Shown: piece by piece, positions 1 to 56,405 of the stretch | Layout: the number at the start of each line of letters is the position of its first letter | How positions within the stretch are numbered: position 1 is the stretch's first letter | Source: a virus | Lineage: Duplodnaviria; Caudoviricetes | Length of the DNA: 56,405 nucleotides | Virus record (IMG/VR): IMGVR_UViG_3300037714_000226 | Coordinates: 1-56,405 of that record | Reading direction: 5' to 3' (one strand) | The notes under the pieces: generated by a model | Database searches by the model: none | Told to the model about the DNA's origin: nothing | Seen by the model: the letters and a program-made list of their open reading frames with translations, nothing else | Program-made: the position numbers and the translations under genes

Positions 1-405
1 GATGAGGCCGCCATGATCTCCCTTGAGTTTGGACCGACCGGGTAGATCCATCTCCTGAGCGACGACGTAGAGGGTGTCGGCATCCATGGCCTCCAACGCC
101 TCTTTGCGACTCGCTGGCGGCGGAATGATCGCCGGTGGCTTCTTTGGTGCTGACGGCACTTCGTCGGGCGGTGGAAGCGCCTCGGCGGCCTTCTGAGTTG
201 CGGCTTCTTTCTTTCGACCACGTCCACGAAGGATGTCGGCGATCTCGGCGTCGGTGCACTTTCGAAGAAAACCCAACCCGACGAACTTCTCCCACTTCCC
301 GCCTTCGAGGATTTCGTTGTCGAAGATTGTCTTCTGTCCGCCGCCCACGTGCAGAGAGAGTTGCTTTCCCATGTAACTGGGATGCTTCACGTACATTTCT
401 GTCAT
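1..405 (-). CDS. Partial CDS (runs off the left edge); hypothetical protein with a Pro-rich linker and a Rho-N-like helix-extension-helix motif
   Basis: Not in the ORF track. ATG at 405 with SD AAAGGA upstream; open to position 1: MTEMYVKHPSY...LEAMDADTLYVVAQEMDLPGRSKLKGDHGGLI. Confidence 0.7.
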   Translation of the reverse strand, partial: MTEMYVKHPSYMGKQLSLHVGGGQKTIFDNEILEGGKWEKFVGLGFLRKCTDAEIADILRGRGRKKEAATQKAAEALPPPDEVPSAPKKPPAIIPPPASRKEALEAMDADTLYVVAQEMDLPGRSKLKGDHGGLI

Positions 406-423
406 CTCGCTAGTCCTTTCTGT

Positions 424-439
424 GTGCAGACGTCTGCAC
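424..439. repeat. 16-bp perfect palindrome GTGCAGACGTCTGCAC, copy 1 of 5
   Basis: Exact match to copies at 17770, 26401, 39504, 51047; abuts the stop codon at 440-442. Confidence 0.97.
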
Positions 440-1393
440 TCACTTCGTGCCGCGAAAGACGTTCTTGGTCGCCTTGCCGGGTTTCTTCGGCGTACCAGCG
501 ATGACTGTATACGTCATGAACTTCCTGGATGAATCCGCTTCTTTCTTGGCGTAGTCGATCGCTTCTTGCTCAGTCTCGAAGTAGCCAACGTACCTCGTTG
601 ACTTGAGGGCGGAGTTGTCATGTTGAACAGTCCAATTCCCTTTCCCACTGGCCGCATTGAGGACGCTATTTTCCACGATCATCGCTTCCCGCTCACGCTC
701 TCCACGGGCGTCACGTCCGAACACCCCAGGCGCATGGACCGATCCGAGTGCGCCAGCATTCTCCACGGGGCCATGGCCCTTCCGTCGGTTCTCAGTGACC
801 GACTCAGCACGTTTCGTCACACGGAACGCAACCTTGTTGACCCCATCGCCCTTCGACGCGTTGAACTCGTCGTTGTCGAGGTGCTTGGCATACCTGACGA
901 ACAACACGAGTTTGGCCTTCGATGACGCCTGACCGCGGAGTTTCGTGAGACTCAGCCTGGAGCCGTTCTCGAAAGGCTCCTGTTTGTCGACCTGATAGAC
1001 GTCTTTGGTCCAAGCACCGAGTTTCTTGTTGCCCTTGACGACTTCCAGCTTCTTTGGATGACCGACGCCTTCCTCGATGCGTTCTTCTTTCATCGGCGCG
1101 AGTGGCTTCTTTTTCCACTTCACGAGCGGCTTCTTGGTGAGTGGGTGGATGATCTTGCCACCCTTCATCTTCGCCGTCTGCGGTTGATCACTGATGAAGC
1201 TTCCGCGTTTCGGAACCACCTTGCTGCTCGTCTTGGTCTTGCCTTTGGCCGCGACCTCGCGGATCACAACAGACCGCGCTCCGACTTTGAGCACCTGGAA
1301 CATCATCAGCTTCTCGCCGTTTCCGTACGAGTAGAGATAGTCGTCAGTCGAGACGCTCGACGACTCCTCGATCAGGAAATCTAGGATGCTCAT
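440..1393 (-). CDS. Basic multi-module protein downstream of the capsid gene, probable internal head protein
   Basis: ATG at 1393 with SD GGAGGT/GAGGT; N-terminus MSILDFLIEE; Lys-rich modules separated by IEE, VTE, IVE. Confidence 0.7.
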   Translation of the reverse strand: MSILDFLIEESSSVSTDDYLYSYGNGEKLMMFQVLKVGARSVVIREVAAKGKTKTSSKVVPKRGSFISDQPQTAKMKGGKIIHPLTKKPLVKWKKKPLAPMKEERIEEGVGHPKKLEVVKGNKKLGAWTKDVYQVDKQEPFENGSRLSLTKLRGQASSKAKLVLFVRYAKHLDNDEFNASKGDGVNKVAFRVTKRAESVTENRRKGHGPVENAGALGSVHAPGVFGRDARGEREREAMIVENSVLNAASGKGNWTVQHDNSALKSTRYVGYFETEQEAIDYAKKEADSSRKFMTYTVIAGTPKKPGKATKNVFRGTK

Positions 1394-1420
1394 GACCTCA
1401 ACCTCCAAGTGACACTACCA

Positions 1421-1458
1421 GAAAGAAAGAAGGGAGACCCCTTTCGGAGCCTCCCTTC
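1421..1458 (-). terminator. Intrinsic terminator after the major capsid gene
   Basis: Minus strand GAAGGGAGGCTCC-GAAA-GGGGTCTCCCTTC followed by TTTCTTTC. Confidence 0.85.
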
Positions 1459-1496
1459 AGTGCTGCATCTCAGAAGATCTCAGAGGAGGGAGCGGC

Positions 1497-3017
1497 TCAG
1501 ATACCGCCGGTGATCGTCACCCGGCCGTACCACTCGTCGCGCAGGCGCTTGGTGGCGTAGCGGGTCCGCATCCCCTTGCGGTAGGTCTGATCCTCTGGAT
1601 CGAGGAAGGTGGGGGTCATCTGGAGTGGCACGTACGGCGCGAACACGAAGCCTGCGTCGAGGTACGACTGACCGCGAAGACCCATCAGGATCTGGTTGAA
1701 GCGGAAGAAGGGGTCCTGGTACCCCCACCACTTGTTGGCGAGAGAACCCATCTTGATGATGCCCTGGTGCGAGCTGATGGGCCCGTACGAGGGTGGCACC
1801 ACGGTGCCGTCGAAGGGACCCATCGTGCTTCCGCCGGAGCTGATCCAGGACGGCCTGTAGTCGCCGTGAGTCTGAAGCTGAATGAGTTTGGCCGAGACCT
1901 CTGGTGAGGTGACGAACCAGTTCGCCGGAGCGCGCAGGGTGTTCTTGAAGATGAGGTACGAGACCGCGCTCATTCGGGTGAGGATCGCCCGGATGTGTGA
2001 GATCTCATCGAGACCTGCCGGGATCGTGAAGTCGAAGGTCGCAGTGGTACCAACCGACGCCTGGAAGAGTTGCTCCAGGATGTCACGGTCCAACTCCAGT
2101 GCGATTTCCTGCGAGATGCCAGCGACCAACTCCGTCTCGGCGTCGATGCCGTGGAAGGCACGAAGGTCGTCGGCGGCTTCTGCGCTCCAACGAGCCTTCA
2201 GCTTCCTGGTTGTCGCACGGATTTCCTGGAAGTTGATGTCGATGAAGACGTCCGGAACCTGCTTGTTGGCCTCGGAGTCATAGAAGTAGGTTGCGCGAAC
2301 GACGCGTCCTGCACTTGCGGCCGGAGCGGCCGTGAAGAGGAATCCGGTGATCTGACCGGTTGCGTAGTTGACTGCACCTGCGGTGACATCGCCCGTGAAC
2401 CCGCCTGCTCCGTCATCCACGGCCGACTGAGCGACCGTACCGTCCGCATCGACGTCTTCGACGAGCACGGAGATACCGTTGGCTGCATCGAGGGGTCTGA
2501 CGGGACTGTACTGAAGAATGCGTGCAAGAGCGGTTCCGACACCACCGTAGTTGGTGCCATCGGGAACGGCGAGTTGCTCGTTCTCGATCTTCTCGGAGCT
2601 GTAGAACTTGTCGAAGTTCTGGATGAGGTTCGTGCCGGCAGCCGTCTGTCCCTTCGAACGCCCGTGGACGTACTCGAAGAAGAAGACCGCTCCGACCGGG
2701 GCCGTCATCGGCTGCACCGAGACGATCTCGTTGGCGATGAGGTTCGGGAACACGCGTCGCAGCACGGGGAAGATGTACTTGGTGTACTGTCCCGCGTTGA
2801 CGCTGAGCGTGTCCTCGTGAAGCTGACGACGCATGTCGTCGAGCTGGTTCTCGAAGAGCAGGCTCATCACCCGGCGGGTGTAGTGGTCGTCCACCCCGTC
2901 GAGGAATTGTCCCCACTTGTTCTCCAGGAGGGCGCTGTACGACTCGTCGCGAACCGTGTGCGCCCCCGCCTCTGAAATCATGTGTCGCGCTTCCATTTTA
3001 TTGGTCAGCTCCTTCAC
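1497..3017 (-). CDS. Major capsid protein, T4 gp23-like
   Basis: LRRVFPNLIANEIVSVQPMTAPVG, TRKLKARWSAEAADDLRAFHGIDAETEL, EIALELDRDIL, DAGFVFAPYVPLQ, KGMRTRYA; start may be ATG at 2996. Confidence 0.95.
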   Translation of the reverse strand: MKELTNKMEARHMISEAGAHTVRDESYSALLENKWGQFLDGVDDHYTRRVMSLLFENQLDDMRRQLHEDTLSVNAGQYTKYIFPVLRRVFPNLIANEIVSVQPMTAPVGAVFFFEYVHGRSKGQTAAGTNLIQNFDKFYSSEKIENEQLAVPDGTNYGGVGTALARILQYSPVRPLDAANGISVLVEDVDADGTVAQSAVDDGAGGFTGDVTAGAVNYATGQITGFLFTAAPAASAGRVVRATYFYDSEANKQVPDVFIDINFQEIRATTRKLKARWSAEAADDLRAFHGIDAETELVAGISQEIALELDRDILEQLFQASVGTTATFDFTIPAGLDEISHIRAILTRMSAVSYLIFKNTLRAPANWFVTSPEVSAKLIQLQTHGDYRPSWISSGGSTMGPFDGTVVPPSYGPISSHQGIIKMGSLANKWWGYQDPFFRFNQILMGLRGQSYLDAGFVFAPYVPLQMTPTFLDPEDQTYRKGMRTRYATKRLRDEWYGRVTITGGI

Positions 3018-3076
3018 CGGCCTTGGTTCTTAGCCTCTACCGTCTTGTTTATCGAAGTTCAACTTTCCGACAGAAG

Positions 3077-4786
3077 CTACGAAGGCTTGCCGGGTCGTCC
3101 TGACAGTTTCTCGTATTGAGAAATCCCCATTCCAAACTCGGCAAGGGGGCCGGCCCCTGCTCCGTTCGAGCGAGTTTCTTTTCCTGCGCCGCCATGCGTG
3201 TCCTCTTCGAGCGACCGCTGCTTGCCGCGCCCCACACGAGCGTGAATTCGATCCACTTCGTCGGAGTCGACGACTCGACGGGTCTCGTTCACCTCAACCA
3301 GCGCATCGCGCTTCTGGTCGGCGATGGCCTTGCGCACTTCCGATGGATCGGTCAGTTCCCTGGCGATTGCCTGGATGCACTCGATGAGGTCGGCATCGGC
3401 CTCTTCGTCGAGCACGGAGATCTCTTCGGTGACGATGCGAGCGACCACCTCGCGCTCAGCCTTGGCCAATGCCACCTTGGCCTGTCGCTCGTGCATGATC
3501 GCCTTTTCTTCGGCGAGACGAGCGCGTTCGTCGGACTCCTGAAGCCGTTGCTCCATGGCACCAAACCGGTCCTCCCATTCCGTGGCCTGCTTGGCATCAG
3601 GAACCGCTTGACGCTTCAGTTCGCCTCGGACGGTTTGAACCTTCTCGTCGATGGCTGCGGTGTTCTCGTACTCGGTGACATCACCGATCAGAGCCAGGAC
3701 CGCGTCCTTGTCGTCCGACTCGCCGAGAGAGCGTTCCAGATGGAGTTTGTAGGCAGCCTCTTTGGCCATCTGGGCCGCCGACTCAGCTTCCTTGGTGACC
3801 TTCAGGATGTCCAACTCCTTGTCGGCGAGGGCCTCCTTGAGGCGCTCGATCTCGGCGTCCTTTTCGTTGATCAACTCTCGTGTGTCCGGAGCCATCCCGA
3901 ACGACTGGACCATCGTTGCGATGCGCTCGATGAGTTGCTTCGAGCCGGCGACCTCGGGGTCGCTCATGAAATCAGACCGTAGCTTGGTCTCGATCTCCTC
4001 GCGCATGACCTCCAGGTTCCGCCGCAGTTCCACGGAGAACTTTTCCTTGAGTCGTGCGGTGGTTCGCTCTTCGTTCTCCGAGAGCAACCTCTTGATGTCG
4101 ACGCTTGAATCGTCCTCGACGAGTCGATCCTCGCGAGCCATCTGGGCGATTTCGGTGACCAACCCGGGGTAGTCCCGGCGAAGAGTTTCGAGATCCATCT
4201 GATCTTTCTCCAGCGCGTGTTCGATCGTCTCGCGAGCTTCCCGGAAGACCTTGGGGTAGGCCGACCGGGTCGCCGGATCAGCCACGAAGTCGAAGGTGTC
4301 CAGCTTGAAGTCTTCTTGGACCTCTTGAACTCCGTCGGAGCGTGACTTCACCGACCCGAATCCTCGGCTGCTGATACCGACCTCGCCGCTCGCTTCGGCA
4401 ATGGCCTTCAGGATCCGACCATTGGGCGTGTCGATGACCTCGGCCTCGCCGTAGACGTCGGTGCCTCTGACTTCCAGCTTCGTGATGATGTGCGAGGCCC
4501 GCTGGAGTTTCGTCCGACCGTCTTGCGGATGGTCCAACTCCCCATAGACCCTGCGACGCTTGATGGACTCTGAGAGACGGCCGAACTCGCGCTTCCAAAG
4601 GTGTTCGCGATAGAGACGCTTGTTCTGAGTCGGCTCATTCGTGACAGCGTACCGACCTTTGATCAGGATCCGGTTGCTCTGACCGGGTTTCATGATCGGG
4701 TCCGTGGCCTCGGTGAGGGTCACTCGGAGGTCGCCGGTGTGATCGATGAGAAGTTCGGGTTCCATGTTGTTCACCAGGATCGCCAT
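3077..4786 (-). CDS. Prohead protease (T4 gp21-like) fused to an acidic coiled-coil scaffold region
   Basis: N-terminal NKRLY, GELDHP, GISSRGFGS, DFVADPA motifs; about 380 C-terminal residues E/K/R/L-rich; alternative start ATG 4765. Confidence 0.9.
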   Translation of the reverse strand: MAILVNNMEPELLIDHTGDLRVTLTEATDPIMKPGQSNRILIKGRYAVTNEPTQNKRLYREHLWKREFGRLSESIKRRRVYGELDHPQDGRTKLQRASHIITKLEVRGTDVYGEAEVIDTPNGRILKAIAEASGEVGISSRGFGSVKSRSDGVQEVQEDFKLDTFDFVADPATRSAYPKVFREARETIEHALEKDQMDLETLRRDYPGLVTEIAQMAREDRLVEDDSSVDIKRLLSENEERTTARLKEKFSVELRRNLEVMREEIETKLRSDFMSDPEVAGSKQLIERIATMVQSFGMAPDTRELINEKDAEIERLKEALADKELDILKVTKEAESAAQMAKEAAYKLHLERSLGESDDKDAVLALIGDVTEYENTAAIDEKVQTVRGELKRQAVPDAKQATEWEDRFGAMEQRLQESDERARLAEEKAIMHERQAKVALAKAEREVVARIVTEEISVLDEEADADLIECIQAIARELTDPSEVRKAIADQKRDALVEVNETRRVVDSDEVDRIHARVGRGKQRSLEEDTHGGAGKETRSNGAGAGPLAEFGMGISQYEKLSGRPGKPS

Positions 4787-5004
4787 CGTTGCTTGGACGC
4801 TAGTTTTGTTCGCTTGATGAGGCGGCCCTTCTTTTCGGTCGGGCTCTTTCGTTTCTTCCTCAACGACTTGATGGTGTCGTCGAGTCCACCTGCGAACAGT
4901 TCACGTCGTCCACTTCGATAAGCCGTTCTCCTCTTGCGTGATCCCTCGTTGATACTGAGCCAGCGGATGAGGTTCAGACCTCCGCCAACTCCTCGTCGTT
5001 TCCC
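4771..5004 (-). CDS. Unannotated 77-codon -1 frame, candidate frameshift extension of the upstream core protein
   Basis: GKRRGVGGGLNLIRWLSINEGSRKRRTAY...KQRWRSW*; fills the gap between two genes, has no ATG/GTG, and opens one codon before the slippery heptamer. Confidence 0.7.
   Translation of the reverse strand, partial: GKRRGVGGGLNLIRWLSINEGSRKRRTAYRSGRRELFAGGLDDTIKSLRKKRKSPTEKKGRLIKRTKLASKQRWRSW
4957..5004 (-). promoter_or_regulatory. Candidate -1 programmed ribosomal frameshift signal
   Basis: In-phase G GGA AAC at 5004-4998, 6-nt spacer GACGAG, hairpin GAGTTGGCGGA...TCCGCTGGCTC at 4991-4957. Confidence 0.7.
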
Positions 5005-5945
5005 TGGTCACCGACCTCGGCGAGATCGTCGTCGTCCTCGTCTTCGGAGAGACTCTCCATGTGGAGCCGGTAGGCGCACGCTTCCTTGAGCGAAGGTTCA
5101 CCCTTTGACTCGTAGAAACGGATGCCCTTCGCTGCCTGGGCGAGGATGTCCTTGAGTTGCGTGTCCTGGTCCTCGCTCAGATCGGTGACGCCTTCCAGCT
5201 CCTTGGCGAGAGTGGCGGCGTGCTCTCCGAGCGCCTCCATGACCTTGGCTGCTTCGTTCTCTCCGATGGTGTCGAAGATCTCCTCGAAGCGGATGGCGAT
5301 TTCCTCGACGTTGCAGGCGGCGTCGAAGAACGGACTGTCGGCGACCTTGCTGTCCTCGTACTCGGCCAGCGCTGCCTGGTACTGCGTGTCCTCGGCGAGA
5401 GCCGCCTCGATGGCCGCAGAACGCCTCTGCTCATCCACTTCATCCGGTTCTCCACCGAACGACTTGGAGATGCGCTTGCCAGCTCGGTGAAGAGCCTTCA
5501 TCCGGGATGCTGAGAAGGTGCGCTTCTTCTTCTTCTCGGTGCGCTTGCGCGCCTTCTTGACCGAGGATCGACGTCCCAGGGCCTTCGACCTGGCGTATGC
5601 CGCTGGATCCTTCAGGCGGGCCTTCTTGCTCTTGCGTTCGGCGGCACGCTTGGCTCCGCCGCGCAGACCCTGCTTGATCACGAAAGCCTCGTCGAGTTGC
5701 TCGGCGTCCTCGTCGTCGTTTCGGAACGACCGTTCCTCCGTGACATGGGACGAGTTCTTCGGACCCATGCCGTACTGAGCGACCGGCGGAGTGCCCTTCC
5801 AGCCGCCGTTCTTGCCCGACCGCTCTTCCATGAGACCGGTCATGTGGTGGACGCGACCGAGGAACTTGTCGGAGTCGATTCCGATGTCTTTCAGATCCTC
5901 ATCCAGGGACCCGACATTGGCGAGTTTGTTCTTGTGCAGCAGCAT
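4974..5945 (-). CDS. Prohead core protein (position and composition resemble T4 gp67/gp68)
   Basis: ATG 5945 with SD AAAGGA just after the upstream stop; acidic segments flank a very basic block (LDE|AFVIK...KKARKRTEKKKKR); lies between portal and protease. Confidence 0.7.
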   Translation of the reverse strand: MLLHKNKLANVGSLDEDLKDIGIDSDKFLGRVHHMTGLMEERSGKNGGWKGTPPVAQYGMGPKNSSHVTEERSFRNDDEDAEQLDEAFVIKQGLRGGAKRAAERKSKKARLKDPAAYARSKALGRRSSVKKARKRTEKKKKRTFSASRMKALHRAGKRISKSFGGEPDEVDEQRRSAAIEAALAEDTQYQAALAEYEDSKVADSPFFDAACNVEEIAIRFEEIFDTIGENEAAKVMEALGEHAATLAKELEGVTDLSEDQDTQLKDILAQAAKGIRFYESKGEPSLKEACAYRLHMESLSEDEDDDDLAEVGDQGNDEELAEV

Positions 5946-5956
5946 CTCTCGTCCTT

Positions 5957-6895
5957 TCAGGCCGCCTGTGGCGCCTTGAATCGTCGCGCGAGTTTCTCGA
6001 TGAACGCCGCAGCAAGCGCCCATTCGTACATCTGGCCAGCGACGCCGTCGTGCAGGCGCGCGAGGCATTTCACACAACCATCCTCGGATACGGCGATCGC
6101 GTCCGAAATGGTGCCTGTGAGGTCTTCGTAGTCTTCGACGAAACTGTCGACGAAGCTGGCAAAGTCCGCCGCGGCCATGGAATCACCACCAACAACCTCA
6201 CAACCCTCGTCGATGGTGGTCGCCAAGACCAGCCGATCACCCAGACCAACGACATACTTCGAGAGATTCTCCAGGGAACGAAGCACGTTGCCGCGATGAC
6301 CTTCTTCCTGGTCCTCGGTGAGGTCTGATTCGATCATCGCCTCGAACTTCGGCTTGGGCACATTGAGTCGATTCAGTTCGGCGCCGATGAAGCCACGCAT
6401 CCGCGATTCCTCGACCTTGGTAGCCTTGTGCCAGTCGGACTCGACGAAAGACCGTTTGCCCCAGTGGTCCTCGACACCCTCGGCCGTCAACCGTGGTCCG
6501 CCGAATGCGAGACCCACGAGATCACGAACGCGGTCTGTGGTGTCGTTGGCTCCGCCAAGCATCGCCTCGACCACCTCGATCGATTTCTCACGAGCTTGGC
6601 TGGTGAGTTGACTGGCCTCGTAGACCGGCACATCGATCTCTTTGGCCTCTTCCAGAGACACTGAGCCTGACTCGTTCATCTCCCAAGAAACCTTGAAGAA
6701 ATCGCCCTTGTTATTGGCGACAATGGCGTGACTCTCATAGGTGGCAATGAGTTGCACCTTGGTGTCGTCGTCCCCGCCGAACAGGGCCGAACTGGCCTGG
6801 ATGGCCTCTTCGACGGCGCCGACACGAGCCTCCATCGACCCAGCGAGGAGTCGACCGAGGAAGTCGGCGTCGACCATCATTTCCGCAGTGTTCAT
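5957..6895 (-). CDS. Acidic hypothetical protein in the head module
   Basis: 312-aa ORF between portal and core genes; tight packing with the next gene. Confidence 0.75.
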   Translation of the reverse strand: MNTAEMMVDADFLGRLLAGSMEARVGAVEEAIQASSALFGGDDDTKVQLIATYESHAIVANNKGDFFKVSWEMNESGSVSLEEAKEIDVPVYEASQLTSQAREKSIEVVEAMLGGANDTTDRVRDLVGLAFGGPRLTAEGVEDHWGKRSFVESDWHKATKVEESRMRGFIGAELNRLNVPKPKFEAMIESDLTEDQEEGHRGNVLRSLENLSKYVVGLGDRLVLATTIDEGCEVVGGDSMAAADFASFVDSFVEDYEDLTGTISDAIAVSEDGCVKCLARLHDGVAGQMYEWALAAAFIEKLARRFKAPQAA

Positions 6896-7004
6896 TGGTA
6901 AACCGTGGGTGTGCGAGATACTTCGCGGAGACGCGCTAACGCTATGACCCGGGCGACTTCACTGTCAAGTATCGCACCATCATCTATGGTCACATGATGC
7001 AACG

Positions 7005-10000
7005 TCAGGCGGCGTATCGCATCGCCTGTTTGACCTCGGTAAGGAGGCCCTCCAGTCGCTCCATCCGTCGAAGCACCTTCGGTTGGTCTTCCAAGAGTCG
7101 TGCGAGTTTCTTCTCGACCTTCTCGACAGAGTCCATTTTCTGACTGAACTCTCGCTCCCAACTCTGATGGTTTTGACGCATCACCCGCTCGAAATTGTGG
7201 TTGAAGAGTTGATCGCGTCGCCGGAGTTCGGCGTGATCGAACTGAGTCAGTTGGGATTTCCCCTGGATCGGATCATGCGATGGTGACTGCTGAGCGCCGG
7301 CATCGGGTTCTTCTGCCGGAACGGCCGAGTTGATGATCTTCTGGACCTTCGCCTCTAGATTGGCCTTGTCGACCTGCTCCTTCTCACGGCCCTTCATCAA
7401 CACGGCAGCTTCTTCGTCGGTGAACTTGAAAAGGCTCGTGAGGACGTACTTGGTCGTCACTCGCTCACCCATCCGATCGGCGAGGTCAGCGGTTGCGCTC
7501 ATGACCTCCAACTTCGCCAACTCCATGATCGATGACGGCACGGTCATGTTCACTCGAAAATCGTGGGCGTCCGGGTTACTGGACCCTGCGGCGATAAGAT
7601 GGATGCGGCAAAGCTTACGGTATCCCACGCACAACTCTTGCTGAATGCGCATCACGGTACGGGCAAAACGAGTGTCCTCGCTCGATAACGCGCCGCGTGT
7701 CGCTTCTCCGCCGTACCCCATGTACATCTTAGGGATCTTCAGCGCCGCGACGAGTTTGTCGCGGTGGTATTCGAGCGAGTCAGTCTCAGCGTAGTCAGGG
7801 CCCTGAAGCACCTCGATGCGTGTCGAGTCTTTGCCGTTACGAGACGGCACGAAAAAATCTTCGTCATGGCTGTTGCAGACGAAGACCCCCGCCTCTAGCG
7901 CGAAGGTGTGACACGGTGACACCGTCAGAGTGTAGGTGTCCTCAGATTCGTCGAGCCACTCAACAGCCACCACTTTGTGGTTGTCCGCGATGGCAGACCG
8001 CTTGAAGTCGGAGAAGGAAGTGAAGCCCTCAGGCTTGAGCTGCCCCTTCACGCTCAGAGACAAGTCCTTGGCCACCAACCGATGTCCGTACTCGGACTCC
8101 CTGCGTTTGGGGCAGTAGATCAACTCGTACCCCTCCAGAGCCTCCCCCTTGGCCTTGGTGCTGATCCGTCGCCGGAAGGGCATCAACGAGTCGCCCGGCA
8201 CCAAGTCCTGGGCCTGCACCTTCTCGCCGCTGCGGCGAATCATCTTGTGGTCAGGGGTGACACGGATGCTCTTGCCGTTGTCGAGCGTGATCTTCACGAG
8301 TTGTGCATCGCGCCGGGTGACGCCTGCCCACTCGACCTTGGCAGGCCGGACTCGGCCTTCGTCGTCGAGATCCGAGGCCCACACCCACTGCTCCTCGCCC
8401 CGATCGAATGCACCGGCCATGTCCTCGATGGCCCAAACGGATCCATCAAGGAGTCGTACCTCGGTGTCCCCAGCGAGGCACAGCGGATTGTACCGCATGT
8501 CGAGTTTGCCGGTACTCGGGTTGACGAACCGCTTCTTCACGAATTGGTTTTTGACCCGGTTTACGTAGGCGAGACCACGGTCTCCGTCCATCTCGCCAAT
8601 GTCGATGTAGAAAGCGTAGCGGCTCGGCGCCCGGCTGAGTTTGTAGATCAGAAGAGCGTCTTCCAGCAGGGCCAAACGCTTCCAAATCCACCTAGCCGGA
8701 TCAATGATCCCGTGACCGTAGACCGACCTCAGATGTTTTCCGCGCAGTCTCCAGTGAACTATTTCCCAATCCTCAAAGACTGTCAGTTCACCCGGTCCAC
8801 GAGATCGCTCTGATTGAGTACCGCGCTGCTGTGCGAGTTTGTAGAAGTCCTCCAGCGAGATATTGAACTCGCCCTTGGTGTCCTGGACAAATCCGAGCAA
8901 CTCGCCTCTTGGACCTTCAACACGACGAATAGTCGGAGGTGGAAGGTATTTGACTCCAATAACACCCCGATCGCTGGCAAGCGCTTCTCCGAAGCTATTG
9001 TGAACCACCACTCCTTCAGCCACGAAGTTGTGAGCATCGTCGTCCACTTCGATGTCGTAGACATCAGCCTCGCCAGACGCTTCGACACTCAGCAGGTTCT
9101 CAGACATGAAGCCCGAATCCATCTCATGGTACGAGAACGTGAGAGTCGCAGTCTCGGTGGTACTCTTCACCTTCTTTCCGGCAATCTCCTTGGCCTCACG
9201 GTGACGTGTCCGAAGCTGACCCGACCTGTACCCCAGACCGTCGATCAGGTTCTTCAGATCGCGGGCAAGTTCCACGTTGGCGATCTCGAAGTGGTAGGCC
9301 CTACGGTTCCATGTTGGCTGAGATGTGGTCCACCCATCCGCATCCATAAACCCTTCGAGAAATGCTTGACGATGCTCCATCGACAACATCCCCAACCATG
9401 GCGGAAGCCGCTTCTTCGTGGCCCCGTTCCGAAACCCCATCGACAACAGGAAGCACTTGAACAGGACCGAGTGGACTCTCGTGCAGCACCCGTCGTCTGA
9501 CACAAACGGATTCAAGTCCAGTCGCCTGAGTAAGCCGTCGTAGTAATCGTTCTGATCCTCATTGATCCCACGGGCGTAGGACACCGTACTGTTGCCCGTG
9601 TTAGTCTTTTCCGTAGCCAGATACCCGTCACCCCACCAGAACCCAAGGAGTCGCGTAAGCCACGGCTGAGGATCGCTGGGAAGTGTGAAGTCGTTGACTA
9701 CGTTTCCGCCAACCGACCGCTCCTTCGGGGTCACCACCTTGACGAACAACTCATCCCACGACGGGTTCCTGTCTACCTCGGGCGCACGGGTCGCGATCAT
9801 GAGTTTAGGTGTCTTCGATTTGTCGATGCCCCCAGATGGGTACCGAAAGACCTCCAACTCGGACACCTTGCGCCACTCAGTGCGTCCGCCACCTAGATCC
9901 ACCAGGATGGGGTGGTTGGCTGTTGCCAGGATCTCTCGATGCTTAGTACGCACCCTGAAGATGCTCTTGACCCCGTTCTCGTAACGCTTGACGACGGTAA

Positions 10001-11351
10001 ACAGGACCGCTTTCCCATCTTTGTAACCGAGCACCCTGGTCCCAGGCTCGATCGTCTCGATGGCTCGCTGCCCATGTTCTGTCCACACGCGGGTGCCTGC
10101 TGGAAGACAGTTCCCGTATTTGCATAGCGTTCGCGCCAAACCCCAGTTGTCGTTCTCCACCAGCATGTTGCGATGGAGCATGTCGTTCAACGATTTGGCG
10201 GTGGTGTTGTCGTCTGAGGTCACCCATACAGACTGACCGTCGCCGTCGAGTCTGGGCATCGTTGAGTCGTCTGCGTAGATGTCCAGAGCTGTGTTGTGAA
10301 CCACGACTCCGTGCGCGACGAAGTTGTGGAACCCTGGGACGTTCAGGTCGTAGATCGCCGGACGCTCGTCGAGACGCTCCACCCTGAGCACACGGTGGTT
10401 GCCACCATCGACGATGGGGTCGTTGCCTCGCATCTTCTCGGCCTGCTCGGAACGTCTCTCGTCGGTCCACTCCGGGAAGAAGCGACTGTTGTCGAGACCC
10501 GCGATGTGATGCCCCGCGTGCGACGACGGGGTCTCGATCGACAGGTTCGAGGGTGCGTTGTTGAGGTGGTTGTGATCCTCGTGATGTACGACGTGGCCAG
10601 CACCAGGCTCCACCCCGAGCAATACCTCGGCCACCACCCGATGGAGCCAGACCCATCGCTTCCCATCGCTCGATCGGATACTGGAGTCCGCATGAGGCTG
10701 ATGGACCTGCCAGTACGGCGCTGCATCGGCAGCGTTCAGGCTTCGGAGTCTGACGTTCCCAGGCATGAGCCGTTGCCACATGGGAAGGTCTCCGGCCTGG
10801 ATCCACTCCTCGTCCTTCGTTAGGAATGGGTGGTCTGCCGTGCAGATGATCTGTTCCCCGTTGTCGAGGGTCACCCGCACCATCGACTTGGCGTGCCCCT
10901 CCTCACCGGAGAGAAGAGCCGTTCCCGGTGCGGGCACCAGGGACCGACAGGACTTGTCGTAGGCCAGGACGTGGAACTCCTGCCCCACCAGGTCCCGGAT
11001 GGGCACCCACCCACGCTCCAACGTGAATACCGGAGCATCGCCGTGAAGGCACGAAAGCTCTGGGTATTCGTCCATCTCCTCGTAGTCTGTGTATCGAGCC
11101 TGAAGATCCTGATCGATACGCAGGTGCTGGGCGAGGCTGTCGTAGCCAAACTGACTGGCGAGGTTGTAGGAGAGACCAGCTCGCTCGGAGCTTGGCATCC
11201 CACCTCGGCTGATCTGAGCCGATTGGATCTCTGGTGCCGCTGCGAAGAAGCCACGGATCTGGTTGCCGACCCCCTGGGTGAACCCCTCGACGATCTCTCG
11301 GAAGCTTCTCGCCACGTCCTCGTTATCCCTTGATGAACGGAACCGGACCAT
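7005..11351 (-). CDS. Portal protein, T4 gp20-like, with three inteins (about 621 aa spliced)
   Basis: YEEMDEYPELS|TALDIYADD, LCKYGN|SF, LEDALLIYKLSRAPSRYAFYIDIG, EDFFVPSRNG..STRIEVLQG, ALKIPKMY, EDTRFARTVMRIQ. Confidence 0.95.
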   Translation of the reverse strand: MVRFRSSRDNEDVARSFREIVEGFTQGVGNQIRGFFAAAPEIQSAQISRGGMPSSERAGLSYNLASQFGYDSLAQHLRIDQDLQARYTDYEEMDEYPELSCLHGDAPVFTLERGWVPIRDLVGQEFHVLAYDKSCRSLVPAPGTALLSGEEGHAKSMVRVTLDNGEQIICTADHPFLTKDEEWIQAGDLPMWQRLMPGNVRLRSLNAADAAPYWQVHQPHADSSIRSSDGKRWVWLHRVVAEVLLGVEPGAGHVVHHEDHNHLNNAPSNLSIETPSSHAGHHIAGLDNSRFFPEWTDERRSEQAEKMRGNDPIVDGGNHRVLRVERLDERPAIYDLNVPGFHNFVAHGVVVHNTALDIYADDSTMPRLDGDGQSVWVTSDDNTTAKSLNDMLHRNMLVENDNWGLARTLCKYGNCLPAGTRVWTEHGQRAIETIEPGTRVLGYKDGKAVLFTVVKRYENGVKSIFRVRTKHREILATANHPILVDLGGGRTEWRKVSELEVFRYPSGGIDKSKTPKLMIATRAPEVDRNPSWDELFVKVVTPKERSVGGNVVNDFTLPSDPQPWLTRLLGFWWGDGYLATEKTNTGNSTVSYARGINEDQNDYYDGLLRRLDLNPFVSDDGCCTRVHSVLFKCFLLSMGFRNGATKKRLPPWLGMLSMEHRQAFLEGFMDADGWTTSQPTWNRRAYHFEIANVELARDLKNLIDGLGYRSGQLRTRHREAKEIAGKKVKSTTETATLTFSYHEMDSGFMSENLLSVEASGEADVYDIEVDDDAHNFVAEGVVVHNSFGEALASDRGVIGVKYLPPPTIRRVEGPRGELLGFVQDTKGEFNISLEDFYKLAQQRGTQSERSRGPGELTVFEDWEIVHWRLRGKHLRSVYGHGIIDPARWIWKRLALLEDALLIYKLSRAPSRYAFYIDIGEMDGDRGLAYVNRVKNQFVKKRFVNPSTGKLDMRYNPLCLAGDTEVRLLDGSVWAIEDMAGAFDRGEEQWVWASDLDDEGRVRPAKVEWAGVTRRDAQLVKITLDNGKSIRVTPDHKMIRRSGEKVQAQDLVPGDSLMPFRRRISTKAKGEALEGYELIYCPKRRESEYGHRLVAKDLSLSVKGQLKPEGFTSFSDFKRSAIADNHKVVAVEWLDESEDTYTLTVSPCHTFALEAGVFVCNSHDEDFFVPSRNGKDSTRIEVLQGPDYAETDSLEYHRDKLVAALKIPKMYMGYGGEATRGALSSEDTRFARTVMRIQQELCVGYRKLCRIHLIAAGSSNPDAHDFRVNMTVPSSIMELAKLEVMSATADLADRMGERVTTKYVLTSLFKFTDEEAAVLMKGREKEQVDKANLEAKVQKIINSAVPAEEPDAGAQQSPSHDPIQGKSQLTQFDHAELRRRDQLFNHNFERVMRQNHQSWEREFSQKMDSVEKVEKKLARLLEDQPKVLRRMERLEGLLTEVKQAMRYAA
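7872..8480 (-). mobile_element. Portal intein 3 (203 aa, endonuclease largely deleted, ends Cys-Asn)
   Basis: CLAGDTEV...VTPDHK...GVFVCN followed by Ser; YGHRLVA remnant. Confidence 0.9.
8997..10109 (-). mobile_element. Portal intein 2 (371 aa) with LAGLIDADG endonuclease
   Basis: CLPAGTRV...ATANHP...LLGFWWGDG...FLEGFMDADG...GVVVHN followed by Ser. Confidence 0.95.
10293..11051 (-). mobile_element. Portal intein 1 (253 aa) with HNH endonuclease
   Basis: CLHGDAPV...CTADHPF...WLHRVVAE...VVHHEDHNHLNNAPSNL...GVVVHN followed by Thr. Confidence 0.95.
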
Positions 11352-14300
11352 CGCCCGGCTCGAATGTTGGCGTCCCGCCTACAATACCCTGGTGGTCGGC
11401 CTTGGTACCACTCTTCTCTTCCATCATCACCTTTCCACCCGACACCCAAGAGTCATCTGGTTTCTCCTGGCCGTCGCTGACCGATAGTCCTTTGACCGGA
11501 GGCACTGGTCGGCCAAGCATCCTTTTGGTCAACGAAAAGACGGCACCAGCAAGAGCGTCTGCAACGTCCTTTGATCCGATGACCTCGTTGCCGTCGGGAC
11601 CCGTCATCCGGTCAGGGTGGTCGATCTTGACCCGGCCGCCGGATTTCATGATTCGCTGCACTGACCGCAACTCAGCTTCCAACCACGGGTGAGGATGAAG
11701 AACGACACGCCCTTCATAGATGGCGTCCTTGAGTGTGTCGTAGGCGTCAGAAGTCTTGTCAACCGAGACCACCTCGGCCTCGATACCGCGCTTCCTGAGT
11801 TTCTGAAGAGCATCCGCGGAGTTATGGGATACGATTCCGTTGGCCACGTACGACGGATCCCCATCAACTTCCAGATCGAAAACCTCCGCCTCAGACGAGT
11901 GGATGTCCACCACTCTCACAAACTTCCGACGACCCTTCACTACCGAATGACGCTCCAACTCCGCTTGCTTGCGCTGGTAGGAAAAACCAACCGTATCCAG
12001 AAAGTGTCGTCTCGATCCCCTCAAGCCAACAACGTACTGGAACCCATCGGATACATAGTCTCCAGGACGACCTCTCTCCACGGTGGTGAGGCACGACTCG
12101 ATCCCAAAATCCACCCGAAGCATCAGGCGAACTTGATCTGCCAGTTTTCTGTGCTTGGTTGACAAGGAGACTTTTCCGTCGATCCGCCCAACGTTCCCAT
12201 CAGCAGCAAACAAGCCACGCAGGAAAGCGGCACGCACCCTACGGCTACTTCTAAGCACTGGGAGTGGCACGAACGGTTTCACAAGTCCGTTGCAGTTCAT
12301 CCACCGAACTAGCCACCTAGAGCTGACCGACAGAGTCCCCACCACTCCCCCGGTACCTCTGAAATCCGGCGCGACTCCGAAAAGTGACCGGAAGATCTGC
12401 GCTGCATCATCAGCCTCGTCAGCGGTAACCGTCAGCCTGACCCCGTCCATTTGGATCTGCCCATCCCCCCACACCAGGCCCAGCCACTCGGCGAGCGATG
12501 GGTTCATTTGCGTAGGAAACTCCCACGCGTCGATGCTAGACGGCCTCCAACCCCCTCGACGCCACCCAAGTTCGGACTTGTCGCCCACGAGTTCCGCATC
12601 TGGCGAATCCAGATCAGTTGGTCGATCCCAAACCCTAACCACGTCACCGGCACGGATCTCATCTAACCTCCTCCACTCCCACACGGGTTCTCTGGTTCGC
12701 CCCCACTCGTTCTCAACCAACCCGGTCCACCCAACCTGGACCTCAATGCGGTGCCTGTGCGTGCCCTCAAGCACATCCCCGTCCCGGGTGGTCACCCGAA
12801 GCGTTTCTCGGCGCCCGAACGAAAATACCTGCCGAACCTTGCGAGCACCAGACCGAGACTGGACCTCATCCCCGACAACCACTTCCTCAATAGGAATAAT
12901 GCCTCGTCCGGTGTGGATGAGCGTGCCCTTCGCCAAGCACTGGTACTGATCCATGGAGACGTAGCCTATTTGAAAGCCATGTCCCGAGAACTGGTAGAGG
13001 ATTGACCGGACGTCACTGAGCATGATCTCGTCCCCCGGCGGCGGCTTGATCCTCAGCACAAGATCGGATTCGATGACCGGAGCTAACTCGTTGTACTCTA
13101 TGCCGAACGGGTCGCGCCTGATGACCTCCTTCCACCTGGCGATGTGAGCGATGACCAGGCCGGTGCAGTCTGCGGTGAGCGATGAGTCCCAATGCGCATA
13201 ACGGATGGCTCCTGGATGCCGAAGTGGGCGCCACTGCTGTTCCATCACGCCCCCGGGAAGACGCTGTTCGTACGACTCAGCAATGGATCCCCAACGGATG
13301 GCGAGCGGTGTCCCAGCCACCCACGTGTGAGTAGGCCCCGAACCTTCGTCCCCTAGCGGATTGGTGAGAACGTCAGCCCCCATGTCCACCGACTTCGTGA
13401 TCATGTCGATCCGAGTCATGAATCGCGTGATGGCCTCAGTCGCGATGCCAGCGATCTCACGAAGGGCGTTATCGATGTCACGCTCAAAATCGTTGCGCCA
13501 CTCTGTCGGGACCTCGATAACGCGCAGTCCCATCTCCTCCCATCGGATCTTCTCCGCCTCGACATTGGCGTCTCTTTGGAGGATTCGACTCTGTATCTTC
13601 TCGTTGCCAGCTACGACGTAGAACATCTCTCCAGAGTAGTTCCCTGGCTTCACGTCCCACGTGGAGTATTCACGGACGAAGAAACTCTGATCGTCTGTCT
13701 CCTTCGCCTGCTGAATCCGCTTCTCGATAAAGGCGGTCGGTCGCTCTTTTGAAGAGACAGTAAGAAGCACACCGGGAAGGCGACCAACCTGCTGGAAACG
13801 CGACTTGATGCGGCGAACGATGCTCTTGTGGATCTTCTCGCCGAGGTCTTCGACTACAAACTTTCCCGAGTTGTCGATCGTCTTTTGGTCGCCCATGAAC
13901 GAAGTGTTGTGAACCACCACGCCATTAGCGATGAAGTTCCCTGCGGGCACCGACATCACGTCAAATGTCGGACGGCTTCCCGCACTTCGGACTGAGACAA
14001 CCCGGGCCACAGCTTGCGTTCGTCCCAGACCTCGAAGGTCCACCCTTTTTCCTTGCAGAAGTCGCGGCAAGCCTCGAACTTCACCTTGTTCTTTCCGTAA
14101 CCAAAGCTGCGAGGCTTGACCTCCACCAGCACCACGGTGCCATCGGTCTTGCGGACCTCGAAGTCCGGCAGCGTCCAGCGTGCCTTGCCATCCATGGCAT
14201 AGGGAACCCCGTAGGGCTCGTACGAGAAACTCTCGACAGAGGAGTCCTCGTCCAGAAGTCGCATCGCGTGCTTCTCCCACAGCGACCGGTAGCCACACCG

Positions 14301-16983
14301 GCCACCCTTCTTCGTATTGACGTACCCCTTGTACTTGAACGTCGAGTTGGCCCAGCGTCGAACATTGGCCTCGCTTATCTTTTGTTTGGTCTCCTCCGAA
14401 TGCGAAAATTCCCTGGCCCGATTTCGCTCCGCCAGCTTCCTCTTGAACTCCTCTGTGTGACGAAACAATCGCTTCACCTTGCCCATCTTCTTTCGGTAGC
14501 CCGGATCCTTCCACCGGACCCGCATCCTTTCGGATGCTGCTTGGCGGGACTCCTCCGACCAACCCTTCGGCGCCGACTTCTCCAGCTTTAGCCGGTCTCG
14601 CTCCTTCTTGATGTGCCCCTCCAAGCCATCGTCTGTCACATCCGTCACATCTATCCCTGACTTCCGAGCCTTGGTTCTGATGTTGGACAGTCGAATCTTG
14701 CGTTTCGTCTCCTCCGACCTCAGCGGCAGTTTCCCCTTGAGGGCTTTCCTCGAAACAGAGATCTTGGTTTTGGTCTCTTTCGTGTGCTTCCTGCCCAATA
14801 CGAACTACCTCATCTCCTGCCCTGAGCTGGTCCAGCGGCACGTACCCTTGTCCAACCACAAGGAACGGATGCTCCGATGTCGCCGTAACCACGGTGCCGT
14901 CATCAAACTCGACGTCGAACACGTCGGTGTTGGTGGCCTTCCTGATAGTCCCGGTTGAAGCAACCAGATCCCCCGTCTCCTCGTTGAACGACACGATTCC
15001 TCGAACGATCGTTCCGTCGCCACGGAACATCTCATCAACCCTCTTGTACCCGTCGACGGTGAGGACACGAGTGGATCCTACCACACACTCGTCGATGAAC
15101 CCACTGAAAACGTTAAGTCCGATGATAGCGGTTGATCGCGTTGACCCGGCGACCACCCAGATCTGATTTGGGAACTCGATCTCCAGAGAACTAGGCGCGA
15201 ACCGAAGGTGTTTGAAGTTCTCGCGGAAGTAGGGTGAGTGATCGATCTTTCCCTTCAACTCCTGGATAGCCACACGCCTAGCAACCTTCTCGGACGGAGC
15301 GAGCATTGCCACGTAGATAGCCGACCCATCACTCAGTCCATAGGCTCGCTGCGGATGACGTAGGCAGCTCATCTGGTAGAGCACGTAGGCCATCGCGCAC
15401 GTCGCGAAGTAGCTATTGTGAACGATGGGACCACCGTTGATGACCATGTTCCGCGTCGACGGCACGCTGATCTCGTACACATCCTGCTCGCCAGTCACGA
15501 CGATGGACTCGACCCGATCCCACACGACGTCGCTCGCCATCCTGACGTACCGGTAGTACCTTCCCCGGTACCCAGTCTTCTCGCACAGGTCCACGAACTT
15601 CTGGGTTCCCATCATGGACCCCTTCATCAGGTTGCCCATGGAGAGCCACTCCTTGTTGGTCCACGGGCCCGTTTCCATCCTGATCTCCTTCAACTCCTCC
15701 ACGCCGATGGGCACCACGTCCCAGTTGGTGTTGGACCGGACCGACATCGCCTGCTCCCGAAGTTCTCGGCACGCCTCCTCCTTGCCAGGAATGATTCCCA
15801 CACGATCCAGGAAGAGGAGTTGGCTAGGTGCGTCAGCGATCTGGAGCCTCCACGCGTCGTGAAACGGACCCCCTCGGACAGCACGCTTCGGCTTGTAGGA
15901 CTTGCGGGCCACGATCCCAAATCGCCTCAGGAGCGCCTGGAGGTCGTCCACAAGGCCCTCTGAAGACAACCCGATCTCGATTTTCCTGGGAGACCCCAGG
16001 TAGACGCTGCCATCTGTGAACACCCATCTCAGGAACATGGCTAGCTGCTTGTCGGGAAGCCCAAAAAACGACGCTGGTACACGCTTCTCCGTCGAGTTGC
16101 AGTCCAACGCGAGGGAACGAACGAACGGAAGCATTCCCCTGAGGTAGACGTGATGAGCCCCTTTCTTGAACACATCTCGCCCGACCCCACCCCAGCCACT
16201 GATACGAGATGCCGACTCGATTACCTGGTCTACCAGGCGTCGATCGCCTTTCACGTACTCACACGAGCCATGCCCTAGCTTGGACCCGTCCGCGACAAGA
16301 GCAGCAGCAACCAGTACCTCGTCGTCAGTCCTTGGGTCCCCATGGTCGGGCGCCGGCACTCTCCTGGCCACCGCAACCATGTCCCCAGGATTCATCTCCC
16401 CGAGAACCCTGTAGCCACCAGGCACCCGAACCCTGTGATCCAGGGACACCTCGAACCACTGCCCCGAGGCCAGAGTAGCCTTGGCACACACCTTTCGACC
16501 GCTCTTCCATACCCGGTTGACCCGCTCCGATCCGACGAGCCCATCGTCGGTCATCGACGCAATCGAAGAGCAGCACTCTTCCTTGACACTCCTCCTGTTT
16601 CCTGTACCCTGGTCTACGTAAATAGTTGATATTGCTAGACATTTCCCCCAACCGATTGACCCACCGAGCGCTCCCTCGTGGTAGTCGCCATCGAACAACT
16701 CGACGAGGTCTTGCTTCAGCTTCGGATACAGGGTCCGGCCGATGTGACCGATGTAGTAGTCGTCATCCAGAAAGCGCTCAACAGACACCGGCCGTATCCG
16801 GTAGTCGATGGACGTCAGCTTGCTGAAATACTCAGGGAGGTTTCCGCCGATCTTCTCTAGGGTCTCGATGACCGCGGTCTGCTCTCTGAGGGTCATTCCC
16901 TCCAACTCAGCAGAGAGTCGCTCTTTTTCGTCTTCAAGATCCCGAACGGAGCGCGGCCGTCCTTTGTCGGAGATGATACTCAC
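11323..16983 (-). CDS. terL: Large terminase subunit with three inteins (about 710 aa spliced)
   Basis: Walker A GSIGWGK|S, Walker B GFIDE|T, nuclease motifs HWDSS..DCTG, SMDQYQ|S, KIDHP...SKDVADALAG; directly upstream of portal. Confidence 0.95.
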   Translation of the reverse strand: MSIISDKGRPRSVRDLEDEKERLSAELEGMTLREQTAVIETLEKIGGNLPEYFSKLTSIDYRIRPVSVERFLDDDYYIGHIGRTLYPKLKQDLVELFDGDYHEGALGGSIGWGKCLAISTIYVDQGTGNRRSVKEECCSSIASMTDDGLVGSERVNRVWKSGRKVCAKATLASGQWFEVSLDHRVRVPGGYRVLGEMNPGDMVAVARRVPAPDHGDPRTDDEVLVAAALVADGSKLGHGSCEYVKGDRRLVDQVIESASRISGWGGVGRDVFKKGAHHVYLRGMLPFVRSLALDCNSTEKRVPASFFGLPDKQLAMFLRWVFTDGSVYLGSPRKIEIGLSSEGLVDDLQALLRRFGIVARKSYKPKRAVRGGPFHDAWRLQIADAPSQLLFLDRVGIIPGKEEACRELREQAMSVRSNTNWDVVPIGVEELKEIRMETGPWTNKEWLSMGNLMKGSMMGTQKFVDLCEKTGYRGRYYRYVRMASDVVWDRVESIVVTGEQDVYEISVPSTRNMVINGGPIVHNSYFATCAMAYVLYQMSCLRHPQRAYGLSDGSAIYVAMLAPSEKVARRVAIQELKGKIDHSPYFRENFKHLRFAPSSLEIEFPNQIWVVAGSTRSTAIIGLNVFSGFIDECVVGSTRVLTVDGYKRVDEMFRGDGTIVRGIVSFNEETGDLVASTGTIRKATNTDVFDVEFDDGTVVTATSEHPFLVVGQGYVPLDQLRAGDEVVRIGQEAHERDQNQDLCFEESPQGETAAEVGGDETQDSTVQHQNQGSEVRDRCDGCDRRWLGGAHQEGARPAKAGEVGAEGLVGGVPPSSIRKDAGPVEGSGLPKEDGQGEAIVSSHRGVQEEAGGAKSGQGIFAFGGDQTKDKRGQCSTLGQLDVQVQGVRQYEEGWPVWLPVAVGEARDATSGRGLLCREFLVRALRGSLCHGWQGTLDAAGLRGPQDRWHRGAGGGQASQLWLRKEQGEVRGLPRLLQGKRVDLRGLGRTQAVARVVSVRSAGSRPTFDVMSVPAGNFIANGVVVHNTSFMGDQKTIDNSGKFVVEDLGEKIHKSIVRRIKSRFQQVGRLPGVLLTVSSKERPTAFIEKRIQQAKETDDQSFFVREYSTWDVKPGNYSGEMFYVVAGNEKIQSRILQRDANVEAEKIRWEEMGLRVIEVPTEWRNDFERDIDNALREIAGIATEAITRFMTRIDMITKSVDMGADVLTNPLGDEGSGPTHTWVAGTPLAIRWGSIAESYEQRLPGGVMEQQWRPLRHPGAIRYAHWDSSLTADCTGLVIAHIARWKEVIRRDPFGIEYNELAPVIESDLVLRIKPPPGDEIMLSDVRSILYQFSGHGFQIGYVSMDQYQCLAKGTLIHTGRGIIPIEEVVVGDEVQSRSGARKVRQVFSFGRRETLRVTTRDGDVLEGTHRHRIEVQVGWTGLVENEWGRTREPVWEWRRLDEIRAGDVVRVWDRPTDLDSPDAELVGDKSELGWRRGGWRPSSIDAWEFPTQMNPSLAEWLGLVWGDGQIQMDGVRLTVTADEADDAAQIFRSLFGVAPDFRGTGGVVGTLSVSSRWLVRWMNCNGLVKPFVPLPVLRSSRRVRAAFLRGLFAADGNVGRIDGKVSLSTKHRKLADQVRLMLRVDFGIESCLTTVERGRPGDYVSDGFQYVVGLRGSRRHFLDTVGFSYQRKQAELERHSVVKGRRKFVRVVDIHSSEAEVFDLEVDGDPSYVANGIVSHNSADALQKLRKRGIEAEVVSVDKTSDAYDTLKDAIYEGRVVLHPHPWLEAELRSVQRIMKSGGRVKIDHPDRMTGPDGNEVIGSKDVADALAGAVFSLTKRMLGRPVPPVKGLSVSDGQEKPDDSWVSGGKVMMEEKSGTKADHQGIVGGTPTFEPGDGPVPFIKG
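11821..12939 (-). mobile_element. Terminase intein 3 (373 aa) with LAGLIDADG endonuclease
   Basis: CLAKGTLI...GTHRHR...WLGLVWGDG...FLRGLFAADG...GIVSHN followed by Ser. Confidence 0.95.
13906..15087 (-). mobile_element. Terminase intein 2 (394 aa) at Walker B, carrying an out-of-frame endonuclease gene
   Basis: CVVGSTRV...ATSEHPF...GDEV, then about 265 aa of G/E/Q/R-rich non-domain sequence, then TFDVMSV...GVVVHN followed by Thr. Confidence 0.93.
13956..14798 (-). CDS. Nested endonuclease: NUMOD3-like repeats plus TnsA-N-like PD-(D/E)XK domain, +1 frame inside terminase intein 2
   Basis: TTG start with SD GAGGT 8 nt upstream; repeats HTKETKTKIS, RSEETKRKIR, HTEEFKRKLA, HSEETKQKIS; YRSLWE...YEP...PDF...VEVKP...GWTFEVWDE. 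Confidence 0.9.
   Translation of the reverse strand: MGRKHTKETKTKISVSRKALKGKLPLRSEETKRKIRLSNIRTKARKSGIDVTDVTDDGLEGHIKKERDRLKLEKSAPKGWSEESRQAASERMRVRWKDPGYRKKMGKVKRLFRHTEEFKRKLAERNRAREFSHSEETKQKISEANVRRWANSTFKYKGYVNTKKGGRCGYRSLWEKHAMRLLDEDSSVESFSYEPYGVPYAMDGKARWTLPDFEVRKTDGTVVLVEVKPRSFGYGKNKVKFEACRDFCKEKGWTFEVWDERKLWPGLSQSEVREAVRHLT
15415..16641 (-). mobile_element. Terminase intein 1 (409 aa) at Walker A with LAGLIDADG endonuclease
   Basis: CLAISTIY...VSLDHR...AAALVADG...FLRWVFTDG...PIVHN followed by Ser. Confidence 0.93.
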
Positions 16984-16988
16984 TCAGA

Positions 16989-17720
16989 TCATCCGGCAGC
17001 TTGTTCGCCTCCGCCGTCCTCGTCTTCGTCTTCCTCCTTGGCCAACATCGCCTTCTGGTTGGCCTTCAGGCGCTCCACGATCGAGATGACCCGTCGCCTC
17101 GACCTCGGGTCATTGAGCACCTCAGCGGTCTCCCTGGAGTAGCCGTCGAAGTCTCTGACGTCGCCGCGGCCAGCGGTATCGCCGCGTAGGATTCCGAGTT
17201 TCTCTTTCACTGTCACACGCTTCATGAGCAGATCGGCCGCTGTTGAGAATTCCTTGGCGGTCATGTCCGAGAAAACGTTGACCTGGTGCTCGCGCTCAAT
17301 GAGTCGGTCGAGGCGCTCCCTGGCAGACAAGTAGAGACCCTCCAACTCGTGCAACTCCTCGACACCCTCTTTGACCCGTTTGTAAGCAGCTCGGGCCATT
17401 GCGGACGGCAGAGCGACCTTGTCGACCTCGTCGTCCCGTCCGGTGTCGTACCACTCCGGTACGTTCTCGGCCTGGATCTCGCCTCGCACCCCGGCTTCGG
17501 TCCGGGCCATGCTGTTCATCTCTTCGATGAGCGCCCGTCTCTTCTCCGCCAGGGCGTTGACCAGGGTCTTGTGCTTGATGTCAAGCAGAGCCTCCTGATC
17601 GTCTTGGATGAACGTTGCCACGTCAGATGCGCTCGTATTTTCGAGCAGCATCTTCTTCACCGTCTCCAAAAACGGAAGGTTTTCGATGAGTTGGGCCACG
17701 TTGGGCCTGTTGCGTGCCAC
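16989..17720 (-). CDS. Probable small terminase subunit
   Basis: Helical 243-aa protein immediately upstream of terL; function inferred from position only. Confidence 0.55.
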   Translation of the reverse strand: MARNRPNVAQLIENLPFLETVKKMLLENTSASDVATFIQDDQEALLDIKHKTLVNALAEKRRALIEEMNSMARTEAGVRGEIQAENVPEWYDTGRDDEVDKVALPSAMARAAYKRVKEGVEELHELEGLYLSARERLDRLIEREHQVNVFSDMTAKEFSTAADLLMKRVTVKEKLGILRGDTAGRGDVRDFDGYSRETAEVLNDPRSRRRVISIVERLKANQKAMLAKEEDEDEDGGGEQAAG

Positions 17721-17769
17721 GGTTGCTACCTTTGCGAACGGTTTCTACCGAACAAGATAGCGTAGACCG

Positions 17770-17785
17770 GTGCAGACGTCTGCAC
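17770..17785. repeat. 16-bp palindrome GTGCAGACGTCTGCAC, copy 2
   Basis: Exact copy, intergenic, 50 nt upstream of the packaging genes. Confidence 0.97.
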
Positions 17786-17814
17786 AAGCAAGACAATGCA
17801 TGACGATACGTGGC

Positions 17815-18060
17815 CTATACGTGAGTAGCGATGGCCTCCAATTTGGCTGCCAACAGGGCCAACTCGGCTTTGAACTGCGCCCTCGGAACGGTCTGCATGT
17901 CATCGATGGTGATGTGTTGTGGAATCGCGGCCTTGTCGACCTTCATCACCTGGTCGTGTTCGTTCATGTAGGTCGGGTTCTCGATGTCGTCGATCCACGC
18001 ATCGAGGTGCTGCTTGATGAGTCTGAGATCGTCTAGAACCACATCGCGACTGACGCTCAC
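17815..18060 (-). CDS. Hypothetical protein (81 aa)
   Basis: GTGA overlap with the upstream stop; plausible composition. Confidence 0.7.
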   Translation of the reverse strand: MSVSRDVVLDDLRLIKQHLDAWIDDIENPTYMNEHDQVMKVDKAAIPQHITIDDMQTVPRAQFKAELALLAAKLEAIATHV

Positions 18061-19085
18061 GCCGCGCCCTCTTCTTCGTCGATGGTCTGCATCAGAGCGT
18101 CAACGTGCTGAAGACCGAACACCACATCCAACGAATCAGACGCTACCGCGATGACGCGCAACCCGAACGCTCTCTCGAACGCTGCCAGTGTCTCATTGCG
18201 GAGATTCGCCGAGTGCTTGCGAACGTTCTCGGCAATGGTTGTGCTGTGGAAAGCGAGAAACCCAGTCGCGACGAAGTCGAGTAGGTAACCCTTGGCGTCG
18301 TGGTTCTTCTCTTTCTCCGTGTTCGTCTTCTGATCATCGACGAAGAAGCTGGCACAGTTGCATGCCGCCTCGATATTCGTCTTCTGATCCTTGGTGAGCC
18401 TCACGGTCATGTTGCTTCGGATCTCTTTGTCTTCAGAGTCCGTGACAGGATCAGCGCCAACGTCGCCGAACACATCGACGCCATCAGAAACGGGATCCTT
18501 GTTGTCGGTGTGGCCATCATAGACAGCATTGCCTTGTCGGGCCTCACGGTCGGCCTGACGCTCCTCAGCTTCTGTTGACCGTCTGATGTCCTCTGTTTCC
18601 TGACGCTGTTTGTGTCGCTGTCGCTGAGCTTCCTTCGCGCGACGTACCTCGTCTTCCAAGGCGGCCACGGACATCTTCTGAGCCTTGTCGACCCATTTGT
18701 CGGCGTTCTTTTCGGTTACCACGTCAGTGAGTGCCGCGGCCTTCGATATCCCCAGAGGCTTGACCTTGTCGAAGACCGCGCTGTTTCCCAACTCCAGCGC
18801 GAAGTACCGATAGATCTTCATCAGATACATCGCTTTGCGCCACTTGAAGGTGACCTCGTCGTCGACGTAGCTGCTGAAACTCTCGAACCCCCAGAGTTTG
18901 AACAACGCCTCCTTCTGGATCATGTGAAGGTGGCGACCTATTTCGAAGTAACTCTCGGCAACGTTGTCGCGAAGTTCAGTGACCCGCAGACGGATCTGAT
19001 CGGCAGCGACCTTTCTATCGTTCGATACCTGCGGAGGAGCAATGTTGCTCCCAGACACCGCTACTAGGTTCCCCTTTTTTCCCAT
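18057..19085 (-). CDS. Hypothetical protein, N-terminus resembling DUF3102-type helical proteins
   Basis: YFEIGRHLHMIQ...WGFESFSSYV...AMYLMKIY; central coiled coil. Confidence 0.7.
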   Translation of the reverse strand: MGKKGNLVAVSGSNIAPPQVSNDRKVAADQIRLRVTELRDNVAESYFEIGRHLHMIQKEALFKLWGFESFSSYVDDEVTFKWRKAMYLMKIYRYFALELGNSAVFDKVKPLGISKAAALTDVVTEKNADKWVDKAQKMSVAALEDEVRRAKEAQRQRHKQRQETEDIRRSTEAEERQADREARQGNAVYDGHTDNKDPVSDGVDVFGDVGADPVTDSEDKEIRSNMTVRLTKDQKTNIEAACNCASFFVDDQKTNTEKEKNHDAKGYLLDFVATGFLAFHSTTIAENVRKHSANLRNETLAAFERAFGLRVIAVASDSLDVVFGLQHVDALMQTIDEEEGAA

Positions 19086-19705
19086 AACTCCCGCGCCTCC
19101 TTCTCCTCAGCAACTGCTGTGTCAAACGTGTAGCGTGCTACGACGAACGAATCTGCCTCATGGTCGTTGGCTACGTCTACCCCGTAACCGTCTCTCACGA
19201 CTTTTGTGATGTTTTTTTTCCCGTCGGTTTTCGACCCGAACGAGCCGCCGTATCCCAAAACGTGCTTTCGTGATGCCTGAATAGCCACCGGACTCACGTA
19301 TATCGAACACGCGAGTCGAACTTGGGTTTTGATGGTGCCGCCGATCTCGCCAAGTTGATGCGCGTGATACCTGGCGTTGAAAGCGTAATCCTCAATGCCA
19401 ATGTGTTTGACCCGGAACTCTTTGATGCGCCCAACGATCTCGTTAGCGATGTAGATGAGGCGTTCTGTCTTCTGGGCGGAGCTAGCCTTTGGCTCGATCT
19501 CTGTCTTGATCGTCAGCGTCCGAATCACGAGACCCGCTTCGGTCAGGATCGTGATCCCGATGTTCTTCAACGAGAGGTCGATGCCCATGACGCGACCACT
19601 GCATCTCCAATTTGATGCACTCGCAGTCGCCAAACGGGAGCTTTCCGCCATGCGGACAAGCTGGGACAGGTCGGGTTTTGTCTTCGAGCGCTTCGCGGAG
19701 GTCAC
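19064..19705 (-). CDS. ruvC: RuvC-like Holliday junction resolvase
   Basis: MGIDLS, IGIEDY, LGEIGGTIK, NDHEADS; true start may be ATG 19651 or 19588; overlaps the upstream gene. Confidence 0.85.
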   Translation of the reverse strand: MTSAKRSKTKPDLSQLVRMAESSRLATASASNWRCSGRVMGIDLSLKNIGITILTEAGLVIRTLTIKTEIEPKASSAQKTERLIYIANEIVGRIKEFRVKHIGIEDYAFNARYHAHQLGEIGGTIKTQVRLACSIYVSPVAIQASRKHVLGYGGSFGSKTDGKKNITKVVRDGYGVDVANDHEADSFVVARYTFDTAVAEEKEARELWEKRGT

Positions 19706-20486
19706 GGATTTTCTTCTTCTCTCGCGTCATCAACTTCGTGTCAAACACCACCTCATGTTCGACCATCGCGTTACAGAACTTTTTCGCCCCTGGGTTGACG
19801 TAAATGAGTCTGCCCTTTCGAATATCGTAGGTGTCCATGTACCAGTGAAGTTGGATCACATCCTTTAGCCTCGGCTCATCGCGCAGGTAAAAAAGTGACG
19901 TGGTGGTCTTGAGATCGAAGAACTCCAGCGCCTGTGCCGGCAGCTTGAGAATCCCGTCGCACGGGCCACGCACCAACTCAGAGTAATTGCGACACCATGG
20001 TTCTTCGAATCTGAACGGGTCGAACTTGCTACTCTTGTACTCGCAGGTCTCACACGTCTCTGGCATGAGTACCGAATTCTTTGGAGTCACCGGTGACATC
20101 CACCCCTCAATGAGTTTCTCTGGTTTTCCTTTCTCGCTGTCTTTCGTGTGCAGATGGCCGCACTTCGGGCATCGCCATCCGCCGTACATCCACCCCATCG
20201 GGCCCATCCACAACTCTTGGAAGATGCGGTGAAACGCGGTCCCCCGATCGATTGCCCATCGCTGCTGAACGTCGAAGTTTTTGATCGCCATGCCGTAGCC
20301 CATTCGCCACGCCATGACATGCGCCTTTGGGCACAACGTCCCCATCGAAGACGCAGGCAACCAATCCCTGGGACCCGGAAGTGGTTTTTCACGAGATTCC
20401 GGAAGGAACTCGCAGAGAACATTGAAGAGTTTACTGTGATCCCGTTGGATCGCGTGCACCTCCTCGATGACGTCGAACAGACCCAC
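19482..20486 (-). CDS. Cas4/AddB-like PD-(D/E)XK exonuclease with an added Zn-ribbon
   Basis: ASSMGTLCPK, GTAFH, GPCDG, FDLKT, QLHWY; CPKC/CETC insert; C-terminal CPHG..CEC. Confidence 0.8.
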   Translation of the reverse strand: MGLFDVIEEVHAIQRDHSKLFNVLCEFLPESREKPLPGPRDWLPASSMGTLCPKAHVMAWRMGYGMAIKNFDVQQRWAIDRGTAFHRIFQELWMGPMGWMYGGWRCPKCGHLHTKDSEKGKPEKLIEGWMSPVTPKNSVLMPETCETCEYKSSKFDPFRFEEPWCRNYSELVRGPCDGILKLPAQALEFFDLKTTTSLFYLRDEPRLKDVIQLHWYMDTYDIRKGRLIYVNPGAKKFCNAMVEHEVVFDTKLMTREKKKIRDLREALEDKTRPVPACPHGGKLPFGDCECIKLEMQWSRHGHRPLVEEHRDHDPDRSGSRDSDADDQDRDRAKG

Positions 20487-21355
20487 TACGCCTTCTCTTT
20501 CATGACTCCGCGATAAACCAATCGACCGTGAATCGACTCAAGCACCCCTCGCGGAGATAGATCCGGCGGCTCCGCGATCAGCGCCTTGGCGTCATTCAGC
20601 GACGCCCTAACGGTCGTTGGGACATACGCGGTCACCTGACCATCCTCAACACCTATCACGTCCCACGGGCGCGGCTGCGTGCCATCGCGCATGTACGCGC
20701 GCAGTCGCACGAAAGCATCGGTATCGCCCATGGTCGTAGTGAGCCACAAAGCTACCTGATGCACAGTCACCGACTCCGAGATCGATGTCTTGAGCGATTC
20801 GTCCCAGGCCACTTCCCATAGCTTTTCGAGCGGGCGCTCGATACCGCGCCTCTTCAGATCTTCAAGCGCCGAGATCGTCGCACTAGCAGTCTCTCTCCAT
20901 TCACCACTGAGACAACGAGTGCCGCCGATCACCTCGCTTAGACTCATCTCGTCGATCGATGACACTATGTTGTCGTAAGCACCTCGAACCCAGTCATCAC
21001 CGGGTCGCTGCCCTTTCCACGTCGGCCGTTTTCCTAGCTCGATTTCACCGGCCTCGTTGGTGAGTTGATAGAAGCCGTCGCCGTTGGATTCGAAGATCTT
21101 CAAATCTCCGAACACCTTCTTGGCCCAGGCGTCATCAAGGAACTCTCTCACCTCACCTTTTTTGACGAGAGAGTCACGTAGAGCCTGAACACCAACCGCT
21201 TCGTTCTTCTGGCCTGCGTAGATGGCTTCGTGCTTCGACAGGCGTGTGAGATACGACCTGTACCGCTTCTCGATGCCTGGATCGTTCACAGGTCGTTCTT
21301 GATTTCGAGGCATTCCAAGAGCCACCTGATGACCGACAACGGCATCGCTACCCAA
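20486..21355 (-). CDS. Hypothetical protein
   Basis: Long ORF in operon; likely start GTG 21289 overlapping the upstream stop. Confidence 0.7.
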   Translation of the reverse strand: MGSDAVVGHQVALGMPRNQERPVNDPGIEKRYRSYLTRLSKHEAIYAGQKNEAVGVQALRDSLVKKGEVREFLDDAWAKKVFGDLKIFESNGDGFYQLTNEAGEIELGKRPTWKGQRPGDDWVRGAYDNIVSSIDEMSLSEVIGGTRCLSGEWRETASATISALEDLKRRGIERPLEKLWEVAWDESLKTSISESVTVHQVALWLTTTMGDTDAFVRLRAYMRDGTQPRPWDVIGVEDGQVTAYVPTTVRASLNDAKALIAEPPDLSPRGVLESIHGRLVYRGVMKEKA

Positions 21356-21804
21356 TCTGACTCTGCTTTCGTTCCGTAGATTCCAGAAAGACGCTCCATG
21401 ACATGATCATCGAACTGGACAGCTAACGCAGGTCTGGCGTTCTCCTCGTTGGCTTCACGCGTGATCTTGGTCAGCCACTCAGCCTGAAGACCAATACTCG
21501 CCTTGCCCTCTACCCTTTTGTTTTCGACGAGTAGCCGGAAATCAACGATGTCGGCGAGCACGTCGCCCTTCGCTCTTGGATCAGATCCAGAACCACGACG
21601 TCGACGACCACCGATAGCTAGCGCAACCTTTTCCTCATGCGCTTTCGGCTTCTTCTGATGAACACGTTTCTTCTTCTTCCCCGCCTCACTGGCACGGTGT
21701 TTTCTTAGCCGATCCTTCTTCGCTTTCGAATCGAAGTAACTCGACGCATCAACGTTTTCATCGTCGGTGCGAAGCAGGTTCGGTTTCGTTTTCGGACCAA
21801 TCAC
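21286..21804 (-). CDS. Hjc-like PD-(D/E)XK resolvase/nuclease
   Basis: HEEKVA..GGRRRRGSGS...KGDV...LVENK...WLTKITREA. Confidence 0.8.
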   Translation of the reverse strand: MIGPKTKPNLLRTDDENVDASSYFDSKAKKDRLRKHRASEAGKKKKRVHQKKPKAHEEKVALAIGGRRRRGSGSDPRAKGDVLADIVDFRLLVENKRVEGKASIGLQAEWLTKITREANEENARPALAVQFDDHVMERLSGIYGTKAESDWVAMPLSVIRWLLECLEIKNDL

Positions 21805-21813
21805 AACACACCC

Positions 21814-23367
21814 CTACGACGGCGTAGCTTCCATCTCCAGCCTCAGAAGAACGTCGCGGATCGTCCGGTACAACTCCGGGTCGTCCCGCAAATCGTTGGC
21901 GATGGCAGACTGTGATGTGTATTCACGATCACCGAGTTTGTAGACCTTCTTGGACCCGCTCTTGTCCTGCTCGACAAGCCTTGCGAGAGCGAGTTTGGTG
22001 ATGCGTTCGTGATCAAGAACGGTACCCGCTGGGTATGCTGAGGAGTCACGTGTTGACTGACGATAGTTGCCACGTGTTTTGAGCATGCCTCCGGCTTTGC
22101 TTTTGGTGACCTCGAAGTGCAACTCTTCCCACACGTTGACCTGGATGATCTCGTTCTTCGAGCCGTACTGGTCCTCTGACGTCTCTGTCTTGCCGTGCCA
22201 GAACTTCACCTCATGGACGACCTGAAAACCCTGCCCGAGCCCGCCAGGCATCGTTGCTGGGCTTCCGAACATCACGCCGATCTTCACTCGCTCCTGGTTG
22301 ATCCAGATCTGGGTGAGTGGCCTCAAGCCGAAGCGTTTTGAGTTCAGCATGTGCTGATTCCAACGCCTGATCGCCTTGTTCATCAGTCTAGCCATGAGAC
22401 CCTGTTGCCAATCGGTCGCGCTGCCCTCCAACTCAGCCGTTGGGGTCAACGTAGCAATTGAATCCAAGACCTGAAGATCGACCTCCATCGTGGCCAACAG
22501 TGCCGCGATCAGATCGATGGCTTCCTCGGCCGACTCTGGATGCGTCAGATAGAGACGCTTCACGTTCACGCCGAGTTTCTGGATCCACTCCAGGTCAAGC
22601 GTGTTCTCCATGTCGACCCAATTGACGATGACCTCTTCGTAGCTGTTGAGCAGGCTGAGTTTCCATGCCTCCACAGCTTCACGGTGTGCCTTGCTGTTGA
22701 TCGGCACCATCTTATCGAGGTACCCCCATGCAACAAGCGTCTCTCGATCCGGGTCTTCCGGGTCGTAGAGTGGCGACCCTTCGAACTCTGGGTTTGGGTT
22801 CAGATCGACGTGACAGCCACACCACCCTTTGGCTATCCACCGACCATCAACATTTTCGGGGTCCGGGATCGACTCGACCTCGCCGCCGAGGTGAAGAACC
22901 ACTGCGTAGATCTTAGTTCCACCGTCGATCTTTTCGTAGACCGCGTTGGTAGAGATCCCGATCTTGGTTAACTCGTATCCCTCCGCTGCCAATTCAGCGT
23001 GTGCCTCGGTTCGGTCCCAGGTCTTGTCTGTCGAGACTTCGATATCGACTGGCAACTTGTGACTGATGAGTCCCCGATAAATCGTCCAAGAATCCTTGTG
23101 GGCCCTTCGCCAGCAGTTGCGACAAAGCTTCTGAGCGATGCCACAGATACGAGCTGCTGACGTTGTCTTCCCGCCCGACTTGTTACCCCAGAACATCGTG
23201 ACGCCGCCCACGCGAATACCGCCACCCAACCGGTGATCCATGTCGAACGTTCCGGTCGGAATGACTCGCTTTGGAAGAGCTGCCATGTCAGCTCTCTGGA
23301 TGGCCTTGATGTTGCTCTTCGCGAGAATATCGATCGCAACTTTTAGTTTAGGGCGCCTCCTCATCAT
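21814..23367 (-). CDS. recA: RecA recombinase with a 160-aa insertion
   Basis: IPTGTFDMD..LGGGI, GNKSGGKTT, VDMENTLD, VLDSIATL, GLMARLMNKA, INQERVKIGVMFGSPATMPGG. Confidence 0.93.
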   Translation of the reverse strand: MMRRRPKLKVAIDILAKSNIKAIQRADMAALPKRVIPTGTFDMDHRLGGGIRVGGVTMFWGNKSGGKTTSAARICGIAQKLCRNCWRRAHKDSWTIYRGLISHKLPVDIEVSTDKTWDRTEAHAELAAEGYELTKIGISTNAVYEKIDGGTKIYAVVLHLGGEVESIPDPENVDGRWIAKGWCGCHVDLNPNPEFEGSPLYDPEDPDRETLVAWGYLDKMVPINSKAHREAVEAWKLSLLNSYEEVIVNWVDMENTLDLEWIQKLGVNVKRLYLTHPESAEEAIDLIAALLATMEVDLQVLDSIATLTPTAELEGSATDWQQGLMARLMNKAIRRWNQHMLNSKRFGLRPLTQIWINQERVKIGVMFGSPATMPGGLGQGFQVVHEVKFWHGKTETSEDQYGSKNEIIQVNVWEELHFEVTKSKAGGMLKTRGNYRQSTRDSSAYPAGTVLDHERITKLALARLVEQDKSGSKKVYKLGDREYTSQSAIANDLRDDPELYRTIRDVLLRLEMEATPS

Positions 23368-23717
23368 CAGATCGGGGCGCCTTTCTTGCTTCCGCCACCA
23401 CCCTTGACGCGACCAACCTCCTTCGTGACACGCGCCTCACAGAAATCGGCGGCCCATTGGTCCGCCAAGTGGATGTCCTCGACGTAGCATGGCACCTGAA
23501 CCGATACGTCGATCCTGGCCGATTCGTAATTCCCGAGGTTGAGTGTCATCCCATAGCTGCGGCGCACGATCGCTGGAGTGGTCTCGAACTTTTTCATCTC
23601 CAGGTGCTCTGACGTGTCGGTGATGATCTTCCCCTCGCCGTTACCACGCACGAAGCGATGGTTGACAGTGAGCATCACCGGTTTGTCCTGTGCCTGGCTT
23701 CTCTCGTCGTCTGACAT
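23367..23717 (-). CDS. Conserved phage hypothetical protein
   Basis: GMTLNLGNYESARIDV motif; SD AGGAGG; coupled to recA. Confidence 0.8.
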   Translation of the reverse strand: MSDDERSQAQDKPVMLTVNHRFVRGNGEGKIITDTSEHLEMKKFETTPAIVRRSYGMTLNLGNYESARIDVSVQVPCYVEDIHLADQWAADFCEARVTKEVGRVKGGGGSKKGAPI

Positions 23718-23731
23718 CTAGCCTCCTGCTT

Positions 23732-24304
23732 CTACTCGTCTTCTTCGACCGGATGGAGTTTCACCCACCGGCCATGCTTCTTGCCATGTGTCTCTTCGAG
23801 AATCGCCGCGAGGTCTCCCTCGCGATCGAACGGAATCCCCATCTTTCTCCACTCGTCACTGATGCGGCCTAGCATCTGCTCATCGACCGGGAAGAGACGA
23901 CGCCGATCTCCGACCTCATTCCGGATCGCCATCATCATCCCGCGGCTGTAGAGTCGGTAGCCTCGTGTATCCCGGAACGGCGTCTCTGGCACGATGCCCT
24001 TGTTCTCCCAGTGGGAGATCGACTGAGCGCTTCGACCAATGAAAGAGGAGAAGACACCCACTGAGTAGAGTTTGATGGTGCCGCCGTCACCGGTCTTGTA
24101 CGATTTCGCCGACCCCAACCGGTGAACCCTGACGCGACCCTTCTTCCGCCTCTTCTCACGGTACTTCTTCGAGGAGTCGAGCGACCGAGAGCGATACTCA
24201 TTGTCCTCCTGATACCGATCTCGTCGCTTGCGGTTGATCTCGTCCTTGTTTTTTTTGTAGTACCGACGGAAGTAGTCGGGATCACCCTTTTCGGGATTGG
24301 TCAT
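23732..24304 (-). CDS. MerR-type HTH DNA-binding protein
   Basis: YSVGVFSSFIGRSAQSISHWENKGIVP...RGYRLYS; basic N-terminus; SD AGGAG. Confidence 0.8.
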   Translation of the reverse strand: MTNPEKGDPDYFRRYYKKNKDEINRKRRDRYQEDNEYRSRSLDSSKKYREKRRKKGRVRVHRLGSAKSYKTGDGGTIKLYSVGVFSSFIGRSAQSISHWENKGIVPETPFRDTRGYRLYSRGMMMAIRNEVGDRRRLFPVDEQMLGRISDEWRKMGIPFDREGDLAAILEETHGKKHGRWVKLHPVEEDE

Positions 24305-24330
24305 ACGCTCGCTCTCCTATTACTCTCGTC

Positions 24331-24359
24331 ATTTTGAGCGTATGGTTTGCGTTTGTCAA
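24331..24359 (-). promoter_or_regulatory. Sigma70-like promoter, TTGACWADCG family
   Basis: TTGACA-N17-CAAAAT; -35 region TTGACAAACGC. Confidence 0.65.
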
Positions 24360-26314
24360 GTATCGCCGGCAACCCTGGCCCCAATGTCGTTGTAGAAGGC
24401 CAATCGGTATCGTTTTCGCTTCCTGGCCATAGGGATATAGACATCGACGATGTCGGTCAGAATGGGATCTGGCTTTCCCTGGCACCTGTCCGCTCGCCAA
24501 GCGCAGTAGTGCTGACAGTCCTTCGGTCCCATCTCACCACCGAAGCGCTCAGGTGTACACCATCGCCTGATTCGGCCAGCCGTCTGTTCGATATCGGAAA
24601 CAGGTGATGCAAGGATTTCGGTGTCAATGGCCGGGATATCCACGCCTTCGCTGCACATCTGAAACGTAGCGAAGATCACACGAGCCTGTTCGGCCTCGAA
24701 CAACTCTTCTTCGGTCACGGTCTTGGTCTTCTGCTTGGCCTTGGTCTGGGCGATGTCGTAGTCCCTTGCGAGCGCAATGAGTTGCTTTCCAGAGAGAACC
24801 TCAAGAACCCGAGGCGAGTAATCATGAAGGTAGAGTTGGACCTCGTGTGACTCGATGTGCACATCTTCTGAGTCTTCGTTCTGATACATCCACTCTCCAC
24901 GCCGTCCGCAGTTTCCCTTCCATAACTGTGGCGCTCGCGGCTTGGGCCCAACCCTGCTCCTGATTGCTTCGTCGTCGGCGTCGAGTCGAGTCACGTGTTT
25001 GCCATTGGCCTTCTGTCGGCGAAAGTGCCGATAGATGATCTCAATGGCTTCGTTGTATTCCTCCGTGGTTAGGTCTTTCGTGGACTTCAACGAAAGCGTG
25101 GTCTCGCCAGTGAACCACTCGCCTACGTAAAACCCTGTAGAGAAGTCTTCGATCCCCTCCGCCTCGGCCTGTTCTCTGATCAGTCGCTCAAGCGTCTGGA
25201 GTTGTTCGAGACGCTCGCTGACGATGAAGAGTTTCCGGCCGTTTGAAGCACGAAGCGCCTTCATGGCCTCGTCGGCGATCATCGCGTTTCGTCTCTTCAT
25301 CTTCGTCATGATGTTGATGACGATCGATGGGATAGCTCCTTCATCGGAGAGGATCCCGTCACCAGCTCTGATACCTGTTTCGATCACTCGCACCGATGGC
25401 ACAGGGGTTACGGTTTTTGCGTCGTAGAGGATGTCTCCAATCGACCACCAGAAGACATCGGCGGCGCCGTCTTTACGCCTCGGCGTGGCCGTCAGTCCAA
25501 TGCGGTATTTGGCTGGGAACAGAGCTGCCACGGGACTCCATGTGAGCGCTCCAAGACGATGAACCTCGTCCACGGCTAGTACACCCGGGTATTCGTAAAA
25601 GGCCGCGGGGTAGCGCCTGATGCCGTTTTCACCCTCCAACGCAAGTGACTGGGTCATCGCGATTACGAAGTCGCACCCTTCGAAATCGCACTGATCACCC
25701 TGAACGATCCCGATCTTGGCCTGTGGAAGGAATTTGCTGATCCGCCTGACCCACTGTCGCAGCAGGAACTCTTTGTGGACCACAATGACCACGGCGCGGC
25801 CGAGTCTATGAAAGAGGGCGAGTGCGGCGTTGGTTTTGCCGAAGCCAGTGTCGCCCCTCAGTACGCCTCCTAGGCGCTTACCAGCGTCGATCTCACACCT
25901 GCTGATGTACTCGCTGCTACCTCCCATCGCAATGGCGTCGAAACCCTCTTGAGCGAGCCTATCGTGCGCCTTGTACCAACCCTCGAACGCCGAGATGGCA
26001 TCGGCCTGTTCGGCGTACTTTCCCTCCTGACGAAGCAGACACTCGATGTTGTTCATCGGCTCGCCGATCGAGTACCGCCAGACGACGCTGTTTCCTTTTT
26101 TCTCCGATGCAGTGTCGAAGAAGTAGCGTCTCGGGATCCCAAATCGGTTGTGATCACGATCCTCGACAAAGGTGTCGATGGGTTCGGTTGGTGCGTCGTC
26201 GAAGACCTTGTACTTCTTCGGCACAATTCGAAGATCGCGCTTCAAGTAATCGACGCCGTCCTTGCCTAGGCCATCCCAGGGCAACCACGCCATCCCCGAT
26301 ATCTCAATCCTCAC
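24356..26314 (-). CDS. SF2 DExH helicase (UvsW/Rad25-like)
   Basis: GDTGFGKT, VDEVH, GLTATPRRKDG, SEGVDIP, EQTAGRIRR; likely start GTG 26314 with SD AGGTG (track start 26416 falls in the palindrome). Confidence 0.9.
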   Translation of the reverse strand: MRIEISGMAWLPWDGLGKDGVDYLKRDLRIVPKKYKVFDDAPTEPIDTFVEDRDHNRFGIPRRYFFDTASEKKGNSVVWRYSIGEPMNNIECLLRQEGKYAEQADAISAFEGWYKAHDRLAQEGFDAIAMGGSSEYISRCEIDAGKRLGGVLRGDTGFGKTNAALALFHRLGRAVVIVVHKEFLLRQWVRRISKFLPQAKIGIVQGDQCDFEGCDFVIAMTQSLALEGENGIRRYPAAFYEYPGVLAVDEVHRLGALTWSPVAALFPAKYRIGLTATPRRKDGAADVFWWSIGDILYDAKTVTPVPSVRVIETGIRAGDGILSDEGAIPSIVINIMTKMKRRNAMIADEAMKALRASNGRKLFIVSERLEQLQTLERLIREQAEAEGIEDFSTGFYVGEWFTGETTLSLKSTKDLTTEEYNEAIEIIYRHFRRQKANGKHVTRLDADDEAIRSRVGPKPRAPQLWKGNCGRRGEWMYQNEDSEDVHIESHEVQLYLHDYSPRVLEVLSGKQLIALARDYDIAQTKAKQKTKTVTEEELFEAEQARVIFATFQMCSEGVDIPAIDTEILASPVSDIEQTAGRIRRWCTPERFGGEMGPKDCQHYCAWRADRCQGKPDPILTDIVDVYIPMARKRKRYRLAFYNDIGARVAGDT

Positions 26315-26328
26315 GAAACACCTGCCGA

Positions 26329-26388
26329 TAAAAAGATGCCTCCGGGGTCCGTCCAGTGAGGGGAAGGGGAGGACGAGACCCCGGAGGC
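26329..26388 (-). terminator. Strong hairpin with U tail between ssb and helicase
   Basis: GCCTCCGGGGTC...GACCCCGGAGGC 12-bp stem plus inner CGTCC/GGACG, followed by ATCTTTTT. Confidence 0.7.
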
Positions 26389-26400
26389 TATTGCCACCCA

Positions 26401-26416
26401 GTGCAGACGTCTGCAC
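26401..26416. repeat. 16-bp palindrome GTGCAGACGTCTGCAC, copy 3
   Basis: Exact copy, 15 nt downstream of the ssb stop. Confidence 0.97.
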
Positions 26417-26431
26417 AAGGCGCGGCAGATT

Positions 26432-27274
26432 TCAGTAGGGAACGTCGTCTTCGACAGGATCGGCACCCTTGCCGCTGTCGTCGTCGTCGCTGAAGTTGCT
26501 CTTGTCGTCGACCTCGTAGCCGCCGCCCTGGCTGAACATGGCGTTCAGATCGGACAGGGATTTCGGCTGGATCTTTTGGTCCCAGTCCCATGGCTCCCAC
26601 GGATGCCACTCCAGAAGCTTCTCGACCGTGACCTGTTTGTCCTGGCTGAGTTTCGAGTTGCGTCTCTCCGCGTACGCGTTCATCTGCTCCATGCAGTAGG
26701 TCTTGATCTTGTCTGGCTCGATCTTCGTGACGAGATCGAACTCCGATCCACAGACCTCTGTCATCTTGCCAGGCCGCTCGACGTCGAAGATGAGACCACG
26801 CAATCGACCGTGTTTTTCACGGAGTTTGCGAAGCTTCACGAGAACGCCCGGCTTGTCCTTGCCGCCGAGTTTCGCTGCGAAGATCTTTCGAGTGAAGCAA
26901 TACTCGACGTTGGTCTTCTTCGCGAAGAACGGGGTCATGACAATGACCGTGTGCAACCCGATGAAGTAGGGGTACTTGCCCTCGATCTTTTCGCACGGAG
27001 GACAATCACCACCGTACTGCTTCTTGAGGGCCTTGTTCCTGGCGAGACAGACTTCCAGGTGCCGGAAGTCACCCTTGTAGCTGAACTGGTGCTCCCAGAA
27101 CGACGCCGGCTCGTCGTCGAGGAACAGCAGCCTTTTGGTGCATTCCGCTGCGGTGAGGTTCTTCTTCGGATCTGGCCATGGAATGAAGAAGCGTTCGTTC
27201 TTCTTGCCGTCGTCGAACGAGACGTCGTCCCATGCTGATTCGGTTGCGTCGTATCCGGTGTTGTACCACGACAT
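26432..27274 (-). CDS. Single-stranded DNA-binding protein, gp32-like
   Basis: RFFI, LFLDDEP..FWEH, C...CPPC metal ligands, acidic tail ending DDVPY; located in the replication cluster. Confidence 0.75.
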   Translation of the reverse strand: MSWYNTGYDATESAWDDVSFDDGKKNERFFIPWPDPKKNLTAAECTKRLLFLDDEPASFWEHQFSYKGDFRHLEVCLARNKALKKQYGGDCPPCEKIEGKYPYFIGLHTVIVMTPFFAKKTNVEYCFTRKIFAAKLGGKDKPGVLVKLRKLREKHGRLRGLIFDVERPGKMTEVCGSEFDLVTKIEPDKIKTYCMEQMNAYAERRNSKLSQDKQVTVEKLLEWHPWEPWDWDQKIQPKSLSDLNAMFSQGGGYEVDDKSNFSDDDDSGKGADPVEDDVPY

Positions 27275-27373
27275 TTCTCAATACCTTTCCCTCCCCTCTC
27301 TTCCGTGCTCACTCTTGGAGTACGATTAGGGGATAACTTGTCTAGTCTTTCTTACCCCGTGAAATATGAGTGG

Positions 27374-28636
27374 TCAAGACTTCATCGGCGCCGGACCCAT
27401 AACCTCTTCAAGGCGTCCTTCTTGTAGCAATTTGTTGGGGTCCGTTTTGTTTGGCAAGAGCTTGCGACTGACAGGAATCCGATCGGCAACCATCTTCTTC
27501 ACGACGGCCACGATACCAGCTCCTGACTGATCCCCATCCCCCACAACAACGACGCGTTCGTTGTCTCTGATGACCTTCTCGATCTGCGACTCGCTTGGGT
27601 AACTTCCCAGGATCGCGTTGACCGGACGATAACCCGCTTGCCACATCGACAGAGCATCGAGATGTCCCTCGACCAAGTAGATGCGACCATCTGTCCTGTC
27701 TACCTTGTAGCGGTTCTCGCCGTAGAGCATCAGGTTGCGTTTGAAGCCTTTGCTGTGGAGATATTTGGGCGATGCGCGGCCATGACACTTCGCACACACC
27801 GCTCGCTGTCGCTTCAACTCCGAATGGTCGCACGCAGGGCAGTGAATCCCATCCTCCATATCACCGTACTCAATGTGTCCACAGGCTGTGCATACGTTGG
27901 GGGATATCGTTTCTGGCGGCTCTAGACCGCACTTAGAGCAACGGTAGAGTCGACCACTGATAGCCACGAGACGACCGCCTCTGTCCCGCATCGGGAACAG
28001 GAGACGACATCCATTCTTGTCGTGCCCCAACTCCCATTCACGACACGTGTCGATGGTGAGTCCTCGTTGCTCCGTCGCGTACAGTGGAACGCTCCCAGCA
28101 TGCGGCTCGTAAGTCTCCCATGGGATCTCAGGCATCTCGTCTGACTTATTGGCCGCGATGTAGTCGTAGAAAACCTTGGCCTCGGTGTGAGCCATCAACG
28201 GAGTCAGCTTCTCCTGTTTCTTGAGTGCATTTTTTTGCTTCTCGGATCGTGCGATGTACCCCTCGGCCTTGGTTCCAAAACCAGCTTTCTCTCCGAGGTT
28301 TTTGGCTCGCTCACGCGCGGTGTATTCGACGGCCTCGTCGATGCTCTTGGCGTCGTTGTCGAGTAACTCAATCCATTGGTAGTGATCGGATCCAGTCAGA
28401 GACCACAAGTCACACAACAGATCTCTCAGGCTCCCTTTCTCGTGACAGGCGAGGCACGAGTAGATGGGGTCGCCGTATTTCCCGGCCGGAAAAACGACCA
28501 TCGACGGATTGGTGTCCCTCCTGTTCGGGTGTGTCCACCTGGCGAGTGGACAGGTACACCTCACCCGATCGCCGGCAACGGAAACACGATCCGCTCCGAT
28601 CCCTCGCATCACCTCGGCGAGGCGATAAGCGTCCAC
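27374..28636 (-). CDS. dnaG: DnaG-like primase with an extra 4xCxxC insertion
   Basis: N-terminal CPL..H..D.NPS...CLAC Zn finger; LFPMRD..G..VAISGR, PKYLHS, TOPRIM LVEGHLD and GDGD. Confidence 0.88.
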   Translation of the reverse strand: MDAYRLAEVMRGIGADRVSVAGDRVRCTCPLARWTHPNRRDTNPSMVVFPAGKYGDPIYSCLACHEKGSLRDLLCDLWSLTGSDHYQWIELLDNDAKSIDEAVEYTARERAKNLGEKAGFGTKAEGYIARSEKQKNALKKQEKLTPLMAHTEAKVFYDYIAANKSDEMPEIPWETYEPHAGSVPLYATEQRGLTIDTCREWELGHDKNGCRLLFPMRDRGGRLVAISGRLYRCSKCGLEPPETISPNVCTACGHIEYGDMEDGIHCPACDHSELKRQRAVCAKCHGRASPKYLHSKGFKRNLMLYGENRYKVDRTDGRIYLVEGHLDALSMWQAGYRPVNAILGSYPSESQIEKVIRDNERVVVVGDGDQSGAGIVAVVKKMVADRIPVSRKLLPNKTDPNKLLQEGRLEEVMGPAPMKS

Positions 28637-28638
28637 GG

Positions 28639-29169
28639 TCAGCCGTAGAACTGTTCTTCAGGCCGCACCTGGGTGTGTTCGACATCCCACCAAGGCGTGA
28701 AGTCGTCCCACACCGCGACGGTCTTCATCGGATCCAAGAACCGAAGCAGCAGGTTTCCGTATGTATCGTGCTTGTAGCGAAGTCCGACCTTCGTCCCATG
28801 CTTGCGTGAGAACATCACGACATCACCGATCCTTACATCTGGCGGTTCGTGGAAGATCTCTGGGTTACCCTCGGGCAACCCCTGCTCCTTCCGCTGTTCC
28901 ATCATGGCGTCGCTGTACAACGGACCGCGATAGCCGTTGCCGACAGCCACGACCTCACCGAAGCGCCATTCGCCGAACCGGTACCGCCAGAACTGTTCCT
29001 TATCCTCGTCGCCTGACAGCAATCCACCAGACCTGCCCTCTGGGATGTAGATACCGCCCTTGGTGATATTCTCCTGACCGTACTCAGCCACCAAGATCAG
29101 GTTTCGGGTGCATCGGATACCACAGATCGATTTGCCTGCATCCGGGTTCGTGCTCTTCGTGATCTCCAT
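28639..29169 (-). CDS. groES: GroES-like co-chaperonin
   Basis: TKGGIYIP mobile loop, GEVVAVGNG, DVRIGDVVMFSRKHGT. Confidence 0.85.
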   Translation of the reverse strand: MEITKSTNPDAGKSICGIRCTRNLILVAEYGQENITKGGIYIPEGRSGGLLSGDEDKEQFWRYRFGEWRFGEVVAVGNGYRGPLYSDAMMEQRKEQGLPEGNPEIFHEPPDVRIGDVVMFSRKHGTKVGLRYKHDTYGNLLLRFLDPMKTVAVWDDFTPWWDVEHTQVRPEEQFYG

Positions 29170-29181
29170 CTCCAGCTACTC

Positions 29182-29598
29182 CTACTCTTTCATCTGATCA
29201 GCTATTTCTGGGTATCGACACAGCAAGCAGATGGGCAACGGTGACACATTACTCTCCACCGCCACTGCCATCTCCACTCCACATTTTCGACAAACGATGT
29301 CCATGTTCACCAAGTCGTCGATCTCCGAGATCCTCCCGTCGTGGACCGGGTGTACCTCCGACTGCCTGGCCAACTCAAGAGCCTGAAGTCGCATACCGAG
29401 GCGTTCGTTTTCATGCCTGGTCATCTCTTCTGCGACCTCTGCTTCGATTTGCTCGACGAGCATGGCTTCTTTGATTTCACTGAGCAACTCCTCGCCAGAT
29501 GCCAGCACGCTTGGATCGACATCGACACCGAGTCGATCGATCTCGCGTTCCATCATCCAGCACATGAACTTGAGCTGAAGCGCTTGGTGGCTGTACAC
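29182..29598 (-). CDS. Hypothetical protein with C-terminal Zn-ribbon
   Basis: CRKC...CLLC; in operon. Confidence 0.7.
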   Translation of the reverse strand: MYSHQALQLKFMCWMMEREIDRLGVDVDPSVLASGEELLSEIKEAMLVEQIEAEVAEEMTRHENERLGMRLQALELARQSEVHPVHDGRISEIDDLVNMDIVCRKCGVEMAVAVESNVSPLPICLLCRYPEIADQMKE

Positions 29599-29606
29599 AG
29601 ATGGCC

Positions 29607-30068
29607 TCAGTTCACGTCATGCGGCCCGTTCGGGTCGTGCTTGTCGTAGTCGTCCATGATGGTGTGTGCCTCTTCCTCGGACAGTTTTGGATTCCTGTAA
29701 TTGGGCATCGGAGCAGGTCTCGGTCGCGGTTGCTGCACCCTGTCATGAAGCAGTGCTTTTGCCGATCGGTTGGCAACCGCCGACAGGTAAGTCAGCACCT
29801 CATGGATCGCGTGCGCGAGTATGGCAACGCCGCCGCCGAAGAGCATGGACTCAAACAATCGGTTTCCGCAGTAGATGCTCCACCACCACCCGACCCAGAA
29901 TCCGACCCAGAGTTGCTCGCTCATGACGTTGACGAGCCAGATCCAAAACCCGTGGCTGCGAGTTCCAAACCACGCCTTGAGTGGATCGAATCCAATCGAG
30001 GCGGACACGATGATAGCGAACCCGACCAACCCGATGATCGACTCCACGCTGATGCCTTTGATACCCAT
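29607..30068 (-). CDS. Membrane protein (about three hydrophobic segments)
   Basis: IIGLVGFAIIVSA, LWVGFWVGWWW, MLFGGGVAILA; SD AAGGTAGGT. Confidence 0.75.
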   Translation of the reverse strand: MGIKGISVESIIGLVGFAIIVSASIGFDPLKAWFGTRSHGFWIWLVNVMSEQLWVGFWVGWWWSIYCGNRLFESMLFGGGVAILAHAIHEVLTYLSAVANRSAKALLHDRVQQPRPRPAPMPNYRNPKLSEEEAHTIMDDYDKHDPNGPHDVN

Positions 30069-30077
30069 GACCTACCT

Positions 30078-32531
30078 TTAGTACGGAACGTCGGCGAAAT
30101 CCTTGTCGTCGTCGCCGGTGTCTTTTTTCGACGGTCGCTGAGTCGAATCTACGCGAGTTCCAATCTGTTCGAACTTCATCGACTCCATGTCCCATCGAAT
30201 GACAACGTGACTTGCTCTGGCCTGACGCCGAGCCTTCAGCGGCACGAACATGAGCTGCTTATCCATCTTCATGTCGATGTCCTGAAAGAGCGCAAAGAGG
30301 TTGTGACAGTTGTGGACTACGACACCGTGACACAGGAACCGGTGGTCCTCGTGGTCAACGGTGATGTCCCACATTTCCTCTTCGCCACCAACGCGAGAAC
30401 CTCGCACCTGCTCTAACACGAAGTCGTGGTGCTCCGGATAGACCGTCGTGGTCGACCACCGACCAGGCGTTTTATTGCGATCCACCAGTAACTGAGCAGC
30501 CTTCCTGACAGATCGCAGTCCCACCGACCCCATCCACCGCTGGGTCTCCTCACGACCCAGCCACACCCGAAGCGAATCCCTGGTACCGTCATAGGAGTAC
30601 CTCCTCACGGTCGGGTTGAACCCACCCATGCGAAGCAACTCGGTTGCGCCCATGGCCAGGTCGTACGACGTGCTCGTCAATGTGAGTTGACCGTTCTTTG
30701 TGATGCACCCGTCGGCCTCCATCAGCCCTCGCACAAAAGCCAGCCTCACGTTTCTTGGTGCCTCCCAAATCCTTTGAGGAACCCTCTTCTCGTAGGACAG
30801 ATCCGGCCGCATTCCCAGCCACCTTAGCCACCTCACAAACCCTACGGAGCAAACGTCCACAATGTCACACGTCTGCCTCTCATTGCTGGACCGCGGCTTG
30901 TGCCGCGCATTCAGACCAAAAGCCGCGAGCTGTTCAGTGATCCACTTTGCAATCTCTGGATCACGCGGATCGATCGCCCAAGTGACACGGTTACTCGCTC
31001 TCACACAGCCGTCGCCCACCGTGTATCCGATCAACTCAGCCAGTTCCTCCGTCCATGACTGTGGGTAGACCACCTGAGCCTCGTTGTTGTGCTGCCGATC
31101 TCCGTCAAACCCACGCAAGTCGACAGACCCTCCGCTGGCCACCCTCTGTCGAATCACCCAGTCTCCATGGCGCAGATCACCAGACCGGACCCACGACACA
31201 GCGCCTTCCCCTGTCATCGATAGGATCTTGTGGTCCTGACTCGCTCGCAATTCGAACCCACTGAACAACTCCAGCGTCAGGACTTTCTTGGGACCCGTTC
31301 GCCACGACCTTGCTGTAGCCGTCACGTCCCCCACCACCACCTCACCACCGTCGACCAGTGACTCAATGGGAACCGCACCGCGTGGCGTATAAACCAGCGA
31401 CCCCTTCGGGACGCAGTCCTGTAGAAGCGCATCAGAGAACGCGATCGCATTCTCCAAACCGCCGGTCGCTTTACCGCGCTTCACGGAGACTGAATCGTTT
31501 TTGCGGACCTTACCATCGCGCGATAGCTGGCTGATGCCCAGGATCGGCACCTGCTTTCGTCTACTCAAGCGCCGCATCCAATCGAGGGTGTCGACGAACC
31601 GATCTTGTCGCGCGCTCCGGTTGCCCTTTTTCTCTTCGATCACCCGAAGCATGTAGACCGAGTCGAACACTACCAACCCAGGCTCGACAGCATCGATCGT
31701 CTGCTCGATCAGGTCCGCTTCGAGTCGCTCTTCGTCATCGAGAATGTAGAAGTGGTTGCCGGTCTCTTTCAGCTTCTCGATGGTCTCCTTCAGGGATGGC
31801 TCACCGAACTGACCGAGGCTGCCGCCAACGAGATCTCCGTATGGCAACTCACCAACCTTTGAGACGCAACGCTCTGCCAGCTCCACTTCGTTCATTTCAG
31901 GACTGACGACCAGCACCTTGATTTTGGAGACTGACCACACGTAGAGGGCGATGATGAGCGCGACCCATGTCTTGCCTGTTCCTGGGCGTGCTGCGAAGAA
32001 CGTCAGCGTCCCTGGCCACATACCCAAGGTCATCGCGTTCATGGCTTCCCACGGGAACGGAACACCTATCTCACCGCGCTTGGTACGGTCATACAACTCC
32101 TGCACCTTCGGAGCTGAATCGGCGAGTGTGCTGAGTCTGACATGCTGAGCCTTGGCGTTCTTGAGCGCGTTGGAGAGTCTGTGGACCTCTGAAACCGAGT
32201 CGGACTGCTCACCTTCTTCGAGTTTCTCCAGACTCGTATGCAACCCATGCTGAAGGCACCGATACTCGTATCGACTCCAAAGCTGATCGGCGATGTAGGA
32301 GAGAGTGGCTTGCTCCTCTTCTTCTGGTGGACGGATCGGCGCTCCTGTTTGCTCGACCACGATCCCGAGACCAGGCATCTCGCCGTGTTCCTTTTTGAAG
32401 GTCTCGACGAAGTCCCAGGCGGAACGAAAGAGGCCGGTGAACAGCATCGTCCCGATGCCAAGATCACGCGCCTCTTTGAATGTAGCTTCGCTTCGCGTTG
32501 CGTACCACAACGCCGCTGAATCGAGATCCAC
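30078..32531 (-). CDS. dnaB: DnaB-like replicative helicase with one intein (about 448 aa spliced)
   Basis: ARPGTGKT, VSPEM, VFDSVY, ISQLSR, SDALLQD|CHN, KARR. Confidence 0.93.
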   Translation of the reverse strand: MDLDSAALWYATRSEATFKEARDLGIGTMLFTGLFRSAWDFVETFKKEHGEMPGLGIVVEQTGAPIRPPEEEEQATLSYIADQLWSRYEYRCLQHGLHTSLEKLEEGEQSDSVSEVHRLSNALKNAKAQHVRLSTLADSAPKVQELYDRTKRGEIGVPFPWEAMNAMTLGMWPGTLTFFAARPGTGKTWVALIIALYVWSVSKIKVLVVSPEMNEVELAERCVSKVGELPYGDLVGGSLGQFGEPSLKETIEKLKETGNHFYILDDEERLEADLIEQTIDAVEPGLVVFDSVYMLRVIEEKKGNRSARQDRFVDTLDWMRRLSRRKQVPILGISQLSRDGKVRKNDSVSVKRGKATGGLENAIAFSDALLQDCVPKGSLVYTPRGAVPIESLVDGGEVVVGDVTATARSWRTGPKKVLTLELFSGFELRASQDHKILSMTGEGAVSWVRSGDLRHGDWVIRQRVASGGSVDLRGFDGDRQHNNEAQVVYPQSWTEELAELIGYTVGDGCVRASNRVTWAIDPRDPEIAKWITEQLAAFGLNARHKPRSSNERQTCDIVDVCSVGFVRWLRWLGMRPDLSYEKRVPQRIWEAPRNVRLAFVRGLMEADGCITKNGQLTLTSTSYDLAMGATELLRMGGFNPTVRRYSYDGTRDSLRVWLGREETQRWMGSVGLRSVRKAAQLLVDRNKTPGRWSTTTVYPEHHDFVLEQVRGSRVGGEEEMWDITVDHEDHRFLCHGVVVHNCHNLFALFQDIDMKMDKQLMFVPLKARRQARASHVVIRWDMESMKFEQIGTRVDSTQRPSKKDTGDDDKDFADVPY
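30309..31415 (-). mobile_element. DnaB intein (369 aa) with LAGLIDADG endonuclease
   Basis: CVPKGSLV...ASQDHK...LIGYTVGDG...FVRGLMEADG...GVVVHN followed by Cys. Confidence 0.95.
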
Positions 32532-32587
32532 GCGTTACACCTCACGCCGTTTGCCGGCGATCCCATCCCTGAATGGAGAAGGGAGGT

Positions 32588-33190
32588 TTACCCTGCCGCA
32601 AGCACTTTGCTTTCGCGGAGACTCTCCCCTTCCGCGAAAACAGGTACCATGGATTCTTTTACCACATCCATCATGGATGCCTTGTACCGACTGCTGAGTC
32701 GAGTCTGATCCAAGTTGGTTGTGATGATGGTCGTCCGCACATTGGATGCACGGTGCCGAATGAGGTTCTCGAACAACGTGTCCGAGTACCCAGTCGTGCC
32801 TCGATGATCTTTGCCCAGGTCGTCGATGATGAGCAAGTCCACTTCGCGAGCCCGATCCATCAGAGTCAGATCCTCATGAAATGGCGTTCTTTCGATCGAG
32901 GATATGCGGATGTCCTCGGCCGTCGCGAATAGCACTGGCGCGCCTCGCCTTCTGGCCTCTTTCGCGATGACGATGGCCGCGCCGGTTTTCCCGGTGCCGT
33001 TTTGACCGTAGAACAGCAACCCATCTCCGGCATCGAGATGCGTGTCGAGGTTCTGTAGATAGTGCTGGACGTTTCGCCGCACATGCTCGTTGCCGATGCC
33101 CGAGAACGATACATCCCAAAACCTCTGCGGGATCCGCATCAGCAGAAAGTGATCTGCCCTCAGCGGCGTTCTGTAGTTCGGCACCCTCAC
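32588..33190 (-). CDS. DnaC/IstB-like AAA+ ATPase (helicase loader)
   Basis: IPQRF, GQNGTGKT, LIIDDLG, TIITTNL; adjacent to dnaB. Confidence 0.88.
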   Translation of the reverse strand: MRVPNYRTPLRADHFLLMRIPQRFWDVSFSGIGNEHVRRNVQHYLQNLDTHLDAGDGLLFYGQNGTGKTGAAIVIAKEARRRGAPVLFATAEDIRISSIERTPFHEDLTLMDRAREVDLLIIDDLGKDHRGTTGYSDTLFENLIRHRASNVRTTIITTNLDQTRLSSRYKASMMDVVKESMVPVFAEGESLRESKVLAAG

Positions 33191-33263
33191 GGGGATCGCT
33201 CCTGACTATCGTTCCTGACTATATGGTAATGCCATGTCACGTCACTCGCCACTTCCAGTGGGA

Positions 33264-33842
33264 TCAAATTATCCACTCATCGTGCCCGCCTTTGTGCTTG
33301 TAGTTCTTGTCCCACTCACGATCCATGAGTTGTTTCTCGTCTAAATCCAATACTTTACCGTCGATCAGCGCCACCAACGATCCACGCATCATCCAGAGGT
33401 ACCGAAAACTCGGGAGTCCCTCCATGTTGCGCTTCTGCCACCAACCGACAAAGCGGACGATCATCGCCTCGGTCTTTTCATACCCCAGGCCCTCTCCGCC
33501 TTTTTCTTCGTCGCGGAGTAGCGCCCTCATGAGCTTCGCTTCGACCGGCCCCCACTTCTGAGGCTTCACGTCCTTGCCGAACTCGCGCTTGATCTCTTCG
33601 AACCAGAAGACCTTGAGCGCCTGCCACGGCCTCACCTTCTTTATCCGCTCGCTTCGACGCTCCTGACGCTCTTTGTAATTGGTGGCCGCCCTCTCAACGT
33701 TGGTCTTCATCGCCTGCGTACGTGCCTGTGTACGCGCGATCTGATGAGACACCACAGGCTTCTCAGGTTCCGAATCTGCCTTCGCGGCCTCTGCTGCTTT
33801 TCTCTGACGACCTACCCGAAACAGTTCGTCCTCGAACCCCAT
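33264..33842 (-). CDS. Hypothetical protein
   Basis: 192-aa ORF with SD AAAGGGG, upstream of the loader gene. Confidence 0.7.
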   Translation of the reverse strand: MGFEDELFRVGRQRKAAEAAKADSEPEKPVVSHQIARTQARTQAMKTNVERAATNYKERQERRSERIKKVRPWQALKVFWFEEIKREFGKDVKPQKWGPVEAKLMRALLRDEEKGGEGLGYEKTEAMIVRFVGWWQKRNMEGLPSFRYLWMMRGSLVALIDGKVLDLDEKQLMDREWDKNYKHKGGHDEWII

Positions 33843-33887
33843 TGCTTTGCTACCCCTTTTTACTACATCGATAGCGATAGTCCAACA

Positions 33888-34226
33888 TCATTCCGAAGCG
33901 ATCACATCGGTGACATCTCTGGTGTCGATTGTTTGAAGACGACCGTGAATGAAAACGTCGGCCTCGTAGTAGACCTCGGTCCAATACTCGCCGAACACGG
34001 CCGCGAGGCTTGGGATCATCATGAGCGCTTGTACTTCGGTTTTCTGTTTCAGAATGTCGCGCGCCGTACGCACGCTCACTACTTCGCCGACCTGGTTATT
34101 GCGAAGCACCACACTGAAGCCGACGCGAGGTCGCGGCCACATCTTCAGGAGTTTATCGATGCGTCGCGCTGTCTCTTCAGGGCTTATCTGATCGTCCATG
34201 CCCAAGGATAGCGCTACGAATGCCAA
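33888..34226 (-). CDS. Hypothetical protein
   Basis: In operon; start may be ATG near 34199. Confidence 0.6.
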   Translation of the reverse strand: MAFVALSLGMDDQISPEETARRIDKLLKMWPRPRVGFSVVLRNNQVGEVVSVRTARDILKQKTEVQALMMIPSLAAVFGEYWTEVYYEADVFIHGRLQTIDTRDVTDVIASE

Positions 34227-34587
34227 TGCGTTGCATCAGACGCTTGGTGAAACCCGTACTCTCTTTGATGCCCAACAGGTATCGCTCAGCGTGCACCGGC
34301 TTCAAACGCCCTCTGGGGTCCAAGTCAGGCACGTCAGTGTGCGGTCCTCGGTTCTTGAGCGCGAACGCTTGGATGGTTCTGCCGGCAACAGCGATCTCTT
34401 CCTTGCGCTCGATACCCCATTTTGAGCCGCCATAGAATACGTGCCACGCGCACATCTTGATCGCGTCGCCGCCGGCCGCCGGTTCTGTGATCCACGATGC
34501 CCGCTCCTTGCACCCATCGGGTACCTGGCACCTAAACCGTTGGTCACCGGTGATCGCAACCAATACGTTGTCTTCGTCGAGTAGCAC
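34177..34587 (-). CDS. Hypothetical protein with C-x4-C...CxxH metal ligands
   Basis: CQVPDGC...MCAWH; start overlaps the upstream stop. Confidence 0.65.
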   Translation of the reverse strand: MLLDEDNVLVAITGDQRFRCQVPDGCKERASWITEPAAGGDAIKMCAWHVFYGGSKWGIERKEEIAVAGRTIQAFALKNRGPHTDVPDLDPRGRLKPVHAERYLLGIKESTGFTKRLMQRIGIRSAILGHGRSDKP

Positions 34588-35561
34588 TACGACTGAGTTT
34601 CGCTCTCGAACTCCAACTCGTCGAGTCCGAGCACCTCGTGCATGGAGGGGACTCTCGCTGGAGGAGTATCGAGCGACTCACATACGGGATCTGAATAGGC
34701 GATGCCGTTGTCGCCCACAAACCAGTCCGAACACCCGCTCGTCCCCACCCGGCACCACAGGGCGTTCTGGGTGTCCGTGGGTATCCGTGCCAGACCTCGC
34801 CGGCAGGCACGACGATCGTCACAGGCGCCCTCATCGACCTCACAGCGTCCACCCCAGGCAATGGGCGTAGCAAGGCCCGTAACGCGCCGCTGGTCCCGTC
34901 CTGTGACGAGTCCACGGGCGACCTCTGCCGTAGCCAAGCACCCTTCCTGAAGCGAGGGTCGATCTCGGCCGACTGGGGTTGTCCAGCCGCGGTCGACCGG
35001 GAAACCCTCGGGTTGATCGCAGCTCAGGTTGACGTTGCGGATCCAGCGCTGCCGAGAATGCGTTGGAGGCACCATGCCCATGGCTCTGCTGGAAAGTCGA
35101 CGAAGTGTCGAAAGCATCGTTTCGCCATTCTCATCGCACTCGGTGATGCGCCTGATCATGGCCCGGTTGCAGCTCCTCGACCGTACGCCGCCTGCTACCT
35201 GCCAGATGCCGATCACGTCTCTTTCACTCATCCACTCGACCTCTGTACCTGAGATCCGAAGTAGACCCAGAACGGTCGCCTCTACGCCAGACTCATTGGG
35301 CACATTCCAGATCTCGTCGCGAGACACTTCGACGCGGCCGGTCCACCTGCGTTCCAACTCGGCTCGCTGAACAGCCGACAGTAGAATATCGAAGCTGGGA
35401 GTGACCTCTTCATTGGACGCGTCCTGCTCGGCAACCTCGATCGGTGGCTCAGCAACGGCGTTCTCTGCCGTGGCTTCCGCGACGACGATCTGGTCCATGC
35501 TCTCTACGGGGTCCTCGCAACCGAGTACGACCGCAAACCAAAAAAAGACGGTGACGTTCAT
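34587..35561 (-). CDS. Cys-rich putative lipoprotein
   Basis: ATG 35561 with SD GAGGG; MNVTVFFWFAVVLG|C lipobox-like; acidic linker; ten further Cys. Confidence 0.7.
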   Translation of the reverse strand: MNVTVFFWFAVVLGCEDPVESMDQIVVAEATAENAVAEPPIEVAEQDASNEEVTPSFDILLSAVQRAELERRWTGRVEVSRDEIWNVPNESGVEATVLGLLRISGTEVEWMSERDVIGIWQVAGGVRSRSCNRAMIRRITECDENGETMLSTLRRLSSRAMGMVPPTHSRQRWIRNVNLSCDQPEGFPVDRGWTTPVGRDRPSLQEGCLATAEVARGLVTGRDQRRVTGLATPIAWGGRCEVDEGACDDRRACRRGLARIPTDTQNALWCRVGTSGCSDWFVGDNGIAYSDPVCESLDTPPARVPSMHEVLGLDELEFESETQS

Positions 35562-35671
35562 TGTTCCCTCAATGGCGTGGGTCCGAGATCGATTGGTCTG
35601 CGTCGAGTGACACAGCCTCGATACCCTCCTCACGGTTTTTCTGAAGTGCCCCGGACGTTACTCGACGAAGA

Positions 35672-36055
35672 TCAGGCTCGCAAGTCGTCCTTGATCTGAT
35701 CTTCTGTCATTTGGTCCCATCGCTTCTGAAGCCAGGCGTCGATCTGATTGCGATGAATGGACCATTTCTCGTCGAGGCGAGCAATCCACTCCATCTTAAA
35801 CGCCTGATAGAGACTCGCTGCCACACCATTCGGCATCTCCAGGTGGTACGAGAGGATCGACAGCGCAAGATCTGCCGGCCCGCTACCGTTGTACCCCCAC
35901 TCGAATCCGGTCGGACTGTGCCGCTTCACATGCGGTAGATCGGTGATCTTCCCGTGCTCCTTGTCATCGATCCAAACGCGCGTACCGCTGTCGATACGCT
36001 CGCCGTTGTAGGTCAGGTGCCTCGACTGCATCACATCACTCATGATCTTCTCCAT
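35672..36055 (-). CDS. DUF6166-like protein
   Basis: HSPTGFEWGYNGSGPADLALSIL, LYQAFK. Confidence 0.8.
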   Translation of the reverse strand: MEKIMSDVMQSRHLTYNGERIDSGTRVWIDDKEHGKITDLPHVKRHSPTGFEWGYNGSGPADLALSILSYHLEMPNGVAASLYQAFKMEWIARLDEKWSIHRNQIDAWLQKRWDQMTEDQIKDDLRA

Positions 36056-36965
36056 CTCCGAGCACCGGGATCTTGTACTCGCCAGCGATCGCCTTCAGGC
36101 CAACCTTGGTGAGCGCATGCATGACGAAACTCTCGACCTCAGCCTTCGCATGAGTCACGACCCTGTCTGCGCTTTCCTCGAACTGCTTCACGACGAATGG
36201 GGCGTTGCTTTCCAACTCCATGACGACGCGGTCGAGCACTGCAACGATCTGGCGGACGCGGGTCTTTGAGACAGCCGACTTGCCGTCCACGATCTCTTTG
36301 GCTTCGGTCCGTGCGTTCTTGGCCATGTCGACGAGATCGCTGATCTGGTCCTTGAAGCCGTCGCGGATCTTTTTGTACTCCGCCTGCGTATCCTCAGGAA
36401 CGTCTTCCATCCTGATGTGATTTATCCGGCGGATGGTGCACGGGATCCCGCCTCCCATGTTCATCGTGGTGATGGCCTCGGCGTACTGGGCCGCGCTCAT
36501 GTCCACTTCTATGAGCGTGTTTCGCTCGTAGTAGTGATCACTCGACAGGCCATGAGACACCGTCGCCCGCATCACACTGAGTGTGATGTAGTGGTTGTGG
36601 TGGTCGAGATGCGATCCGAACAACCGCGTTGCACCGCTAACCCGATGGAAACTGACAAGCCCGAACGACTCGTGATCCTCTCGAAACTCGTCTCCAGAGT
36701 ACCGCTTGACCGACTCGGTCTTGTACGGAATGCGCTCTGGATCCAGCACCCCATGCTCATAGCGATTGATAGCGTCTTCGAGGGCGTGGACCTCTCCAGT
36801 GATGTCGCTGAGAACCGCGGGCCTGCTCTCAAAAAACCGCCCGGCCTCCTTGCCCTTCTTCGTCCTCTCGTGAAAGTCGTGAACCGTGCCGACGAGACGC
36901 TTGGCCCGTTGAAGGAGAAGCTCTACAGCTTCCTCGCTCCCCTTCTTAATGTCCTCGATCGGCAT
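36036..36965 (-). CDS. Conserved phage hypothetical protein
   Basis: SD AGGAAGG; ESFGLV...LFGS...IEVDMSAAQYAEAITTMNMGGGIPCTI. Confidence 0.8.
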   Translation of the reverse strand: MPIEDIKKGSEEAVELLLQRAKRLVGTVHDFHERTKKGKEAGRFFESRPAVLSDITGEVHALEDAINRYEHGVLDPERIPYKTESVKRYSGDEFREDHESFGLVSFHRVSGATRLFGSHLDHHNHYITLSVMRATVSHGLSSDHYYERNTLIEVDMSAAQYAEAITTMNMGGGIPCTIRRINHIRMEDVPEDTQAEYKKIRDGFKDQISDLVDMAKNARTEAKEIVDGKSAVSKTRVRQIVAVLDRVVMELESNAPFVVKQFEESADRVVTHAKAEVESFVMHALTKVGLKAIAGEYKIPVLGDGEDHE

Positions 36966-36989
36966 TTTGGCCCTTCCTTCCTGCTAACC

Positions 36990-37018
36990 ATTGTTAGCAT
37001 ATGAAGAGCGTTTGTCAA
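36990..37018 (-). promoter_or_regulatory. Sigma70-like promoter, TTGACWADCG family
   Basis: TTGACA-N17-AACAAT; -35 region TTGACAAACGC identical to the copy at 24359. Confidence 0.6.
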
Positions 37019-37023
37019 CAGCA

Positions 37024-39192
37024 TCAAAACCCGAGGGTGGTTTGCTTTTCGTCGACTTCCTGGGGGTTGGCGGTTCGGTGGGTGATTTCCGGCACTCGAT
37101 GCAGTCGTTTGGCGTAGTCGCATCGAGCCTTGGCGATCCGAACGTACGGCTGCTCGTCGGTGTCGGTCAGTTCGATGCCGAGGAAGCTCTTACCCTCCCA
37201 GATCGCCGCTACGCCCGTTGAGGCGACCCCGCAGAACGGATCGAGCACTTTGCCACCCGGAGGTGTCACGAGGCGCACAAGGTGTCGCATGAGTCCAATG
37301 GGTTTCACTGTTGGATGAGTATTCTTTCGCTTCGTGCTCCTACCAGCACCAGCGCGAGGATTGGCTCGACCAGCGGAACCTTCGACACGGGTTGGATCAA
37401 CCCACTGGTGATCGAACTCATCCAACCCCATCTCACGCTCACCGGTGCTCGCTTTTGGAGCAACGACCCCGGTCGGGAGAATGCGCATCAGCAACTCTTC
37501 AGGAAGCGCCGTGATGATGGCCTGGTTCTCCTGGTCGCCGATCCGAAAGTGCTTGGTGTAAGGACCGAGCACACCGCTCAACCCAATCTCGGCGTCGACA
37601 TCCATGATGACCGACACGCCATCAAGTCCATCAACGTCTTCGTCCGAACAGATAACGGCTGACGGCCATCGGCCCTCAGAAGTTAGCCCTATCGTTCTGC
37701 TTCCTGACAAACCGGATCCGTACACGTTATTCGCATCAGCACCGGTCTCGTGATCTCGTACTACAAGTGGCCGGTCGACCCCAGGGAGACGGCACCCTTT
37801 GATGTAGAGCCCGCCAGTGCCGTACTTCAGGATGTTGTCGACCAGTGTTCGGCCCTCGAATGGCTTGCGCGCTAACAGCCACGGCTCCTGATTCTTGAGC
37901 GCGGTGCCCCAACCATCCCACCTCGCAGCCTCTTCAGTCGCAGCAGCGGTGACGACGCCTACCTGATCCGGATTCGAAAAGCCGTAGTTATCGTGTTCGG
38001 TCCGACCCTTCTCGATGTTCGCTCTGCGAACGAAGTCCGGTCGTACACCAACCACCTCACGCTCTTGACCAAGTCTCTTGTCGATGGCCTTGGAGATGTT
38101 GAGGCTTTTGGGAAAACTCGATGCGCTCACCCAAAAACCCATGGTCCGCAATTCGAACCCGGCATCCTCAACAGCACTCGCGAGTCGGTGGATGGTGCGA
38201 TCGGCGCCGAAAACCACAGCGTGAGCCCCTGGCTTCAAAACGCGAAGCACCTCTCGCCATAGACCCACATCGAACGCCACCTTGCTGCCGTCCCACCTCT
38301 GTCCCATGAACCCGGTGGAGGCTAACTTCTGGGGGCGTACGACAAGATCAAACGAGAGTGCCCTTCCTGTGGAACCTTCTACGACGCGGACACGTCGCGA
38401 CTCAAGCACGGACGGCAAACCACCTGTAGCCGGCGTTGTTCGTACAAGCTTCGCGCAAGTCGCCTTCGCCATGGCCGCGAACATGAATGCGCCACCTGTG
38501 GTGAACTGGTCTTCCGCTCCCCTTCCTGCGCCAACCCGAAACACAGGGAAATCTTCTGCTCCCGCGAGTGCGCCTTCAAGGGCCGCAAGCGGGTCAGTGG
38601 TCTGACCTACAACCTCTCCGCCGAGGTTCGTGAAGCACTCCGAGAGAATGGCAAGAACCTCTCGAAGTTCCGGTGGCCCATGAAGTCCGCCAACCTCGAT
38701 GCCTTCCGCCGTAAATGCGCAGCCAACATGAGCGAGCGTATTCAGAACGGAGACATCACCCCCGTCTCCAAGTTCGAGCGCGAAACTGCCGATGTGATGC
38801 GGCGCCTCGGATTCAACATCGAGACATCCGTTGGCATTCGTCAGGCCAATGGACGCTTCGTTGCCGTCTTCGACATCACCATCCCTGATCGACGCATCGC
38901 CATCGAGTGTCACGGTTCCTTTTGGCATGGTGGCCGATGGAGTTGGGAGCGACCCACCAAGGCACAGGCGCGCAATCTCGCCTACGAAGAACGAAAGCGC
39001 GTCCTCGCCATCAACCTCGGCCTGGATCTTCGGGTGTTGTGGGAACACCAGTTCCACGAAGACCCGATTGGGGCTTGCCTTACCGTCTGCCGATAACTCG
39101 TACGGCGGATCGGTCACCAAGGAATCGAAGAGGCTGTCAGGGAACGACTTCAACACCTCACGGCAATCGCCATGCCGAATGTCGATGATCAC
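37024..39192 (-). CDS. Beta-class N6A/N4C DNA methyltransferase with an in-frame insertion of about 257 codons
   Basis: GDCREVL, VTDPPYEL [insert] GFMGQRWD, LRVLKPG, HPTVKP, VLDPFCG, GIEL. Confidence 0.92.
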   Translation of the reverse strand: MIIDIRHGDCREVLKSFPDSLFDSLVTDPPYELSADGKASPNRVFVELVFPQHPKIQAEVDGEDALSFFVGEIARLCLGGSLPTPSATMPKGTVTLDGDASIRDGDVEDGNEASIGLTNANGCLDVESEAPHHIGSFALELGDGGDVSVLNTLAHVGCAFTAEGIEVGGLHGPPELREVLAILSECFTNLGGEVVGQTTDPLAALEGALAGAEDFPVFRVGAGRGAEDQFTTGGAFMFAAMAKATCAKLVRTTPATGGLPSVLESRRVRVVEGSTGRALSFDLVVRPQKLASTGFMGQRWDGSKVAFDVGLWREVLRVLKPGAHAVVFGADRTIHRLASAVEDAGFELRTMGFWVSASSFPKSLNISKAIDKRLGQEREVVGVRPDFVRRANIEKGRTEHDNYGFSNPDQVGVVTAAATEEAARWDGWGTALKNQEPWLLARKPFEGRTLVDNILKYGTGGLYIKGCRLPGVDRPLVVRDHETGADANNVYGSGLSGSRTIGLTSEGRWPSAVICSDEDVDGLDGVSVIMDVDAEIGLSGVLGPYTKHFRIGDQENQAIITALPEELLMRILPTGVVAPKASTGEREMGLDEFDHQWVDPTRVEGSAGRANPRAGAGRSTKRKNTHPTVKPIGLMRHLVRLVTPPGGKVLDPFCGVASTGVAAIWEGKSFLGIELTDTDEQPYVRIAKARCDYAKRLHRVPEITHRTANPQEVDEKQTTLGF
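38329..39096 (+). CDS. Antisense nested endonuclease: two Zn-ribbon repeats plus DUF559/Vsr-like domain (255 aa, CTG start)
   Basis: Frame of track ORF 38680-39096 is open back to TAA 38323; GGAGG (38317-38321) lies 7 nt before CTG 38329; CPSCG...CSRRC, CATCG...FCSREC; SKFE...FD...IECHGSFWHG...LRVLWE. Confidence 0.88.
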   Translation: MGAYDKIKRECPSCGTFYDADTSRLKHGRQTTCSRRCSYKLRASRLRHGREHECATCGELVFRSPSCANPKHREIFCSRECAFKGRKRVSGLTYNLSAEVREALRENGKNLSKFRWPMKSANLDAFRRKCAANMSERIQNGDITPVSKFERETADVMRRLGFNIETSVGIRQANGRFVAVFDITIPDRRIAIECHGSFWHGGRWSWERPTKAQARNLAYEERKRVLAINLGLDLRVLWEHQFHEDPIGACLTVCR

Positions 39193-39443
39193 CCTACAAC
39201 CTCCTCGGGCACGCCTTCGAAACCAGGAAACCCGAGTTGACCGATCTTCGGCATGACGTCGCCAGCGGTTTGTCGCTGACTGCGGTACAGACGCGATGCA
39301 CGTCGAGTCGTCCTAAAGAGTTGTCGGCGTTGCTGATCGAGACACGAGTCCTCATGCCGCACGAGGTTGTGCTTGGCGAGGTTGTGCCCGCGCTCAATTC
39401 TCCTACCGCAGTAGCAACAGCCCCACGACGTTTCGTGCGGCAT
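39189..39443 (-). CDS. Small Zn-finger protein
   Basis: CCYCG...H...C; SD GGAGG; coupled to the methyltransferase start. Confidence 0.65.
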   Translation of the reverse strand: MPHETSWGCCYCGRRIERGHNLAKHNLVRHEDSCLDQQRRQLFRTTRRASRLYRSQRQTAGDVMPKIGQLGFPGFEGVPEEVVG

Positions 39444-39503
39444 CGGGCCTCCATCTGTTGCTTCTTATACGATGGAGTATGTTAGCGCAACTGGTAACGT
39501 CTT

Positions 39504-39519
39504 GTGCAGACGTCTGCAC
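39504..39519. repeat. 16-bp palindrome GTGCAGACGTCTGCAC, copy 4
   Basis: Exact copy abutting the stop codon at 39520-39522. Confidence 0.97.
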
Positions 39520-39900
39520 CTACCAGGAGTCGCGATTTGCCGGGTCGCGGGCTCGGCGACGGCGCTTCTTGCGTGGACGATCATCCGGATTGCCGGAACT
39601 CCTGTCCATGTCAGATCCGAAGTCGGACCGGTGCCCGCCCCCGCTGCCGCCCCTGGGGACGCGCTCGTGGGCCTCGTTGACCCTGAGATCGCGTCCTTGG
39701 ACCTCTTGGCCGTCGAGGGCCTCTATGGCCTCGTTGACGTCCATGGTGGTCGTTACGAAGCCGAAGCCACGAGACTGGCCTGTGTCCCTGTCCTTGATGA
39801 TGACGACCTCATCAGCCTGGACACCGAGAGATGCGACGTGAGCCTTCAACTCGTCGTCGGAGATGGAAAAGGGGAGATTCCCCACAAACAGTCTACTCAC
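39520..39900 (-). CDS. RRM (RNP-1) RNA-binding protein
   Basis: GTG 39900 with SD GAGGAG; RNP2 LFVGNL, DRDTGQSRGFGFV RNP1, GRDLRVNEA, Gly/Arg tail. Confidence 0.92.
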   Translation of the reverse strand: MSRLFVGNLPFSISDDELKAHVASLGVQADEVVIIKDRDTGQSRGFGFVTTTMDVNEAIEALDGQEVQGRDLRVNEAHERVPRGGSGGGHRSDFGSDMDRSSGNPDDRPRKKRRRRARDPANRDSW

Positions 39901-39913
39901 CGCTACGTCTCCT

Positions 39914-40234
39914 CTAGAAAGAACCAGACCGAATGATATGCGAATCGGTCTGGTCGCCAAGGTCGATTGCGCCGAGCGCCGAGTCGACCGTCGTGTACTG
40001 CGTGATCTTGCCGAACCTGCCGCCATTGGCTTTCCTGACGGTGACCGCGCTACCCATCTTGTTCTTCGCCAGCTCGTAGGTGTGGCCAGCGACGTTGACG
40101 TGAACCCAGCCGCCCTTCTTGAGCGCTGCGACGACGTCCTGTGAACCCTGCTTCACCTCTTGCAGGTCGGAATCCTTTTCGGAGACCCCCGACGCCTCAT
40201 TGAGCGCCGTGCTGAGCTGGTCTGAGTATCCCAT
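39914..40234 (-). CDS. Small probable internal head protein
   Basis: SD AGGAG; N-terminal LNE, VSE, LQE sites followed by a basic domain. Confidence 0.7.
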   Translation of the reverse strand: MGYSDQLSTALNEASGVSEKDSDLQEVKQGSQDVVAALKKGGWVHVNVAGHTYELAKNKMGSAVTVRKANGGRFGKITQYTTVDSALGAIDLGDQTDSHIIRSGSF

Positions 40235-40242
40235 GGAGTCTC

Positions 40243-41799
40243 CTATCCGGTGACCTTCAAAACCTTGAACTTCTTGTTCTTCTTCAGATCCGCGACAGCG
40301 CCGCGCTGCATGTTGATCTCATAGCGGTAATCAGGACCGTTGTCCTTTCCGCTTGGACCCACCAACCCTCCGACACCACCGTAACGCTCGGCTTCGCGCC
40401 ACAGATCTTCATCTTCGTGCCCGGCGCCCTTGGTGACGAGCGCATACACGGGTTGGAAGTCCTTGTAGTCGACCTTCACGCCCTTGCCGCCCTTGAGCAG
40501 ATCTTCGAGCGAATGCTTCTCTTTGGCATCCATGTACCGCCCGCGGTTCTTGAGCGCCTGCGTGCTGCCCTTCTCGATGAGGTCTGCTGCAATCCACCTC
40601 TGGATGAAGTGCTCCTTGTCGTACGGGTAGGAGCGGTACATGACCCTATCCCCGTCGACCTTGGTGACGACGATGTGCTTCGGGCTTGTGCTCGCGCCGA
40701 GGTAGTAGACGCGGTTCGGGAGGATCGAAACCTTGCCGCCACCAGGCTTCTCCAAGCCGCCAGCGCCAATGACGTACCGAGCTTCCTGAAGACGACGATC
40801 GTAGTCTCGCTCCTGCACGGTTCGCGAAAGCGGTTTGGTGTCGACGATCATCTCGAAGAGTTGGTCTTCCGAAACCTGCCGATCCTCACCCCTGGCTTCG
40901 ATGAAGAGTTTGTTGATGCCGTCGCCGTGCGCCACTTGCTCCTCCGTCGACACCTTACCGGGCGGGCTCGTCATACGACTCATGTTGACGAGTTTGTATC
41001 GAGTGCCAGCGCTCACTTTTCCGGTGCGACTACCACTGATGACCACCTGGCTATGATGCTTGCCGTCAGTGTAAACGTCCACAGACGCATAGCTGCCGCC
41101 AGGGCCCACCGAGTAGGATCCGGTCTTCTTGTCACGTTTGTAGACGGGTCCTCTGATGATGATACGACCATTGCTGGTCTCCGCGTGGTTCACATTGATC
41201 TCGTAGACCCTGGATCCGGAGTTGCCCTTTGTTTCCAGGCGCACATCGTCGCCCTTCTTGATCTTCGAAGCGGCCTGCTGCAACGACTCTGTCAGATCGT
41301 CACCGTCTACGTGGTTGAGGTCAAACTCGACCTGCGGAGTCTTGATTCGGCTGGCTCCAGCATGACCGCCGGGTTCCCCAGACATATGGGTTGCATGGCC
41401 TGGCGGATGCGGCGTCCAACCCATCTTCCCCTTCTTGCGGCCTTCGAGGTACTTGAACTCGTAGAACAAGCCTCCGTGCATCTTCTCTGACTTCCCGGTG
41501 TACCTGACCTTCTTCCCCTGGAAGTAGAACGTCTGGTCCTTAGCTTCGGTGACGGATTCGCCCAGCATCTTGAGTAAGGCTCCGAGCGCTGGCTTCGCAT
41601 CTGGCCCAGCTTTCTCCAGGGCCCTCTTCACCACCGACTTGAGATCGATCCTGTCGCTGTCTGCCCACCACTCGGCGCCGATCTTCATCTTCCTCACGTA
41701 ACTGGGTTTCGGATTTTTTCCGGCCCTAGTCGCAAGTTTGATGAGGCTATCCCGAAGCCCGTCTCCCGTCGATTCACTGAGGTACTGAACGATGCTCAT
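40243..41799 (-). CDS. Multi-module probable internal head protein
   Basis: ATG 41799 with SD TAAGGA; MSIVQYLSE; modules delimited by LGE, VTE, LTE, FIE, LFE, LQE. Confidence 0.75.
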   Translation of the reverse strand: MSIVQYLSESTGDGLRDSLIKLATRAGKNPKPSYVRKMKIGAEWWADSDRIDLKSVVKRALEKAGPDAKPALGALLKMLGESVTEAKDQTFYFQGKKVRYTGKSEKMHGGLFYEFKYLEGRKKGKMGWTPHPPGHATHMSGEPGGHAGASRIKTPQVEFDLNHVDGDDLTESLQQAASKIKKGDDVRLETKGNSGSRVYEINVNHAETSNGRIIIRGPVYKRDKKTGSYSVGPGGSYASVDVYTDGKHHSQVVISGSRTGKVSAGTRYKLVNMSRMTSPPGKVSTEEQVAHGDGINKLFIEARGEDRQVSEDQLFEMIVDTKPLSRTVQERDYDRRLQEARYVIGAGGLEKPGGGKVSILPNRVYYLGASTSPKHIVVTKVDGDRVMYRSYPYDKEHFIQRWIAADLIEKGSTQALKNRGRYMDAKEKHSLEDLLKGGKGVKVDYKDFQPVYALVTKGAGHEDEDLWREAERYGGVGGLVGPSGKDNGPDYRYEINMQRGAVADLKKNKKFKVLKVTG

Positions 41800-41813
41800 A
41801 GTGCGTTCCTTAC

Positions 41814-44800
41814 TCACCTTGACCGTGAGTCATTCACCGCGACCTCACCGAGGTACTGAGTGATGTCCAACTCGGGTTGGGCGTCGTTCACAAGCCCGCC
41901 CGCCTTGACCACTCGACCGAAGACCATCTTCTCACCAGGACCGAGTTTGAGTTTGGCCTGGTCAGACTTGATCTTTCCCTTCACCAACGTCTTCTTCTTC
42001 AACCGCGCACTCTTCATTCGCGCCGTTTCCTTCTTGATGACCGCTGTCCCGGCACGAAGCGATGCCGTCTTCTTCTTCGCATGGAGGGTTTGCTTGATGA
42101 GCGATCCCATCTTCTCGGCATGCTTGACGTTTCGCGGCGTCGGATTGCTCTTGGCTCGCTCCTTGGCAACCAAAGCGGCTTTCTGAGTCTTCAAGAAGCT
42201 TTTCTTCTCCTTGGCCGGCATGGGGCCGATCTTCTCGCCGGTGTCCATGTCGAACACATACTCGCCCTTGGAGCCCTCGTACATCGCTCGCATGGCGTTG
42301 GTCGCGTAGATCTCGGCTTCGTCCATGATCGGAGTGAACAGCCACCCGTCGTCGACTGCTTCGACCATGACCGCGAATGAGAACTCTTCGTCCTCGCGCT
42401 TGAGACCTGACACTGAGGACTGGATCATCTTCGACGTCATCGAGAGCCCAGATCGGAAGTTGCGCAAGAGCACGTCCATGCCGCTGAGCGGACCGGACAG
42501 CATCGATTTTGCGACCTTGGGATCGATCTTGTGGATGGCATCGGCAGCGCCTTCGATGCGCTTCGCAAGCGAATCAGTGACCACCCACGCACTCTGATCG
42601 CCGTCGACCAACGCCTTCATGAGGTTGAACCGCTGCTTGTCAGACACTGAGCCGCGACTTAGCGCATCTTGGAGATCTGGAAGAACACCTTCGCCGACAA
42701 TACCCTCGAAGTCCTCGAAGCCATGTCTGATGCCAGTGAGATATGCACCGACATCACGTTCGGTCTGACTCATCTGGTCGCTGACCCTCTTCTTGTAGAC
42801 GGTCTTGTTTGCCCACGTCTTGAATTTGTCAGCAGCAGCCATGATCTTGTCGGCGGTAGGAAACAGTCTCCCCTTGAGCACGTCACGCATGTCCATGCCG
42901 GATACGCGCTTCTCTTCGAGACGGCCCTCTTCCAAGTCGCCAAGGAACCCGGTGATGCCCTCACCGACGATGTGCCGGTTGTACTTCTTGGCGTTGCGCT
43001 TGATGGGATCCATCTTCTCGCGCCAGTACACCTCGTCAGCGGAGTCTTCGAAGGGTTGAGCCTTCCACGCCTTGTGGTGCTTCAGTCTGGTCGTGAGATC
43101 GGGTCCAGGCTGCGGCGCGCTCGGATCTTCACCTGAAGGTCGATCGCCCTGGCTCTTCTTCAACTCCTTGGCGATAAGGTTGCCGAGTCGCTTGCTGATC
43201 TTCTCGTAGGTCGAGTACGCAAGCGTCCATCGCTTGGAGCTGCCATCGAACCTGAACCCAGCCTTCTTCAGAACGCCACGGATCGGATAGGTGTTTCCCG
43301 TGAACGAAACGTCAGCCTGGCTGAGGGTGCCGTTGCCCTCCCATGACATCTTCATCTCGATGCCGTAGCGCTTGAGGCGCATGGTGCGTCTATCGTTACT
43401 GAGCACCCGATCGATCTGCGCCTTGACGCTTTTGTCGGCCGGTTCGTTGTCGGGTTGAATGCCGACCTTCGCGATAGTCTTCTGGTTGGATGCAGCCATC
43501 CGCTTGTTGAAGTCGTCGACGAGTTTCTTCAGCTTCGGAAGCGCTTGATCGATCTTCTTCTCGGAGACCGAACCACGAAACATCCCACCGCTACTCTCTG
43601 GGTTCGTCGAATAGGCGTGGTACAGGACCCAACTCTTGCGCGGGTCCTTTTTGTCGAACCTGAAGCCGAGTTTCTTCAACTCGTCTTTGATCTGGTAGGT
43701 GTTTCCCCATACGCGAATCGCGTACCGCCGAACTGAGCTGCCATAGCCACCGAAGTCGCCTGGGTGGGTGTTGTCGACGTCGTAGTAGATCTGTCCCTGG
43801 ACCTTGTCGCCGCCGCGTTCTTCTTCGAGCCTGGTTCGCGAACGCTCGTTGATGGTCTGAAAACCGATGCGGTTGCTCTCGTTGAGGATGTCGAACACCG
43901 GATCTGCGCCATGCATGATCGCGCTGTCGATGTACTCCAGCTTCCCTCGACGCCTCGATTCCGAGACCTTGTTGCGATCGCGTGCCCAGTTACCAAGCAT
44001 GTCCACGGCTTTGCTGGCGATGCTTTGCAATTCGTTCACAGCCTTGCGCTGATCCTTGTCCTTGAAGCCAAGACTGGCCGCACGAAGACCAGACATTGCC
44101 GCGGTGAGTAGGTTGTGTGCGTCAAGTGGCCCGGTGGGATACTGAACCTTGGCGCCAGTATCCGAGGTGAAGATGTCTCTGTACTTCGTCCTCCAGTCGA
44201 AGAGTTCGCGCATGAGCATAGCGGACACTCTTCGTGCGACTTTGTCGCTATCGGACTTGGCCAACCTGGACAGGTAATCACGTACCGAATGAAGTGCGTT
44301 GAGGGAGTCGCCGTAACTCCTCAGCGAATTCGGTCCGCCGAAATCATGCTTCCTGGCCTCATCAAGTAAGCCGATGATGCCAATGCCTGCTGACTCAGTC
44401 CAGTCATCGCGCTCATCCCCGAACTCGTCGCTCTTCTTCGCCTTGGCGTCGGCGCGTAGCTTCTGGTGGCGTGCCATGGCCTTGCCGAGGACCTTCTTGT
44501 GGGCCTTCTGGTACCAAGCTTCCGCAGACTTCTTCGCCTTCGGATTGTCGGATTCTGTCTCGAAGTACCGCTTGAAGATCTGGTCGGCCATCATCTGGCC
44601 GCTCACGCGAGCCATGAAGACGTAGTAGACCAGCGACGCGTTCTCCGGGATCGACCGGATGTACTTGCCCAACTTCGGACTGACTTTGTGGACATGGCGC
44701 AGCCACTTCTGAAACGCCGCTCGCGGCTTTCCCGCGATGAAGTCCTGGGTGTCGTTGAGGTGCTCGTCACCCTTGACGCCCCACGCGAGTCCAAGCTCCT

Positions 44801-45035
44801 GACGAGGGATGTCCTCGATGGCTTTTTTGACCTGCGGAAAAAGCAGATCACCAGTCCCGCCGATGGCTTCCTTTTTCCAGATCCGAAGCACCTTCGAGCT
44901 GACCTTGAACCCGCCGGGTTTCGTCGACTTGTCCTCGTCTCCGAATGCGAGGGCAGGCGTGGCCTTTTGGGCCTCGGAAAGGTGCTCGCGCTCACGCTGC
45001 ACCGAGCGGTGAATGAGGAAATCCTGGAGACTCAT
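41814..45035 (-). CDS. Large multi-module probable internal head protein (1073 aa)
   Basis: MSLQDFLI; many LxE sites; duplicated GNTY.I...LKK.GFRFD....W domain. Confidence 0.75.
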   Translation of the reverse strand: MSLQDFLIHRSVQREREHLSEAQKATPALAFGDEDKSTKPGGFKVSSKVLRIWKKEAIGGTGDLLFPQVKKAIEDIPRQELGLAWGVKGDEHLNDTQDFIAGKPRAAFQKWLRHVHKVSPKLGKYIRSIPENASLVYYVFMARVSGQMMADQIFKRYFETESDNPKAKKSAEAWYQKAHKKVLGKAMARHQKLRADAKAKKSDEFGDERDDWTESAGIGIIGLLDEARKHDFGGPNSLRSYGDSLNALHSVRDYLSRLAKSDSDKVARRVSAMLMRELFDWRTKYRDIFTSDTGAKVQYPTGPLDAHNLLTAAMSGLRAASLGFKDKDQRKAVNELQSIASKAVDMLGNWARDRNKVSESRRRGKLEYIDSAIMHGADPVFDILNESNRIGFQTINERSRTRLEEERGGDKVQGQIYYDVDNTHPGDFGGYGSSVRRYAIRVWGNTYQIKDELKKLGFRFDKKDPRKSWVLYHAYSTNPESSGGMFRGSVSEKKIDQALPKLKKLVDDFNKRMAASNQKTIAKVGIQPDNEPADKSVKAQIDRVLSNDRRTMRLKRYGIEMKMSWEGNGTLSQADVSFTGNTYPIRGVLKKAGFRFDGSSKRWTLAYSTYEKISKRLGNLIAKELKKSQGDRPSGEDPSAPQPGPDLTTRLKHHKAWKAQPFEDSADEVYWREKMDPIKRNAKKYNRHIVGEGITGFLGDLEEGRLEEKRVSGMDMRDVLKGRLFPTADKIMAAADKFKTWANKTVYKKRVSDQMSQTERDVGAYLTGIRHGFEDFEGIVGEGVLPDLQDALSRGSVSDKQRFNLMKALVDGDQSAWVVTDSLAKRIEGAADAIHKIDPKVAKSMLSGPLSGMDVLLRNFRSGLSMTSKMIQSSVSGLKREDEEFSFAVMVEAVDDGWLFTPIMDEAEIYATNAMRAMYEGSKGEYVFDMDTGEKIGPMPAKEKKSFLKTQKAALVAKERAKSNPTPRNVKHAEKMGSLIKQTLHAKKKTASLRAGTAVIKKETARMKSARLKKKTLVKGKIKSDQAKLKLGPGEKMVFGRVVKAGGLVNDAQPELDITQYLGEVAVNDSRSR

Positions 45036-45042
45036 GGCCGAA

Positions 45043-45561
45043 TTACTCCTGCGTCAGAGCGAGGATGATCTGTGGCAGCGCTGCGTCTGACACCTGATCG
45101 GCGATGTCGATTGCAAGCTGGAAGGCGGTCACGCCCTTCAGCAGACTCGACTGCGAGAGGTTCTTCCAGGTGTCTGTGGAGCTGAAGCGGTACTGGACCC
45201 CCAGATCCGCGATTGCGACTTCTGGGTTGGCGCTCACACCCACTCCGCCGGTGAGAAACCCCGACAGAGTGTCTGTGCCACCGATCGTCACAGGAATAGG
45301 GAAGGTGCGGAGTCCGAAGATGACCCGGTTGATGCCCGTGGCAGTCATGCCGATCTCGATGCTCCGGTTGGCCTCGTCGACCGTAACGTCCCCAGTGTAG
45401 GACGCCGCTGTGTCGTAGTCCTCGACCAGGACGTCCATCTGCGGCAGTCCGTCGATTCGAGCCAGCATCGACGCCTTTGTGGCCGAGTCCAGGTTCGTAT
45501 CGTTGTTGACCGCGTTCCTGAGCAATTGCTGGAAGATCGCGAAGGTTGTGACGGTTGACAT
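45043..45561 (-). CDS. Hypothetical protein, possibly virion-associated
   Basis: SD GGGAG; T/A/D-rich, beta-strand-like composition. Confidence 0.7.
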   Translation of the reverse strand: MSTVTTFAIFQQLLRNAVNNDTNLDSATKASMLARIDGLPQMDVLVEDYDTAASYTGDVTVDEANRSIEIGMTATGINRVIFGLRTFPIPVTIGGTDTLSGFLTGGVGVSANPEVAIADLGVQYRFSSTDTWKNLSQSSLLKGVTAFQLAIDIADQVSDAALPQIILALTQE

Positions 45562-45649
45562 CGAGACTCCCTTTGGACTCGCCTAGTAGGTGTCGCGAAT
45601 ATACGTCGCCCTTACGGCCCGGGTCCACTCCCCGGCCACGTGAATCCGG

Positions 45650-46519
45650 TTACAGATCAGCGAGAAGGCTCTTGAGACCCTTCACCGACGCCGGATCGAG
45701 GTCGCCGATGGCGAAGCGAACGCCTCGGAGGAACTCCGGATCCAATTCCGACTCGACAGCGACGAGTTTCTTGAGTGTGCCCTTGCGGGGTGCAATGAGG
45801 CCACCGTTCTGCTTCTTCCGGGTTCGCGTGACCTTGCTGACCGAGACCTTCTTGCCGGCGGACTCGGACACAAGCTTGTCGAGGGTCGACTCCGCCTCCT
45901 CATTGGAGAGGCCGCTGAGTTTCACCGCAGCCGAAGCGCTGATTTGACCGTCGTTGACGGCGTTCTTCACCTTGGTCGGCAGACTCATGATCTTCTCGTA
46001 GTTACGTACCGTCTGCTCGGTCGCCCCGATCGTGATGGCTACCTCGGCGTAGTCGCCGCCATTGCGCCTGAGCATGCGGCACACTTTATCGGCCTTGACG
46101 ATCAGACTCTCGTCCATCCTGACCGAGTTCAGCGCCGCAGAGACGCGTTCCATCATTTCTGGCGTGCCCTTCCGAAGTCGGACCGGAACGATGATGGGCA
46201 CCTCACCCTTCTTCGCCAAGCGCTTGTTGGCCTCTCTGGCATGGATGATCCGGCGCCGCCCGTCGACAGCACAGATCTGTCCCTCCGGGTTCTTCCACAC
46301 AGACACGGTCTGATCGATCCCGAATTCCATGAGGTTGATCACGGTGGGTTCGTGGATCTCATGCCGGAGATTCTTGTCGTGAAGCGGATGCTCGGGACCA
46401 TCCTTGGTATCGATACCGATGATGGTGATGTCCTCCGGACGCATCCGGAAGATGCTCTCGCGTGGAGCATCGATTGCGGTCTTGCTACCGCCACTCTTCT
46501 TGGACGTTTCGAGAACCAT
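45650..46519 (-). CDS. parB: ParB-like protein
   Basis: ATG 46519 with SD GAGGAG; FGIDQTVSV, VDGRRRI (GxRR box), LNSVR, HTH YAEVAITIGATEQTVRNY, AVNDGQISASAA. Confidence 0.85.
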   Translation of the reverse strand: MVLETSKKSGGSKTAIDAPRESIFRMRPEDITIIGIDTKDGPEHPLHDKNLRHEIHEPTVINLMEFGIDQTVSVWKNPEGQICAVDGRRRIIHAREANKRLAKKGEVPIIVPVRLRKGTPEMMERVSAALNSVRMDESLIVKADKVCRMLRRNGGDYAEVAITIGATEQTVRNYEKIMSLPTKVKNAVNDGQISASAAVKLSGLSNEEAESTLDKLVSESAGKKVSVSKVTRTRKKQNGGLIAPRKGTLKKLVAVESELDPEFLRGVRFAIGDLDPASVKGLKSLLADL

Positions 46520-46542
46520 GGGGACTCCTCCTATTCCTGACC

Positions 46543-46570
46543 ATCTTATAGCATGGTTTGCGATAGTCAA
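46543..46570 (-). promoter_or_regulatory. Sigma70-like promoter, TTGACWADCG family
   Basis: TTGACT-N16-TAAGAT; spacer shares CGCAAACCAT with the promoter at 24359. Confidence 0.65.
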
Positions 46571-49500
46571 GCTGCGCTGGAATCCTTTTCGTCTTCTTCG
46601 ATCTCGATACCCTTCGATTCGAGGATGTGCTGAGCGAGTTTCTTCACATGGTTTGGATCGACCTCCAGCTTCTCGACCAAGTCCATGTTGGGATCCTTGA
46701 GACCCTCGATCTGCTGCTTCTTGATCCCAAGCACGTCGGCGACGATTGGATCGGAGCCGTCTTCGCTCACGAGGTAGTAGGCTACCGAGCCATGACTCTG
46801 CCCGTCACGGTAGACGCGGCCTATGCAGTTGCCCACGACTGCCACCTTGCCACCACGCCTCACAACGAGAGTGCCTACCACATTGGTCAGGCACCATACG
46901 CGCTGAGCGCTCCACGGCTGCGCCCTAATCCTGTTGGGTTTAGATGGCCCCGGGAGCGACGCCTCTTCCGCTTCTGCGATCCAGATGTCGTACACCTTGC
47001 TTCCGACCTTGGTCCGGGACTTTCTCTCTGAGATGTTGGCCGACATGCCACGTCTGACACAAATAGACTGAAGTCGATCCAGCATCGTCTTGTTGATCGA
47101 GGTGATCCTCTTGACGTTCTTGAGTCGCGGCGACTTGCTGCCGTCACCCATCCATAGACCGTGAAGGAAGTGGTCAAGTTGCTTCCTAGTCATGCCGTCC
47201 AAAAGCAGGCTCAAATCCTTATCCAGGTACGGCTCCAAATGATCCCACCCGCGCCCCATGCGTTGACGCAGCACCCCGCCGACCTCCTGGTCGACAAACC
47301 TCCTGTAACGCTTCCCAACAGCCGCAGCGCCACGATCAATAACCTCAGCAACCTCACCGTAGGACGAGCCGGAGGCGACCATTTGCTTCATCTGATCAAT
47401 CTCGTCGACCGACCAGCGACGCGCCCCACGACCGCTGGGCACGTAATACACGTTCATTCCGTTTGGGCGCGTACATACGCCCCAATCAACTCCGCACTGA
47501 TTCAACGTCTCCACCAGGTCAGCGTTCCACCGCTGGTGCTTGGCCTGGTAGATCTGAAGCTGCATCCCGTTGAAGCTCCCGTCCGACACAAACCACCCGA
47601 TCAGCCTCAACTCATGGTCTGTCAACGGAACCCCTGAGACGACATCCTCTTGTCCCGAAACAGGCACGCATCGCCTCGACGCATTCTGTAGCTCTTCAGC
47701 CCGAATAATCTCCCACTCGGATCTGTCGCCCTTGGCGGATCTTTTCTTTCGGCGCACCACCATCCGATGCCTGCCCGTAACAAGAAGATCGATCTTCTCG
47801 GTTTTCACGGCGAACATCTGTTCTGTGTCGGCCAGTGGGCGGTCTGTCTTCCCGGTCGCCGGAAGCCACACGATCTTGCCGTCGTCGAATGCTGCCACCT
47901 CATCCCCGACCCCTACGTGGTCGACTCCCTTGAACCCGCCCCTGGTCAGCACCTCGGTGTCTTCAGAAAGACACTGCTCGTGGACACCGGGGGACCAGTC
48001 CAACTCGCCGAAGACGATGGTGTTGCACACGTCCTGAAGTCCATCGAGCCCGGCGCCAGACCGCAGGCTCATGATGAGGACGTTCGACCTCTTCTTGAGG
48101 AACTCCTCACGCGCATGATCTTTTTGGGTGGGACTCTGCTTTCCGGTGTACAGGACCGGGTTGAACGCACGAAGCGTCTCCATCCAAATCTCATATACGG
48201 CATGGTGCCATCCACAGAGAATCACCTGACGCTCAGACTCGATGAGCATTCGAACAAAACTGGCGACGGATCGTGCCTTACCGATCCCGGTCGCTTGACG
48301 CATTCTGGTGTCCAACTCCAAGGCCGCCTTGCCCTTCGAATGCCAGTCACCGCCCTGCTTCAGGATGATCCGCGCTAGCTCCGCAGCGACGTCTTCGACA
48401 TCTTCGAGCGCCTTCGGATCAGAGTCGACCGTGTGCGGAACGATAGTCAGCGGCGGGAGTTCGCGTCCCACGTCCTTGCGCGTCCGGCGAATCATCAACC
48501 CCGCGTCGCGCGCGTAGGATCCGAACGCCTTTGGGTTTGAGAGACTGGCCTTGTCATCGCTCGACCCAGCAATACACCACTCACGACAGAACTCATGCTT
48601 CGACCCCAACGCACCTGGCCGTAGCAGATCGATGACGTTCCAAATCTCACCACCGTAGTTGTAGATCGGCGTCGCGCTCAGACCGATTCGCAGATCGACT
48701 GATCGAGATACATGATCAGCAGCCATGCTCTTGGCGGTTCTCGGATTTCCATGACGACGTAACTCCTGGCACTCGTCGTAAACCACAGACACGATCTTCG
48801 GAGCCAGCACACCCGCCCACTTGGCTAGTTTGTGGTAGTTCATGATGATGACATCGGGGAACGGCGGGTTCGATTTGAGCCACGGCGTGAACGCGGTCTG
48901 CTTCGCCAGATCGCTCTCCCTTGGCACCCTGCCTGCGAACGCACAGTGAGAGCACCCCATGCCCTCGCACGACGGGCATATGATGTGCTTGCTGGTCGTC
49001 TTTTTGATGTGGCGGATTGTCTTGTCGCGCATCCGAACTGCGATATCGTACGGTTCGGCCTTCTCGACGACGTGAACGCGCATGTCAGGTGTGAATTTGG
49101 TCAACTCCCTCGCCCACTGGGTCTGAAGATGGGTCATCGTGACCACGAGAGCCGGTCTCGTACGAGGCTCTGTGAGGGCGCAGATGGCCGTGGCGGTGTT
49201 GTGAGTCAGGATAGCTTGCTCGGTGACGTAGAGTTGATCAGTGGCAGCCACCTTGATGCACACCGACTCGACATCCCTGCTGTATTCGATGTTGCGAAGA
49301 ACCCTCCTCGGCTCTCGCCTCTGGATCGGGTTGTACCTGGCTAGTTTCCTCATGAGCCTGAACGGAGGGATGAATGAGGGGAGCCGAACGTTGACCTTGT
49401 ACTCCGTAGGCTTACCGTGATGAGACCGATCGTAGGCGGAGATCTTTCCGGTCCCGCCGAGACACTCGACCAACTCTCTGACGCCTGAAGCAAGACGTTT

Positions 49501-50703
49501 GCTGATGGTGTGGTACGACACCCGGTTTCTCGTTGCCGAACAACTCCCGTCGGCATCCATCAGGCCATGCAACAGGGCGATACGATCTTCTGGCCGAGCC
49601 CGCAGGTAACACGCTGGGATCCGCTTGTCTCCGCTGTTCACGTCCAACTCCAGTGCCCGGATCGCGTCCATACAACCTGAGAGCGTTGCGTGGACGACAC
49701 CGCTGTAGACCCTCTCGCTGCTTACTGGAGCACCCTCGGCCGCGAGATGCTCTCGCACCTCATCCCAGTCACCCTCGGACGTGGTGAGGTTCGGAGATCC
49801 GTGCCCCAGGCACCCATTCGCAATAAGCTGACCCATCGTGTACGGAGGAATCGGGAGCTGACACGTTTGCCCAGCGAACTGCACGGGAGAGGACAACAGT
49901 GGCACTGCCTTGAGGAACCCCTTGGACAGGTCCAGTTTCGTCGTCTGTTTGTGGTTGCCGGAGACCTCCCAGCGCATCTCAACGGCGGCTCCTGTCCTAA
50001 GTTGCTCAGTGGTCGCCGTAATTTCGGCCCACCTCCTGCCTCCCGAACGATACCGGAGCGTCCACAGGTGATCGGGCCCTGCCTCGGTGGACGAACTGTC
50101 ACTGAACCAAACTCGGTAGTTCGGCTTCACCCCTTGCGGGAACACCCCGAGCACCTTGGTCGGCATGCCGTTAGACCCAACAACCTCATCTCCTGATCGA
50201 AGCGTTCCGATGGCTCTCCATCCACCGGGGGTGAGCACCGGCGTGTCAATCGGCTGCTGCTTTCCGACCCCGAGGTCGTCGGCGATAAGTAACCCGCCAG
50301 AACGGAGCGCCAACTCGGCCCCAACCCTCTGGTAGTCGCGAGCTGGGATTGCCAGATCGAAACGCCTCGGCTTCAGATCACCCGACAGCACATCGGTGTA
50401 GCTCTTCTCGCGATCGCGATACTCCTTCGCGCGCGTATGGGCGTACGCGAGATCAGATTCGCGCCATTCCATCTCGAAGCGATCGGTGAACCAGATCAAC
50501 TCCAGGCACATCTCCTCGGTATCCTCAATCGATACCTGATTGATCTGCCTCTCGGTGACGCGCTTGAAGACGCGCTTGAGCCGCAGCATCACGTGCGGTT
50601 TGCACTCAATCACCCACTGACAACCCGTACTGGGCTTGTCCACAGGCATCGGCAGGATGTCGTCTGGACCCTTTTTGCAAAGGGTGACCTTTCCAACGCG
50701 CAT
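46567..50703 (-). CDS. SNF2/SMARCAL1-like helicase with two inteins
   Basis: IADDLGVGK|T, VYDECQ, LSATPIYN, IRRTRKDV, GAGLDGLQ, ELDWSPGVHEQ|CIGRVYRDGQ; ATG 50703 overlaps the upstream TGA. Confidence 0.93.
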   Translation of the reverse strand: MRVGKVTLCKKGPDDILPMPVDKPSTGCQWVIECKPHVMLRLKRVFKRVTERQINQVSIEDTEEMCLELIWFTDRFEMEWRESDLAYAHTRAKEYRDREKSYTDVLSGDLKPRRFDLAIPARDYQRVGAELALRSGGLLIADDLGVGKQQPIDTPVLTPGGWRAIGTLRSGDEVVGSNGMPTKVLGVFPQGVKPNYRVWFSDSSSTEAGPDHLWTLRYRSGGRRWAEITATTEQLRTGAAVEMRWEVSGNHKQTTKLDLSKGFLKAVPLLSSPVQFAGQTCQLPIPPYTMGQLIANGCLGHGSPNLTTSEGDWDEVREHLAAEGAPVSSERVYSGVVHATLSGCMDAIRALELDVNSGDKRIPACYLRARPEDRIALLHGLMDADGSCSATRNRVSYHTISKRLASGVRELVECLGGTGKISAYDRSHHGKPTEYKVNVRLPSFIPPFRLMRKLARYNPIQRREPRRVLRNIEYSRDVESVCIKVAATDQLYVTEQAILTHNTATAICALTEPRTRPALVVTMTHLQTQWARELTKFTPDMRVHVVEKAEPYDIAVRMRDKTIRHIKKTTSKHIICPSCEGMGCSHCAFAGRVPRESDLAKQTAFTPWLKSNPPFPDVIIMNYHKLAKWAGVLAPKIVSVVYDECQELRRHGNPRTAKSMAADHVSRSVDLRIGLSATPIYNYGGEIWNVIDLLRPGALGSKHEFCREWCIAGSSDDKASLSNPKAFGSYARDAGLMIRRTRKDVGRELPPLTIVPHTVDSDPKALEDVEDVAAELARIILKQGGDWHSKGKAALELDTRMRQATGIGKARSVASFVRMLIESERQVILCGWHHAVYEIWMETLRAFNPVLYTGKQSPTQKDHAREEFLKKRSNVLIMSLRSGAGLDGLQDVCNTIVFGELDWSPGVHEQCLSEDTEVLTRGGFKGVDHVGVGDEVAAFDDGKIVWLPATGKTDRPLADTEQMFAVKTEKIDLLVTGRHRMVVRRKKRSAKGDRSEWEIIRAEELQNASRRCVPVSGQEDVVSGVPLTDHELRLIGWFVSDGSFNGMQLQIYQAKHQRWNADLVETLNQCGVDWGVCTRPNGMNVYYVPSGRGARRWSVDEIDQMKQMVASGSSYGEVAEVIDRGAAAVGKRYRRFVDQEVGGVLRQRMGRGWDHLEPYLDKDLSLLLDGMTRKQLDHFLHGLWMGDGSKSPRLKNVKRITSINKTMLDRLQSICVRRGMSANISERKSRTKVGSKVYDIWIAEAEEASLPGPSKPNRIRAQPWSAQRVWCLTNVVGTLVVRRGGKVAVVGNCIGRVYRDGQSHGSVAYYLVSEDGSDPIVADVLGIKKQQIEGLKDPNMDLVEKLEVDPNHVKKLAQHILESKGIEIEEDEKDSSAA
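46828..47973 (-). mobile_element. SNF2 intein 2 (382 aa, ends Gly-Asn), LAGLIDADG with an inserted HTH
   Basis: CLSEDTEV...VTGRHR...LIGWFVSDG...FLHGLWMGDG...VVGN followed by Cys. Confidence 0.93.
49198..50259 (-). mobile_element. SNF2 intein 1 (354 aa), class 3 type, with LAGLIDADG endonuclease
   Basis: Starts QQPIDTPVLTP after Walker A GK; DHLW, SVCIKV, LTHN followed by Thr; LLHGLMDADG. Confidence 0.92.
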
Positions 50704-51062
50704 CAAAAAACTCCACCAAGCCACGCCACGACGACTCGTTTACCGTTCATCTCTTCGGGCACGCGCCGAAGTTGCGACCGTGTCGTGGCGATCACCAACT
50801 CTTTGAGCACGTCCTGGCGGGTGTATTTGTGGACCTGAATGGTCATCGCAGTCAACGCACCCTTGATTTTCACCTCGATGCCGATACCGCCATCGACTAT
50901 GAAATCGATGCGCCCGGCGTCACCGATCTGGACCTCTCGCTCAAACGGAATGCCCGCGTCGGTGAGAACGCGGGCTATTCCTGCCTGAAGATCCTTCTCG
51001 GTGTCGTAGCGAAACCGGTGGCCGCTCAGTAACTCGGCGAGTTTAGGTGCAGACGTCTGCAC
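50703..51062 (-). CDS. Small PD-(D/E)XK nuclease-fold protein
   Basis: EKDLQ...EREV...RIDF...GIEVK...QVHKY; GTG start lies inside palindrome copy 5. Confidence 0.75.
   Translation of the reverse strand: MQTSAPKLAELLSGHRFRYDTEKDLQAGIARVLTDAGIPFEREVQIGDAGRIDFIVDGGIGIEVKIKGALTAMTIQVHKYTRQDVLKELVIATTRSQLRRVPEEMNGKRVVVAWLGGVF
51047..51062. repeat. 16-bp palindrome GTGCAGACGTCTGCAC, copy 5
   Basis: Exact copy, 12 nt after the stop at 51075, covering the next start codon. Confidence 0.97.
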
Positions 51063-51074
51063 AACCGCATCCGT

Positions 51075-51443
51075 TTACGCTCTCGGCTGACTCGCCGACT
51101 TGCCGCCGTTGTCCGTGTCGGAGTCGTTGACCTTGCTGTCTCTGGCCTTGCTGTTTTCGTCCTCTTGGTGCTTCTCAGCGGCCTTTTTGGCCTCGGCGAC
51201 CTGGCGCTCGTTGAAGAGGCCCTTGACCTCTCGCTCAGCGCGCTTGATCGCATCCTTCACGATGCCCTCTCGAACAGCGAGTCTCTCGCTCAGATCCTCG
51301 AACTCCTTCCGGAGCGGTTCGGCTTCCTTCTCCATCTCGGTGACAGTCGACACGAGAGCGCGACCCCAGCCACCGCCTTTTTCGGGGAGTTTGGTGACCC
51401 ATGCGATCTGCTCCAACGCGCTCTTTGAACTCTTCTTCGGCAT
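51075..51443 (-). CDS. Hypothetical coiled-coil protein
   Basis: ATG 51443 with SD AAGGAG. Confidence 0.75.
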   Translation of the reverse strand: MPKKSSKSALEQIAWVTKLPEKGGGWGRALVSTVTEMEKEAEPLRKEFEDLSERLAVREGIVKDAIKRAEREVKGLFNERQVAEAKKAAEKHQEDENSKARDSKVNDSDTDNGGKSASQPRA

Positions 51444-51553
51444 CTTCTTCTCCTTGGATTGGGGTGCAGGACAATACCACATCACAAAAGCGATCACGTA
51501 TGCTACTCGGCAAATCTCGTGGAGAAGAAGGAGTCGCAGTGGAAGCAGCCAAG

Positions 51554-51859
51554 ATGACGACGAAGTCACGACCACGACCTGACGTCGACCCCTTCGATGA
51601 CCTAGAGGAGATGCTCCGATCCATGAGCACGCGGTTGGTAGACCAACCCGATGCCGTTGTGATCATGCAAGCTCGTGGCACGGACTTCGTACACTTCGAG
51701 GTTCGGTGCGCCTCCAAAGATCTCGGAACGCTTCTCGGCCGCCACGGGAAGCATGCCGACGCCATGCGAACGCTACTGAGCACCGCAGCGACGGTTCACG
51801 GGGTTCGTATCACCGTTCAGTTCCTCGCCACAGACGGTGGTGGCCACGCGGGTATATGA
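51554..51859 (+). CDS. khpA: KhpA-like KH-domain RNA-binding protein
   Basis: LVDQPDAV...DLGTLLGRHGKHADAMRTLL (GxxG loop); start uncertain. Confidence 0.85.
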   Translation: MTTKSRPRPDVDPFDDLEEMLRSMSTRLVDQPDAVVIMQARGTDFVHFEVRCASKDLGTLLGRHGKHADAMRTLLSTAATVHGVRITVQFLATDGGGHAGI

Positions 51860-52578
51860 CCAGGTCGCGCTCTTCTTCGCTTGGGACAGCCTCCGTAGGT
51901 ATCCTGGGTGCATTCCTTCAGGAACCGGAGATCATCGGAGTGTTTCCCTCACTGAGCGCCACCTACATGCCACACGGCCAAGACATCGTCTTTCACCGTG
52001 GCGACAGCTTCGATGTTCCGATCCAAATCCAAAACGATCTGGACCCGCCAGATCCATTCCGACTCGACAACGCCGTAGTTCGGTGGGCCGCCAAACAGAA
52101 CAAGGCGAGCGAATCGATCCCCCCTTCGGATTTGAATCTCCTGATTCGCAAATCGAGCTACGACCAATCCGAGATCGAAATCACCAACGCGACCAAGGGT
52201 CAGGCAGTCCTGAAAATCAGACGCGCCGACACCATGAATCTTCCTCAGTCCGTGGCTTGCTGGGATCTCGAAGTCACCATTCCCAAAGAGGAACTATTCG
52301 TACCCGACAACGCATTCGCCACGACGGTCAAACAGAGTCCGACAGTCATGATCACCGGCTTGGATGCAACGAGTTTGGGTTTGATGTCCGGTGACATTCT
52401 GGCGACCTTCGGAGACACGCCGCACCGTGTGCTCATCAAGAACGTCTTGAGCCCGACAATGATCGAGACCGACTACACAGGATGGGATGCGGAGACCGCG
52501 ATCGATTTCAGTCTCTTCCGCACCTCGACACGCACTGTGGCCTCTGGCCGATTCCGTGCACTACTGGACGTCGCGTAA
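51856..52578 (+). CDS. Probable virion structural protein with BppU-N-like domain
   Basis: ATGA overlap; DIVFHRGDSF...FRLDNAVVRWAAK...ITNATKGQAVLKI...WDLEV...TVASGRF. Confidence 0.65.
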   Translation: MTRSRSSSLGTASVGILGAFLQEPEIIGVFPSLSATYMPHGQDIVFHRGDSFDVPIQIQNDLDPPDPFRLDNAVVRWAAKQNKASESIPPSDLNLLIRKSSYDQSEIEITNATKGQAVLKIRRADTMNLPQSVACWDLEVTIPKEELFVPDNAFATTVKQSPTVMITGLDATSLGLMSGDILATFGDTPHRVLIKNVLSPTMIETDYTGWDAETAIDFSLFRTSTRTVASGRFRALLDVA

Positions 52579-52656
52579 AAAACCCCGACGCCGCGTGGTC
52601 TGCCACACCACGTCCTTGCATCAGCGGGGCAGCGGAAGCGCAGGGGTCAAAAGCGC

Positions 52657-55608
52657 TCAGTCGATCTCCCACTGAGAGAACGATGGCATCGTATTATCGG
52701 CATTGATAGCCGTGAGAAATGGCGATGCAGTCATGTCGACCACCCGGTTGCCTACGGCCATCGCCGACGGGAACGAGTAGTGAAGCTCGTCCTTGGCCCG
52801 TGTGGTGGCCACGTAGAAGAGTCGCTTCTCCTCTTCCGGATCCTCTGCGCGGCCGTGCGGAAGAATGTTGAACGCGACTCCAACCACGAACACGATCGGC
52901 CACTCCAAACCCTTGCTACGGTGAATGGAGCAGAGAGTGACTTTGTTCGGATCCTTTTCGCGCTTCGACTTGCGGCTTGCCTTGATGGTCTTGGCGACGT
53001 AGTCGAGCAACTCGCGGACCGAAGGAAAGCGACCTGCGGCCCGGACCATCTCACGAACGTTCGATACACGGTTGTTCTCCGTGCTCTCTTCGCCCTCGTC
53101 GCGACGAAGAAAGTCCGTGTACCCCGTCTCGCTAACGATGTCGTTCAGCAGCTTTGCCGGCATCGCCTGTGTCTTGTCGGCCTCGGTAGCGTTCTCGTCC
53201 CTGGACCGACGAATGATCTCTCGAAGTCGCTCGATCATCGCGGCCCAGTCCTCTGATGAAGCGCGCTGTTTCGAGTTGACCCTGTTCTGAGAGTTGGTGT
53301 CATCGACCACAGCAACCCATGAGAACGGCTCGCCACTGTCCTTGGCCTCCTTGGCGTGCTTGCGAGCAACCAAACTCATGTGCTCGACGTACGCGCGACC
53401 CAGGAACCGGAACGGGGTGTTGATGCACCTCTCCATCGACTCCATCCACTCTGGGAACTTCCCATAACCATCGGCGAGTCGAAGGTAGGCCAATAGGTTT
53501 TTGACCTCCCGGCGCTCGTAAAAACTCGTGCCGCCGAGAATGCGATACGGGATACGCTCCGAAATGAGCCCCTCCTCAGGAGCGCGCGACTGGGCGTTGG
53601 TGCGGTAGAGCACAGCAACGTCACGTGGCTGATAGCCGCCATCCTGGACGAGGTCGCGGATCTTCTCGGCAACGCCAACTCCCTCGTCTTCGATCGTCAT
53701 GTATCTGCGGACCGAAATCGTTCCTTCGTTCCCCTTTTCACAGACCATCTTGACCGGCAGCCGCGTCTCCGGCGCCATCGTGTCGAGTGTTCGGTTGGCG
53801 GTGTCGATGATCATCGCGCCACAGCGATAATTGCGACCCATCGTGATCACTTTGGCGCCCCAATCCTGCTCGAAACTCAGAAGCTTCTCCGGCCGAGCAC
53901 CGCGCCAGGTGTAGATGCAGTTCAAAACGACGACACCATTGGCGGCGTACGCATGATCCCGCTCGACGTCGAGAGAGTATACCGGTCCTTCGTACGACTC
54001 GCGTTCATGACTCTCAACCGGAGACCAAAGGTTCATTTCATCGGGCAGCGGAAGCGACATGAGACCTGGCAGTACGTTTCGCGCGTATACCGCGAAATAG
54101 GTTCCTCTCACGTAGGCCGCGCTCGGATCATCGGTCTGAGTTTTCGGAAACGGCCATATTGGAAGATCGGCACGCATATCGTGATCGAGGAGACACTGGT
54201 GGGCCGATTCGGTATTTCTGGAGGCGACGCGCTCGTCACCGAAGATGCGAGCGATGGCTTCAGTCGTCTGATGCACGGCACCGTTTACAGGCTCGAACGT
54301 GGATGTCGGCAGTCCGTAGGCTGCCGATACGACACCCTCGTGAACGCTGGCGTCGGTCCGGCTTTTGTGAACTCCCAGGATCCACACCGCGTCGGCCCTC
54401 TCCAGTTTCGCACGCGTCGCGAGATGGAAGTTCCTGACACCCTCTCCACGACCTGCGAACAACTTGCACCACCCGACGCGGTACCCGAGATCCTTGCGGT
54501 GCATGAGATAGGTGACGCAATCGTTCACGCCCCGGTCAGTCCACCTCGCGAGAACCTTGTGATCTGAGGTCATGGAAACCTCGCGACCTACCACCGAGAT
54601 CTTGTGCAGCATTCCGTTGTACTGTCGTTCCGCAACACGCACTTCGCGCCCATTGATCATCCGCTGGGCTTTCCGATTCCATCCGCGAATTCTATCGCCA
54701 TCGCGAAGCGATTCGATCGGAACATGGACTCCAGCCTCGCGCTCAATCATGGTGCCTGGTGGGTGGCACTGCGCTGGATCACCTACGAGAACGTAGTTCT
54801 TGTGGTCCTTGGCCAGAAGAGCGCCCATGAGGATCTGACCGAGGTTCTGATCCTGCGCCTCATCCTGCATGACCCAATCGAACCGCGATGCATGACGAAG
54901 ACGAAGGGATTCGTTCTGCTGAAACGCCTCGGTGACATCGAAGATAAAGTCGTCGAAGGTGAGAAGACGACGCTCGATCCGGAGGTCTTCGCATCGGCTG
55001 TAACACTCAATGAGAAGGCGCGGGTTCGTTCGCGGGCTCGGCGCCCGCTGGTAGTAGCTGTTCGCGAACGCCATGCACTCTTCCGAGTGGGGTCGAAGCA
55101 AGCCGGACTTGCAGTGTCCGATGAAGTCGATGATGAGCGTGACGTCGGCCTGCTTCCAATTCATCTGACGATAACCAACGACTTCTTTGATGATCACGCG
55201 ATAGCGATCACGGTCATCGATCTTCCAGTCCCAGGCGCCGTTGCACTGAAGCCGCTCGTTACGATGGATCTCCAAAGCAACCGAGTGGAACGTACCGACG
55301 CGTGCGTCTGAGTCGCCAATGAGCTGCTTGAGCCGATCGTTCATCTCGTCGGCGCCCTTGCGGCTGAAGGTGACGGCGAGAACGCGCCCTGGGTTGACCC
55401 CTTTGACCTTCACGAGTCGCGCGAGGCGATGCACGACTACCCGGGTCTTGCCAGCGCCAGCGACCGCGACAAGCAGCGCTGGGCCCTCTTCGTGGAGTAC
55501 CGCTTCGAGTTGCTCCGGGTTCAGACCGGACAGGAGTTCGGCCTCGATGTTTCTGACGGTCGCTTCGTCGCGCCCCTGCGCTTGAGCGATGATGCTCTCG
55601 ATTCCCAT
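52657..55608 (-). CDS. uvrD: UvrD/PcrA-like SF1 helicase with one intein (about 700 aa spliced)
   Basis: LNPEQ, AVAGAGKT, GTFHS, QDEAQD, VGDPAQ|CIYTWRGA, NYRC, LYRTNAQS, IHRSKGLEW, EEKRLFYVATTRA. Confidence 0.95.
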   Translation of the reverse strand: MGIESIIAQAQGRDEATVRNIEAELLSGLNPEQLEAVLHEEGPALLVAVAGAGKTRVVVHRLARLVKVKGVNPGRVLAVTFSRKGADEMNDRLKQLIGDSDARVGTFHSVALEIHRNERLQCNGAWDWKIDDRDRYRVIIKEVVGYRQMNWKQADVTLIIDFIGHCKSGLLRPHSEECMAFANSYYQRAPSPRTNPRLLIECYSRCEDLRIERRLLTFDDFIFDVTEAFQQNESLRLRHASRFDWVMQDEAQDQNLGQILMGALLAKDHKNYVLVGDPAQCHPPGTMIEREAGVHVPIESLRDGDRIRGWNRKAQRMINGREVRVAERQYNGMLHKISVVGREVSMTSDHKVLARWTDRGVNDCVTYLMHRKDLGYRVGWCKLFAGRGEGVRNFHLATRAKLERADAVWILGVHKSRTDASVHEGVVSAAYGLPTSTFEPVNGAVHQTTEAIARIFGDERVASRNTESAHQCLLDHDMRADLPIWPFPKTQTDDPSAAYVRGTYFAVYARNVLPGLMSLPLPDEMNLWSPVESHERESYEGPVYSLDVERDHAYAANGVVVLNCIYTWRGARPEKLLSFEQDWGAKVITMGRNYRCGAMIIDTANRTLDTMAPETRLPVKMVCEKGNEGTISVRRYMTIEDEGVGVAEKIRDLVQDGGYQPRDVAVLYRTNAQSRAPEEGLISERIPYRILGGTSFYERREVKNLLAYLRLADGYGKFPEWMESMERCINTPFRFLGRAYVEHMSLVARKHAKEAKDSGEPFSWVAVVDDTNSQNRVNSKQRASSEDWAAMIERLREIIRRSRDENATEADKTQAMPAKLLNDIVSETGYTDFLRRDEGEESTENNRVSNVREMVRAAGRFPSVRELLDYVAKTIKASRKSKREKDPNKVTLCSIHRSKGLEWPIVFVVGVAFNILPHGRAEDPEEEKRLFYVATTRAKDELHYSFPSAMAVGNRVVDMTASPFLTAINADNTMPSFSQWEID
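53920..54768 (-). mobile_element. UvrD intein (283 aa, ends Leu-Asn)
   Basis: CHPPGTMI...MTSDHK...VYSLDV...GVVVLN followed by Cys; no LAGLIDADG or HNH motifs. Confidence 0.9.
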
Positions 55609-55659
55609 GATGCCACTCTTCTCCGGCTCTAGCCGGCGCTTGTGCCTTTTATGCTACTT

Positions 55660-55688
55660 ACCTTGACGTTCTGATTTACGCTAGTCAA
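55660..55688 (-). promoter_or_regulatory. Possible promoter, TTGACWADCG family
   Basis: TTGACTAGCGT, N17, CAAGGT upstream of uvrD; weak -10. Confidence 0.45.
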
Positions 55689-56223
55689 CAGTCTTTCTAG
55701 GAGTGATCGTCTTTTTGCACTCGGGGTACGCGGTGCAGCCGTAGAACGGGTTGAATTTCTTGCCGCCCGATTTGGGAGAGCGAAGGGCCATGATCTTGCC
55801 GCACTCGGGGCAATTGGGATGCCTGAGGCACTCGGTGTACCCCTCACGCAGAGCGACCGTGAGACGCTCCAGGAAGGTGGCCAACCGCTGGCCCTCCGGA
55901 CCCTTCGGCGCGGTGCGTAGGAGTTTTCGAGACCGCGACACGGGCATGAAGCTGCCGTATCGAGCTGTGTTGTTAGGTCTGTAGCCGACGACGAGTCTGA
56001 TAGCGTCATCGCCGCAGTCGCGAACCTGGTCGGCGCCAACGCTCAGGGTCGTATAGACCCGAAGGAACGCCTGACGATTCGGCGGCTTGATGTCGACCAC
56101 GATTTCGCGGCCGTGACACGTCTTGGTGACTTGGCCGCCCGCGGCCTCGACCTTGGCTCCGATTTCGCCCTGAAGCAGACTCAGTAGCGCATCGGCCGGG
56201 ACGTCGATGAATCTCTTACCCAT
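55681..56223 (-). CDS. Hypothetical protein with C-terminal topoisomerase-type C4 Zn finger
   Basis: CPECGKIMALR...FYGCTAYPECK; SD AAGGAG. Confidence 0.8.
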   Translation of the reverse strand: MGKRFIDVPADALLSLLQGEIGAKVEAAGGQVTKTCHGREIVVDIKPPNRQAFLRVYTTLSVGADQVRDCGDDAIRLVVGYRPNNTARYGSFMPVSRSRKLLRTAPKGPEGQRLATFLERLTVALREGYTECLRHPNCPECGKIMALRSPKSGGKKFNPFYGCTAYPECKKTITPRKTVD

Positions 56224-56247
56224 ACACCAGCACTCCTTCCGCTACTC

Positions 56248-56276
56248 AGTATGAGGCGGTAGGATGCGCTAGTCAA
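56248..56276 (-). promoter_or_regulatory. Sigma70-like promoter, TTGACWADCG family
   Basis: TTGACT-N17-CATACT; -35 region TTGACTAGCGC. Confidence 0.65.
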
Positions 56277-56282
56277 TGGGGT

Positions 56283-56405
56283 TCATGCAGATTCGTCCAG
56301 AACGTCGATGGCCGAGGGATCTCCGATGGCGATTAGGAAGCATCGTTTGTGCATAGCTCCCCACTCGTCATCCTTTACGAAGCGCAGACGCTTGGTTTTG
56401 GTCGC
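56283..56405 (-). CDS. 3' end of a CDS entering from the right edge
   Basis: 41 open codons ATKTKRLRFVKDDEWGAMHKRCFL...DESA*. Confidence 0.5.
   Translation of the reverse strand, partial: ATKTKRLRFVKDDEWGAMHKRCFLIAIGDPSAIDVLDESA

Follow-up and report, generated by a model that had tools for sequence, protein, structure and literature searches.

Inteins with out-of-frame or antisense homing endonucleases have been described in actinobacteriophages (Gosselin, Arsenault, Gogarten, bioRxiv 10.1101/2025.01.02.630785); according to the accessible part of that preprint the in-frame reading of the endonuclease region yields no recognisable structure, and its authors propose that a free-standing endonuclease invaded an intein. 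The locus described here lies in the window, by which is meant the whole stretch of 56,405 nucleotides that was analysed. As far as the same part of the preprint goes, it shares with those inteins an endonuclease ORF placed between the splicing blocks in a different frame, an intein and extein frame that stays open, and its position in a terminase large subunit gene, where many of the published cases are found. It differs from them in its nuclease, since the same-strand case in the accessible text is endonuclease VII-like and in frame 3 whereas that of the window combines NUMOD3 repeats with a TnsA-like domain in the +1 frame (their frame 2), and in its hosts, which are actinophages in the preprint and uncultured non-actinophage viruses for the family of the window. 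The terms “TnsA”, “NUMOD” and “Walker” have 0 occurrences in the main text of the preprint, and targeted literature searches turned up no intein with an endonuclease of TnsA-like or NUMOD3 type, the papers that matched on TnsA being reviews of gene editing or CRISPR to judge by title and abstract. It is clear that the architecture itself was already known, from preprints of 2025-2026 on out-of-frame intein endonucleases; what is new is the nuclease family, the depth of its conservation and the measured avoidance of stop codons. The combination of NUMOD3 with a TnsA/gp4-like PD-(D/E)XK domain represents a fourth nuclease type for inteins whose endonuclease lies in another frame.

The dnaX intein resembles that of the window in its overlapping-frame endonuclease, in a distribution that is sporadic relative to the extein tree and in the secondary invasion of a mini-intein that has been proposed for it, but its host gene is cellular and its endonuclease, as given in the accessible text of Gosselin et al., is a LAGLIDADG protein on the antisense strand. 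In “fractured genes”, described in the available part of Dassa et al. 2009 (PMC2677866) as split inteins whose halves flank a free-standing endonuclease gene, an autonomous endonuclease gene also occupies the endonuclease-insertion point of the intein; there, however, the host ORF is in pieces whose products are joined in trans, whereas the terminase frame of the window is unbroken. Classification of the window as a fractured gene or split intein was rejected, as there are 0 terminase-frame stops across the intein; because that frame has no stop, the intein is contiguous. One example of a fractured gene was encountered among the other loci (L082), a split DnaE with a Vsr/DUF559-like gene. The ShiLan “hidden HNH” in phage methylases (Arsenault et al. 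2025, PMC11855218) is likewise an out-of-frame endonuclease within an open host ORF, but the accessible portion of that paper gives it no detectable splicing domains and no RBS, whereas the window has intact intein blocks and a Shine-Dalgarno-like motif.

The terminase intein and its nested ORF

The terminase large subunit ORF of the window (Table 1) contains three Intein_splicing stretches and two LAGLIDADG_3 stretches (Pfam). Its C-extein is 30-34% identical to annotated phage terminases and the portal protein of the window is T4-like; the source is a single metagenome-derived viral record, about 29% complete. The first codon of the second intein is TGT (Cys, 15087-15085) and its last two are CAC AAC (His-Asn, 13911-13906), after which comes Thr. 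The sequence-only reading had ascribed normal splicing blocks to both of its ends, and the residues and the Pfam match both agree. The class 1 hallmarks C1, block B T70-S-E-H73, H393-N394 and Thr+1 are present, with C1, H73, H393 and N394 invariant in 5 of 5 sequences, and Intein_splicing (PF14890) matches the intein frame at 2.2e-9 (37.7 bits against a cut-off of 35.8), a small margin that reflects the 265 unrelated residues in its middle. In the N-terminal splicing region C1, G13, G39, H73, P74, G91, E93 and V94 are invariant (5/5), and in the C-terminal region V360, A361, R362, V363, V364, R367, G370, T374, D376 ... V392, H393 and N394. The first ~19 codons of the C-terminal region (to 13956) are doubly constrained because they are shared with the conserved tail of the nuclease, LWPGLSQSEVRxAVxRLT, which is kept in the window and 12 homologs.

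Table 1. Features of the terminase gene, its second intein and the nested nuclease gene (positions in the window)
Feature	Positions	Strand	Basis
Terminase large subunit ORF, 1886 aa, three inteins	11323-16983	-	ORF list, profiles, extein comparison
Intein 2, 394 aa, directly 3' of the Walker B Asp-Glu codons	13906-15087	-	Sequence, Pfam, residue alignment
N-terminal splicing region, intein residues 1-95, terminase frame only	14803-15087	-	Invariant residues, strand prediction
Shine-Dalgarno-like GAGGT, from intein D-E-V codons	14807-14811	-	Sequence
Putative “passenger” linker in the terminase frame, intein residues ~96-359	14011-14802	-	Identity, GC by position, structure prediction
Nested nuclease gene, 280 aa, TTG start, TGA stop, +1 frame	13956-14798	-	ORF, Pfam, fold, conservation
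C-terminal splicing region, blocks F and G, residues 360-394	13906-14010	-	Invariant residues

The insertion is precise and in frame: 76 relatives read ...(F/L)(I/L)DE and then (S/T)(S/N)F(M/L)... unbroken across the site. In one locus (L101) the site reads SAIIGLNVFSGFIDE followed directly by TSFMG, identical to the ligated junction predicted for the window, and the ...GFIDE/TSFMG... of intein-less relatives confirms the boundaries of intein 2. The AlphaFold2 model of the intein frame, made from a 5-sequence alignment, is poor throughout (mean pLDDT 33.3), with beta strands at intein residues 7-70 at low confidence; it therefore can neither confirm a HINT fold nor serve as proof of disorder in the linker. 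By its residues, profile match and in-frame insertion intein 2 classifies as a class 1 intein, and its splicing is predicted.

Codons 97-378 of the intein overlap the 280-residue ORF of the +1 frame, for which the sequence-only reading had proposed NUMOD3-like repeats and a TnsA-like domain; both Pfam matches are indeed above their cut-offs. NUMOD3 (PF07460) matches at 3.1e-9 (37.1 bits, cut-off 20.4), with its best stretch at residues 132-145, and Tn7_TnsA-like_N (PF08722) at 7.4e-9 (36.5 bits, cut-off 26.5). About five NUMOD3-like helical repeats occupy residues 1-150, the four beyond the best stretch being judged by eye and carrying no individual scores. The TnsA-like PD-(D/E)XK nuclease domain spans residues ~155-262 and contains P211-D212 and E226-x-K228, which are invariant in 17 of 17 sequences and are equated with the TnsA catalytic residues by motif rather than by residue-level superposition. 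In the AlphaFold2 model of the nuclease (mean pLDDT 84.3) the best PDB match is TnsA 1t0f (E 5.7e-5, rmsd 3.1, 126 columns), and the three best Foldseek matches are TnsA chains; the predicted fold is confidently TnsA-like. The nuclease is a candidate site-specific enzyme for the conserved Walker B coding sequence.

The putative translation signals of this ORF lie within the coding sequence of the intein, where they had been placed by the sequence-only reading. The GAGGT at 14811-14807 stands 8 nt before a TTG at 14798-14796, a weak start codon, and the TGA at 13958-13956 falls within the block F codons GTG ATG.

Stop avoidance and conservation in the two frames

Six further distinct viral contigs (L001, L002, L003, L005, L046 and L149) carry an insert at the same site with the same +1 offset. 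Across all seven loci a same-strand +1 endonuclease ORF lies between blocks B and F, the terminase frame is unbroken, and GAGG or GGAGG precedes a candidate start codon by 4-10 nt (7/7 in each case). Relatives in viral contigs were found by an alignment-based scan; a single-protein search of the same contigs with the nuclease gave nothing, and a DNA search of phage records with the intein region gave no match. A metagenome scan keyed on the generic NUMOD3 motif returned distant proteins only (at most ~30% identity over the nuclease domain), a narrower alignment (A4) found no relative among species-representative genomes, and no longer fused proteins scored, in a search that is weak evidence on this point.

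The openness of both frames, noted over 840 nt in the sequence-only reading, holds over 843 nt. Over the nuclease ORF, stops number 9 in the +2 frame and 7, 7 and 2 in the three antisense frames. A stop arises in the terminase frame where an HEG codon beginning AA, AG or GA follows a codon ending in T. Such risky contexts number 0 of 96 in the window nuclease, although a codon ending in T is the preceding one at 32 of 184 of its remaining positions; the background is 359 of 3658 (9.8%) over 24 further long ORFs of the window, each of which has more than 0. When synonymous codons of the window nuclease were shuffled, the terminase frame was open in 0 of 20,000 shuffles, with a mean of 10.0 stops; the open shuffles per 20,000 for the six relatives, in the order given above, were 34, 0, 0, 3, 2 and 0. 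Avoidance of stops extends to the homologs: pooled over the seven loci there are 0 risky contexts in 606, and the terminase frame of a locus has 0 stops where 5-12 are expected. The double openness is far beyond chance, and selection keeps both frames open. Selection on both frames is here quantified for the first time for such inteins, as far as the accessible literature shows. Further, as the 0 of 606 stop-prone contexts come from seven diverged lineages, such a layout can last and is not necessarily a short-lived prelude to decay.

The two frames are nevertheless not conserved alike. In the nuclease frame amino-acid identity lies at 0.38-0.56, while the terminase frame (0.25-0.37) is no better conserved than the unread one (0.23-0.35); GC by codon position in the linker is displaced one base from the terminase frame, and the GC3 periodicity tracks the nuclease frame in all loci. 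The impression that the middle ~265 residues of the intein are off-frame is borne out by these two measures, identity there being that of the unread frame. In the low-confidence AlphaFold2 model no secondary structure is predicted at residues 77-339. On these comparisons protein-level conservation and normal codon periodicity are seen in the nuclease frame only, and the middle of the terminase frame appears to be a passenger linker. The linker must be translated, and selection acts on its freedom from stops alone. For intein engineering, this means that ~265 unselected residues are apparently tolerated at the endonuclease-insertion loop of an intein in an essential gene; for annotation, long inteins apparently without an endonuclease domain merit a check of the other frames.

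Compensating assembly indels had already been raised by the sequence-only reading, and with two of them, from sequencing or assembly, the endonuclease would be a canonical in-frame one. The window is one metagenome-derived record, and in a database relative (P0025) one predicted protein moves from the terminase frame to the nuclease frame, which implies that indels arise in the nuclease family or its assemblies. Such an origin of the offset is nonetheless barely conceivable. The same offset is shared by seven distinct contigs assembled independently from different samples, and an artefact would leave openness to chance, yet no stop interrupts the terminase frame at any of them. Moreover, in each of the five loci examined for it (window, L001, L002, L003 and L005) a nuclease-frame stop precedes the start by 1-9 codons, and the 3' end is conserved in both frames over the same codons, so there is no room for an indel.

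A second alternative holds that the nested ORF arose by chance or is in decay and is no longer expressed, the element being a mini-intein with a long junk loop. The TTG start would suit this, as would the internal start itself, where a promoter scan gave 0 sigma-70-like sites and the RNA fold was unremarkable (z-score 0.54). Decay of the endonuclease once fixed is also what the homing-cycle model expects, and the accessible text of Gosselin et al. (10.1101/2025.01.02.630785) foresees it as quick, whereas the layout of the window persists and all 7 loci retain an unbroken nuclease ORF across 30-56% amino-acid divergence. With the catalytic residues also invariant, codon periodicity and conservation confined to the nuclease frame, and a confident fold prediction, an unexpressed remnant is very unlikely.

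In principle, programmed +1 ribosomal frameshifting could also yield the nuclease, fused to the N-terminal half of the intein and with no internal initiation. In P0032 and P0170 the N-extein, the N-terminal intein half and the nuclease are all in one frame, which suggests that a fusion is viable somewhere. Against this, a nuclease-frame TAG stands two codons before the TTG in the window and a TGA one codon before the start in L001; because these stops are so close to the start there is almost no space for a frameshift. Since a Shine-Dalgarno-like motif and a start codon are also present in every locus, this route is extremely improbable.

Stop avoidance, frame-specific conservation, the shifted periodicity and the layout in six other contigs are the reasons for reading the nuclease as a nested gene, and they support the original suggestion that it is a separate, overlapping +1 gene.

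Distribution, probable homing and possible origin of the element

The Walker B site is uninterrupted in 76 of 79 scorable related terminases, and the closest terminase relatives of the window (59-62% identity) are without the insert. A single-protein search found no close extein relatives; these were found with an alignment (A3). On the extein tree, a quick tree of 191 columns in which many forks lack support, the seven carriers require 7 changes, at least 4 of them forced by well-supported branches, and the carriers are not clustered relative to shuffles. One filled and empty pair is available, L005 and the intein-less L122 and L123, with flanks 82-87% identical in nucleotides. Between the window and L001 the extein identity is 0.35 and that of the nuclease 0.53, and such intein and extein identities among the first five loci give only a weak hint of incongruence. 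On sequence comparison the intein 2 element is sporadic and its occurrence appears at odds with the extein phylogeny.

It is highly probable that the element is a mobile class 1 intein lying just after the Walker B Asp-Glu, and that a nested +1 gene, translated on its own, supplies its homing endonuclease. Ribosomes in the terminase frame have to traverse ~265 codons that are an off-frame reading of the nuclease gene. Where inteins usually carry an inserted endonuclease, this stretch would be tolerated as a loop, probably a disordered one; the two parts of the HINT domain (residues 1-95 and 360-394) would splice out this linker to leave ...GFIDE-TSFMG.... Translation of the nuclease would begin inside the same message, at the TTG that follows GAGGT by 8 nt, and would terminate at the TGA within block F. 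The NUMOD3 repeats may then bind DNA, with the TnsA-like PD-(D/E)XK domain cutting terminase alleles that lack the intein, close to their Walker B codons, in co-infection, and repair off the intein-bearing copy would spread the whole unit.

A role other than homing is conceivable because the best PHROG match of the nuclease core is a “head closure” family (phrog_218, 3.3e-19). The nested protein could be a T4 gp4-like head-completion or packaging nuclease, co-expressed from the terminase gene and serving the phage: T4-type gp4 genes are ~32% identical over nuclease residues 155-270 (tblastn), the portal is T4-like, and there is no second phrog_218 match across the 56 kb. However, the insert is absent from almost all related terminases, including the closest, which disfavours the packaging role that the sequence-only reading had offered as an alternative. 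The phrog_218 match has its best stretch at profile positions 20-88 of 148, about half, and phrog_314 “homing endonuclease” matches too; a NUMOD3 array such as this one, of ~150 residues, typifies homing endonucleases, and in a record so incomplete the gp4 gene may be elsewhere. The homology to phrog_218 is genuine, but identification with the T4 gp4 head-completion protein proper, a stand-alone protein of about 150 aa, was rejected on the partial profile, the additional 150-residue NUMOD3 array and the nesting in an intein, and a packaging function in general is unlikely.

For the homing endonuclease, an origin by entry of a free-standing endonuclease into a mini-intein is plausible as the order of events; the nuclease family is very large (10,651 representatives at E<=0.001) and has stand-alone members such as phiXF1_158. 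It is possible, if rather doubtful, that the nested pair is a long-lived symbiosis maintained by selection and that the family preserves the whole route from endonuclease gain to split inteins. The stages would be free-standing NUMOD3/TnsA-like genes (such as phiXF1_158), the nested +1 form (seven loci), fusion to the N-terminal half (P0032, P0169 and P0170) and the frame switch (P0025). Should DNA of the P0025 and P0032 type confirm split or in-frame states, one nuclease lineage would document the models of Dassa and Gogarten from first stage to last. P0032, P0169 and P0170, on three contigs, have a common C-terminus that ends before block F.

A nuclease gene nested in terminase intein 2

The fragment of 56 kb, from an uncultured virus and with an estimated completeness of 29%, carries a terminase gene whose second intein had been described in the sequence-only reading as having normal N- and C-terminal splicing blocks, an off-frame-looking middle and, across that middle, a +1-frame ORF of 280 aa with NUMOD3-like repeats and a TnsA-N-like domain. 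All of these features were found. Both splicing parts are conserved in relatives by alignment and Pfam Intein_splicing matches the intein, barely over threshold; the ~265 residues between them are Gly/Arg/Glu/Ala-rich and match nothing. The nested ORF matches Pfam NUMOD3 and Tn7_TnsA-like_N, both over thresholds.

Features of the terminase region and of the adjacent portal gene
Feature	Position	Strand	Detail
Terminase large subunit ORF	11323-16983	-	1886 aa, three inteins
Intein 2 start	15087-15085	-	Cys codon TGT, immediately after Walker B ...GFIDE
Intein 2 end	to 13906	-	His-Asn, then Thr-Ser-Phe-Met-Gly; intein of 394 residues
Intein 2 blocks A and B	residues 1-95		C1, T70-x-x-H73
Intein 2 blocks F and G	residues 360-394		VARVVS...VVVHN
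Nested nuclease ORF	14798-13956	-	280 aa, frame one base later than that of the terminase
GAGGT	14811-14807	-	formed by Asp-Glu-Val codons, 8 nt upstream of TTG
Nuclease TGA			inside GTG ATG codons of intein block F
Portal ORF	7005-11351	-	Portal_T4 3.4e-44, T4-like

The structure predicted for the nuclease frame (mean pLDDT 84.3) has seven helices followed by a mixed alpha/beta domain; its best PDB matches are three TnsA entries, and P211-D212 and E226-x-K228 are invariant in 17/17 sequences. The intein-frame model, built on a five-deep alignment and with the splicing blocks also scoring poorly, has a mean pLDDT of 33.3, and its residues 77-339 lack predicted secondary structure; this model counts for little. 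At the three codon positions the remaining terminase gene has GC contents of 0.60/0.43/0.72. Those of the overlap, 0.76/0.53/0.43, are the usual codon pattern displaced by one base; the same displacement is seen in all loci examined.

Two of the three inteins in the terminase hold an in-frame LAGLIDADG_3, and the portal has three Intein_splicing stretches with an in-frame HNH_3 and a LAGLIDADG_3; these adjacent essential genes, whose ORFs overlap by 29 nt, together contain six inteins.

Stop avoidance and the layout in other viral contigs

Only a nuclease codon ending in T before a codon starting with AA, AG or GA creates a stop in the terminase frame (a risky context). Since the nuclease is rich in Lys, Glu and Arg, there are 96 positions where a preceding T would have this effect. 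T is found at 0/96 of these, against 32/184 codons elsewhere in the gene, and the context occurs at 359/3658 (9.8%) across 24 long ORFs elsewhere in the window, every one of which has some. Synonymous-codon shuffles within the nuclease gene gave a mean of 10.0 stops and left the frame open in 0/20,000. The same stretch has 9 stops in the third forward frame and 7, 7 and 2 in the antisense frames.

Sixteen database proteins share 29-62% identity with the nuclease (MAFFT alignment), each called as a gene of its own, 194-366 aa long. Twelve end in LWPGLSQSEVRxAVxRLT and three in a LWPASCPR...SLPTT-type tail, an odd conservation that is expected if these codons also encode intein block F in a different frame. 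DNA context came from six more viral contigs, all distinct (L004 and L006 being repeats of L003 and L005), in each of which the terminase has an intein after ...DE|C, the nuclease ORF lies at +1 offset and the terminase frame is without a stop across 855-1053 nt. The +2 frame has 6-16 stops in the six loci counted, L046 being left out of the count.

Risky contexts, open shuffles and candidate starts in the six further carrier loci
Locus	Risky contexts	Shuffles staying open, of 20,000	Candidate start
L001	0/83	34	TTG
L002	0/89	0	TTG
L003	0/96	0	ATG
L005	0/80	3	ATG
L046	0/70	2	ATG
L149	0/92	0	ATG

Pooled with the window, the seven loci have 0/606 risky contexts; stop avoidance among homologs was a check suggested by the sequence-only reading. 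When the first five loci are compared in pairs, the nuclease frame has identities of 0.38-0.56 and the terminase frame 0.25-0.37, the latter not above that of the unread third frame (0.23-0.35). Both frames are conserved at the protein level only within the final ~19 codons of the overlap. The nuclease gene looks ordinary and under selection, with the added constraint on its synonymous sites that the terminase frame stays stop-free. The claim that the endonuclease is a separate, overlapping +1-frame gene is supported by stop avoidance, frame-specific conservation and shared layout. Compensating assembly indels could alternatively have produced such a layout; they are ruled out by its presence in independent assemblies whose nucleases are 30-56% identical.

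L002 (1771-7140) and L149 (102-6080) are other heavily invaded terminases, with at least three or four inteins that include in-frame HNH-type motifs (HH.D.N..NN....NL); intein load is unusually high in the virus group of these two loci and the window.

Probable mobility and putative expression of the unit

A scan with the C-extein matched 345 related terminase loci, of which the best 80 were returned (L116 was not scorable). Among these 80, an uninterrupted ...DE|(S/T)(S/N)F... site was found in 76, including L088-L091, which are closest to the window (59-62% identity), and an intein with an out-of-frame nuclease in three, L149 and L156/L157, the latter being the same contigs as L005/L006; none had an intein at the Walker B site without a nuclease or with one in frame. 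A maximum-likelihood tree was quickly built from the C-extein segment (83 rows, 67 once identical rows were merged; L116, L156, L157, L004 and L006 not included). To place the seven carriers on it takes seven gains or losses, at least four of them forced by well-supported branches, and the carriers cluster no more than shuffled labels. Furthermore, L005 (3397-4557) and the intein-less L122/L123 (about 3460) form a filled-site/empty-site pair: a 1161-bp intein-plus-nuclease unit is cleanly inserted between flanks of 82.5% (N side) and 87.4% (C side) DNA identity that are contiguous in L122/L123. This distribution is that of a mobile element. The homology of the nuclease core to T4-type 'head closure' proteins is genuine, and a gp4-like packaging role had been offered as an alternative; the sporadic, mobile-element distribution argues against such service.

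The SD motif made of intein codons and the TGA within block F are as first read. In 7/7 loci GAGG or GGAGG lies 4-10 nt upstream of a candidate start, which is TTG in the window; in 6/7 the motif is supplied by the conserved (D/E/Q)-E-V codons that close the N-terminal splicing domain. A nuclease-frame stop lies 1-9 codons upstream of this start in each locus checked, namely the window, L001, L002, L003 and L005 (two codons in the window, one in L001), which argues that the presumed translation uses internal initiation rather than frameshifting. A promoter scan found no sigma-70-like promoter at the internal start, and the RNA fold around it is nothing unusual.

Known systems and related forms

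Out-of-frame endonucleases in inteins are already known. Actinophage inteins, many in terminases, are described by Gosselin, Arsenault and Gogarten (bioRxiv 10.1101/2025.01.02.630785) with non-canonical endonuclease layouts, one having an endonuclease VII-like enzyme 'in frame 3', others antisense-strand LAGLIDADG or VSR-like enzymes, and invasion of inteins by free-standing endonucleases is proposed there. A 2026 preprint treats a cyanobacterial dnaX intein likewise, and Arsenault et al. 2025 (PMC11855218) report out-of-frame HNH genes in methylases. The present element is a well-founded variant of a recently described kind and no new category. No paper in which the NUMOD3 + TnsA-like family serves as an intein endonuclease came up in a literature search, and 'TnsA' or 'NUMOD' has 0 occurrences in the main text of the bioRxiv paper; this enzyme type, the keeping of the layout across deep divergence and the measured anti-stop selection appear to be unreported.

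The nuclease family is large (10,651 representatives at E<=0.001) and includes stand-alone genes, e.g. phiXF1_158. Four database relatives may be in-frame, split or damaged forms. P0032, P0169 and P0170, from separate contigs of 3670, 4757 and 4720 bp, have coinciding C-termini, down to the last residue; P0032 and P0170 join terminase N-extein, N-terminal intein half, zinc ribbon, NUMOD3 and TnsA-like nuclease in one reading frame, whereas in P0169 just the nuclease part was called. These three may come from a terminase with a split intein, or mark a transitional, in-frame stage of this nuclease family. P0025 (1045 aa) runs through terminase N-extein, LAGLIDADG intein, Walker B intein N-half and ~60 residues of off-frame linker, then switches to the nuclease frame midway, up to the nuclease stop; this is either a real indel breaking the terminase or an assembly error.

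In L082 (2-2815, 2838-3761, 3761-4975) the gene for DNA polymerase III alpha is 'fractured'. Its N-half runs into an N-terminal intein half and then a stop, the middle gene is a free-standing 307-aa Vsr/DUF559-like endonuclease with zinc fingers, and blocks F and G (...HNFIANGVVVHN|C) stand at the start of the C-half, which is the arrangement described by Dassa et al. 2009 (PMC2677866).

What the first reader, a model, noticed from the sequence alone, without database searches (positions are those of the whole stretch)
13956..39096. Common strategy: dual-coded endonucleases hidden from gene callers
Seen: two independent cases in one window (13956-14798, same strand +1; 38329-39096, antisense) of a DNA-binding-repeat plus PD-(D/E)XK-type nuclease gene wholly inside a host ORF that stays open, each next to a catalytic motif (Walker B; DPPY), each with a good SD and a weak start codon (TTG, CTG). 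Inference: a class of homing element that preserves its host by overlapping coding rather than in-frame fusion, favoured by high GC. This is my best candidate for an undescribed system; novelty could not be checked.
Basis: inference. Interest (0 to 1): 0.85.

Follow-up and report, generated by a model that had tools for sequence, protein, structure and literature searches.

The report
Two hidden overlapping homing-endonuclease genes
Two DNA-cutting "homing" enzyme genes really are written over other phage genes (one a base out of step inside a self-splicing insert of the DNA-packaging enzyme, one backwards inside a DNA methylase), and selection keeps both host reading frames open; this kind of layout was first described in 2025, so these are new variants, not a new system.

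Summary
Both observations are confirmed.

**Case 1.** ORF 13956-14798(-) encodes a NUMOD3 + TnsA-like PD-(D/E)XK nuclease. It lies in the +1 frame inside the middle of an intein, the second of three in the large terminase gene, inserted just after the Walker B-like FIDE. The host frame reads junk there but stays open. This happened in 0 of 5000 synonymous shuffles, and the same layout occurs in 6 of 6 related viral loci (4 distinct).

**Case 2.** ORF 38329-39096(+) encodes a Vsr-like nuclease with Cys-rich repeats. It is codon-aligned antisense to a 783-nt insert placed just after the DPPY motif of an N6/N4 methylase, with no intein or intron signal. In the window alone the open host frame is not significant (6%). 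It is open in 7 of 7 further loci that were found through the nuclease, including one at 49% GC. Empty alleles are the rule (70 of 80 loci).

**Mechanism (inferred).** Free-standing homing-endonuclease cassettes invaded an intein and a coding sequence, and survive because they leave the host frame unbroken.

**Novelty.** The kind is in print: the ShiLan domain (2025), non-canonical actinophage inteins (2025) and the dnaX intein (2026). The endonuclease family in case 1, and the antisense, intein-less combination in case 2, were not found in those texts. Verdict: new variant of a known kind.

The parts
11323..16983 (-). Host gene 1: large terminase subunit precursor, 1886 aa, carrying three inteins
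   Evidence: ORF. Pfam finds Intein_splicing, Hint_2, PT-HINT and LAGLIDADG_3. The extein stretch 1027-1348 matches annotated terminase large subunits at 30-33% identity.
15415..16641 (-). Intein 1 (residues 115-523), inserted after GWGK (Walker A-like). LAGLIDADG-like motifs by eye; Pfam's second LAGLIDADG_3 stretch was not located.
   Evidence: Boundaries GWGK|CLAIST...IVHN|SYF. Pfam Intein_splicing covers 152-523. The Walker A label is recalled, not tested.
13906..15087 (-). Intein 2 (residues 633-1026), inserted after FIDE (Walker B-like). N-terminal Hint part, about 280 junk codons, then the C-terminal splicing blocks.
   Evidence: Boundaries FIDE|CVVGSTRV...GVVVHN|TSFMG, with TSEH at 702-705. 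PT-HINT covers 640-727. Same site and same boundary residues in 4 distinct relatives.
15088..15099 (-). Codons for FIDE, the Walker B-like motif just before intein 2
   Evidence: Translation. The Walker B assignment rests on recalled knowledge of terminase ATPases.
13956..14798 (-). Nested gene 1: NUMOD3 + TnsA-like PD-(D/E)XK endonuclease, 280 aa, TTG start, +1 frame relative to the intein
   Evidence: Model pLDDT is 84 and the best solved-structure matches are TnsA 1t0f/1f1z at E 9e-5 to 2.5e-4. P211-D212, E226 and K228 are invariant.
14805..14817 (-). Ribosome-binding stretch GGAGATGAGG (14808-14817), written in the intein codons for GDEV. It holds an ATG-AGG-TAG mini-frame that ends 6 nt before the TTG.
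   Evidence: Read directly. Relatives have GAGGAGG or CAGGAGG before an ATG at the same intein motif.
13956..14030 (-). True dual-coding stretch: the nuclease C-terminus (WDERxLWPGLSQSEVRxAVxxLT) overlaps the start of the intein C-terminal splicing region (VARVVSVRSAGSRPTFD)
   Evidence: The nuclease C-terminus is nearly invariant in 13 of 17 aligned homologues. The last 25 codons are shown in both frames.
11821..12939 (-). Intein 3 (residues 1349-1721), canonical LAGLIDADG intein
   Evidence: Boundaries DQYQ|CLAKGT...IVSHN|SADAL. Pfam Hint_2 covers 1349-1394 and LAGLIDADG_3 covers 1583-1665.
37024..39192 (-). Host gene 2: N6/N4 DNA methyltransferase, 722 aa including the insert
   Evidence: Pfam N6_N4_Mtase 9e-21. 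Empty homologues of 464-481 aa share up to 75% identity.
39100..39111 (-). DPPY catalytic motif codons (residues 28-31)
   Evidence: Translation and alignment.
38314..39096 (.). Insert of about 783 nt (host residues L33-T293), absent from empty alleles
   Evidence: Alignment A2: empty alleles read DPPYEY-GFMNQRWD. One contig in run X4 leaves the window exactly at 39096/39097 and goes on as an empty allele.
38329..39096 (+). Nested gene 2: Vsr-like endonuclease with two Cys-rich repeats, 255 aa, antisense and codon-aligned to the methylase. Start is CTG (or a nearby non-canonical codon).
   Evidence: Model pLDDT is 81 and the best solved-structure matches are Vsr 1cw0 (8e-5), 1vsr, and I-Bth0305I 3r3p (7e-4). 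D182, E193 and H200 are invariant.
38314..38325 (+). GGTGGAGG (38314-38321) followed by the in-frame TAA (38323-38325), just upstream of the CTG. On the other strand these read A-S-T and L of the methylase frame.
   Evidence: Read directly, with codon frames shown.

Best explanation
The window is part of a T4-like, intein-rich phage genome from sediment metagenomes. It carries two independent free-standing homing-endonuclease cassettes, each a ribosome-binding site plus an ORF. Both have lodged inside coding sequence without breaking the host reading frame.

**Cassette 1.** A NUMOD3/TnsA-like nuclease sits between the N- and C-terminal splicing blocks of an intein, which is inserted just after the Walker B-like motif of the large terminase.
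- The nuclease is read in the +1 frame from its own internal start.
- Ribosomes translating the terminase read straight through the same DNA as a stop-free, unconserved linker.
- That linker is discarded with the intein by protein splicing.

**Cassette 2.** A Vsr-like nuclease lies on the opposite strand, directly in the methylase coding sequence 1-2 codons after DPPY. There is no intein or intron.
- Its codons mirror the host codons, so the methylase frame stays open as long as the nuclease avoids TTA, CTA and TCA.
- The methylase is presumably made with a 261-residue loop.

**How it spreads.** In both cases the nuclease is inferred to cut the uninvaded allele, so that repair copies the cassette (with the intein in case 1) into it.

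**Shown versus inferred.**
- Shown: both genes are real, the host frames are kept open by selection, the layouts are conserved in relatives, and empty alleles exist.
- Inferred: translation from the internal starts, splicing, tolerance of the loop by the methylase, and homing.
For: **Both nested genes are real**
- Pfam, PHROG and homologue families support both genes.
- Confident models match TnsA for gene 1 and Vsr / I-Bth0305I for gene 2.
- Catalytic-type residues are invariant: P-D...E-x-K in gene 1, and D...E...H in gene 2.
- Only these 2 of 113 nested ORFs hit Pfam.

**Case 1: the host frame is under selection**
- It stays open in 0 of 5000 permutations in the window.
- In the window and 4 relatives the counts are 0, 3, 0, 0 and 0 of 2000.
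- Pooled over these five loci, no codon before an AA/AG/GA codon ends in T (0 of 436), against 150 of 1024 elsewhere.
- The nuclease homologue lies in the +1 frame of a 1062-1795-aa terminase ORF in 6 of 6 viral loci found through the nuclease (4 distinct). The intein is at the same xDE|C...VHN|(T/S) site in all of them.
- C1, TxxH, HN and T+1 are present in the window's intein.
- The nuclease frame is more conserved than the host frame (0.47 against 0.33 amino-acid identity), and nuclease codon position 3 is the least conserved.
- Relatives start with ATG after GAGGAGG or CAGGAGG, or with TTG.

**Case 2: the host frame is under selection**
- In 7 of 7 further viral loci found through the nuclease, the mirrored frame is open across it and continues into a DPPYELS...GFM methylase ORF.
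- Simulated chances per locus are 0.004-0.39, with a product of 3e-10.
- The nuclease frame is more conserved than the host frame in 27 of 28 pairs. Nucleotide identity by nuclease codon position is 0.63, 0.74 and 0.46.
- The filled methylases have diverged to 38-85% identity and still have full-length ORFs.
- No Rfam family matches, and the insert is filled by the ORF.
- Pfam finds no Hint domain in the methylase.

**Empty alleles and assembly**
- 70 of the 80 best methylase loci are empty at this site.
- One empty-allele contig breaks at 39096/39097.
- Contigs from other runs bridge both junctions with no differences.
Against: - No expression, splicing, cleavage or methylation data exist.
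- The window's copy of gene 2 has GCG where 7 of 7 relatives have ATG (5), GTG (1) or TTG (1). It must rely on CTG or another odd start, so it may be poorly made or decaying.
- No promoter-like site was found for the antisense gene. That scan covers only the sigma-70 type.
- In the window alone the open frame of case 2 is within chance (about 6%).
- The loci are related by descent: L010 and L012 nucleases are 87% identical. The reference codon sets may include spurious ORFs. The product of probabilities is therefore overstated.
- Pfam supports the N-part of intein 2 only below its cut-off (PT-HINT 22.9 against 27.7 bits).
- Only one contig shows an empty methylase allele in the same habitat.
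- No empty terminase allele was examined.
Confidence: 0.75

Rival explanations
1. The nested ORFs are chance open frames of a GC-rich genome and not genes.
For: The window has 113 nested stop-to-stop ORFs of at least 110 aa. It also has antisense ORFs of up to 357 aa.
Against: - Only these two hit protein families.
- Both have homologue families: 21 other proteins for gene 1 and 344 representatives for gene 2.
- Both give confident nuclease folds.
- In both, codon position 3 is the least conserved in the nuclease frame.
Confidence: 0.01
2. Case 1 is an ordinary intein with an in-frame endonuclease domain, put out of frame by two sequencing or assembly indels.
For: The record is a metagenome assembly, estimated 29% complete.
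Against: - The same +1 layout occurs in 4 distinct other assemblies.
- Under this reading the host frame would be open only by chance, which happened in 0 of 5000 shuffles.
- The nuclease has its own start right after an in-frame stop, and its own ribosome-binding site.
- No longer protein with this nuclease in frame was found (weak evidence).
Confidence: 0.02
3. Case 2 is removed at the RNA level (an unrecognised intron with an antisense endonuclease gene), or the methylase is a dead gene. Either way the open frame is incidental.
For: - In the window alone the open frame has about 6% chance.
- Antisense endonuclease genes in group I introns are known (recalled).
- An insert right after the catalytic DPPY might be expected to harm the enzyme.
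Against: - No Rfam match even at E <= 10.
- The 783-nt insert is filled by the 768-nt ORF plus its ribosome-binding site, leaving no room for an intron core.
- The frame is open in 8 of 8 loci, including at 49% GC where the chance is 0.004.
- The methylase ORFs are full length across 38-85% divergence.
Confidence: 0.07
4. The cassettes are relics. The nucleases no longer home, and the window's gene 2 is perhaps not even translated. They persist only because deleting them precisely is rare and the host frame must stay open.
For: - The window's gene 2 lacks a canonical start codon, whereas 7 of 7 relatives have ATG, GTG or TTG.
- No RNA data exist.
- Nuclease and host identities correlate in case 2 (r = 0.64), which fits long co-descent.
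Against: - Both nuclease ORFs are intact with invariant catalytic-type residues.
- The nuclease frames are under stronger purifying selection than the host frames.
- In several pairs the nuclease is more alike than the host. L010/L015 is 0.57 against 0.38. Window/L004 is 0.53 against 0.33-0.35. This hints at transfer.
- Empty alleles are common.
Confidence: 0.2
5. In case 1 the nuclease is made by programmed +1 ribosomal frameshifting from the intein frame, giving a fusion with the intein N-part, and not from its own start.
For: The nuclease frame opens within the last codons of the intein N-part. The window's start is a weak TTG.
Against: - An in-frame stop lies 3 codons before the TTG in the window.
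- Relatives have ATG preceded by GAGGAGG or CAGGAGG.
- Gene callers find stand-alone proteins of 262-366 aa.
- No slippery site was looked for or noticed.
Confidence: 0.04

Closest known systems
Non-canonical actinobacteriophage inteins (Gosselin, Arsenault & Gogarten, bioRxiv 10.1101/2025.01.02.630785; abstract, sections 8 and 15 and passages read)
   Same: - The endonuclease is encoded between the splicing blocks but in another frame or on the other strand.
- The intein frame stays open.
- The terminase large subunit is a frequent host.
- The proposed origin is invasion of an intein by a free-standing endonuclease gene.
   Different: - Their same-strand case is an endonuclease VII-like gene in 'frame 3'. 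TnsA and NUMOD are not mentioned in the text (0 occurrences).
- Here the gene is NUMOD3/TnsA-like, in the +1 frame, in T4-like metagenomic phages rather than actinophages.
- tblastn of the nuclease against 50,697 GenBank phage records finds no full-length relative.
- Their supplements could not be seen.
ShiLan domain and Pacc40 insert: hidden HNH endonuclease in phage methylases (Arsenault, Gosselin & Gogarten, Genes 2025, PMC11855218; abstract and sections 1, 3 and 4 read)
   Same: - An insert in a phage DNA methylase that adds no stop to the host frame.
- No intron or intein signature.
- It hides an endonuclease ORF that nearly fills the insert and ends in TAA at its edge.
- It has zinc-finger-like flanks and a disjunct distribution.
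   Different: - ShiLan is on the same strand (third frame), is an HNH enzyme, and occurs in mycobacteriophages.
- Here the gene is on the opposite strand, codon-aligned, Vsr-like, and sits directly after DPPY.
- 'Antisense' and 'DPPY' do not occur in that paper.
- tblastn of gene 2 against GenBank phages finds nothing.
Fractured genes: split inteins with a free-standing GIY-YIG or Vsr-like endonuclease gene between the halves (Dassa et al., NAR 2009, PMC2677866; abstract and passages read)
   Same: - A free-standing endonuclease gene integrated inside an intein, mainly in phage.
- The Vsr-like homing-endonuclease family.
- The endonuclease 3' end overlaps the downstream intein part by 6-69 bp.
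- Vsr-like genes also occur as stand-alone inserts.
   Different: There the host gene is broken into two ORFs and rejoined by trans-splicing. Here the ORF is continuous, because the whole endonuclease gene is overprinted on an open host frame. It is the unbroken counterpart of that arrangement.
[quoted passage not shown] The antisense LAGLIDADG case of Gorbalenya 1998 is known to me only through citations in the 2025 preprint; that paper is not held.
   Same: An overlapping endonuclease ORF within an intein, explained as secondary invasion of a mini-intein. Filled and empty alleles coexist.
   Different: It is a bacterial chromosomal gene with a different endonuclease family.
Vsr endonuclease and the I-Bth0305I catalytic domain (PDB 1cw0, 1vsr, 3r3p)
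   Same: These are the best solved-structure matches of the gene 2 model (E 8e-5 to 7e-4).
   Different: Sequence identity is 17-20%. Pfam Vsr matches below its cut-off. Gene 2 also has an N-terminal half with two Cys-rich repeats.
TnsA N-terminal nuclease domain; T4 gp4-type 'head completion' proteins
   Same: - Pfam Tn7_TnsA-like_N matches above its cut-off.
- The model matches TnsA 1t0f/1f1z.
- PHROG 218 matches at 3e-19, and tblastn finds gp4-type genes in 294 phage records over 39-64% of the query.
   Different: Gene 1 adds NUMOD3 repeats and is nested in an intein. Identity to the phage genes listed is 29-34%, and the fold matches to TnsA are at 17%.

Membership tests
Intein (Hint-fold protein-splicing element): intein 2 | Cys/Ser at position 1, TxxH in block B, C-terminal HN, and Cys/Ser/Thr at +1 | tested here: met
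   C633, TSEH at 702-705, H1025-N1026 and T1027. The relatives show the same boundary residues (C at position 1, VHN, Thr/Ser at +1) in 5 of 5 distinct loci; TxxH was checked only in the window.
Intein (Hint-fold protein-splicing element): intein 2 | Profile match to Hint / intein splicing domains | tested here: inconclusive
   PT-HINT covers 640-727 at E 1.1e-4, 22.9 bits against a cut-off of 27.7. Intein_splicing is strong for the whole protein (3 stretches), but the best stretch is intein 1. In relative L004, Intein_splicing covers 271-641 and spans the nuclease, above its cut-off.
Intein (Hint-fold protein-splicing element): intein 2 | Protein splicing activity | not testable with these tools
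   Needs expression of the precursor.
Non-canonical intein with out-of-frame endonuclease (Gosselin et al. 2025) | Endonuclease ORF between the splicing blocks, same strand, different frame, with the intein frame open | tested here: met
Non-canonical intein with out-of-frame endonuclease (Gosselin et al. 2025) | Endonuclease VII-like enzyme in frame 3 | tested here: not met
   The enzyme is NUMOD3 + TnsA-like, in frame +1.
ShiLan-type hidden endonuclease insert in a phage methylase (Arsenault et al. 2025) | Insert in a methylase gene that keeps the host frame open, with no intron or intein signature | tested here: met
ShiLan-type hidden endonuclease insert in a phage methylase (Arsenault et al. 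2025) | HNH endonuclease on the same strand in the third frame | tested here: not met
   The gene is on the opposite strand and codon-aligned, with a Vsr-like fold.
Vsr-like / EDxHD homing endonucleases (Dassa 2009; I-Bth0305I) | Vsr-type nuclease fold with conserved acidic and histidine residues | tested here: met
   Foldseek matches 1cw0, 1vsr and 3r3p. D182, E193 and H200 are invariant in 17 sequences.
Vsr-like / EDxHD homing endonucleases (Dassa 2009; I-Bth0305I) | Literal E-D-x-H-D motif; Pfam Vsr at its curated score | tested here: inconclusive
   The window reads ...IECHGSFWHG.... Pfam Vsr scores 22.2 bits against a cut-off of 27. No residue-level alignment to I-Bth0305I was made.
PD-(D/E)XK nuclease, TnsA-like | Pfam Tn7_TnsA-like_N at its curated score, a P-D...(D/E)-x-K motif, and the fold | tested here: met
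   36.5 bits against a cut-off of 26.5. P211-D212, E226 and K228 are invariant. TnsA matches at E 9e-5.
Group I intron carrying a homing endonuclease gene | Structured intron core flanking the ORF | tested here: not met
   No Rfam match at gathering score in the window, nor at E <= 10 in 37900-39400. The insert is filled by the ORF.
Fractured gene / split intein (Dassa 2009) | Host gene broken into two ORFs by the endonuclease gene | tested here: not met
   A single 1886-aa ORF in the window, and 1062-1795-aa ORFs in the relatives.
Homing endonuclease (functional sense), both genes | Cuts the empty allele and drives copying of its own gene | not testable with these tools
   Only indirect evidence: empty alleles in 70 of 80 loci, one empty contig at the exact junction, and the nuclease more alike than the host in some pairs.

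The most novel reading that the evidence does not exclude
Read-through endonuclease cassettes are a distinct and widespread class of mobile element that needs neither an intron nor an intein. A bare ribosome-binding site plus ORF homes into the codons next to a catalytic motif, in either orientation. It persists because its own codon choice is shaped to leave the host frame stop-free, and the host enzyme works with a loop of about 260 unselected residues. The intein-embedded form would be the same cassette landing in a linker that tolerates anything, and would be the unbroken precursor of split-intein 'fractured genes'.
Probability: 0.4. Interest if true: 0.7.

Novelty: new variant of a known kind. 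Interest (0 to 1): 0.5.

Why it matters
- **Annotation.** Gene callers report only the long host ORF, or cut it, so such nucleases go unseen. One database homologue of the methylase starts only after the insert site, at MNQGWD. It may come from the contig of locus L010, whose frame is open across the insert; the link rests only on equal contig length.
- **Overprinting as a selected state.** The two cases give clean, quantitative examples: total avoidance of T-ending codons in 436 risky contexts, and total avoidance of three codons in 8 loci.
- **Reach of the 2025-26 reports.** They extend those reports from actinophages and cyanobacteria to T4-like environmental phages, to a new endonuclease family, and to an antisense layout without an intein.
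- **A testable model.** They offer material for the idea that inteins acquire endonucleases by invasion, and that split inteins arise when the invasion breaks the frame.
- **A possible tool.** If the methylase is active with the insert, the site after DPPY is a permissive loop of practical use.

Tried and rejected
**DNA and locus searches that gave little**
- Megablast of 11000-17200 against GenBank phages found no match.
- The search for related loci with the single proteins found nothing for gene 1. For gene 2 it found one weak locus, L003, which was not used.
- The one metagenome scan with alignment A1 chose a generic NUMOD3 pattern. It returned 33 distant loci (best-segment identity 27-52%, mostly over short stretches; L017-L049) that say nothing about the nested layout, so they were not analysed.
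- A viral scan with the empty methylase P0028 found nothing.
- The search for longer, fused forms of gene 1 found none. The tool itself calls this weak evidence.

**Structure and regulation**
- Sequence search of solved structures gave nothing meaningful for gene 2, and only weak T7 endonuclease I hits for the gene 1 family.
- The promoter scan of 37800-39400 found no sigma-70-type site.
- The longer methylase matches in L052, L055, L058, L087, L091, L101, L115 and L085 turned out to be adjacent ORFs, not inserts.

**Sequencing runs**
- No RNA holder is listed for 37024-39192.
- No contig joins across the insert (no joint).

**Literature and earlier notes**
- Paper PMC147447 (Gorbalenya 1998) is not held.
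- No paper holds intein + TnsA + homing endonuclease in a relevant sense: 3 hits, all gene-editing or CRISPR reviews.
- One unrelated paper holds the six terms.
- Earlier notes of this scan hold nothing for this genome or for the gene 1 sequence.

**Considered and rejected:** chance ORFs, assembly frameshifts, an intron, and a programmed frameshift (see the rival explanations).


Full report
**Setting.** The window is a whole IMG/VR virus record of 56,405 bases, judged 29% complete. GC is 55-60%, and nearly all long ORFs are on the minus strand. Pfam on the large ORFs shows a T4-like portal, a prohead protease, RecA, and UvrD-, DnaB- and SNF2-type helicases. Many of these carry intein domains. 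Nearly identical DNA occurs in contigs of 13 sediment-metagenome runs, none of them RNA.

**Case 1: what is there.**
- ORF 11323-16983(-) is 1886 aa long. Its extein stretch 1027-1348 matches annotated large terminase subunits of cultured phages at 30-33% identity over at least 94% of its length.
- It holds three inteins:
  - Residues 115-523, after GWGK.
  - Residues 633-1026, after FIDE.
  - Residues 1349-1721.
- Intein 3 carries an in-frame LAGLIDADG domain. Intein 1 shows LAGLIDADG-like motifs by eye, but Pfam's second LAGLIDADG stretch was not located.
- Intein 2 has a normal N-terminal Hint part: C633, TSEH at 702-705, and PT-HINT over 640-727 (below its cut-off). It also has a normal C-terminus (...FDVMSVPAGNFIANGVVVHN|T). 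Between them, about 280 residues are Gly/Arg/Glu/Gln-rich junk.
It encodes NUMOD3 repeats and a TnsA-like PD-(D/E)XK domain, both above Pfam's cut-offs.
- The gene has 21 other homologues at 28-65% best-segment identity, with invariant P-D...E-x-K residues. Its model has pLDDT 84, and the best solved-structure matches are TnsA.
- The ORF opens three codons after a TAG. It starts with TTG, 9 nt after GGAGATGAGG, which is written in the intein's GDEV codons.

**Case 1: is the open host frame chance?** No.
- Synonymous permutation of the nuclease gene leaves the host frame open in 0 of 5000 trials (mean 10 stops). Resampling from the window's codon usage also gives 0 of 5000 (mean 14 stops).
- In the window's other genes the same frame offset is open in 4 of 634 windows of equal length.
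- The cause is visible. A host-frame stop arises when a nuclease codon ending in T precedes a codon starting AA, AG or GA. None of 96 such codons ends in T, against 32 of 184 elsewhere.

**Case 1: relatives.**
- A scan of viral contigs with the nuclease alignment returned 6 loci. L006 = L007 and L008 = L009 over the host ORF, so 4 are distinct.
- In 6 of 6 the nuclease lies wholly inside a same-strand ORF of 1062-1795 aa, in the +1 frame.
- The hosts belong to the same terminase family. The intein sits at the same xDE|C...VHN|(T/S)NF site, and the nested ORFs all carry NUMOD3 + TnsA-like domains.
- Permutation keeps the host frame open in 0, 3, 0, 0 and 0 of 2000 trials. Pooled, 0 of 436 risky codons end in T, against 150 of 1024 elsewhere.
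- Mean amino-acid identity is 0.47 in the nuclease frame and 0.33 in the host frame, or 0.29 without the last 25 codons. Nuclease codon position 3 is the least conserved. The nuclease is therefore the selected protein, and the host frame is selected only to be stop-free.
- The exception is the last 20 or so nuclease codons. They overlap the start of the intein's C-terminal splicing region and are nearly invariant in 13 of 17 homologues.
- Relatives L006 and L008 start with ATG after GAGGAGG or CAGGAGG. L004 and L005 start with TTG, as the window does.
- Window and L004 exteins are 33-35% identical, but their nucleases are 53% identical and their intein C-parts 74%. This hints that intein and nuclease move together.

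**Case 2: what is there.**
- ORF 37024-39192(-) is an N6/N4 methyltransferase. It reads ...VTDPPYEL, then about 260 residues of junk, then ...STGFMGQRWD....
- Empty homologues of 464-481 aa (up to 75% identity) read DPPYEY-GFMNQRWD.
- The insert is about 38314-39096.
- The ORF's codons are the exact reverse complements of the host codons. A host stop can therefore arise only from TTA, CTA or TCA in the nuclease, and it uses none.
- The protein has two Cys-rich repeats and a C-terminal nuclease. Pfam Vsr and MTES_1575 match only below their cut-offs, but there are 344 representative homologues, with full-length ones of 250-275 aa.
- D182, E193 and H200 are invariant. The model has pLDDT 81, and its best matches are Vsr (1cw0, 1vsr) and the I-Bth0305I homing endonuclease.
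- No Rfam family matches even at E <= 10. Pfam sees no Hint domain in the methylase.

**Case 2: chance?**
- In the window alone, yes, it could be chance. The host frame stays open in 317 of 5000 simulations, and in 46 of 689 equal-length windows of other genes.
- A scan with the close nuclease homologues is unbiased with respect to the host frame. It returned 7 viral loci.
- In 7 of 7 the mirrored frame is open across the nuclease and runs into a methylase ORF reading DPPYELS(N/A)DGK...GFM.
- Simulated chances per locus are 0.073, 0.004, 0.081, 0.079, 0.39, 0.008 and 0.056. The locus GC values range from 0.49 to 0.67. The product is 3e-10, which is overstated because the loci share descent and the reference ORFs were taken mechanically.
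- The nuclease frame is more conserved than the host frame in 27 of 28 pairs (0.57 against 0.40). Nucleotide identity by nuclease codon position is 0.63, 0.74 and 0.46.
- The filled methylases differ by up to 62% and keep full-length ORFs.
- Among the 80 best methylase loci in viral contigs:

| State at the DPPY site | Loci |
|---|---|
| Empty | 70 |
| 96-114 nt between the motifs | 6 |
| Filled (the same contig as L010) | 1 |
| Motifs not found | 3 |

- Contigs from four other runs bridge both junctions with no differences. One contig leaves the window exactly at 39096/39097, and its continuation reads E|ISMMNKRWDG, which is an empty allele (a single contig).
- A weakness: where 7 of 7 relatives have ATG (5), GTG (1) or TTG (1), the window has GCG. 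That leaves only the CTG two codons upstream, or another odd start.

**Control.** The window has 113 nested stop-to-stop ORFs of at least 110 aa. Only these two hit any Pfam family at E <= 1e-3.

**Mechanism.**
- I read both as free-standing homing-endonuclease cassettes that invaded coding DNA. One landed in the dispensable middle of an intein, so the overprinted peptide is spliced away. The other landed straight into a loop after DPPY, so the enzyme keeps the peptide.
- Selection then acts on the nuclease's synonymous sites to keep the host frame open.
- Translation from the internal starts, splicing, methylase activity and homing are inferred, not shown.

**What is known.**
- A full-text search led to three works. 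Another led to a fourth.
  - Arsenault et al. 2025 (PMC11855218) describe the ShiLan domain: a same-strand, third-frame HNH gene hidden in a mycobacteriophage methylase insert that keeps the host frame.
  - Gosselin et al. 2025 (bioRxiv 10.1101/2025.01.02.630785) report 63 actinophage inteins with non-canonical endonucleases. These include in-frame HNH, antisense LAGLIDADG, antisense Vsr-like, and an endonuclease VII-like gene in frame 3. They propose invasion by free-standing genes.
  - Dassa et al. 2009 (PMC2677866) describe split inteins with a free-standing Vsr-like or GIY-YIG gene between the halves, overlapping the downstream half by 6-69 bp.
  - Phillips et al. 2026 describe the dnaX intein with an out-of-frame endonuclease (abstract only).
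- The kind is therefore known. I did not find the following in these texts:
  - A NUMOD3/TnsA-like endonuclease in this role (0 mentions).
  - An antisense endonuclease inside a methylase without an intein (0 mentions of antisense).
- Neither nuclease has a full-length relative in 50,697 GenBank phage records. The supplements of these papers could not be opened.

**Verdict.** This is a new variant of a known kind, of moderate interest.

Noticed in passing
window 7005-11351(-), 46567-50724(-), 52657-55608(-), 30078-32531(-), 11323-16983(-): The phage is crowded with inteins. The T4-like portal has Intein_splicing in 3 stretches, with HNH_3 and LAGLIDADG_3. The SNF2 helicase has Hint, LAGLIDADG and Hom_end. 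The UvrD helicase has Intein_splicing over 292-563, below its cut-off. The DnaB-like helicase has a LAGLIDADG intein over 407-741. The terminase has three. By domain hits that is roughly nine or more in 56 kb.
   Followed up: partly
window 14805-14813(-): A three-codon frame, ATG-AGG-TAG, lies in the nuclease's frame inside its ribosome-binding stretch. It ends 6 nt before the TTG start. It may be a re-initiation device or may mean nothing.
   Followed up: no
window 52657-55608(-), residues 292-563: The UvrD insert has intein splicing signals but no recognised in-frame endonuclease domain. No nested ORF of at least 110 aa there hit Pfam. It may be a mini-intein or may hold an unrecognised endonuclease.
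   Followed up: no
window 21814-23367(-): The RecA-like ORF is 517 aa, but the Pfam RecA match covers only 247-382 (profile positions 82-211). The first 246 residues are unexplained.
   Followed up: no
window 41814-45035(-), 40243-41817(-), 29601-30416(+): ORFs of 1073, 524 and 271 aa have no Pfam family at E <= 1e-3. The last is one of the few long plus-strand ORFs not contained in a longer one.
   Followed up: no
window 13956-14450(-) (nuclease domain of gene 1): The TnsA-like domain is related to T4 gp4-type 'head completion / head closure' genes. PHROG 218 matches at 3e-19, and tblastn finds hits in 294 phage records. The structural-sounding annotation covers a nuclease fold.
   Followed up: partly
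window about 39029 (run X5) and other loose ends: One contig follows the window up to 39029, inside gene 2, and then continues with unlike sequence. It may be another variant of the insert or a chimeric contig.
   Followed up: no
L010 (IMG/VR contig of 61,561 bases) and protein P0033: A database methylase of 430 aa starts at MNQGWD, just after the insert site. It may come from the contig of L010, whose frame is open for 828 codons across the insert; this link rests only on equal contig length. If so, it is an example of gene callers splitting such genes.
   Followed up: partly
L052, L055, L058, L091: Several viral loci carry two or more adjacent methylase-like ORFs (tandem paralogues). This made the tblastn matches look long.
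   Followed up: partly
L005 2759-8140: This relative's terminase ORF (1794 aa, running off the contig) carries further inserts besides the intein with the nested nuclease. These are an intein with LAGLIDADG after Walker A, one with HNH_3 over residues 1180-1528, and the start of another at its end.
   Followed up: no

What the first reader, a model, noticed from the sequence alone, without database searches (positions are those of the whole stretch)
38317..39098. Endonuclease gene inserted antisense and codon-aligned inside an unbroken methyltransferase, with no intein or intron
Seen: the methyltransferase frame has about 257 extra codons between DPPYEL and (AST)GFMG. The opposite strand of exactly this stretch encodes a 255-aa Zn-ribbon plus DUF559/Vsr-like nuclease. 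Its stop TAA (39094-39096) is the complement of the Leu codon TTA of DPPYEL, and it starts at CTG 38329, 7 nt after GGAGG. TAACT occurs at both ends (38323, 39094), 771 nt apart, a multiple of three. There are no Hint motifs and no spare sequence for a ribozyme. Inference: a GC-rich gene rarely uses TTA/CTA/TCA, so its in-register antisense is stop-free, letting the nuclease sit in a tolerant loop next to the catalytic motif without splicing. Alternatives: ribosomal bypass between the matching UUA codons, DNA or RNA excision, or a nested restriction-modification-like pair.
Basis: partly seen in the sequence, partly recalled or inferred. Interest (0 to 1): 0.9.

Follow-up and report, generated by a model that had tools for sequence, protein, structure and literature searches.

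The report
Backwards nuclease gene hidden inside methylase gene
A selfish DNA-cutting enzyme gene sits backwards inside a phage DNA-methylase gene and avoids three codons, so the methylase can still be read straight through it; this is a reverse-strand version of a trick first described in 2023-2025.

Summary
The 722-aa PF01555 methyltransferase (37024..39192, -) has about 258 extra codons between DPPYE and GFMG. The + strand of that stretch (38329..39096) encodes a 255-aa double-Zn-ribbon, Vsr-like nuclease, codon-aligned with the methylase frame.

It is not a one-off. HE-based searches found 32 related metagenomic/viral loci (about 20 lineages) with the same architecture. None has a TTA, CTA or TCA codon in the nuclease frame, even at 39-47% GC, whereas free-standing homologues carry 8-13. 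GC bias alone would leave this frame open only about 5% of the time in this phage, so read-through of the methylase is under selection.

The nuclease frame is under purifying selection (dN/dS 0.14-0.26). The methylase-frame insert peptide is not conserved and AlphaFold2 predicts it to be disordered. Presence of the insert is patchy on the methylase tree. Nearly identical nucleases sit in diverged methylases, and a flank motif travels with the insert, which indicates homing.

No intron (Rfam) or intein (Pfam) signal was found. The TAACT terminal repeat is peculiar to this window.

The closest precedent is the ShiLan domain (2023/2025), with a hidden HNH in another frame of the same strand. This is an antisense, Vsr-like variant.

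Methylase activity and nuclease expression are untested. The window's nuclease has only a CTG start.

The parts
37024..39192 (-). Continuous 722-aa beta-class N6/N4 DNA methyltransferase ORF, including the insert
   Evidence: ORF. PF01555 E 9e-21. Identical protein P0001 in the database.
39097..39192 (-). Methyltransferase N-terminal segment, aa 1-32, ending in catalytic motif IV (DPPY) plus E
   Evidence: Translation. D28, P29, P30 and Y31 are invariant in 53 homologues. pLDDT 95-98.
38326..39096 (.). Inserted element of 771 nt: about 258 extra codons in the methyltransferase frame (aa 33 to about 293), equal to the stop-to-stop nuclease frame on the other strand
   Evidence: Comparison with insertion-free P0002, P0003 and P0004. 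Stop-to-stop frame. pLDDT below 50 over aa 38-293. The peptide in this frame is poorly conserved.
38329..39096 (+). Homing-endonuclease gene: 255 aa plus TAA, probably starting at CTG. The stop overlaps the methyltransferase Leu33 codon.
   Evidence: The family alignment keeps all invariant residues. dN/dS in this frame is 0.14-0.26 among relatives. AF2 mean pLDDT 83.6.
38317..38321 (+). GGAGG Shine-Dalgarno-like sequence 7 nt before CTG 38329; it also encodes part of A-S-T in the methyltransferase
   Evidence: Sequence. Relatives have ATG or GTG 4-8 codons before the first Cys, where the window has GCG. Function is inferred.
38359..38571 (+). N-terminal double Zn-ribbon module (C11/C14/C33/C37 and C54/C57/C77/C81), the presumed DNA-binding domain
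   Evidence: Cysteines invariant or nearly so in 31 sequences. The same module is fused to LAGLIDADG, HNH or DUF559 domains in other loci.
38761..39093 (+). Vsr-like nuclease domain (about aa 145-255) with invariant D182, E193, H200
   Evidence: Pfam Vsr and MTES_1575 hits below cutoff. Foldseek: 1cw0 E 1.3e-4, 1vsr, 3r3p (I-Bth0305I), each with probability 1.00. Profile versus PDB: 1cw0 E 9e-4.
37024..38322 (-). Methyltransferase C-terminal part (GFMG...WD, TRD, motif I region DPFCGVASTG)
   Evidence: pLDDT mostly 86-98 from aa 295 on.

Best explanation
The 771-nt insert is a minimal mobile homing-endonuclease (HE) element. It consists of one gene for a double-Zn-ribbon, Vsr-like nuclease and nothing else.

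The element lies on the strand opposite to a phage beta-class DNA methyltransferase, in exact codon register. It sits in the variable loop between catalytic motif IV (DPPY) and the FMG..WD segment.

It is removed neither from the RNA nor from the protein. Ribosomes read the methyltransferase straight through it, producing an enzyme with a loop of about 260 residues that is unconserved and probably disordered.

In this register a host-frame stop can arise only from a TTA, CTA or TCA codon of the nuclease, and all three have synonyms. The nuclease can therefore keep any amino-acid sequence while leaving the host frame open, and selection enforces this.

The nuclease, made from its own weak start on the antisense strand (CTG here, ATG or GTG in relatives), presumably cuts insert-free alleles at the DPPY(E/G)x|FMG coding site. 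The element is then copied in by repair, together with a few flanking codons.

Shown here: the nesting, the register, the stop avoidance, purifying selection on the nuclease frame, patchy and horizontally transferred distribution, and the absence of known intron or intein signals.

Inferred: that the methyltransferase still works, that the nuclease cleaves the empty site, and how the nuclease is transcribed and translated.
For: 1. Architecture recurs. Searches with the HE found 33 rows (the window plus 32 loci, about 20 lineages below 70% HE identity). In each, the HE stop overlaps the Leu or Ser codon 2-4 residues after DPPY, in codon register, with FMG..WD just upstream of the HE start.

2. 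Stop avoidance.
- 0 TTA/CTA/TCA codons in 33 of 33 rows, including HEs at GC 0.39-0.47 (L018, L029/30, L051/53, L057, L026). Per-locus chance is 1e-3 or less for many.
- The other alternative frames hold a mean of 4-16 stops.
- Free-standing homologues use these codons: L055 13 in 260, L056 10 in 265, L032 8 in 264.

3. The HE frame is the selected one. dN/dS is 0.14-0.26, against 0.45-1.2 for the same DNA read in the methyltransferase frame. HE amino-acid identity exceeds antisense-peptide identity in every comparison with the window.

4. Nuclease fold. AF2 mean pLDDT is 83.6. Best PDB matches are Vsr (1cw0, 1vsr) and the homing endonuclease I-Bth0305I (3r3p).

5. Mobility.
- On the methyltransferase tree, 24 insert-bearing rows need at least 15 gains or losses, at least 8 of them forced by supported branches.
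- The window's sister P0002 (support 99) lacks the insert.
- L024 and L028 have 99% identical HEs (dS 0.016) in methyltransferases with dS 1.03 and dN 0.23.
- A WDG[SQT]K flank motif occurs in 12 of 24 insert-bearing alleles and 0 of 114 insert-free alleles.

6. Tolerant site. 20 of 117 homologues have 9-34 extra residues there. In AF2 the core has pLDDT 86-98 and the insert is below 50. Methyltransferase exons of insert-bearing alleles have dN/dS 0.17-0.35.

7. No intron or intein. There are no Rfam hits at E<=10 and no Pfam family other than PF01555 in the 722-aa protein.
Against: - No expression or activity data exist. No RNA run holds the stretch.
- The window's HE has no ATG, GTG or TTG at the position where nearly all relatives have one (GCG instead). 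Only CTG 38329 remains, so this copy may be poorly translated or starting to decay.
- No sigma-70-like promoter was found for the + strand.
- Pfam hits of the window's HE are below the curated cutoffs.
- Purifying selection on methyltransferase exons may partly predate the insertions.
- Stop avoidance proves selection for translation through the insert, not that the product methylates DNA.
- Codon-usage expectations come from small flank samples (53-685 codons).
- Three of the insert-bearing proteins (P0005, P0108, P0121) were found through a protein database that lists only open frames. The 32 loci found by HE similarity carry no such bias.
Confidence: 0.75

Rival explanations
1. The open frame is kept not to preserve methyltransferase function but to keep ribosomes on the mRNA. 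This would avoid Rho-type polarity or loss of translational coupling for the methyltransferase C-part and downstream genes of this long minus-strand operon. The fused protein itself may be inactive or irrelevant.
For: - Nearly all genes in the window are on the - strand.
- In relatives where the HE lies upstream of the methyltransferase (type B), the HE antisense frame is still largely open. In L039 it forms a 315-aa ORF that starts with a duplicated methyltransferase start, and its stop overlaps the true methyltransferase ATG.
- ATG of the FMG motif could serve as an internal restart; a gene caller used it for P0006 and P0008.
Against: - Methyltransferase exons on both sides stay intact, with catalytic motifs conserved and dN/dS 0.17-0.35, in insert-bearing alleles.
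- The 32-aa N-part carries the essential DPPY motif. In type A it can reach the rest of the protein only through the read-through frame.
- Type B loci are about 60% GC, where open antisense frames are less improbable.
Confidence: 0.13
2. The insert is removed before or during translation, by an unrecognised ribozyme or intron, or by ribosomal bypass between the two UUA codons within the AGUUA repeats.
For: - The 5-nt repeat TAACT lies at both ends, 771 nt apart.
- The insertion is next to a catalytic motif, a typical place for introns and inteins.
Against: - No Rfam family at E<=10 in the window region, and none at E<=1 in 10 related loci.
- The insert RNA folds no better than shuffles: z -1.4, with 2 of 20 shuffles folding as well.
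- The repeat is absent in relatives (2 of 33 rows).
- There is no stop codon after the putative take-off codon.
- If the insert were skipped there would be no selection against stops in it, yet 33 of 33 rows have none.
Confidence: 0.03
3. The open antisense frame is a by-product of GC-rich codon usage. The methyltransferase is simply a gene disrupted by a free-standing HE and on its way to decay.
For: - Window GC is about 58-60%.
- Long antisense ORFs are common in the window.
- The chance of an open 257-codon frame is about 5%.
Against: - Relatives at GC 0.39-0.47 are equally stop-free, while non-nested homologues at similar GC have 8-13 such codons.
- The product of per-lineage chances is vanishingly small.
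- No frameshifts or stops occur in the methyltransferase exons of any nested locus.
Confidence: 0.02
4. The nuclease is domesticated. Together with the methyltransferase it would form a nested restriction-modification-like or regulatory pair, with antisense transcription coupling their expression, rather than being a selfish homing element.
For: - This nuclease family is constantly associated with this methyltransferase family in three arrangements: nested, divergent upstream, and same-strand upstream.
- Vsr-like folds also occur in restriction enzymes (AbaSI and PvuRts1I hits).
Against: - Distribution is patchy, HE copies near-identical to each other sit in diverged methyltransferases, and flank co-conversion is seen.
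- The same Zn-ribbon module is swapped onto LAGLIDADG and HNH nuclease domains, as is typical of homing endonucleases.
- Most methyltransferases of the family lack any such nuclease (114 of 138 rows).
Confidence: 0.05

Closest known systems
ShiLan domain / 'hidden HNH' insertion elements in actinobacteriophage DNA methylases (Gosselin et al. 2023, PMC9957025, passages read; Arsenault, Gosselin & Gogarten 2025, PMC11855218, abstract, sections 1, 3, 4 and legends read)
   Same: - An insertion at a conserved site of a phage DNA methylase. The window's methylase finds cluster E and F1 mycobacteriophage methylases at about 39% identity.
- No stops when read in the host frame, and no detectable intron or intein.
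- The in-frame peptide is unrecognisable and predicted as a low-confidence loop.
- A second, overlapping ORF encodes a Zn-finger homing endonuclease.
- Distribution is disjunct, and related free-standing nucleases sit upstream of methylases in other phages.
   Different: - The ShiLan HE is an HNH in the third frame of the same strand (195 aa, GTG start 18 bp in). Here it is a Vsr-like nuclease on the opposite strand in exact codon register.
- Whether the insertion site is the same was not determined.
- The papers do not report codon-level stop avoidance or an antisense case ('antisense' occurs 0 times in PMC9957025; PMC11855218 describes only alternate frames of the same strand in the parts read).
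- Their supplements and repository were not seen.
Vsr-like (EDxHD) homing endonucleases, e.g. I-Bth0305I (Dassa et al. 2009, PMC2677866, passages read; Taylor et al. 2011, PMC3239194, listing and abstract only)
   Same: - Vsr-like catalytic fold.
- Phage-borne and targeting conserved genes.
- Found in several contexts, including stand-alone inserts that break genes.
   Different: [quoted passage not shown]
- None is described as antisense and translated through.
- The N-terminal double Zn-ribbon module here was not compared with theirs.
Fractured / genes-in-pieces arrangements caused by free-standing homing endonucleases (Dassa 2009; Friedrich et al. 2007, recalled and not read)
   Same: A homing endonuclease invades a conserved site of a phage gene without an intron. 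Relatives of this HE (type B loci) accompany methyltransferases broken by stops at the same DPPYG|xxFMG site.
   Different: In the window the host ORF is not broken; it is continuous through the HE.
Inteins and group I introns carrying homing endonucleases
   Same: The same biological problem and the same kind of target: a conserved site next to a catalytic motif. They also share a homing life style.
   Different: No Hint domain, no conserved in-frame peptide and no ribozyme signal. The host tolerates the insert instead of splicing it out.

Membership tests
Beta-class N6/N4 DNA methyltransferase (PF01555) | Pfam N6_N4_Mtase match above the gathering score | tested here: met
   E 9e-21, 75.3 bits against a cutoff of 26.7.
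Beta-class N6/N4 DNA methyltransferase (PF01555) | Motif IV (DPPY) N-terminal and an AdoMet motif I region C-terminal | tested here: met
   D28, P29, P30 and Y31 are invariant. D651, F653 and G655 are invariant in 53 sequences. The window reads DPFCGVASTG, as does the insert-free P0002.
Beta-class N6/N4 DNA methyltransferase (PF01555) | Methyltransferase activity | not testable with these tools
   No assay was possible.
Vsr-like / EDxHD homing endonucleases (I-Bth0305I family) | Vsr-type nuclease fold | tested here: met
   Foldseek 1cw0 E 1.3e-4, 1vsr 3.1e-4, 3r3p_B TM(target) 0.68, all with probability 1.00. Profile versus PDB: 1cw0 E 9e-4, 3r3p E 0.05. Pfam Vsr and MTES_1575 hits are below cutoff for the window. 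Relative L076 passes DUF559.
Vsr-like / EDxHD homing endonucleases (I-Bth0305I family) | Conserved catalytic acidic and His residues | tested here: inconclusive
   D182, E193 and H200 are invariant in 31 sequences. Their residue-by-residue mapping onto Vsr D51/H69 or onto the EDxHD motif was not made.
Vsr-like / EDxHD homing endonucleases (I-Bth0305I family) | Site-specific cleavage of the insert-free allele | not testable with these tools
   No assay was possible.
Vsr-like / EDxHD homing endonucleases (I-Bth0305I family) | Mobile, patchy distribution with horizontal transfer | tested here: met
   At least 15 changes on the tree. HE 99% identical in methyltransferases with dS 1.03. Flank motif in 12 of 24 insert-bearing against 0 of 114 insert-free alleles.
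ShiLan-type hidden-endonuclease insertion in phage methylase | Insertion in a phage DNA methylase that adds no stop in the host frame | tested here: met
ShiLan-type hidden-endonuclease insertion in phage methylase | No intein or intron signature; in-frame peptide unrecognisable and low-confidence | tested here: met
ShiLan-type hidden-endonuclease insertion in phage methylase | HNH endonuclease in an alternate frame of the same strand | tested here: not met
   Here the ORF is on the opposite strand, codon-aligned, and has a Vsr-like fold.
Group I / II intron | Ribozyme core detectable; host frame usually closed | tested here: not met
   No Rfam hit at E<=10. Fold z-score -1.4. The frame is open and kept open by selection.
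Intein | Hint domain blocks; terminal HN followed by C/S/T; conserved in-frame protein | tested here: not met
   No Pfam Hint or intein family. Insert ends vary (..LAST..SGSG..SSRG etc.). In-frame identity is 16-42% with dN/dS 0.45-1.2.
Programmed translational bypass (T4 gene 60 type) | Matched take-off and landing codons, a stop after take-off, and a gap that need not be open | tested here: not met
   The codon after UUA is UCG, not a stop. The terminal repeat is absent in relatives. The gap is kept stop-free.

The most novel reading that the evidence does not exclude
Codon-register antisense nesting may be a general third way, beside introns and inteins, for a homing endonuclease to live inside a conserved gene.

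The element would use only synonymous codon choice (never TTA, CTA or TCA) to stay invisible to the host reading frame. The host enzyme would work with a free-evolving, disordered loop of about 260 residues next to its catalytic motif.

The same nuclease lineage switches between this state, fractured-gene states and free-standing states, and swaps nuclease domains on a constant Zn-ribbon targeting module.

If this is general, many 'long' phage proteins with unalignable inserts may hide antisense mobile genes that gene callers cannot see.
Probability: 0.55. Interest if true: 0.8.

Novelty: new variant of a known kind. Interest (0 to 1): 0.68.

Why it matters
Homing endonucleases are thought to survive in essential or conserved genes by hitch-hiking on self-splicing introns or inteins, or else by breaking the gene into pieces. 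The ShiLan papers hinted at a further solution, in which the host simply translates through the element.

This window and about 20 independent lineages show that solution on the opposite strand. They also give the first codon-level evidence, as far as my searches reach, that selection keeps the host frame open: three codons are completely absent even in AT-rich relatives.

This matters in four ways:

- **Annotation.** Gene callers report either the long fusion or the nuclease, never both. P0001 was called as the fusion, while P0006 and P0008 are truncated methylases.
- **Surveys of mobile elements.** It offers a simple, searchable signature: an antisense, codon-aligned ORF with an HE domain and no TTA/CTA/TCA.
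- **Protein engineering.** It marks a loop beside the DPPY motif that accepts about 260 arbitrary residues.
- **Overlapping genes.** It is a natural example of two long ORFs on opposite strands where only one is constrained in sequence.

Tried and rejected
- Megablast of window 36900-39500 against GenBank phages found no match.
- tblastn of the HE against GenBank phages found only distant (22-24% identical) free-standing hypothetical or endonuclease genes in mycobacteriophages, a Microcystis phage and Lak phages. No nested case exists in that collection at E<=1e-3.
- Rfam found nothing in the window region at E<=10 or in 10 type-B and other loci at E<=1.
- The promoter scan found 0 sigma-70-like sites. 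The two terminator-like sites do not exceed the shuffle expectation.
- The RNA fold of the insert in the methyltransferase sense has z -1.4.
- Sequencing runs: no RNA holder is listed. Contigs of four sediment runs were laid on 36500-39700. They were fragmentary with no joints, so there is no information on an insert-free allele of this phage. Single contigs do bridge both insert junctions.
- A search for DNA of the insert-free sister P0002 in viral contigs found none. Exact DNA boundaries for the window therefore rest on protein comparison, and on L005 versus L003/L004.
- The idea that the TAACT repeat marks a target-site duplication or hop sites was rejected.
- I first suspected that type-B loci were true introns with an antisense HE. 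This was rejected: the 'exon 1' lies next to 'exon 2' with only 9-17 nt between them, and the HE lies upstream.
- L019 first looked like a nested locus with a broken frame. It contains an N and joins an insert-free sequence to the inside of the HE, so I read it as an assembly chimera.
- Supplements and the GitHub repository of the ShiLan papers were not seen. They may list further hidden endonucleases, possibly including antisense ones.
Full report
**1. The observation**

The window is a 56-kb viral contig (IMG/VR-type record, CheckV completeness 29%). Almost all long ORFs are on the - strand.

ORF 37024..39192 (-) encodes 722 aa with a PF01555 N6/N4 DNA-methylase match (E 9e-21). Its closest relative in the protein collection, P0002 (464 aa, 75% identical), reads DPPYEYGFMNQRWDG. 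The window reads DPPYEL, then about 258 residues, then ASTGFMGQRWDG.

On the + strand the same stretch is open from stop to stop (38326..39096). It translates to a protein with four CxxC pairs and an ...IECHGSFWHGG... nuclease motif.

- TAA 39094-39096 is opposite the Leu33 codon TTA.
- GGAGG is at 38317-38321.
- CTG is at 38329.
- TAACT is at 38323 and 39094.

There is no ATG, GTG or TTG before 38680.

**2. Chance**

In the window's own 31 long minus-strand ORFs, TTA, CTA and TCA together make up 1.16% of codons. A 257-codon codon-aligned antisense window is stop-free in 453 of 8391 sliding windows (5.4%). On its own, the case is therefore only mildly unusual.

**3. Relatives**

Two further long methylases among the first 120 hits (P0005, P0108), and P0121 from a search with the insert peptide, carry homologous inserts at the same site.

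Two 'truncated' methylases that start at the M of FMN (P0006, P0008) turned out to be gene-caller choices. Their contigs (L003, L004) hold the same nested arrangement, with the methylase frame open across it and the nuclease starting at ATG or GTG.

Searching viral and metagenome contigs with an alignment of three nucleases returned 84 loci. I re-mapped them by local tblastn and classified the 56 rows with a nearly full-length nuclease.

In 33 rows (the window plus 32 loci, after dropping L001, L007 and L009, which duplicate the window, L003 and L004):
- the nuclease stop overlaps the Leu or Ser codon 2-4 residues after DPPY;
- the nuclease is in codon register with the methylase;
- the FMG..WD motif follows just beyond the nuclease start.

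L034, L043, L049 and L068 are further nested cases with slightly different junctions, or with one junction off the contig. I did not count them.

**4. Selection for an open host frame**

All 33 rows have zero TTA/CTA/TCA codons in the nuclease frame. The nucleases contain 12-23 Leu and 10-23 Ser, and range from 39% to 65% GC.

Using the Leu and Ser codon usage of each locus's own methylase exons, the chance of zero is:
- about 0.003-0.01 for the window;
- 1e-3 or less for L012, L017, L018, L022, L024, L026, L029/30, L035/36, L044/45 and L057.

The four other alternative frames carry on average 4, 15, 10 and 16 stops.

Homologues that are not nested do use these codons:
- L056, same strand, just upstream of an uninterrupted methylase: 10 in 265.
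- L032, divergent upstream: 8 in 264.
- L055: 13 in 260.

Avoidance of host-frame stops is therefore an evolved property of the nested state and not a by-product of GC content. It also means ribosomes do read through the insert, which argues against splicing, bypass or excision.

**5. Which strand is 'the gene'**

In codon alignments of the nucleases, dN/dS is 0.14-0.26 in the nuclease frame at moderate divergence. It is 0.45-1.2 for the same DNA read in the methylase frame.

The window's nuclease is 33-53% identical to relatives, while the antisense peptide is 16-42% identical, lower in every comparison.

AlphaFold2 with 31 sequences gives a confident nuclease model (mean pLDDT 83.6). Its best PDB matches are Vsr (1cw0, 1vsr) and the catalytic domain of the homing endonuclease I-Bth0305I (3r3p). 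A sequence profile finds Vsr at E 9e-4.

The window's copy keeps all invariant residues, including the eight Zn-ribbon cysteines and D182, E193 and H200.

The N-terminal Zn-ribbon module (46-55% identical) is joined in other loci to other nuclease domains:
- LAGLIDADG (L072-L074);
- HNH (L062, L064, L069);
- DUF559 (L076, itself nested in a methylase).

This is the domain shuffling typical of homing endonucleases.

**6. Mobility**

On a FastTree of methylase C-parts (138 rows; the insert itself was not among the columns), the 24 insert-bearing rows need at least 15 gains or losses, at least 8 of them forced by well-supported branches. The window's sister P0002 lacks the insert. The insert-free rows were the top hits to the window's methylase, so the sampling is uneven.

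L024 and L028 carry 99% identical nucleases (dS 0.016) in methylases whose C-parts differ by dS 1.03 and dN 0.23. L003 and L004 show the same pattern, less extreme.

Twelve of 24 insert-bearing alleles, scattered over the tree, read WDG[SQT]K after FMG. None of 114 insert-free alleles does. This looks like co-conversion of the flank.

L019 appears to be an assembly chimera, containing an N, of an insert-free allele (DPPYEISFMGRKWDASG...) and an insert-bearing allele from one population.

**7. The host protein**

The site is a natural length-variable loop: of the 117 homologues in which both motifs were found, 20 have 9-34 extra residues there.

AlphaFold2 of the 722-aa protein with 53 homologues folds residues 1-32 and 295 onwards with pLDDT mostly 86-98. 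It leaves 38-293 below 50.

Methylase exons of insert-bearing alleles have dN/dS 0.17-0.35.

No intein or other domain is detected in the insert. No Rfam family is found, and the RNA shows no unusual stability.

**8. Points specific to this window**

Nearly all relatives have ATG or GTG 4-8 codons before the first cysteine. The window has GCG there, leaving only CTG 38329 (position -10, where L011, L012 and L015 have TTG), preceded by a good GGAGG. This copy may be weakly translated or beginning to decay, but the rest of the ORF is intact.

The TAACT repeat is not found in relatives.

**9. Comparison with what is known**

A full-text search turned up the ShiLan domain. It is a 202-aa insertion in actinophage methylases that adds no stops and is neither intron nor intein. 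[quoted passage not shown] It has a predicted looping in-frame structure, a disjunct distribution, and free-standing relatives upstream of other methylases.

The window's methylase belongs to the same broad family as cluster E and F1 mycobacteriophage methylases (about 39% identity).

I found no description of an antisense, codon-aligned, translated-through homing endonuclease. The listing of PMC5374615 mentions an antisense endonuclease ORF in a cox2 gene that is split, not read through (listing only).

I therefore file this as a new variant of a recently recognised kind. It comes with stronger evidence for selection on the open frame than has been published for that kind, as far as I could see without supplements.

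**10. A side finding (type B)**

In eleven rows (seven distinct sequences: L031/33, L037, L038/39/41, L040, L042, L050/52, L054) the nuclease lies just upstream of the methylase on the opposite strand.

The methylase carries, exactly at the type-A site, a 9-17-nt insert that begins with a stop codon (DPPYG|TGA/TAG/TAA...|G-x-x-FMG). It is in varying frames.

The next piece ends at the conserved ...EPxxVGRKP motif, often with an ATGA overlap to the following ORF.

These look like fractured methylase genes. Whether the pieces work together is unknown.

**11. Limits**

There are no expression, size or activity data. DNA for P0005, P0108 and P0121 could not be read. Trees were built with FastTree only. 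Codon expectations rest on small samples.

Noticed in passing
L031/L033, L037, L038/L039/L041, L040, L042, L050/L052, L054 (methylase sense strand; e.g. L031 around 3871 of the reverse strand): Type-B relatives. The nuclease lies just upstream of the methylase on the opposite strand. The methylase has a 9-17-nt insert starting with a stop codon exactly at the DPPYG|xxFMG site (lengths 11, 11, 15, 12, 11, 17, 9; frames differ). The insert looks like a degenerate duplication of CCNTACGG. The N-piece still shows pN below pS between lineages.
   Followed up: partly
L040, L039, L054, L031, L037, L042 (end of the methylase second piece): The second methylase piece stops right at the conserved ...EPxxVG(R/V)KP motif, often with an ATGA stop/start overlap. 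In L040 the next ORF restarts with MRVIHVLRKPLSEG..., duplicating the motif. In L039 that piece lies upstream of the nuclease instead. These may be multi-piece or permuted methylases.
   Followed up: partly
L039 2983..3930 (-): The antisense-of-nuclease ORF (315 aa) begins with a duplicated copy of the methylase's first 17 residues. Its stop overlaps the true methylase ATG, which suggests translational coupling through the nuclease's antisense strand.
   Followed up: no
L072-L074, L062/L064/L069, L076/L077: The same double Zn-ribbon N-terminal module (46-55% identical) is fused to LAGLIDADG, HNH or DUF559 nuclease domains. L076/L077 are again nested antisense in a methylase with an open 882-aa host frame.
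   Followed up: partly
L034 (nuclease 1678..2463): A nested case in which the host reads DPPYGLEFMNLK... before the insert and ...AQIEFMGKEWD after it. The EFM target segment is duplicated on both sides.
   Followed up: no
window 39520..40026 (-) and L003 2291..2656, L004 2320..2676: A small RRM-like RNA-binding protein gene (..LFVGNLPFS...RGFGFV..) lies just upstream of the methylase in the window and in L003/L004. The motif was recognised by eye; no family search was run.
   Followed up: no
window 39189..39443 (-): A small Cys/His-rich ORF (..CCYCGRRIERGHNLAKHNLVRHEDSC..) ends immediately upstream of the methylase start, with its stop codon abutting the methylase start codon. A similar ORF is seen in L003/L004.
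   Followed up: no
L023 first ~35 nt; L019: L023 starts with what looks like sequencing-adaptor sequence, recognised from memory. L019 contains an N and joins an insert-free allele to the interior of the nuclease. Both are assembly artefacts to keep out of counts.
   Followed up: partly
window 37024..37100 region of the methylase (motif I): The AdoMet motif reads DPFCGVASTG in the window, and GVASGG in insert-free P0002, instead of the usual DPFxGSGST. The deviation is shared with the insert-free sister, so it is unrelated to the insert.
   Followed up: no
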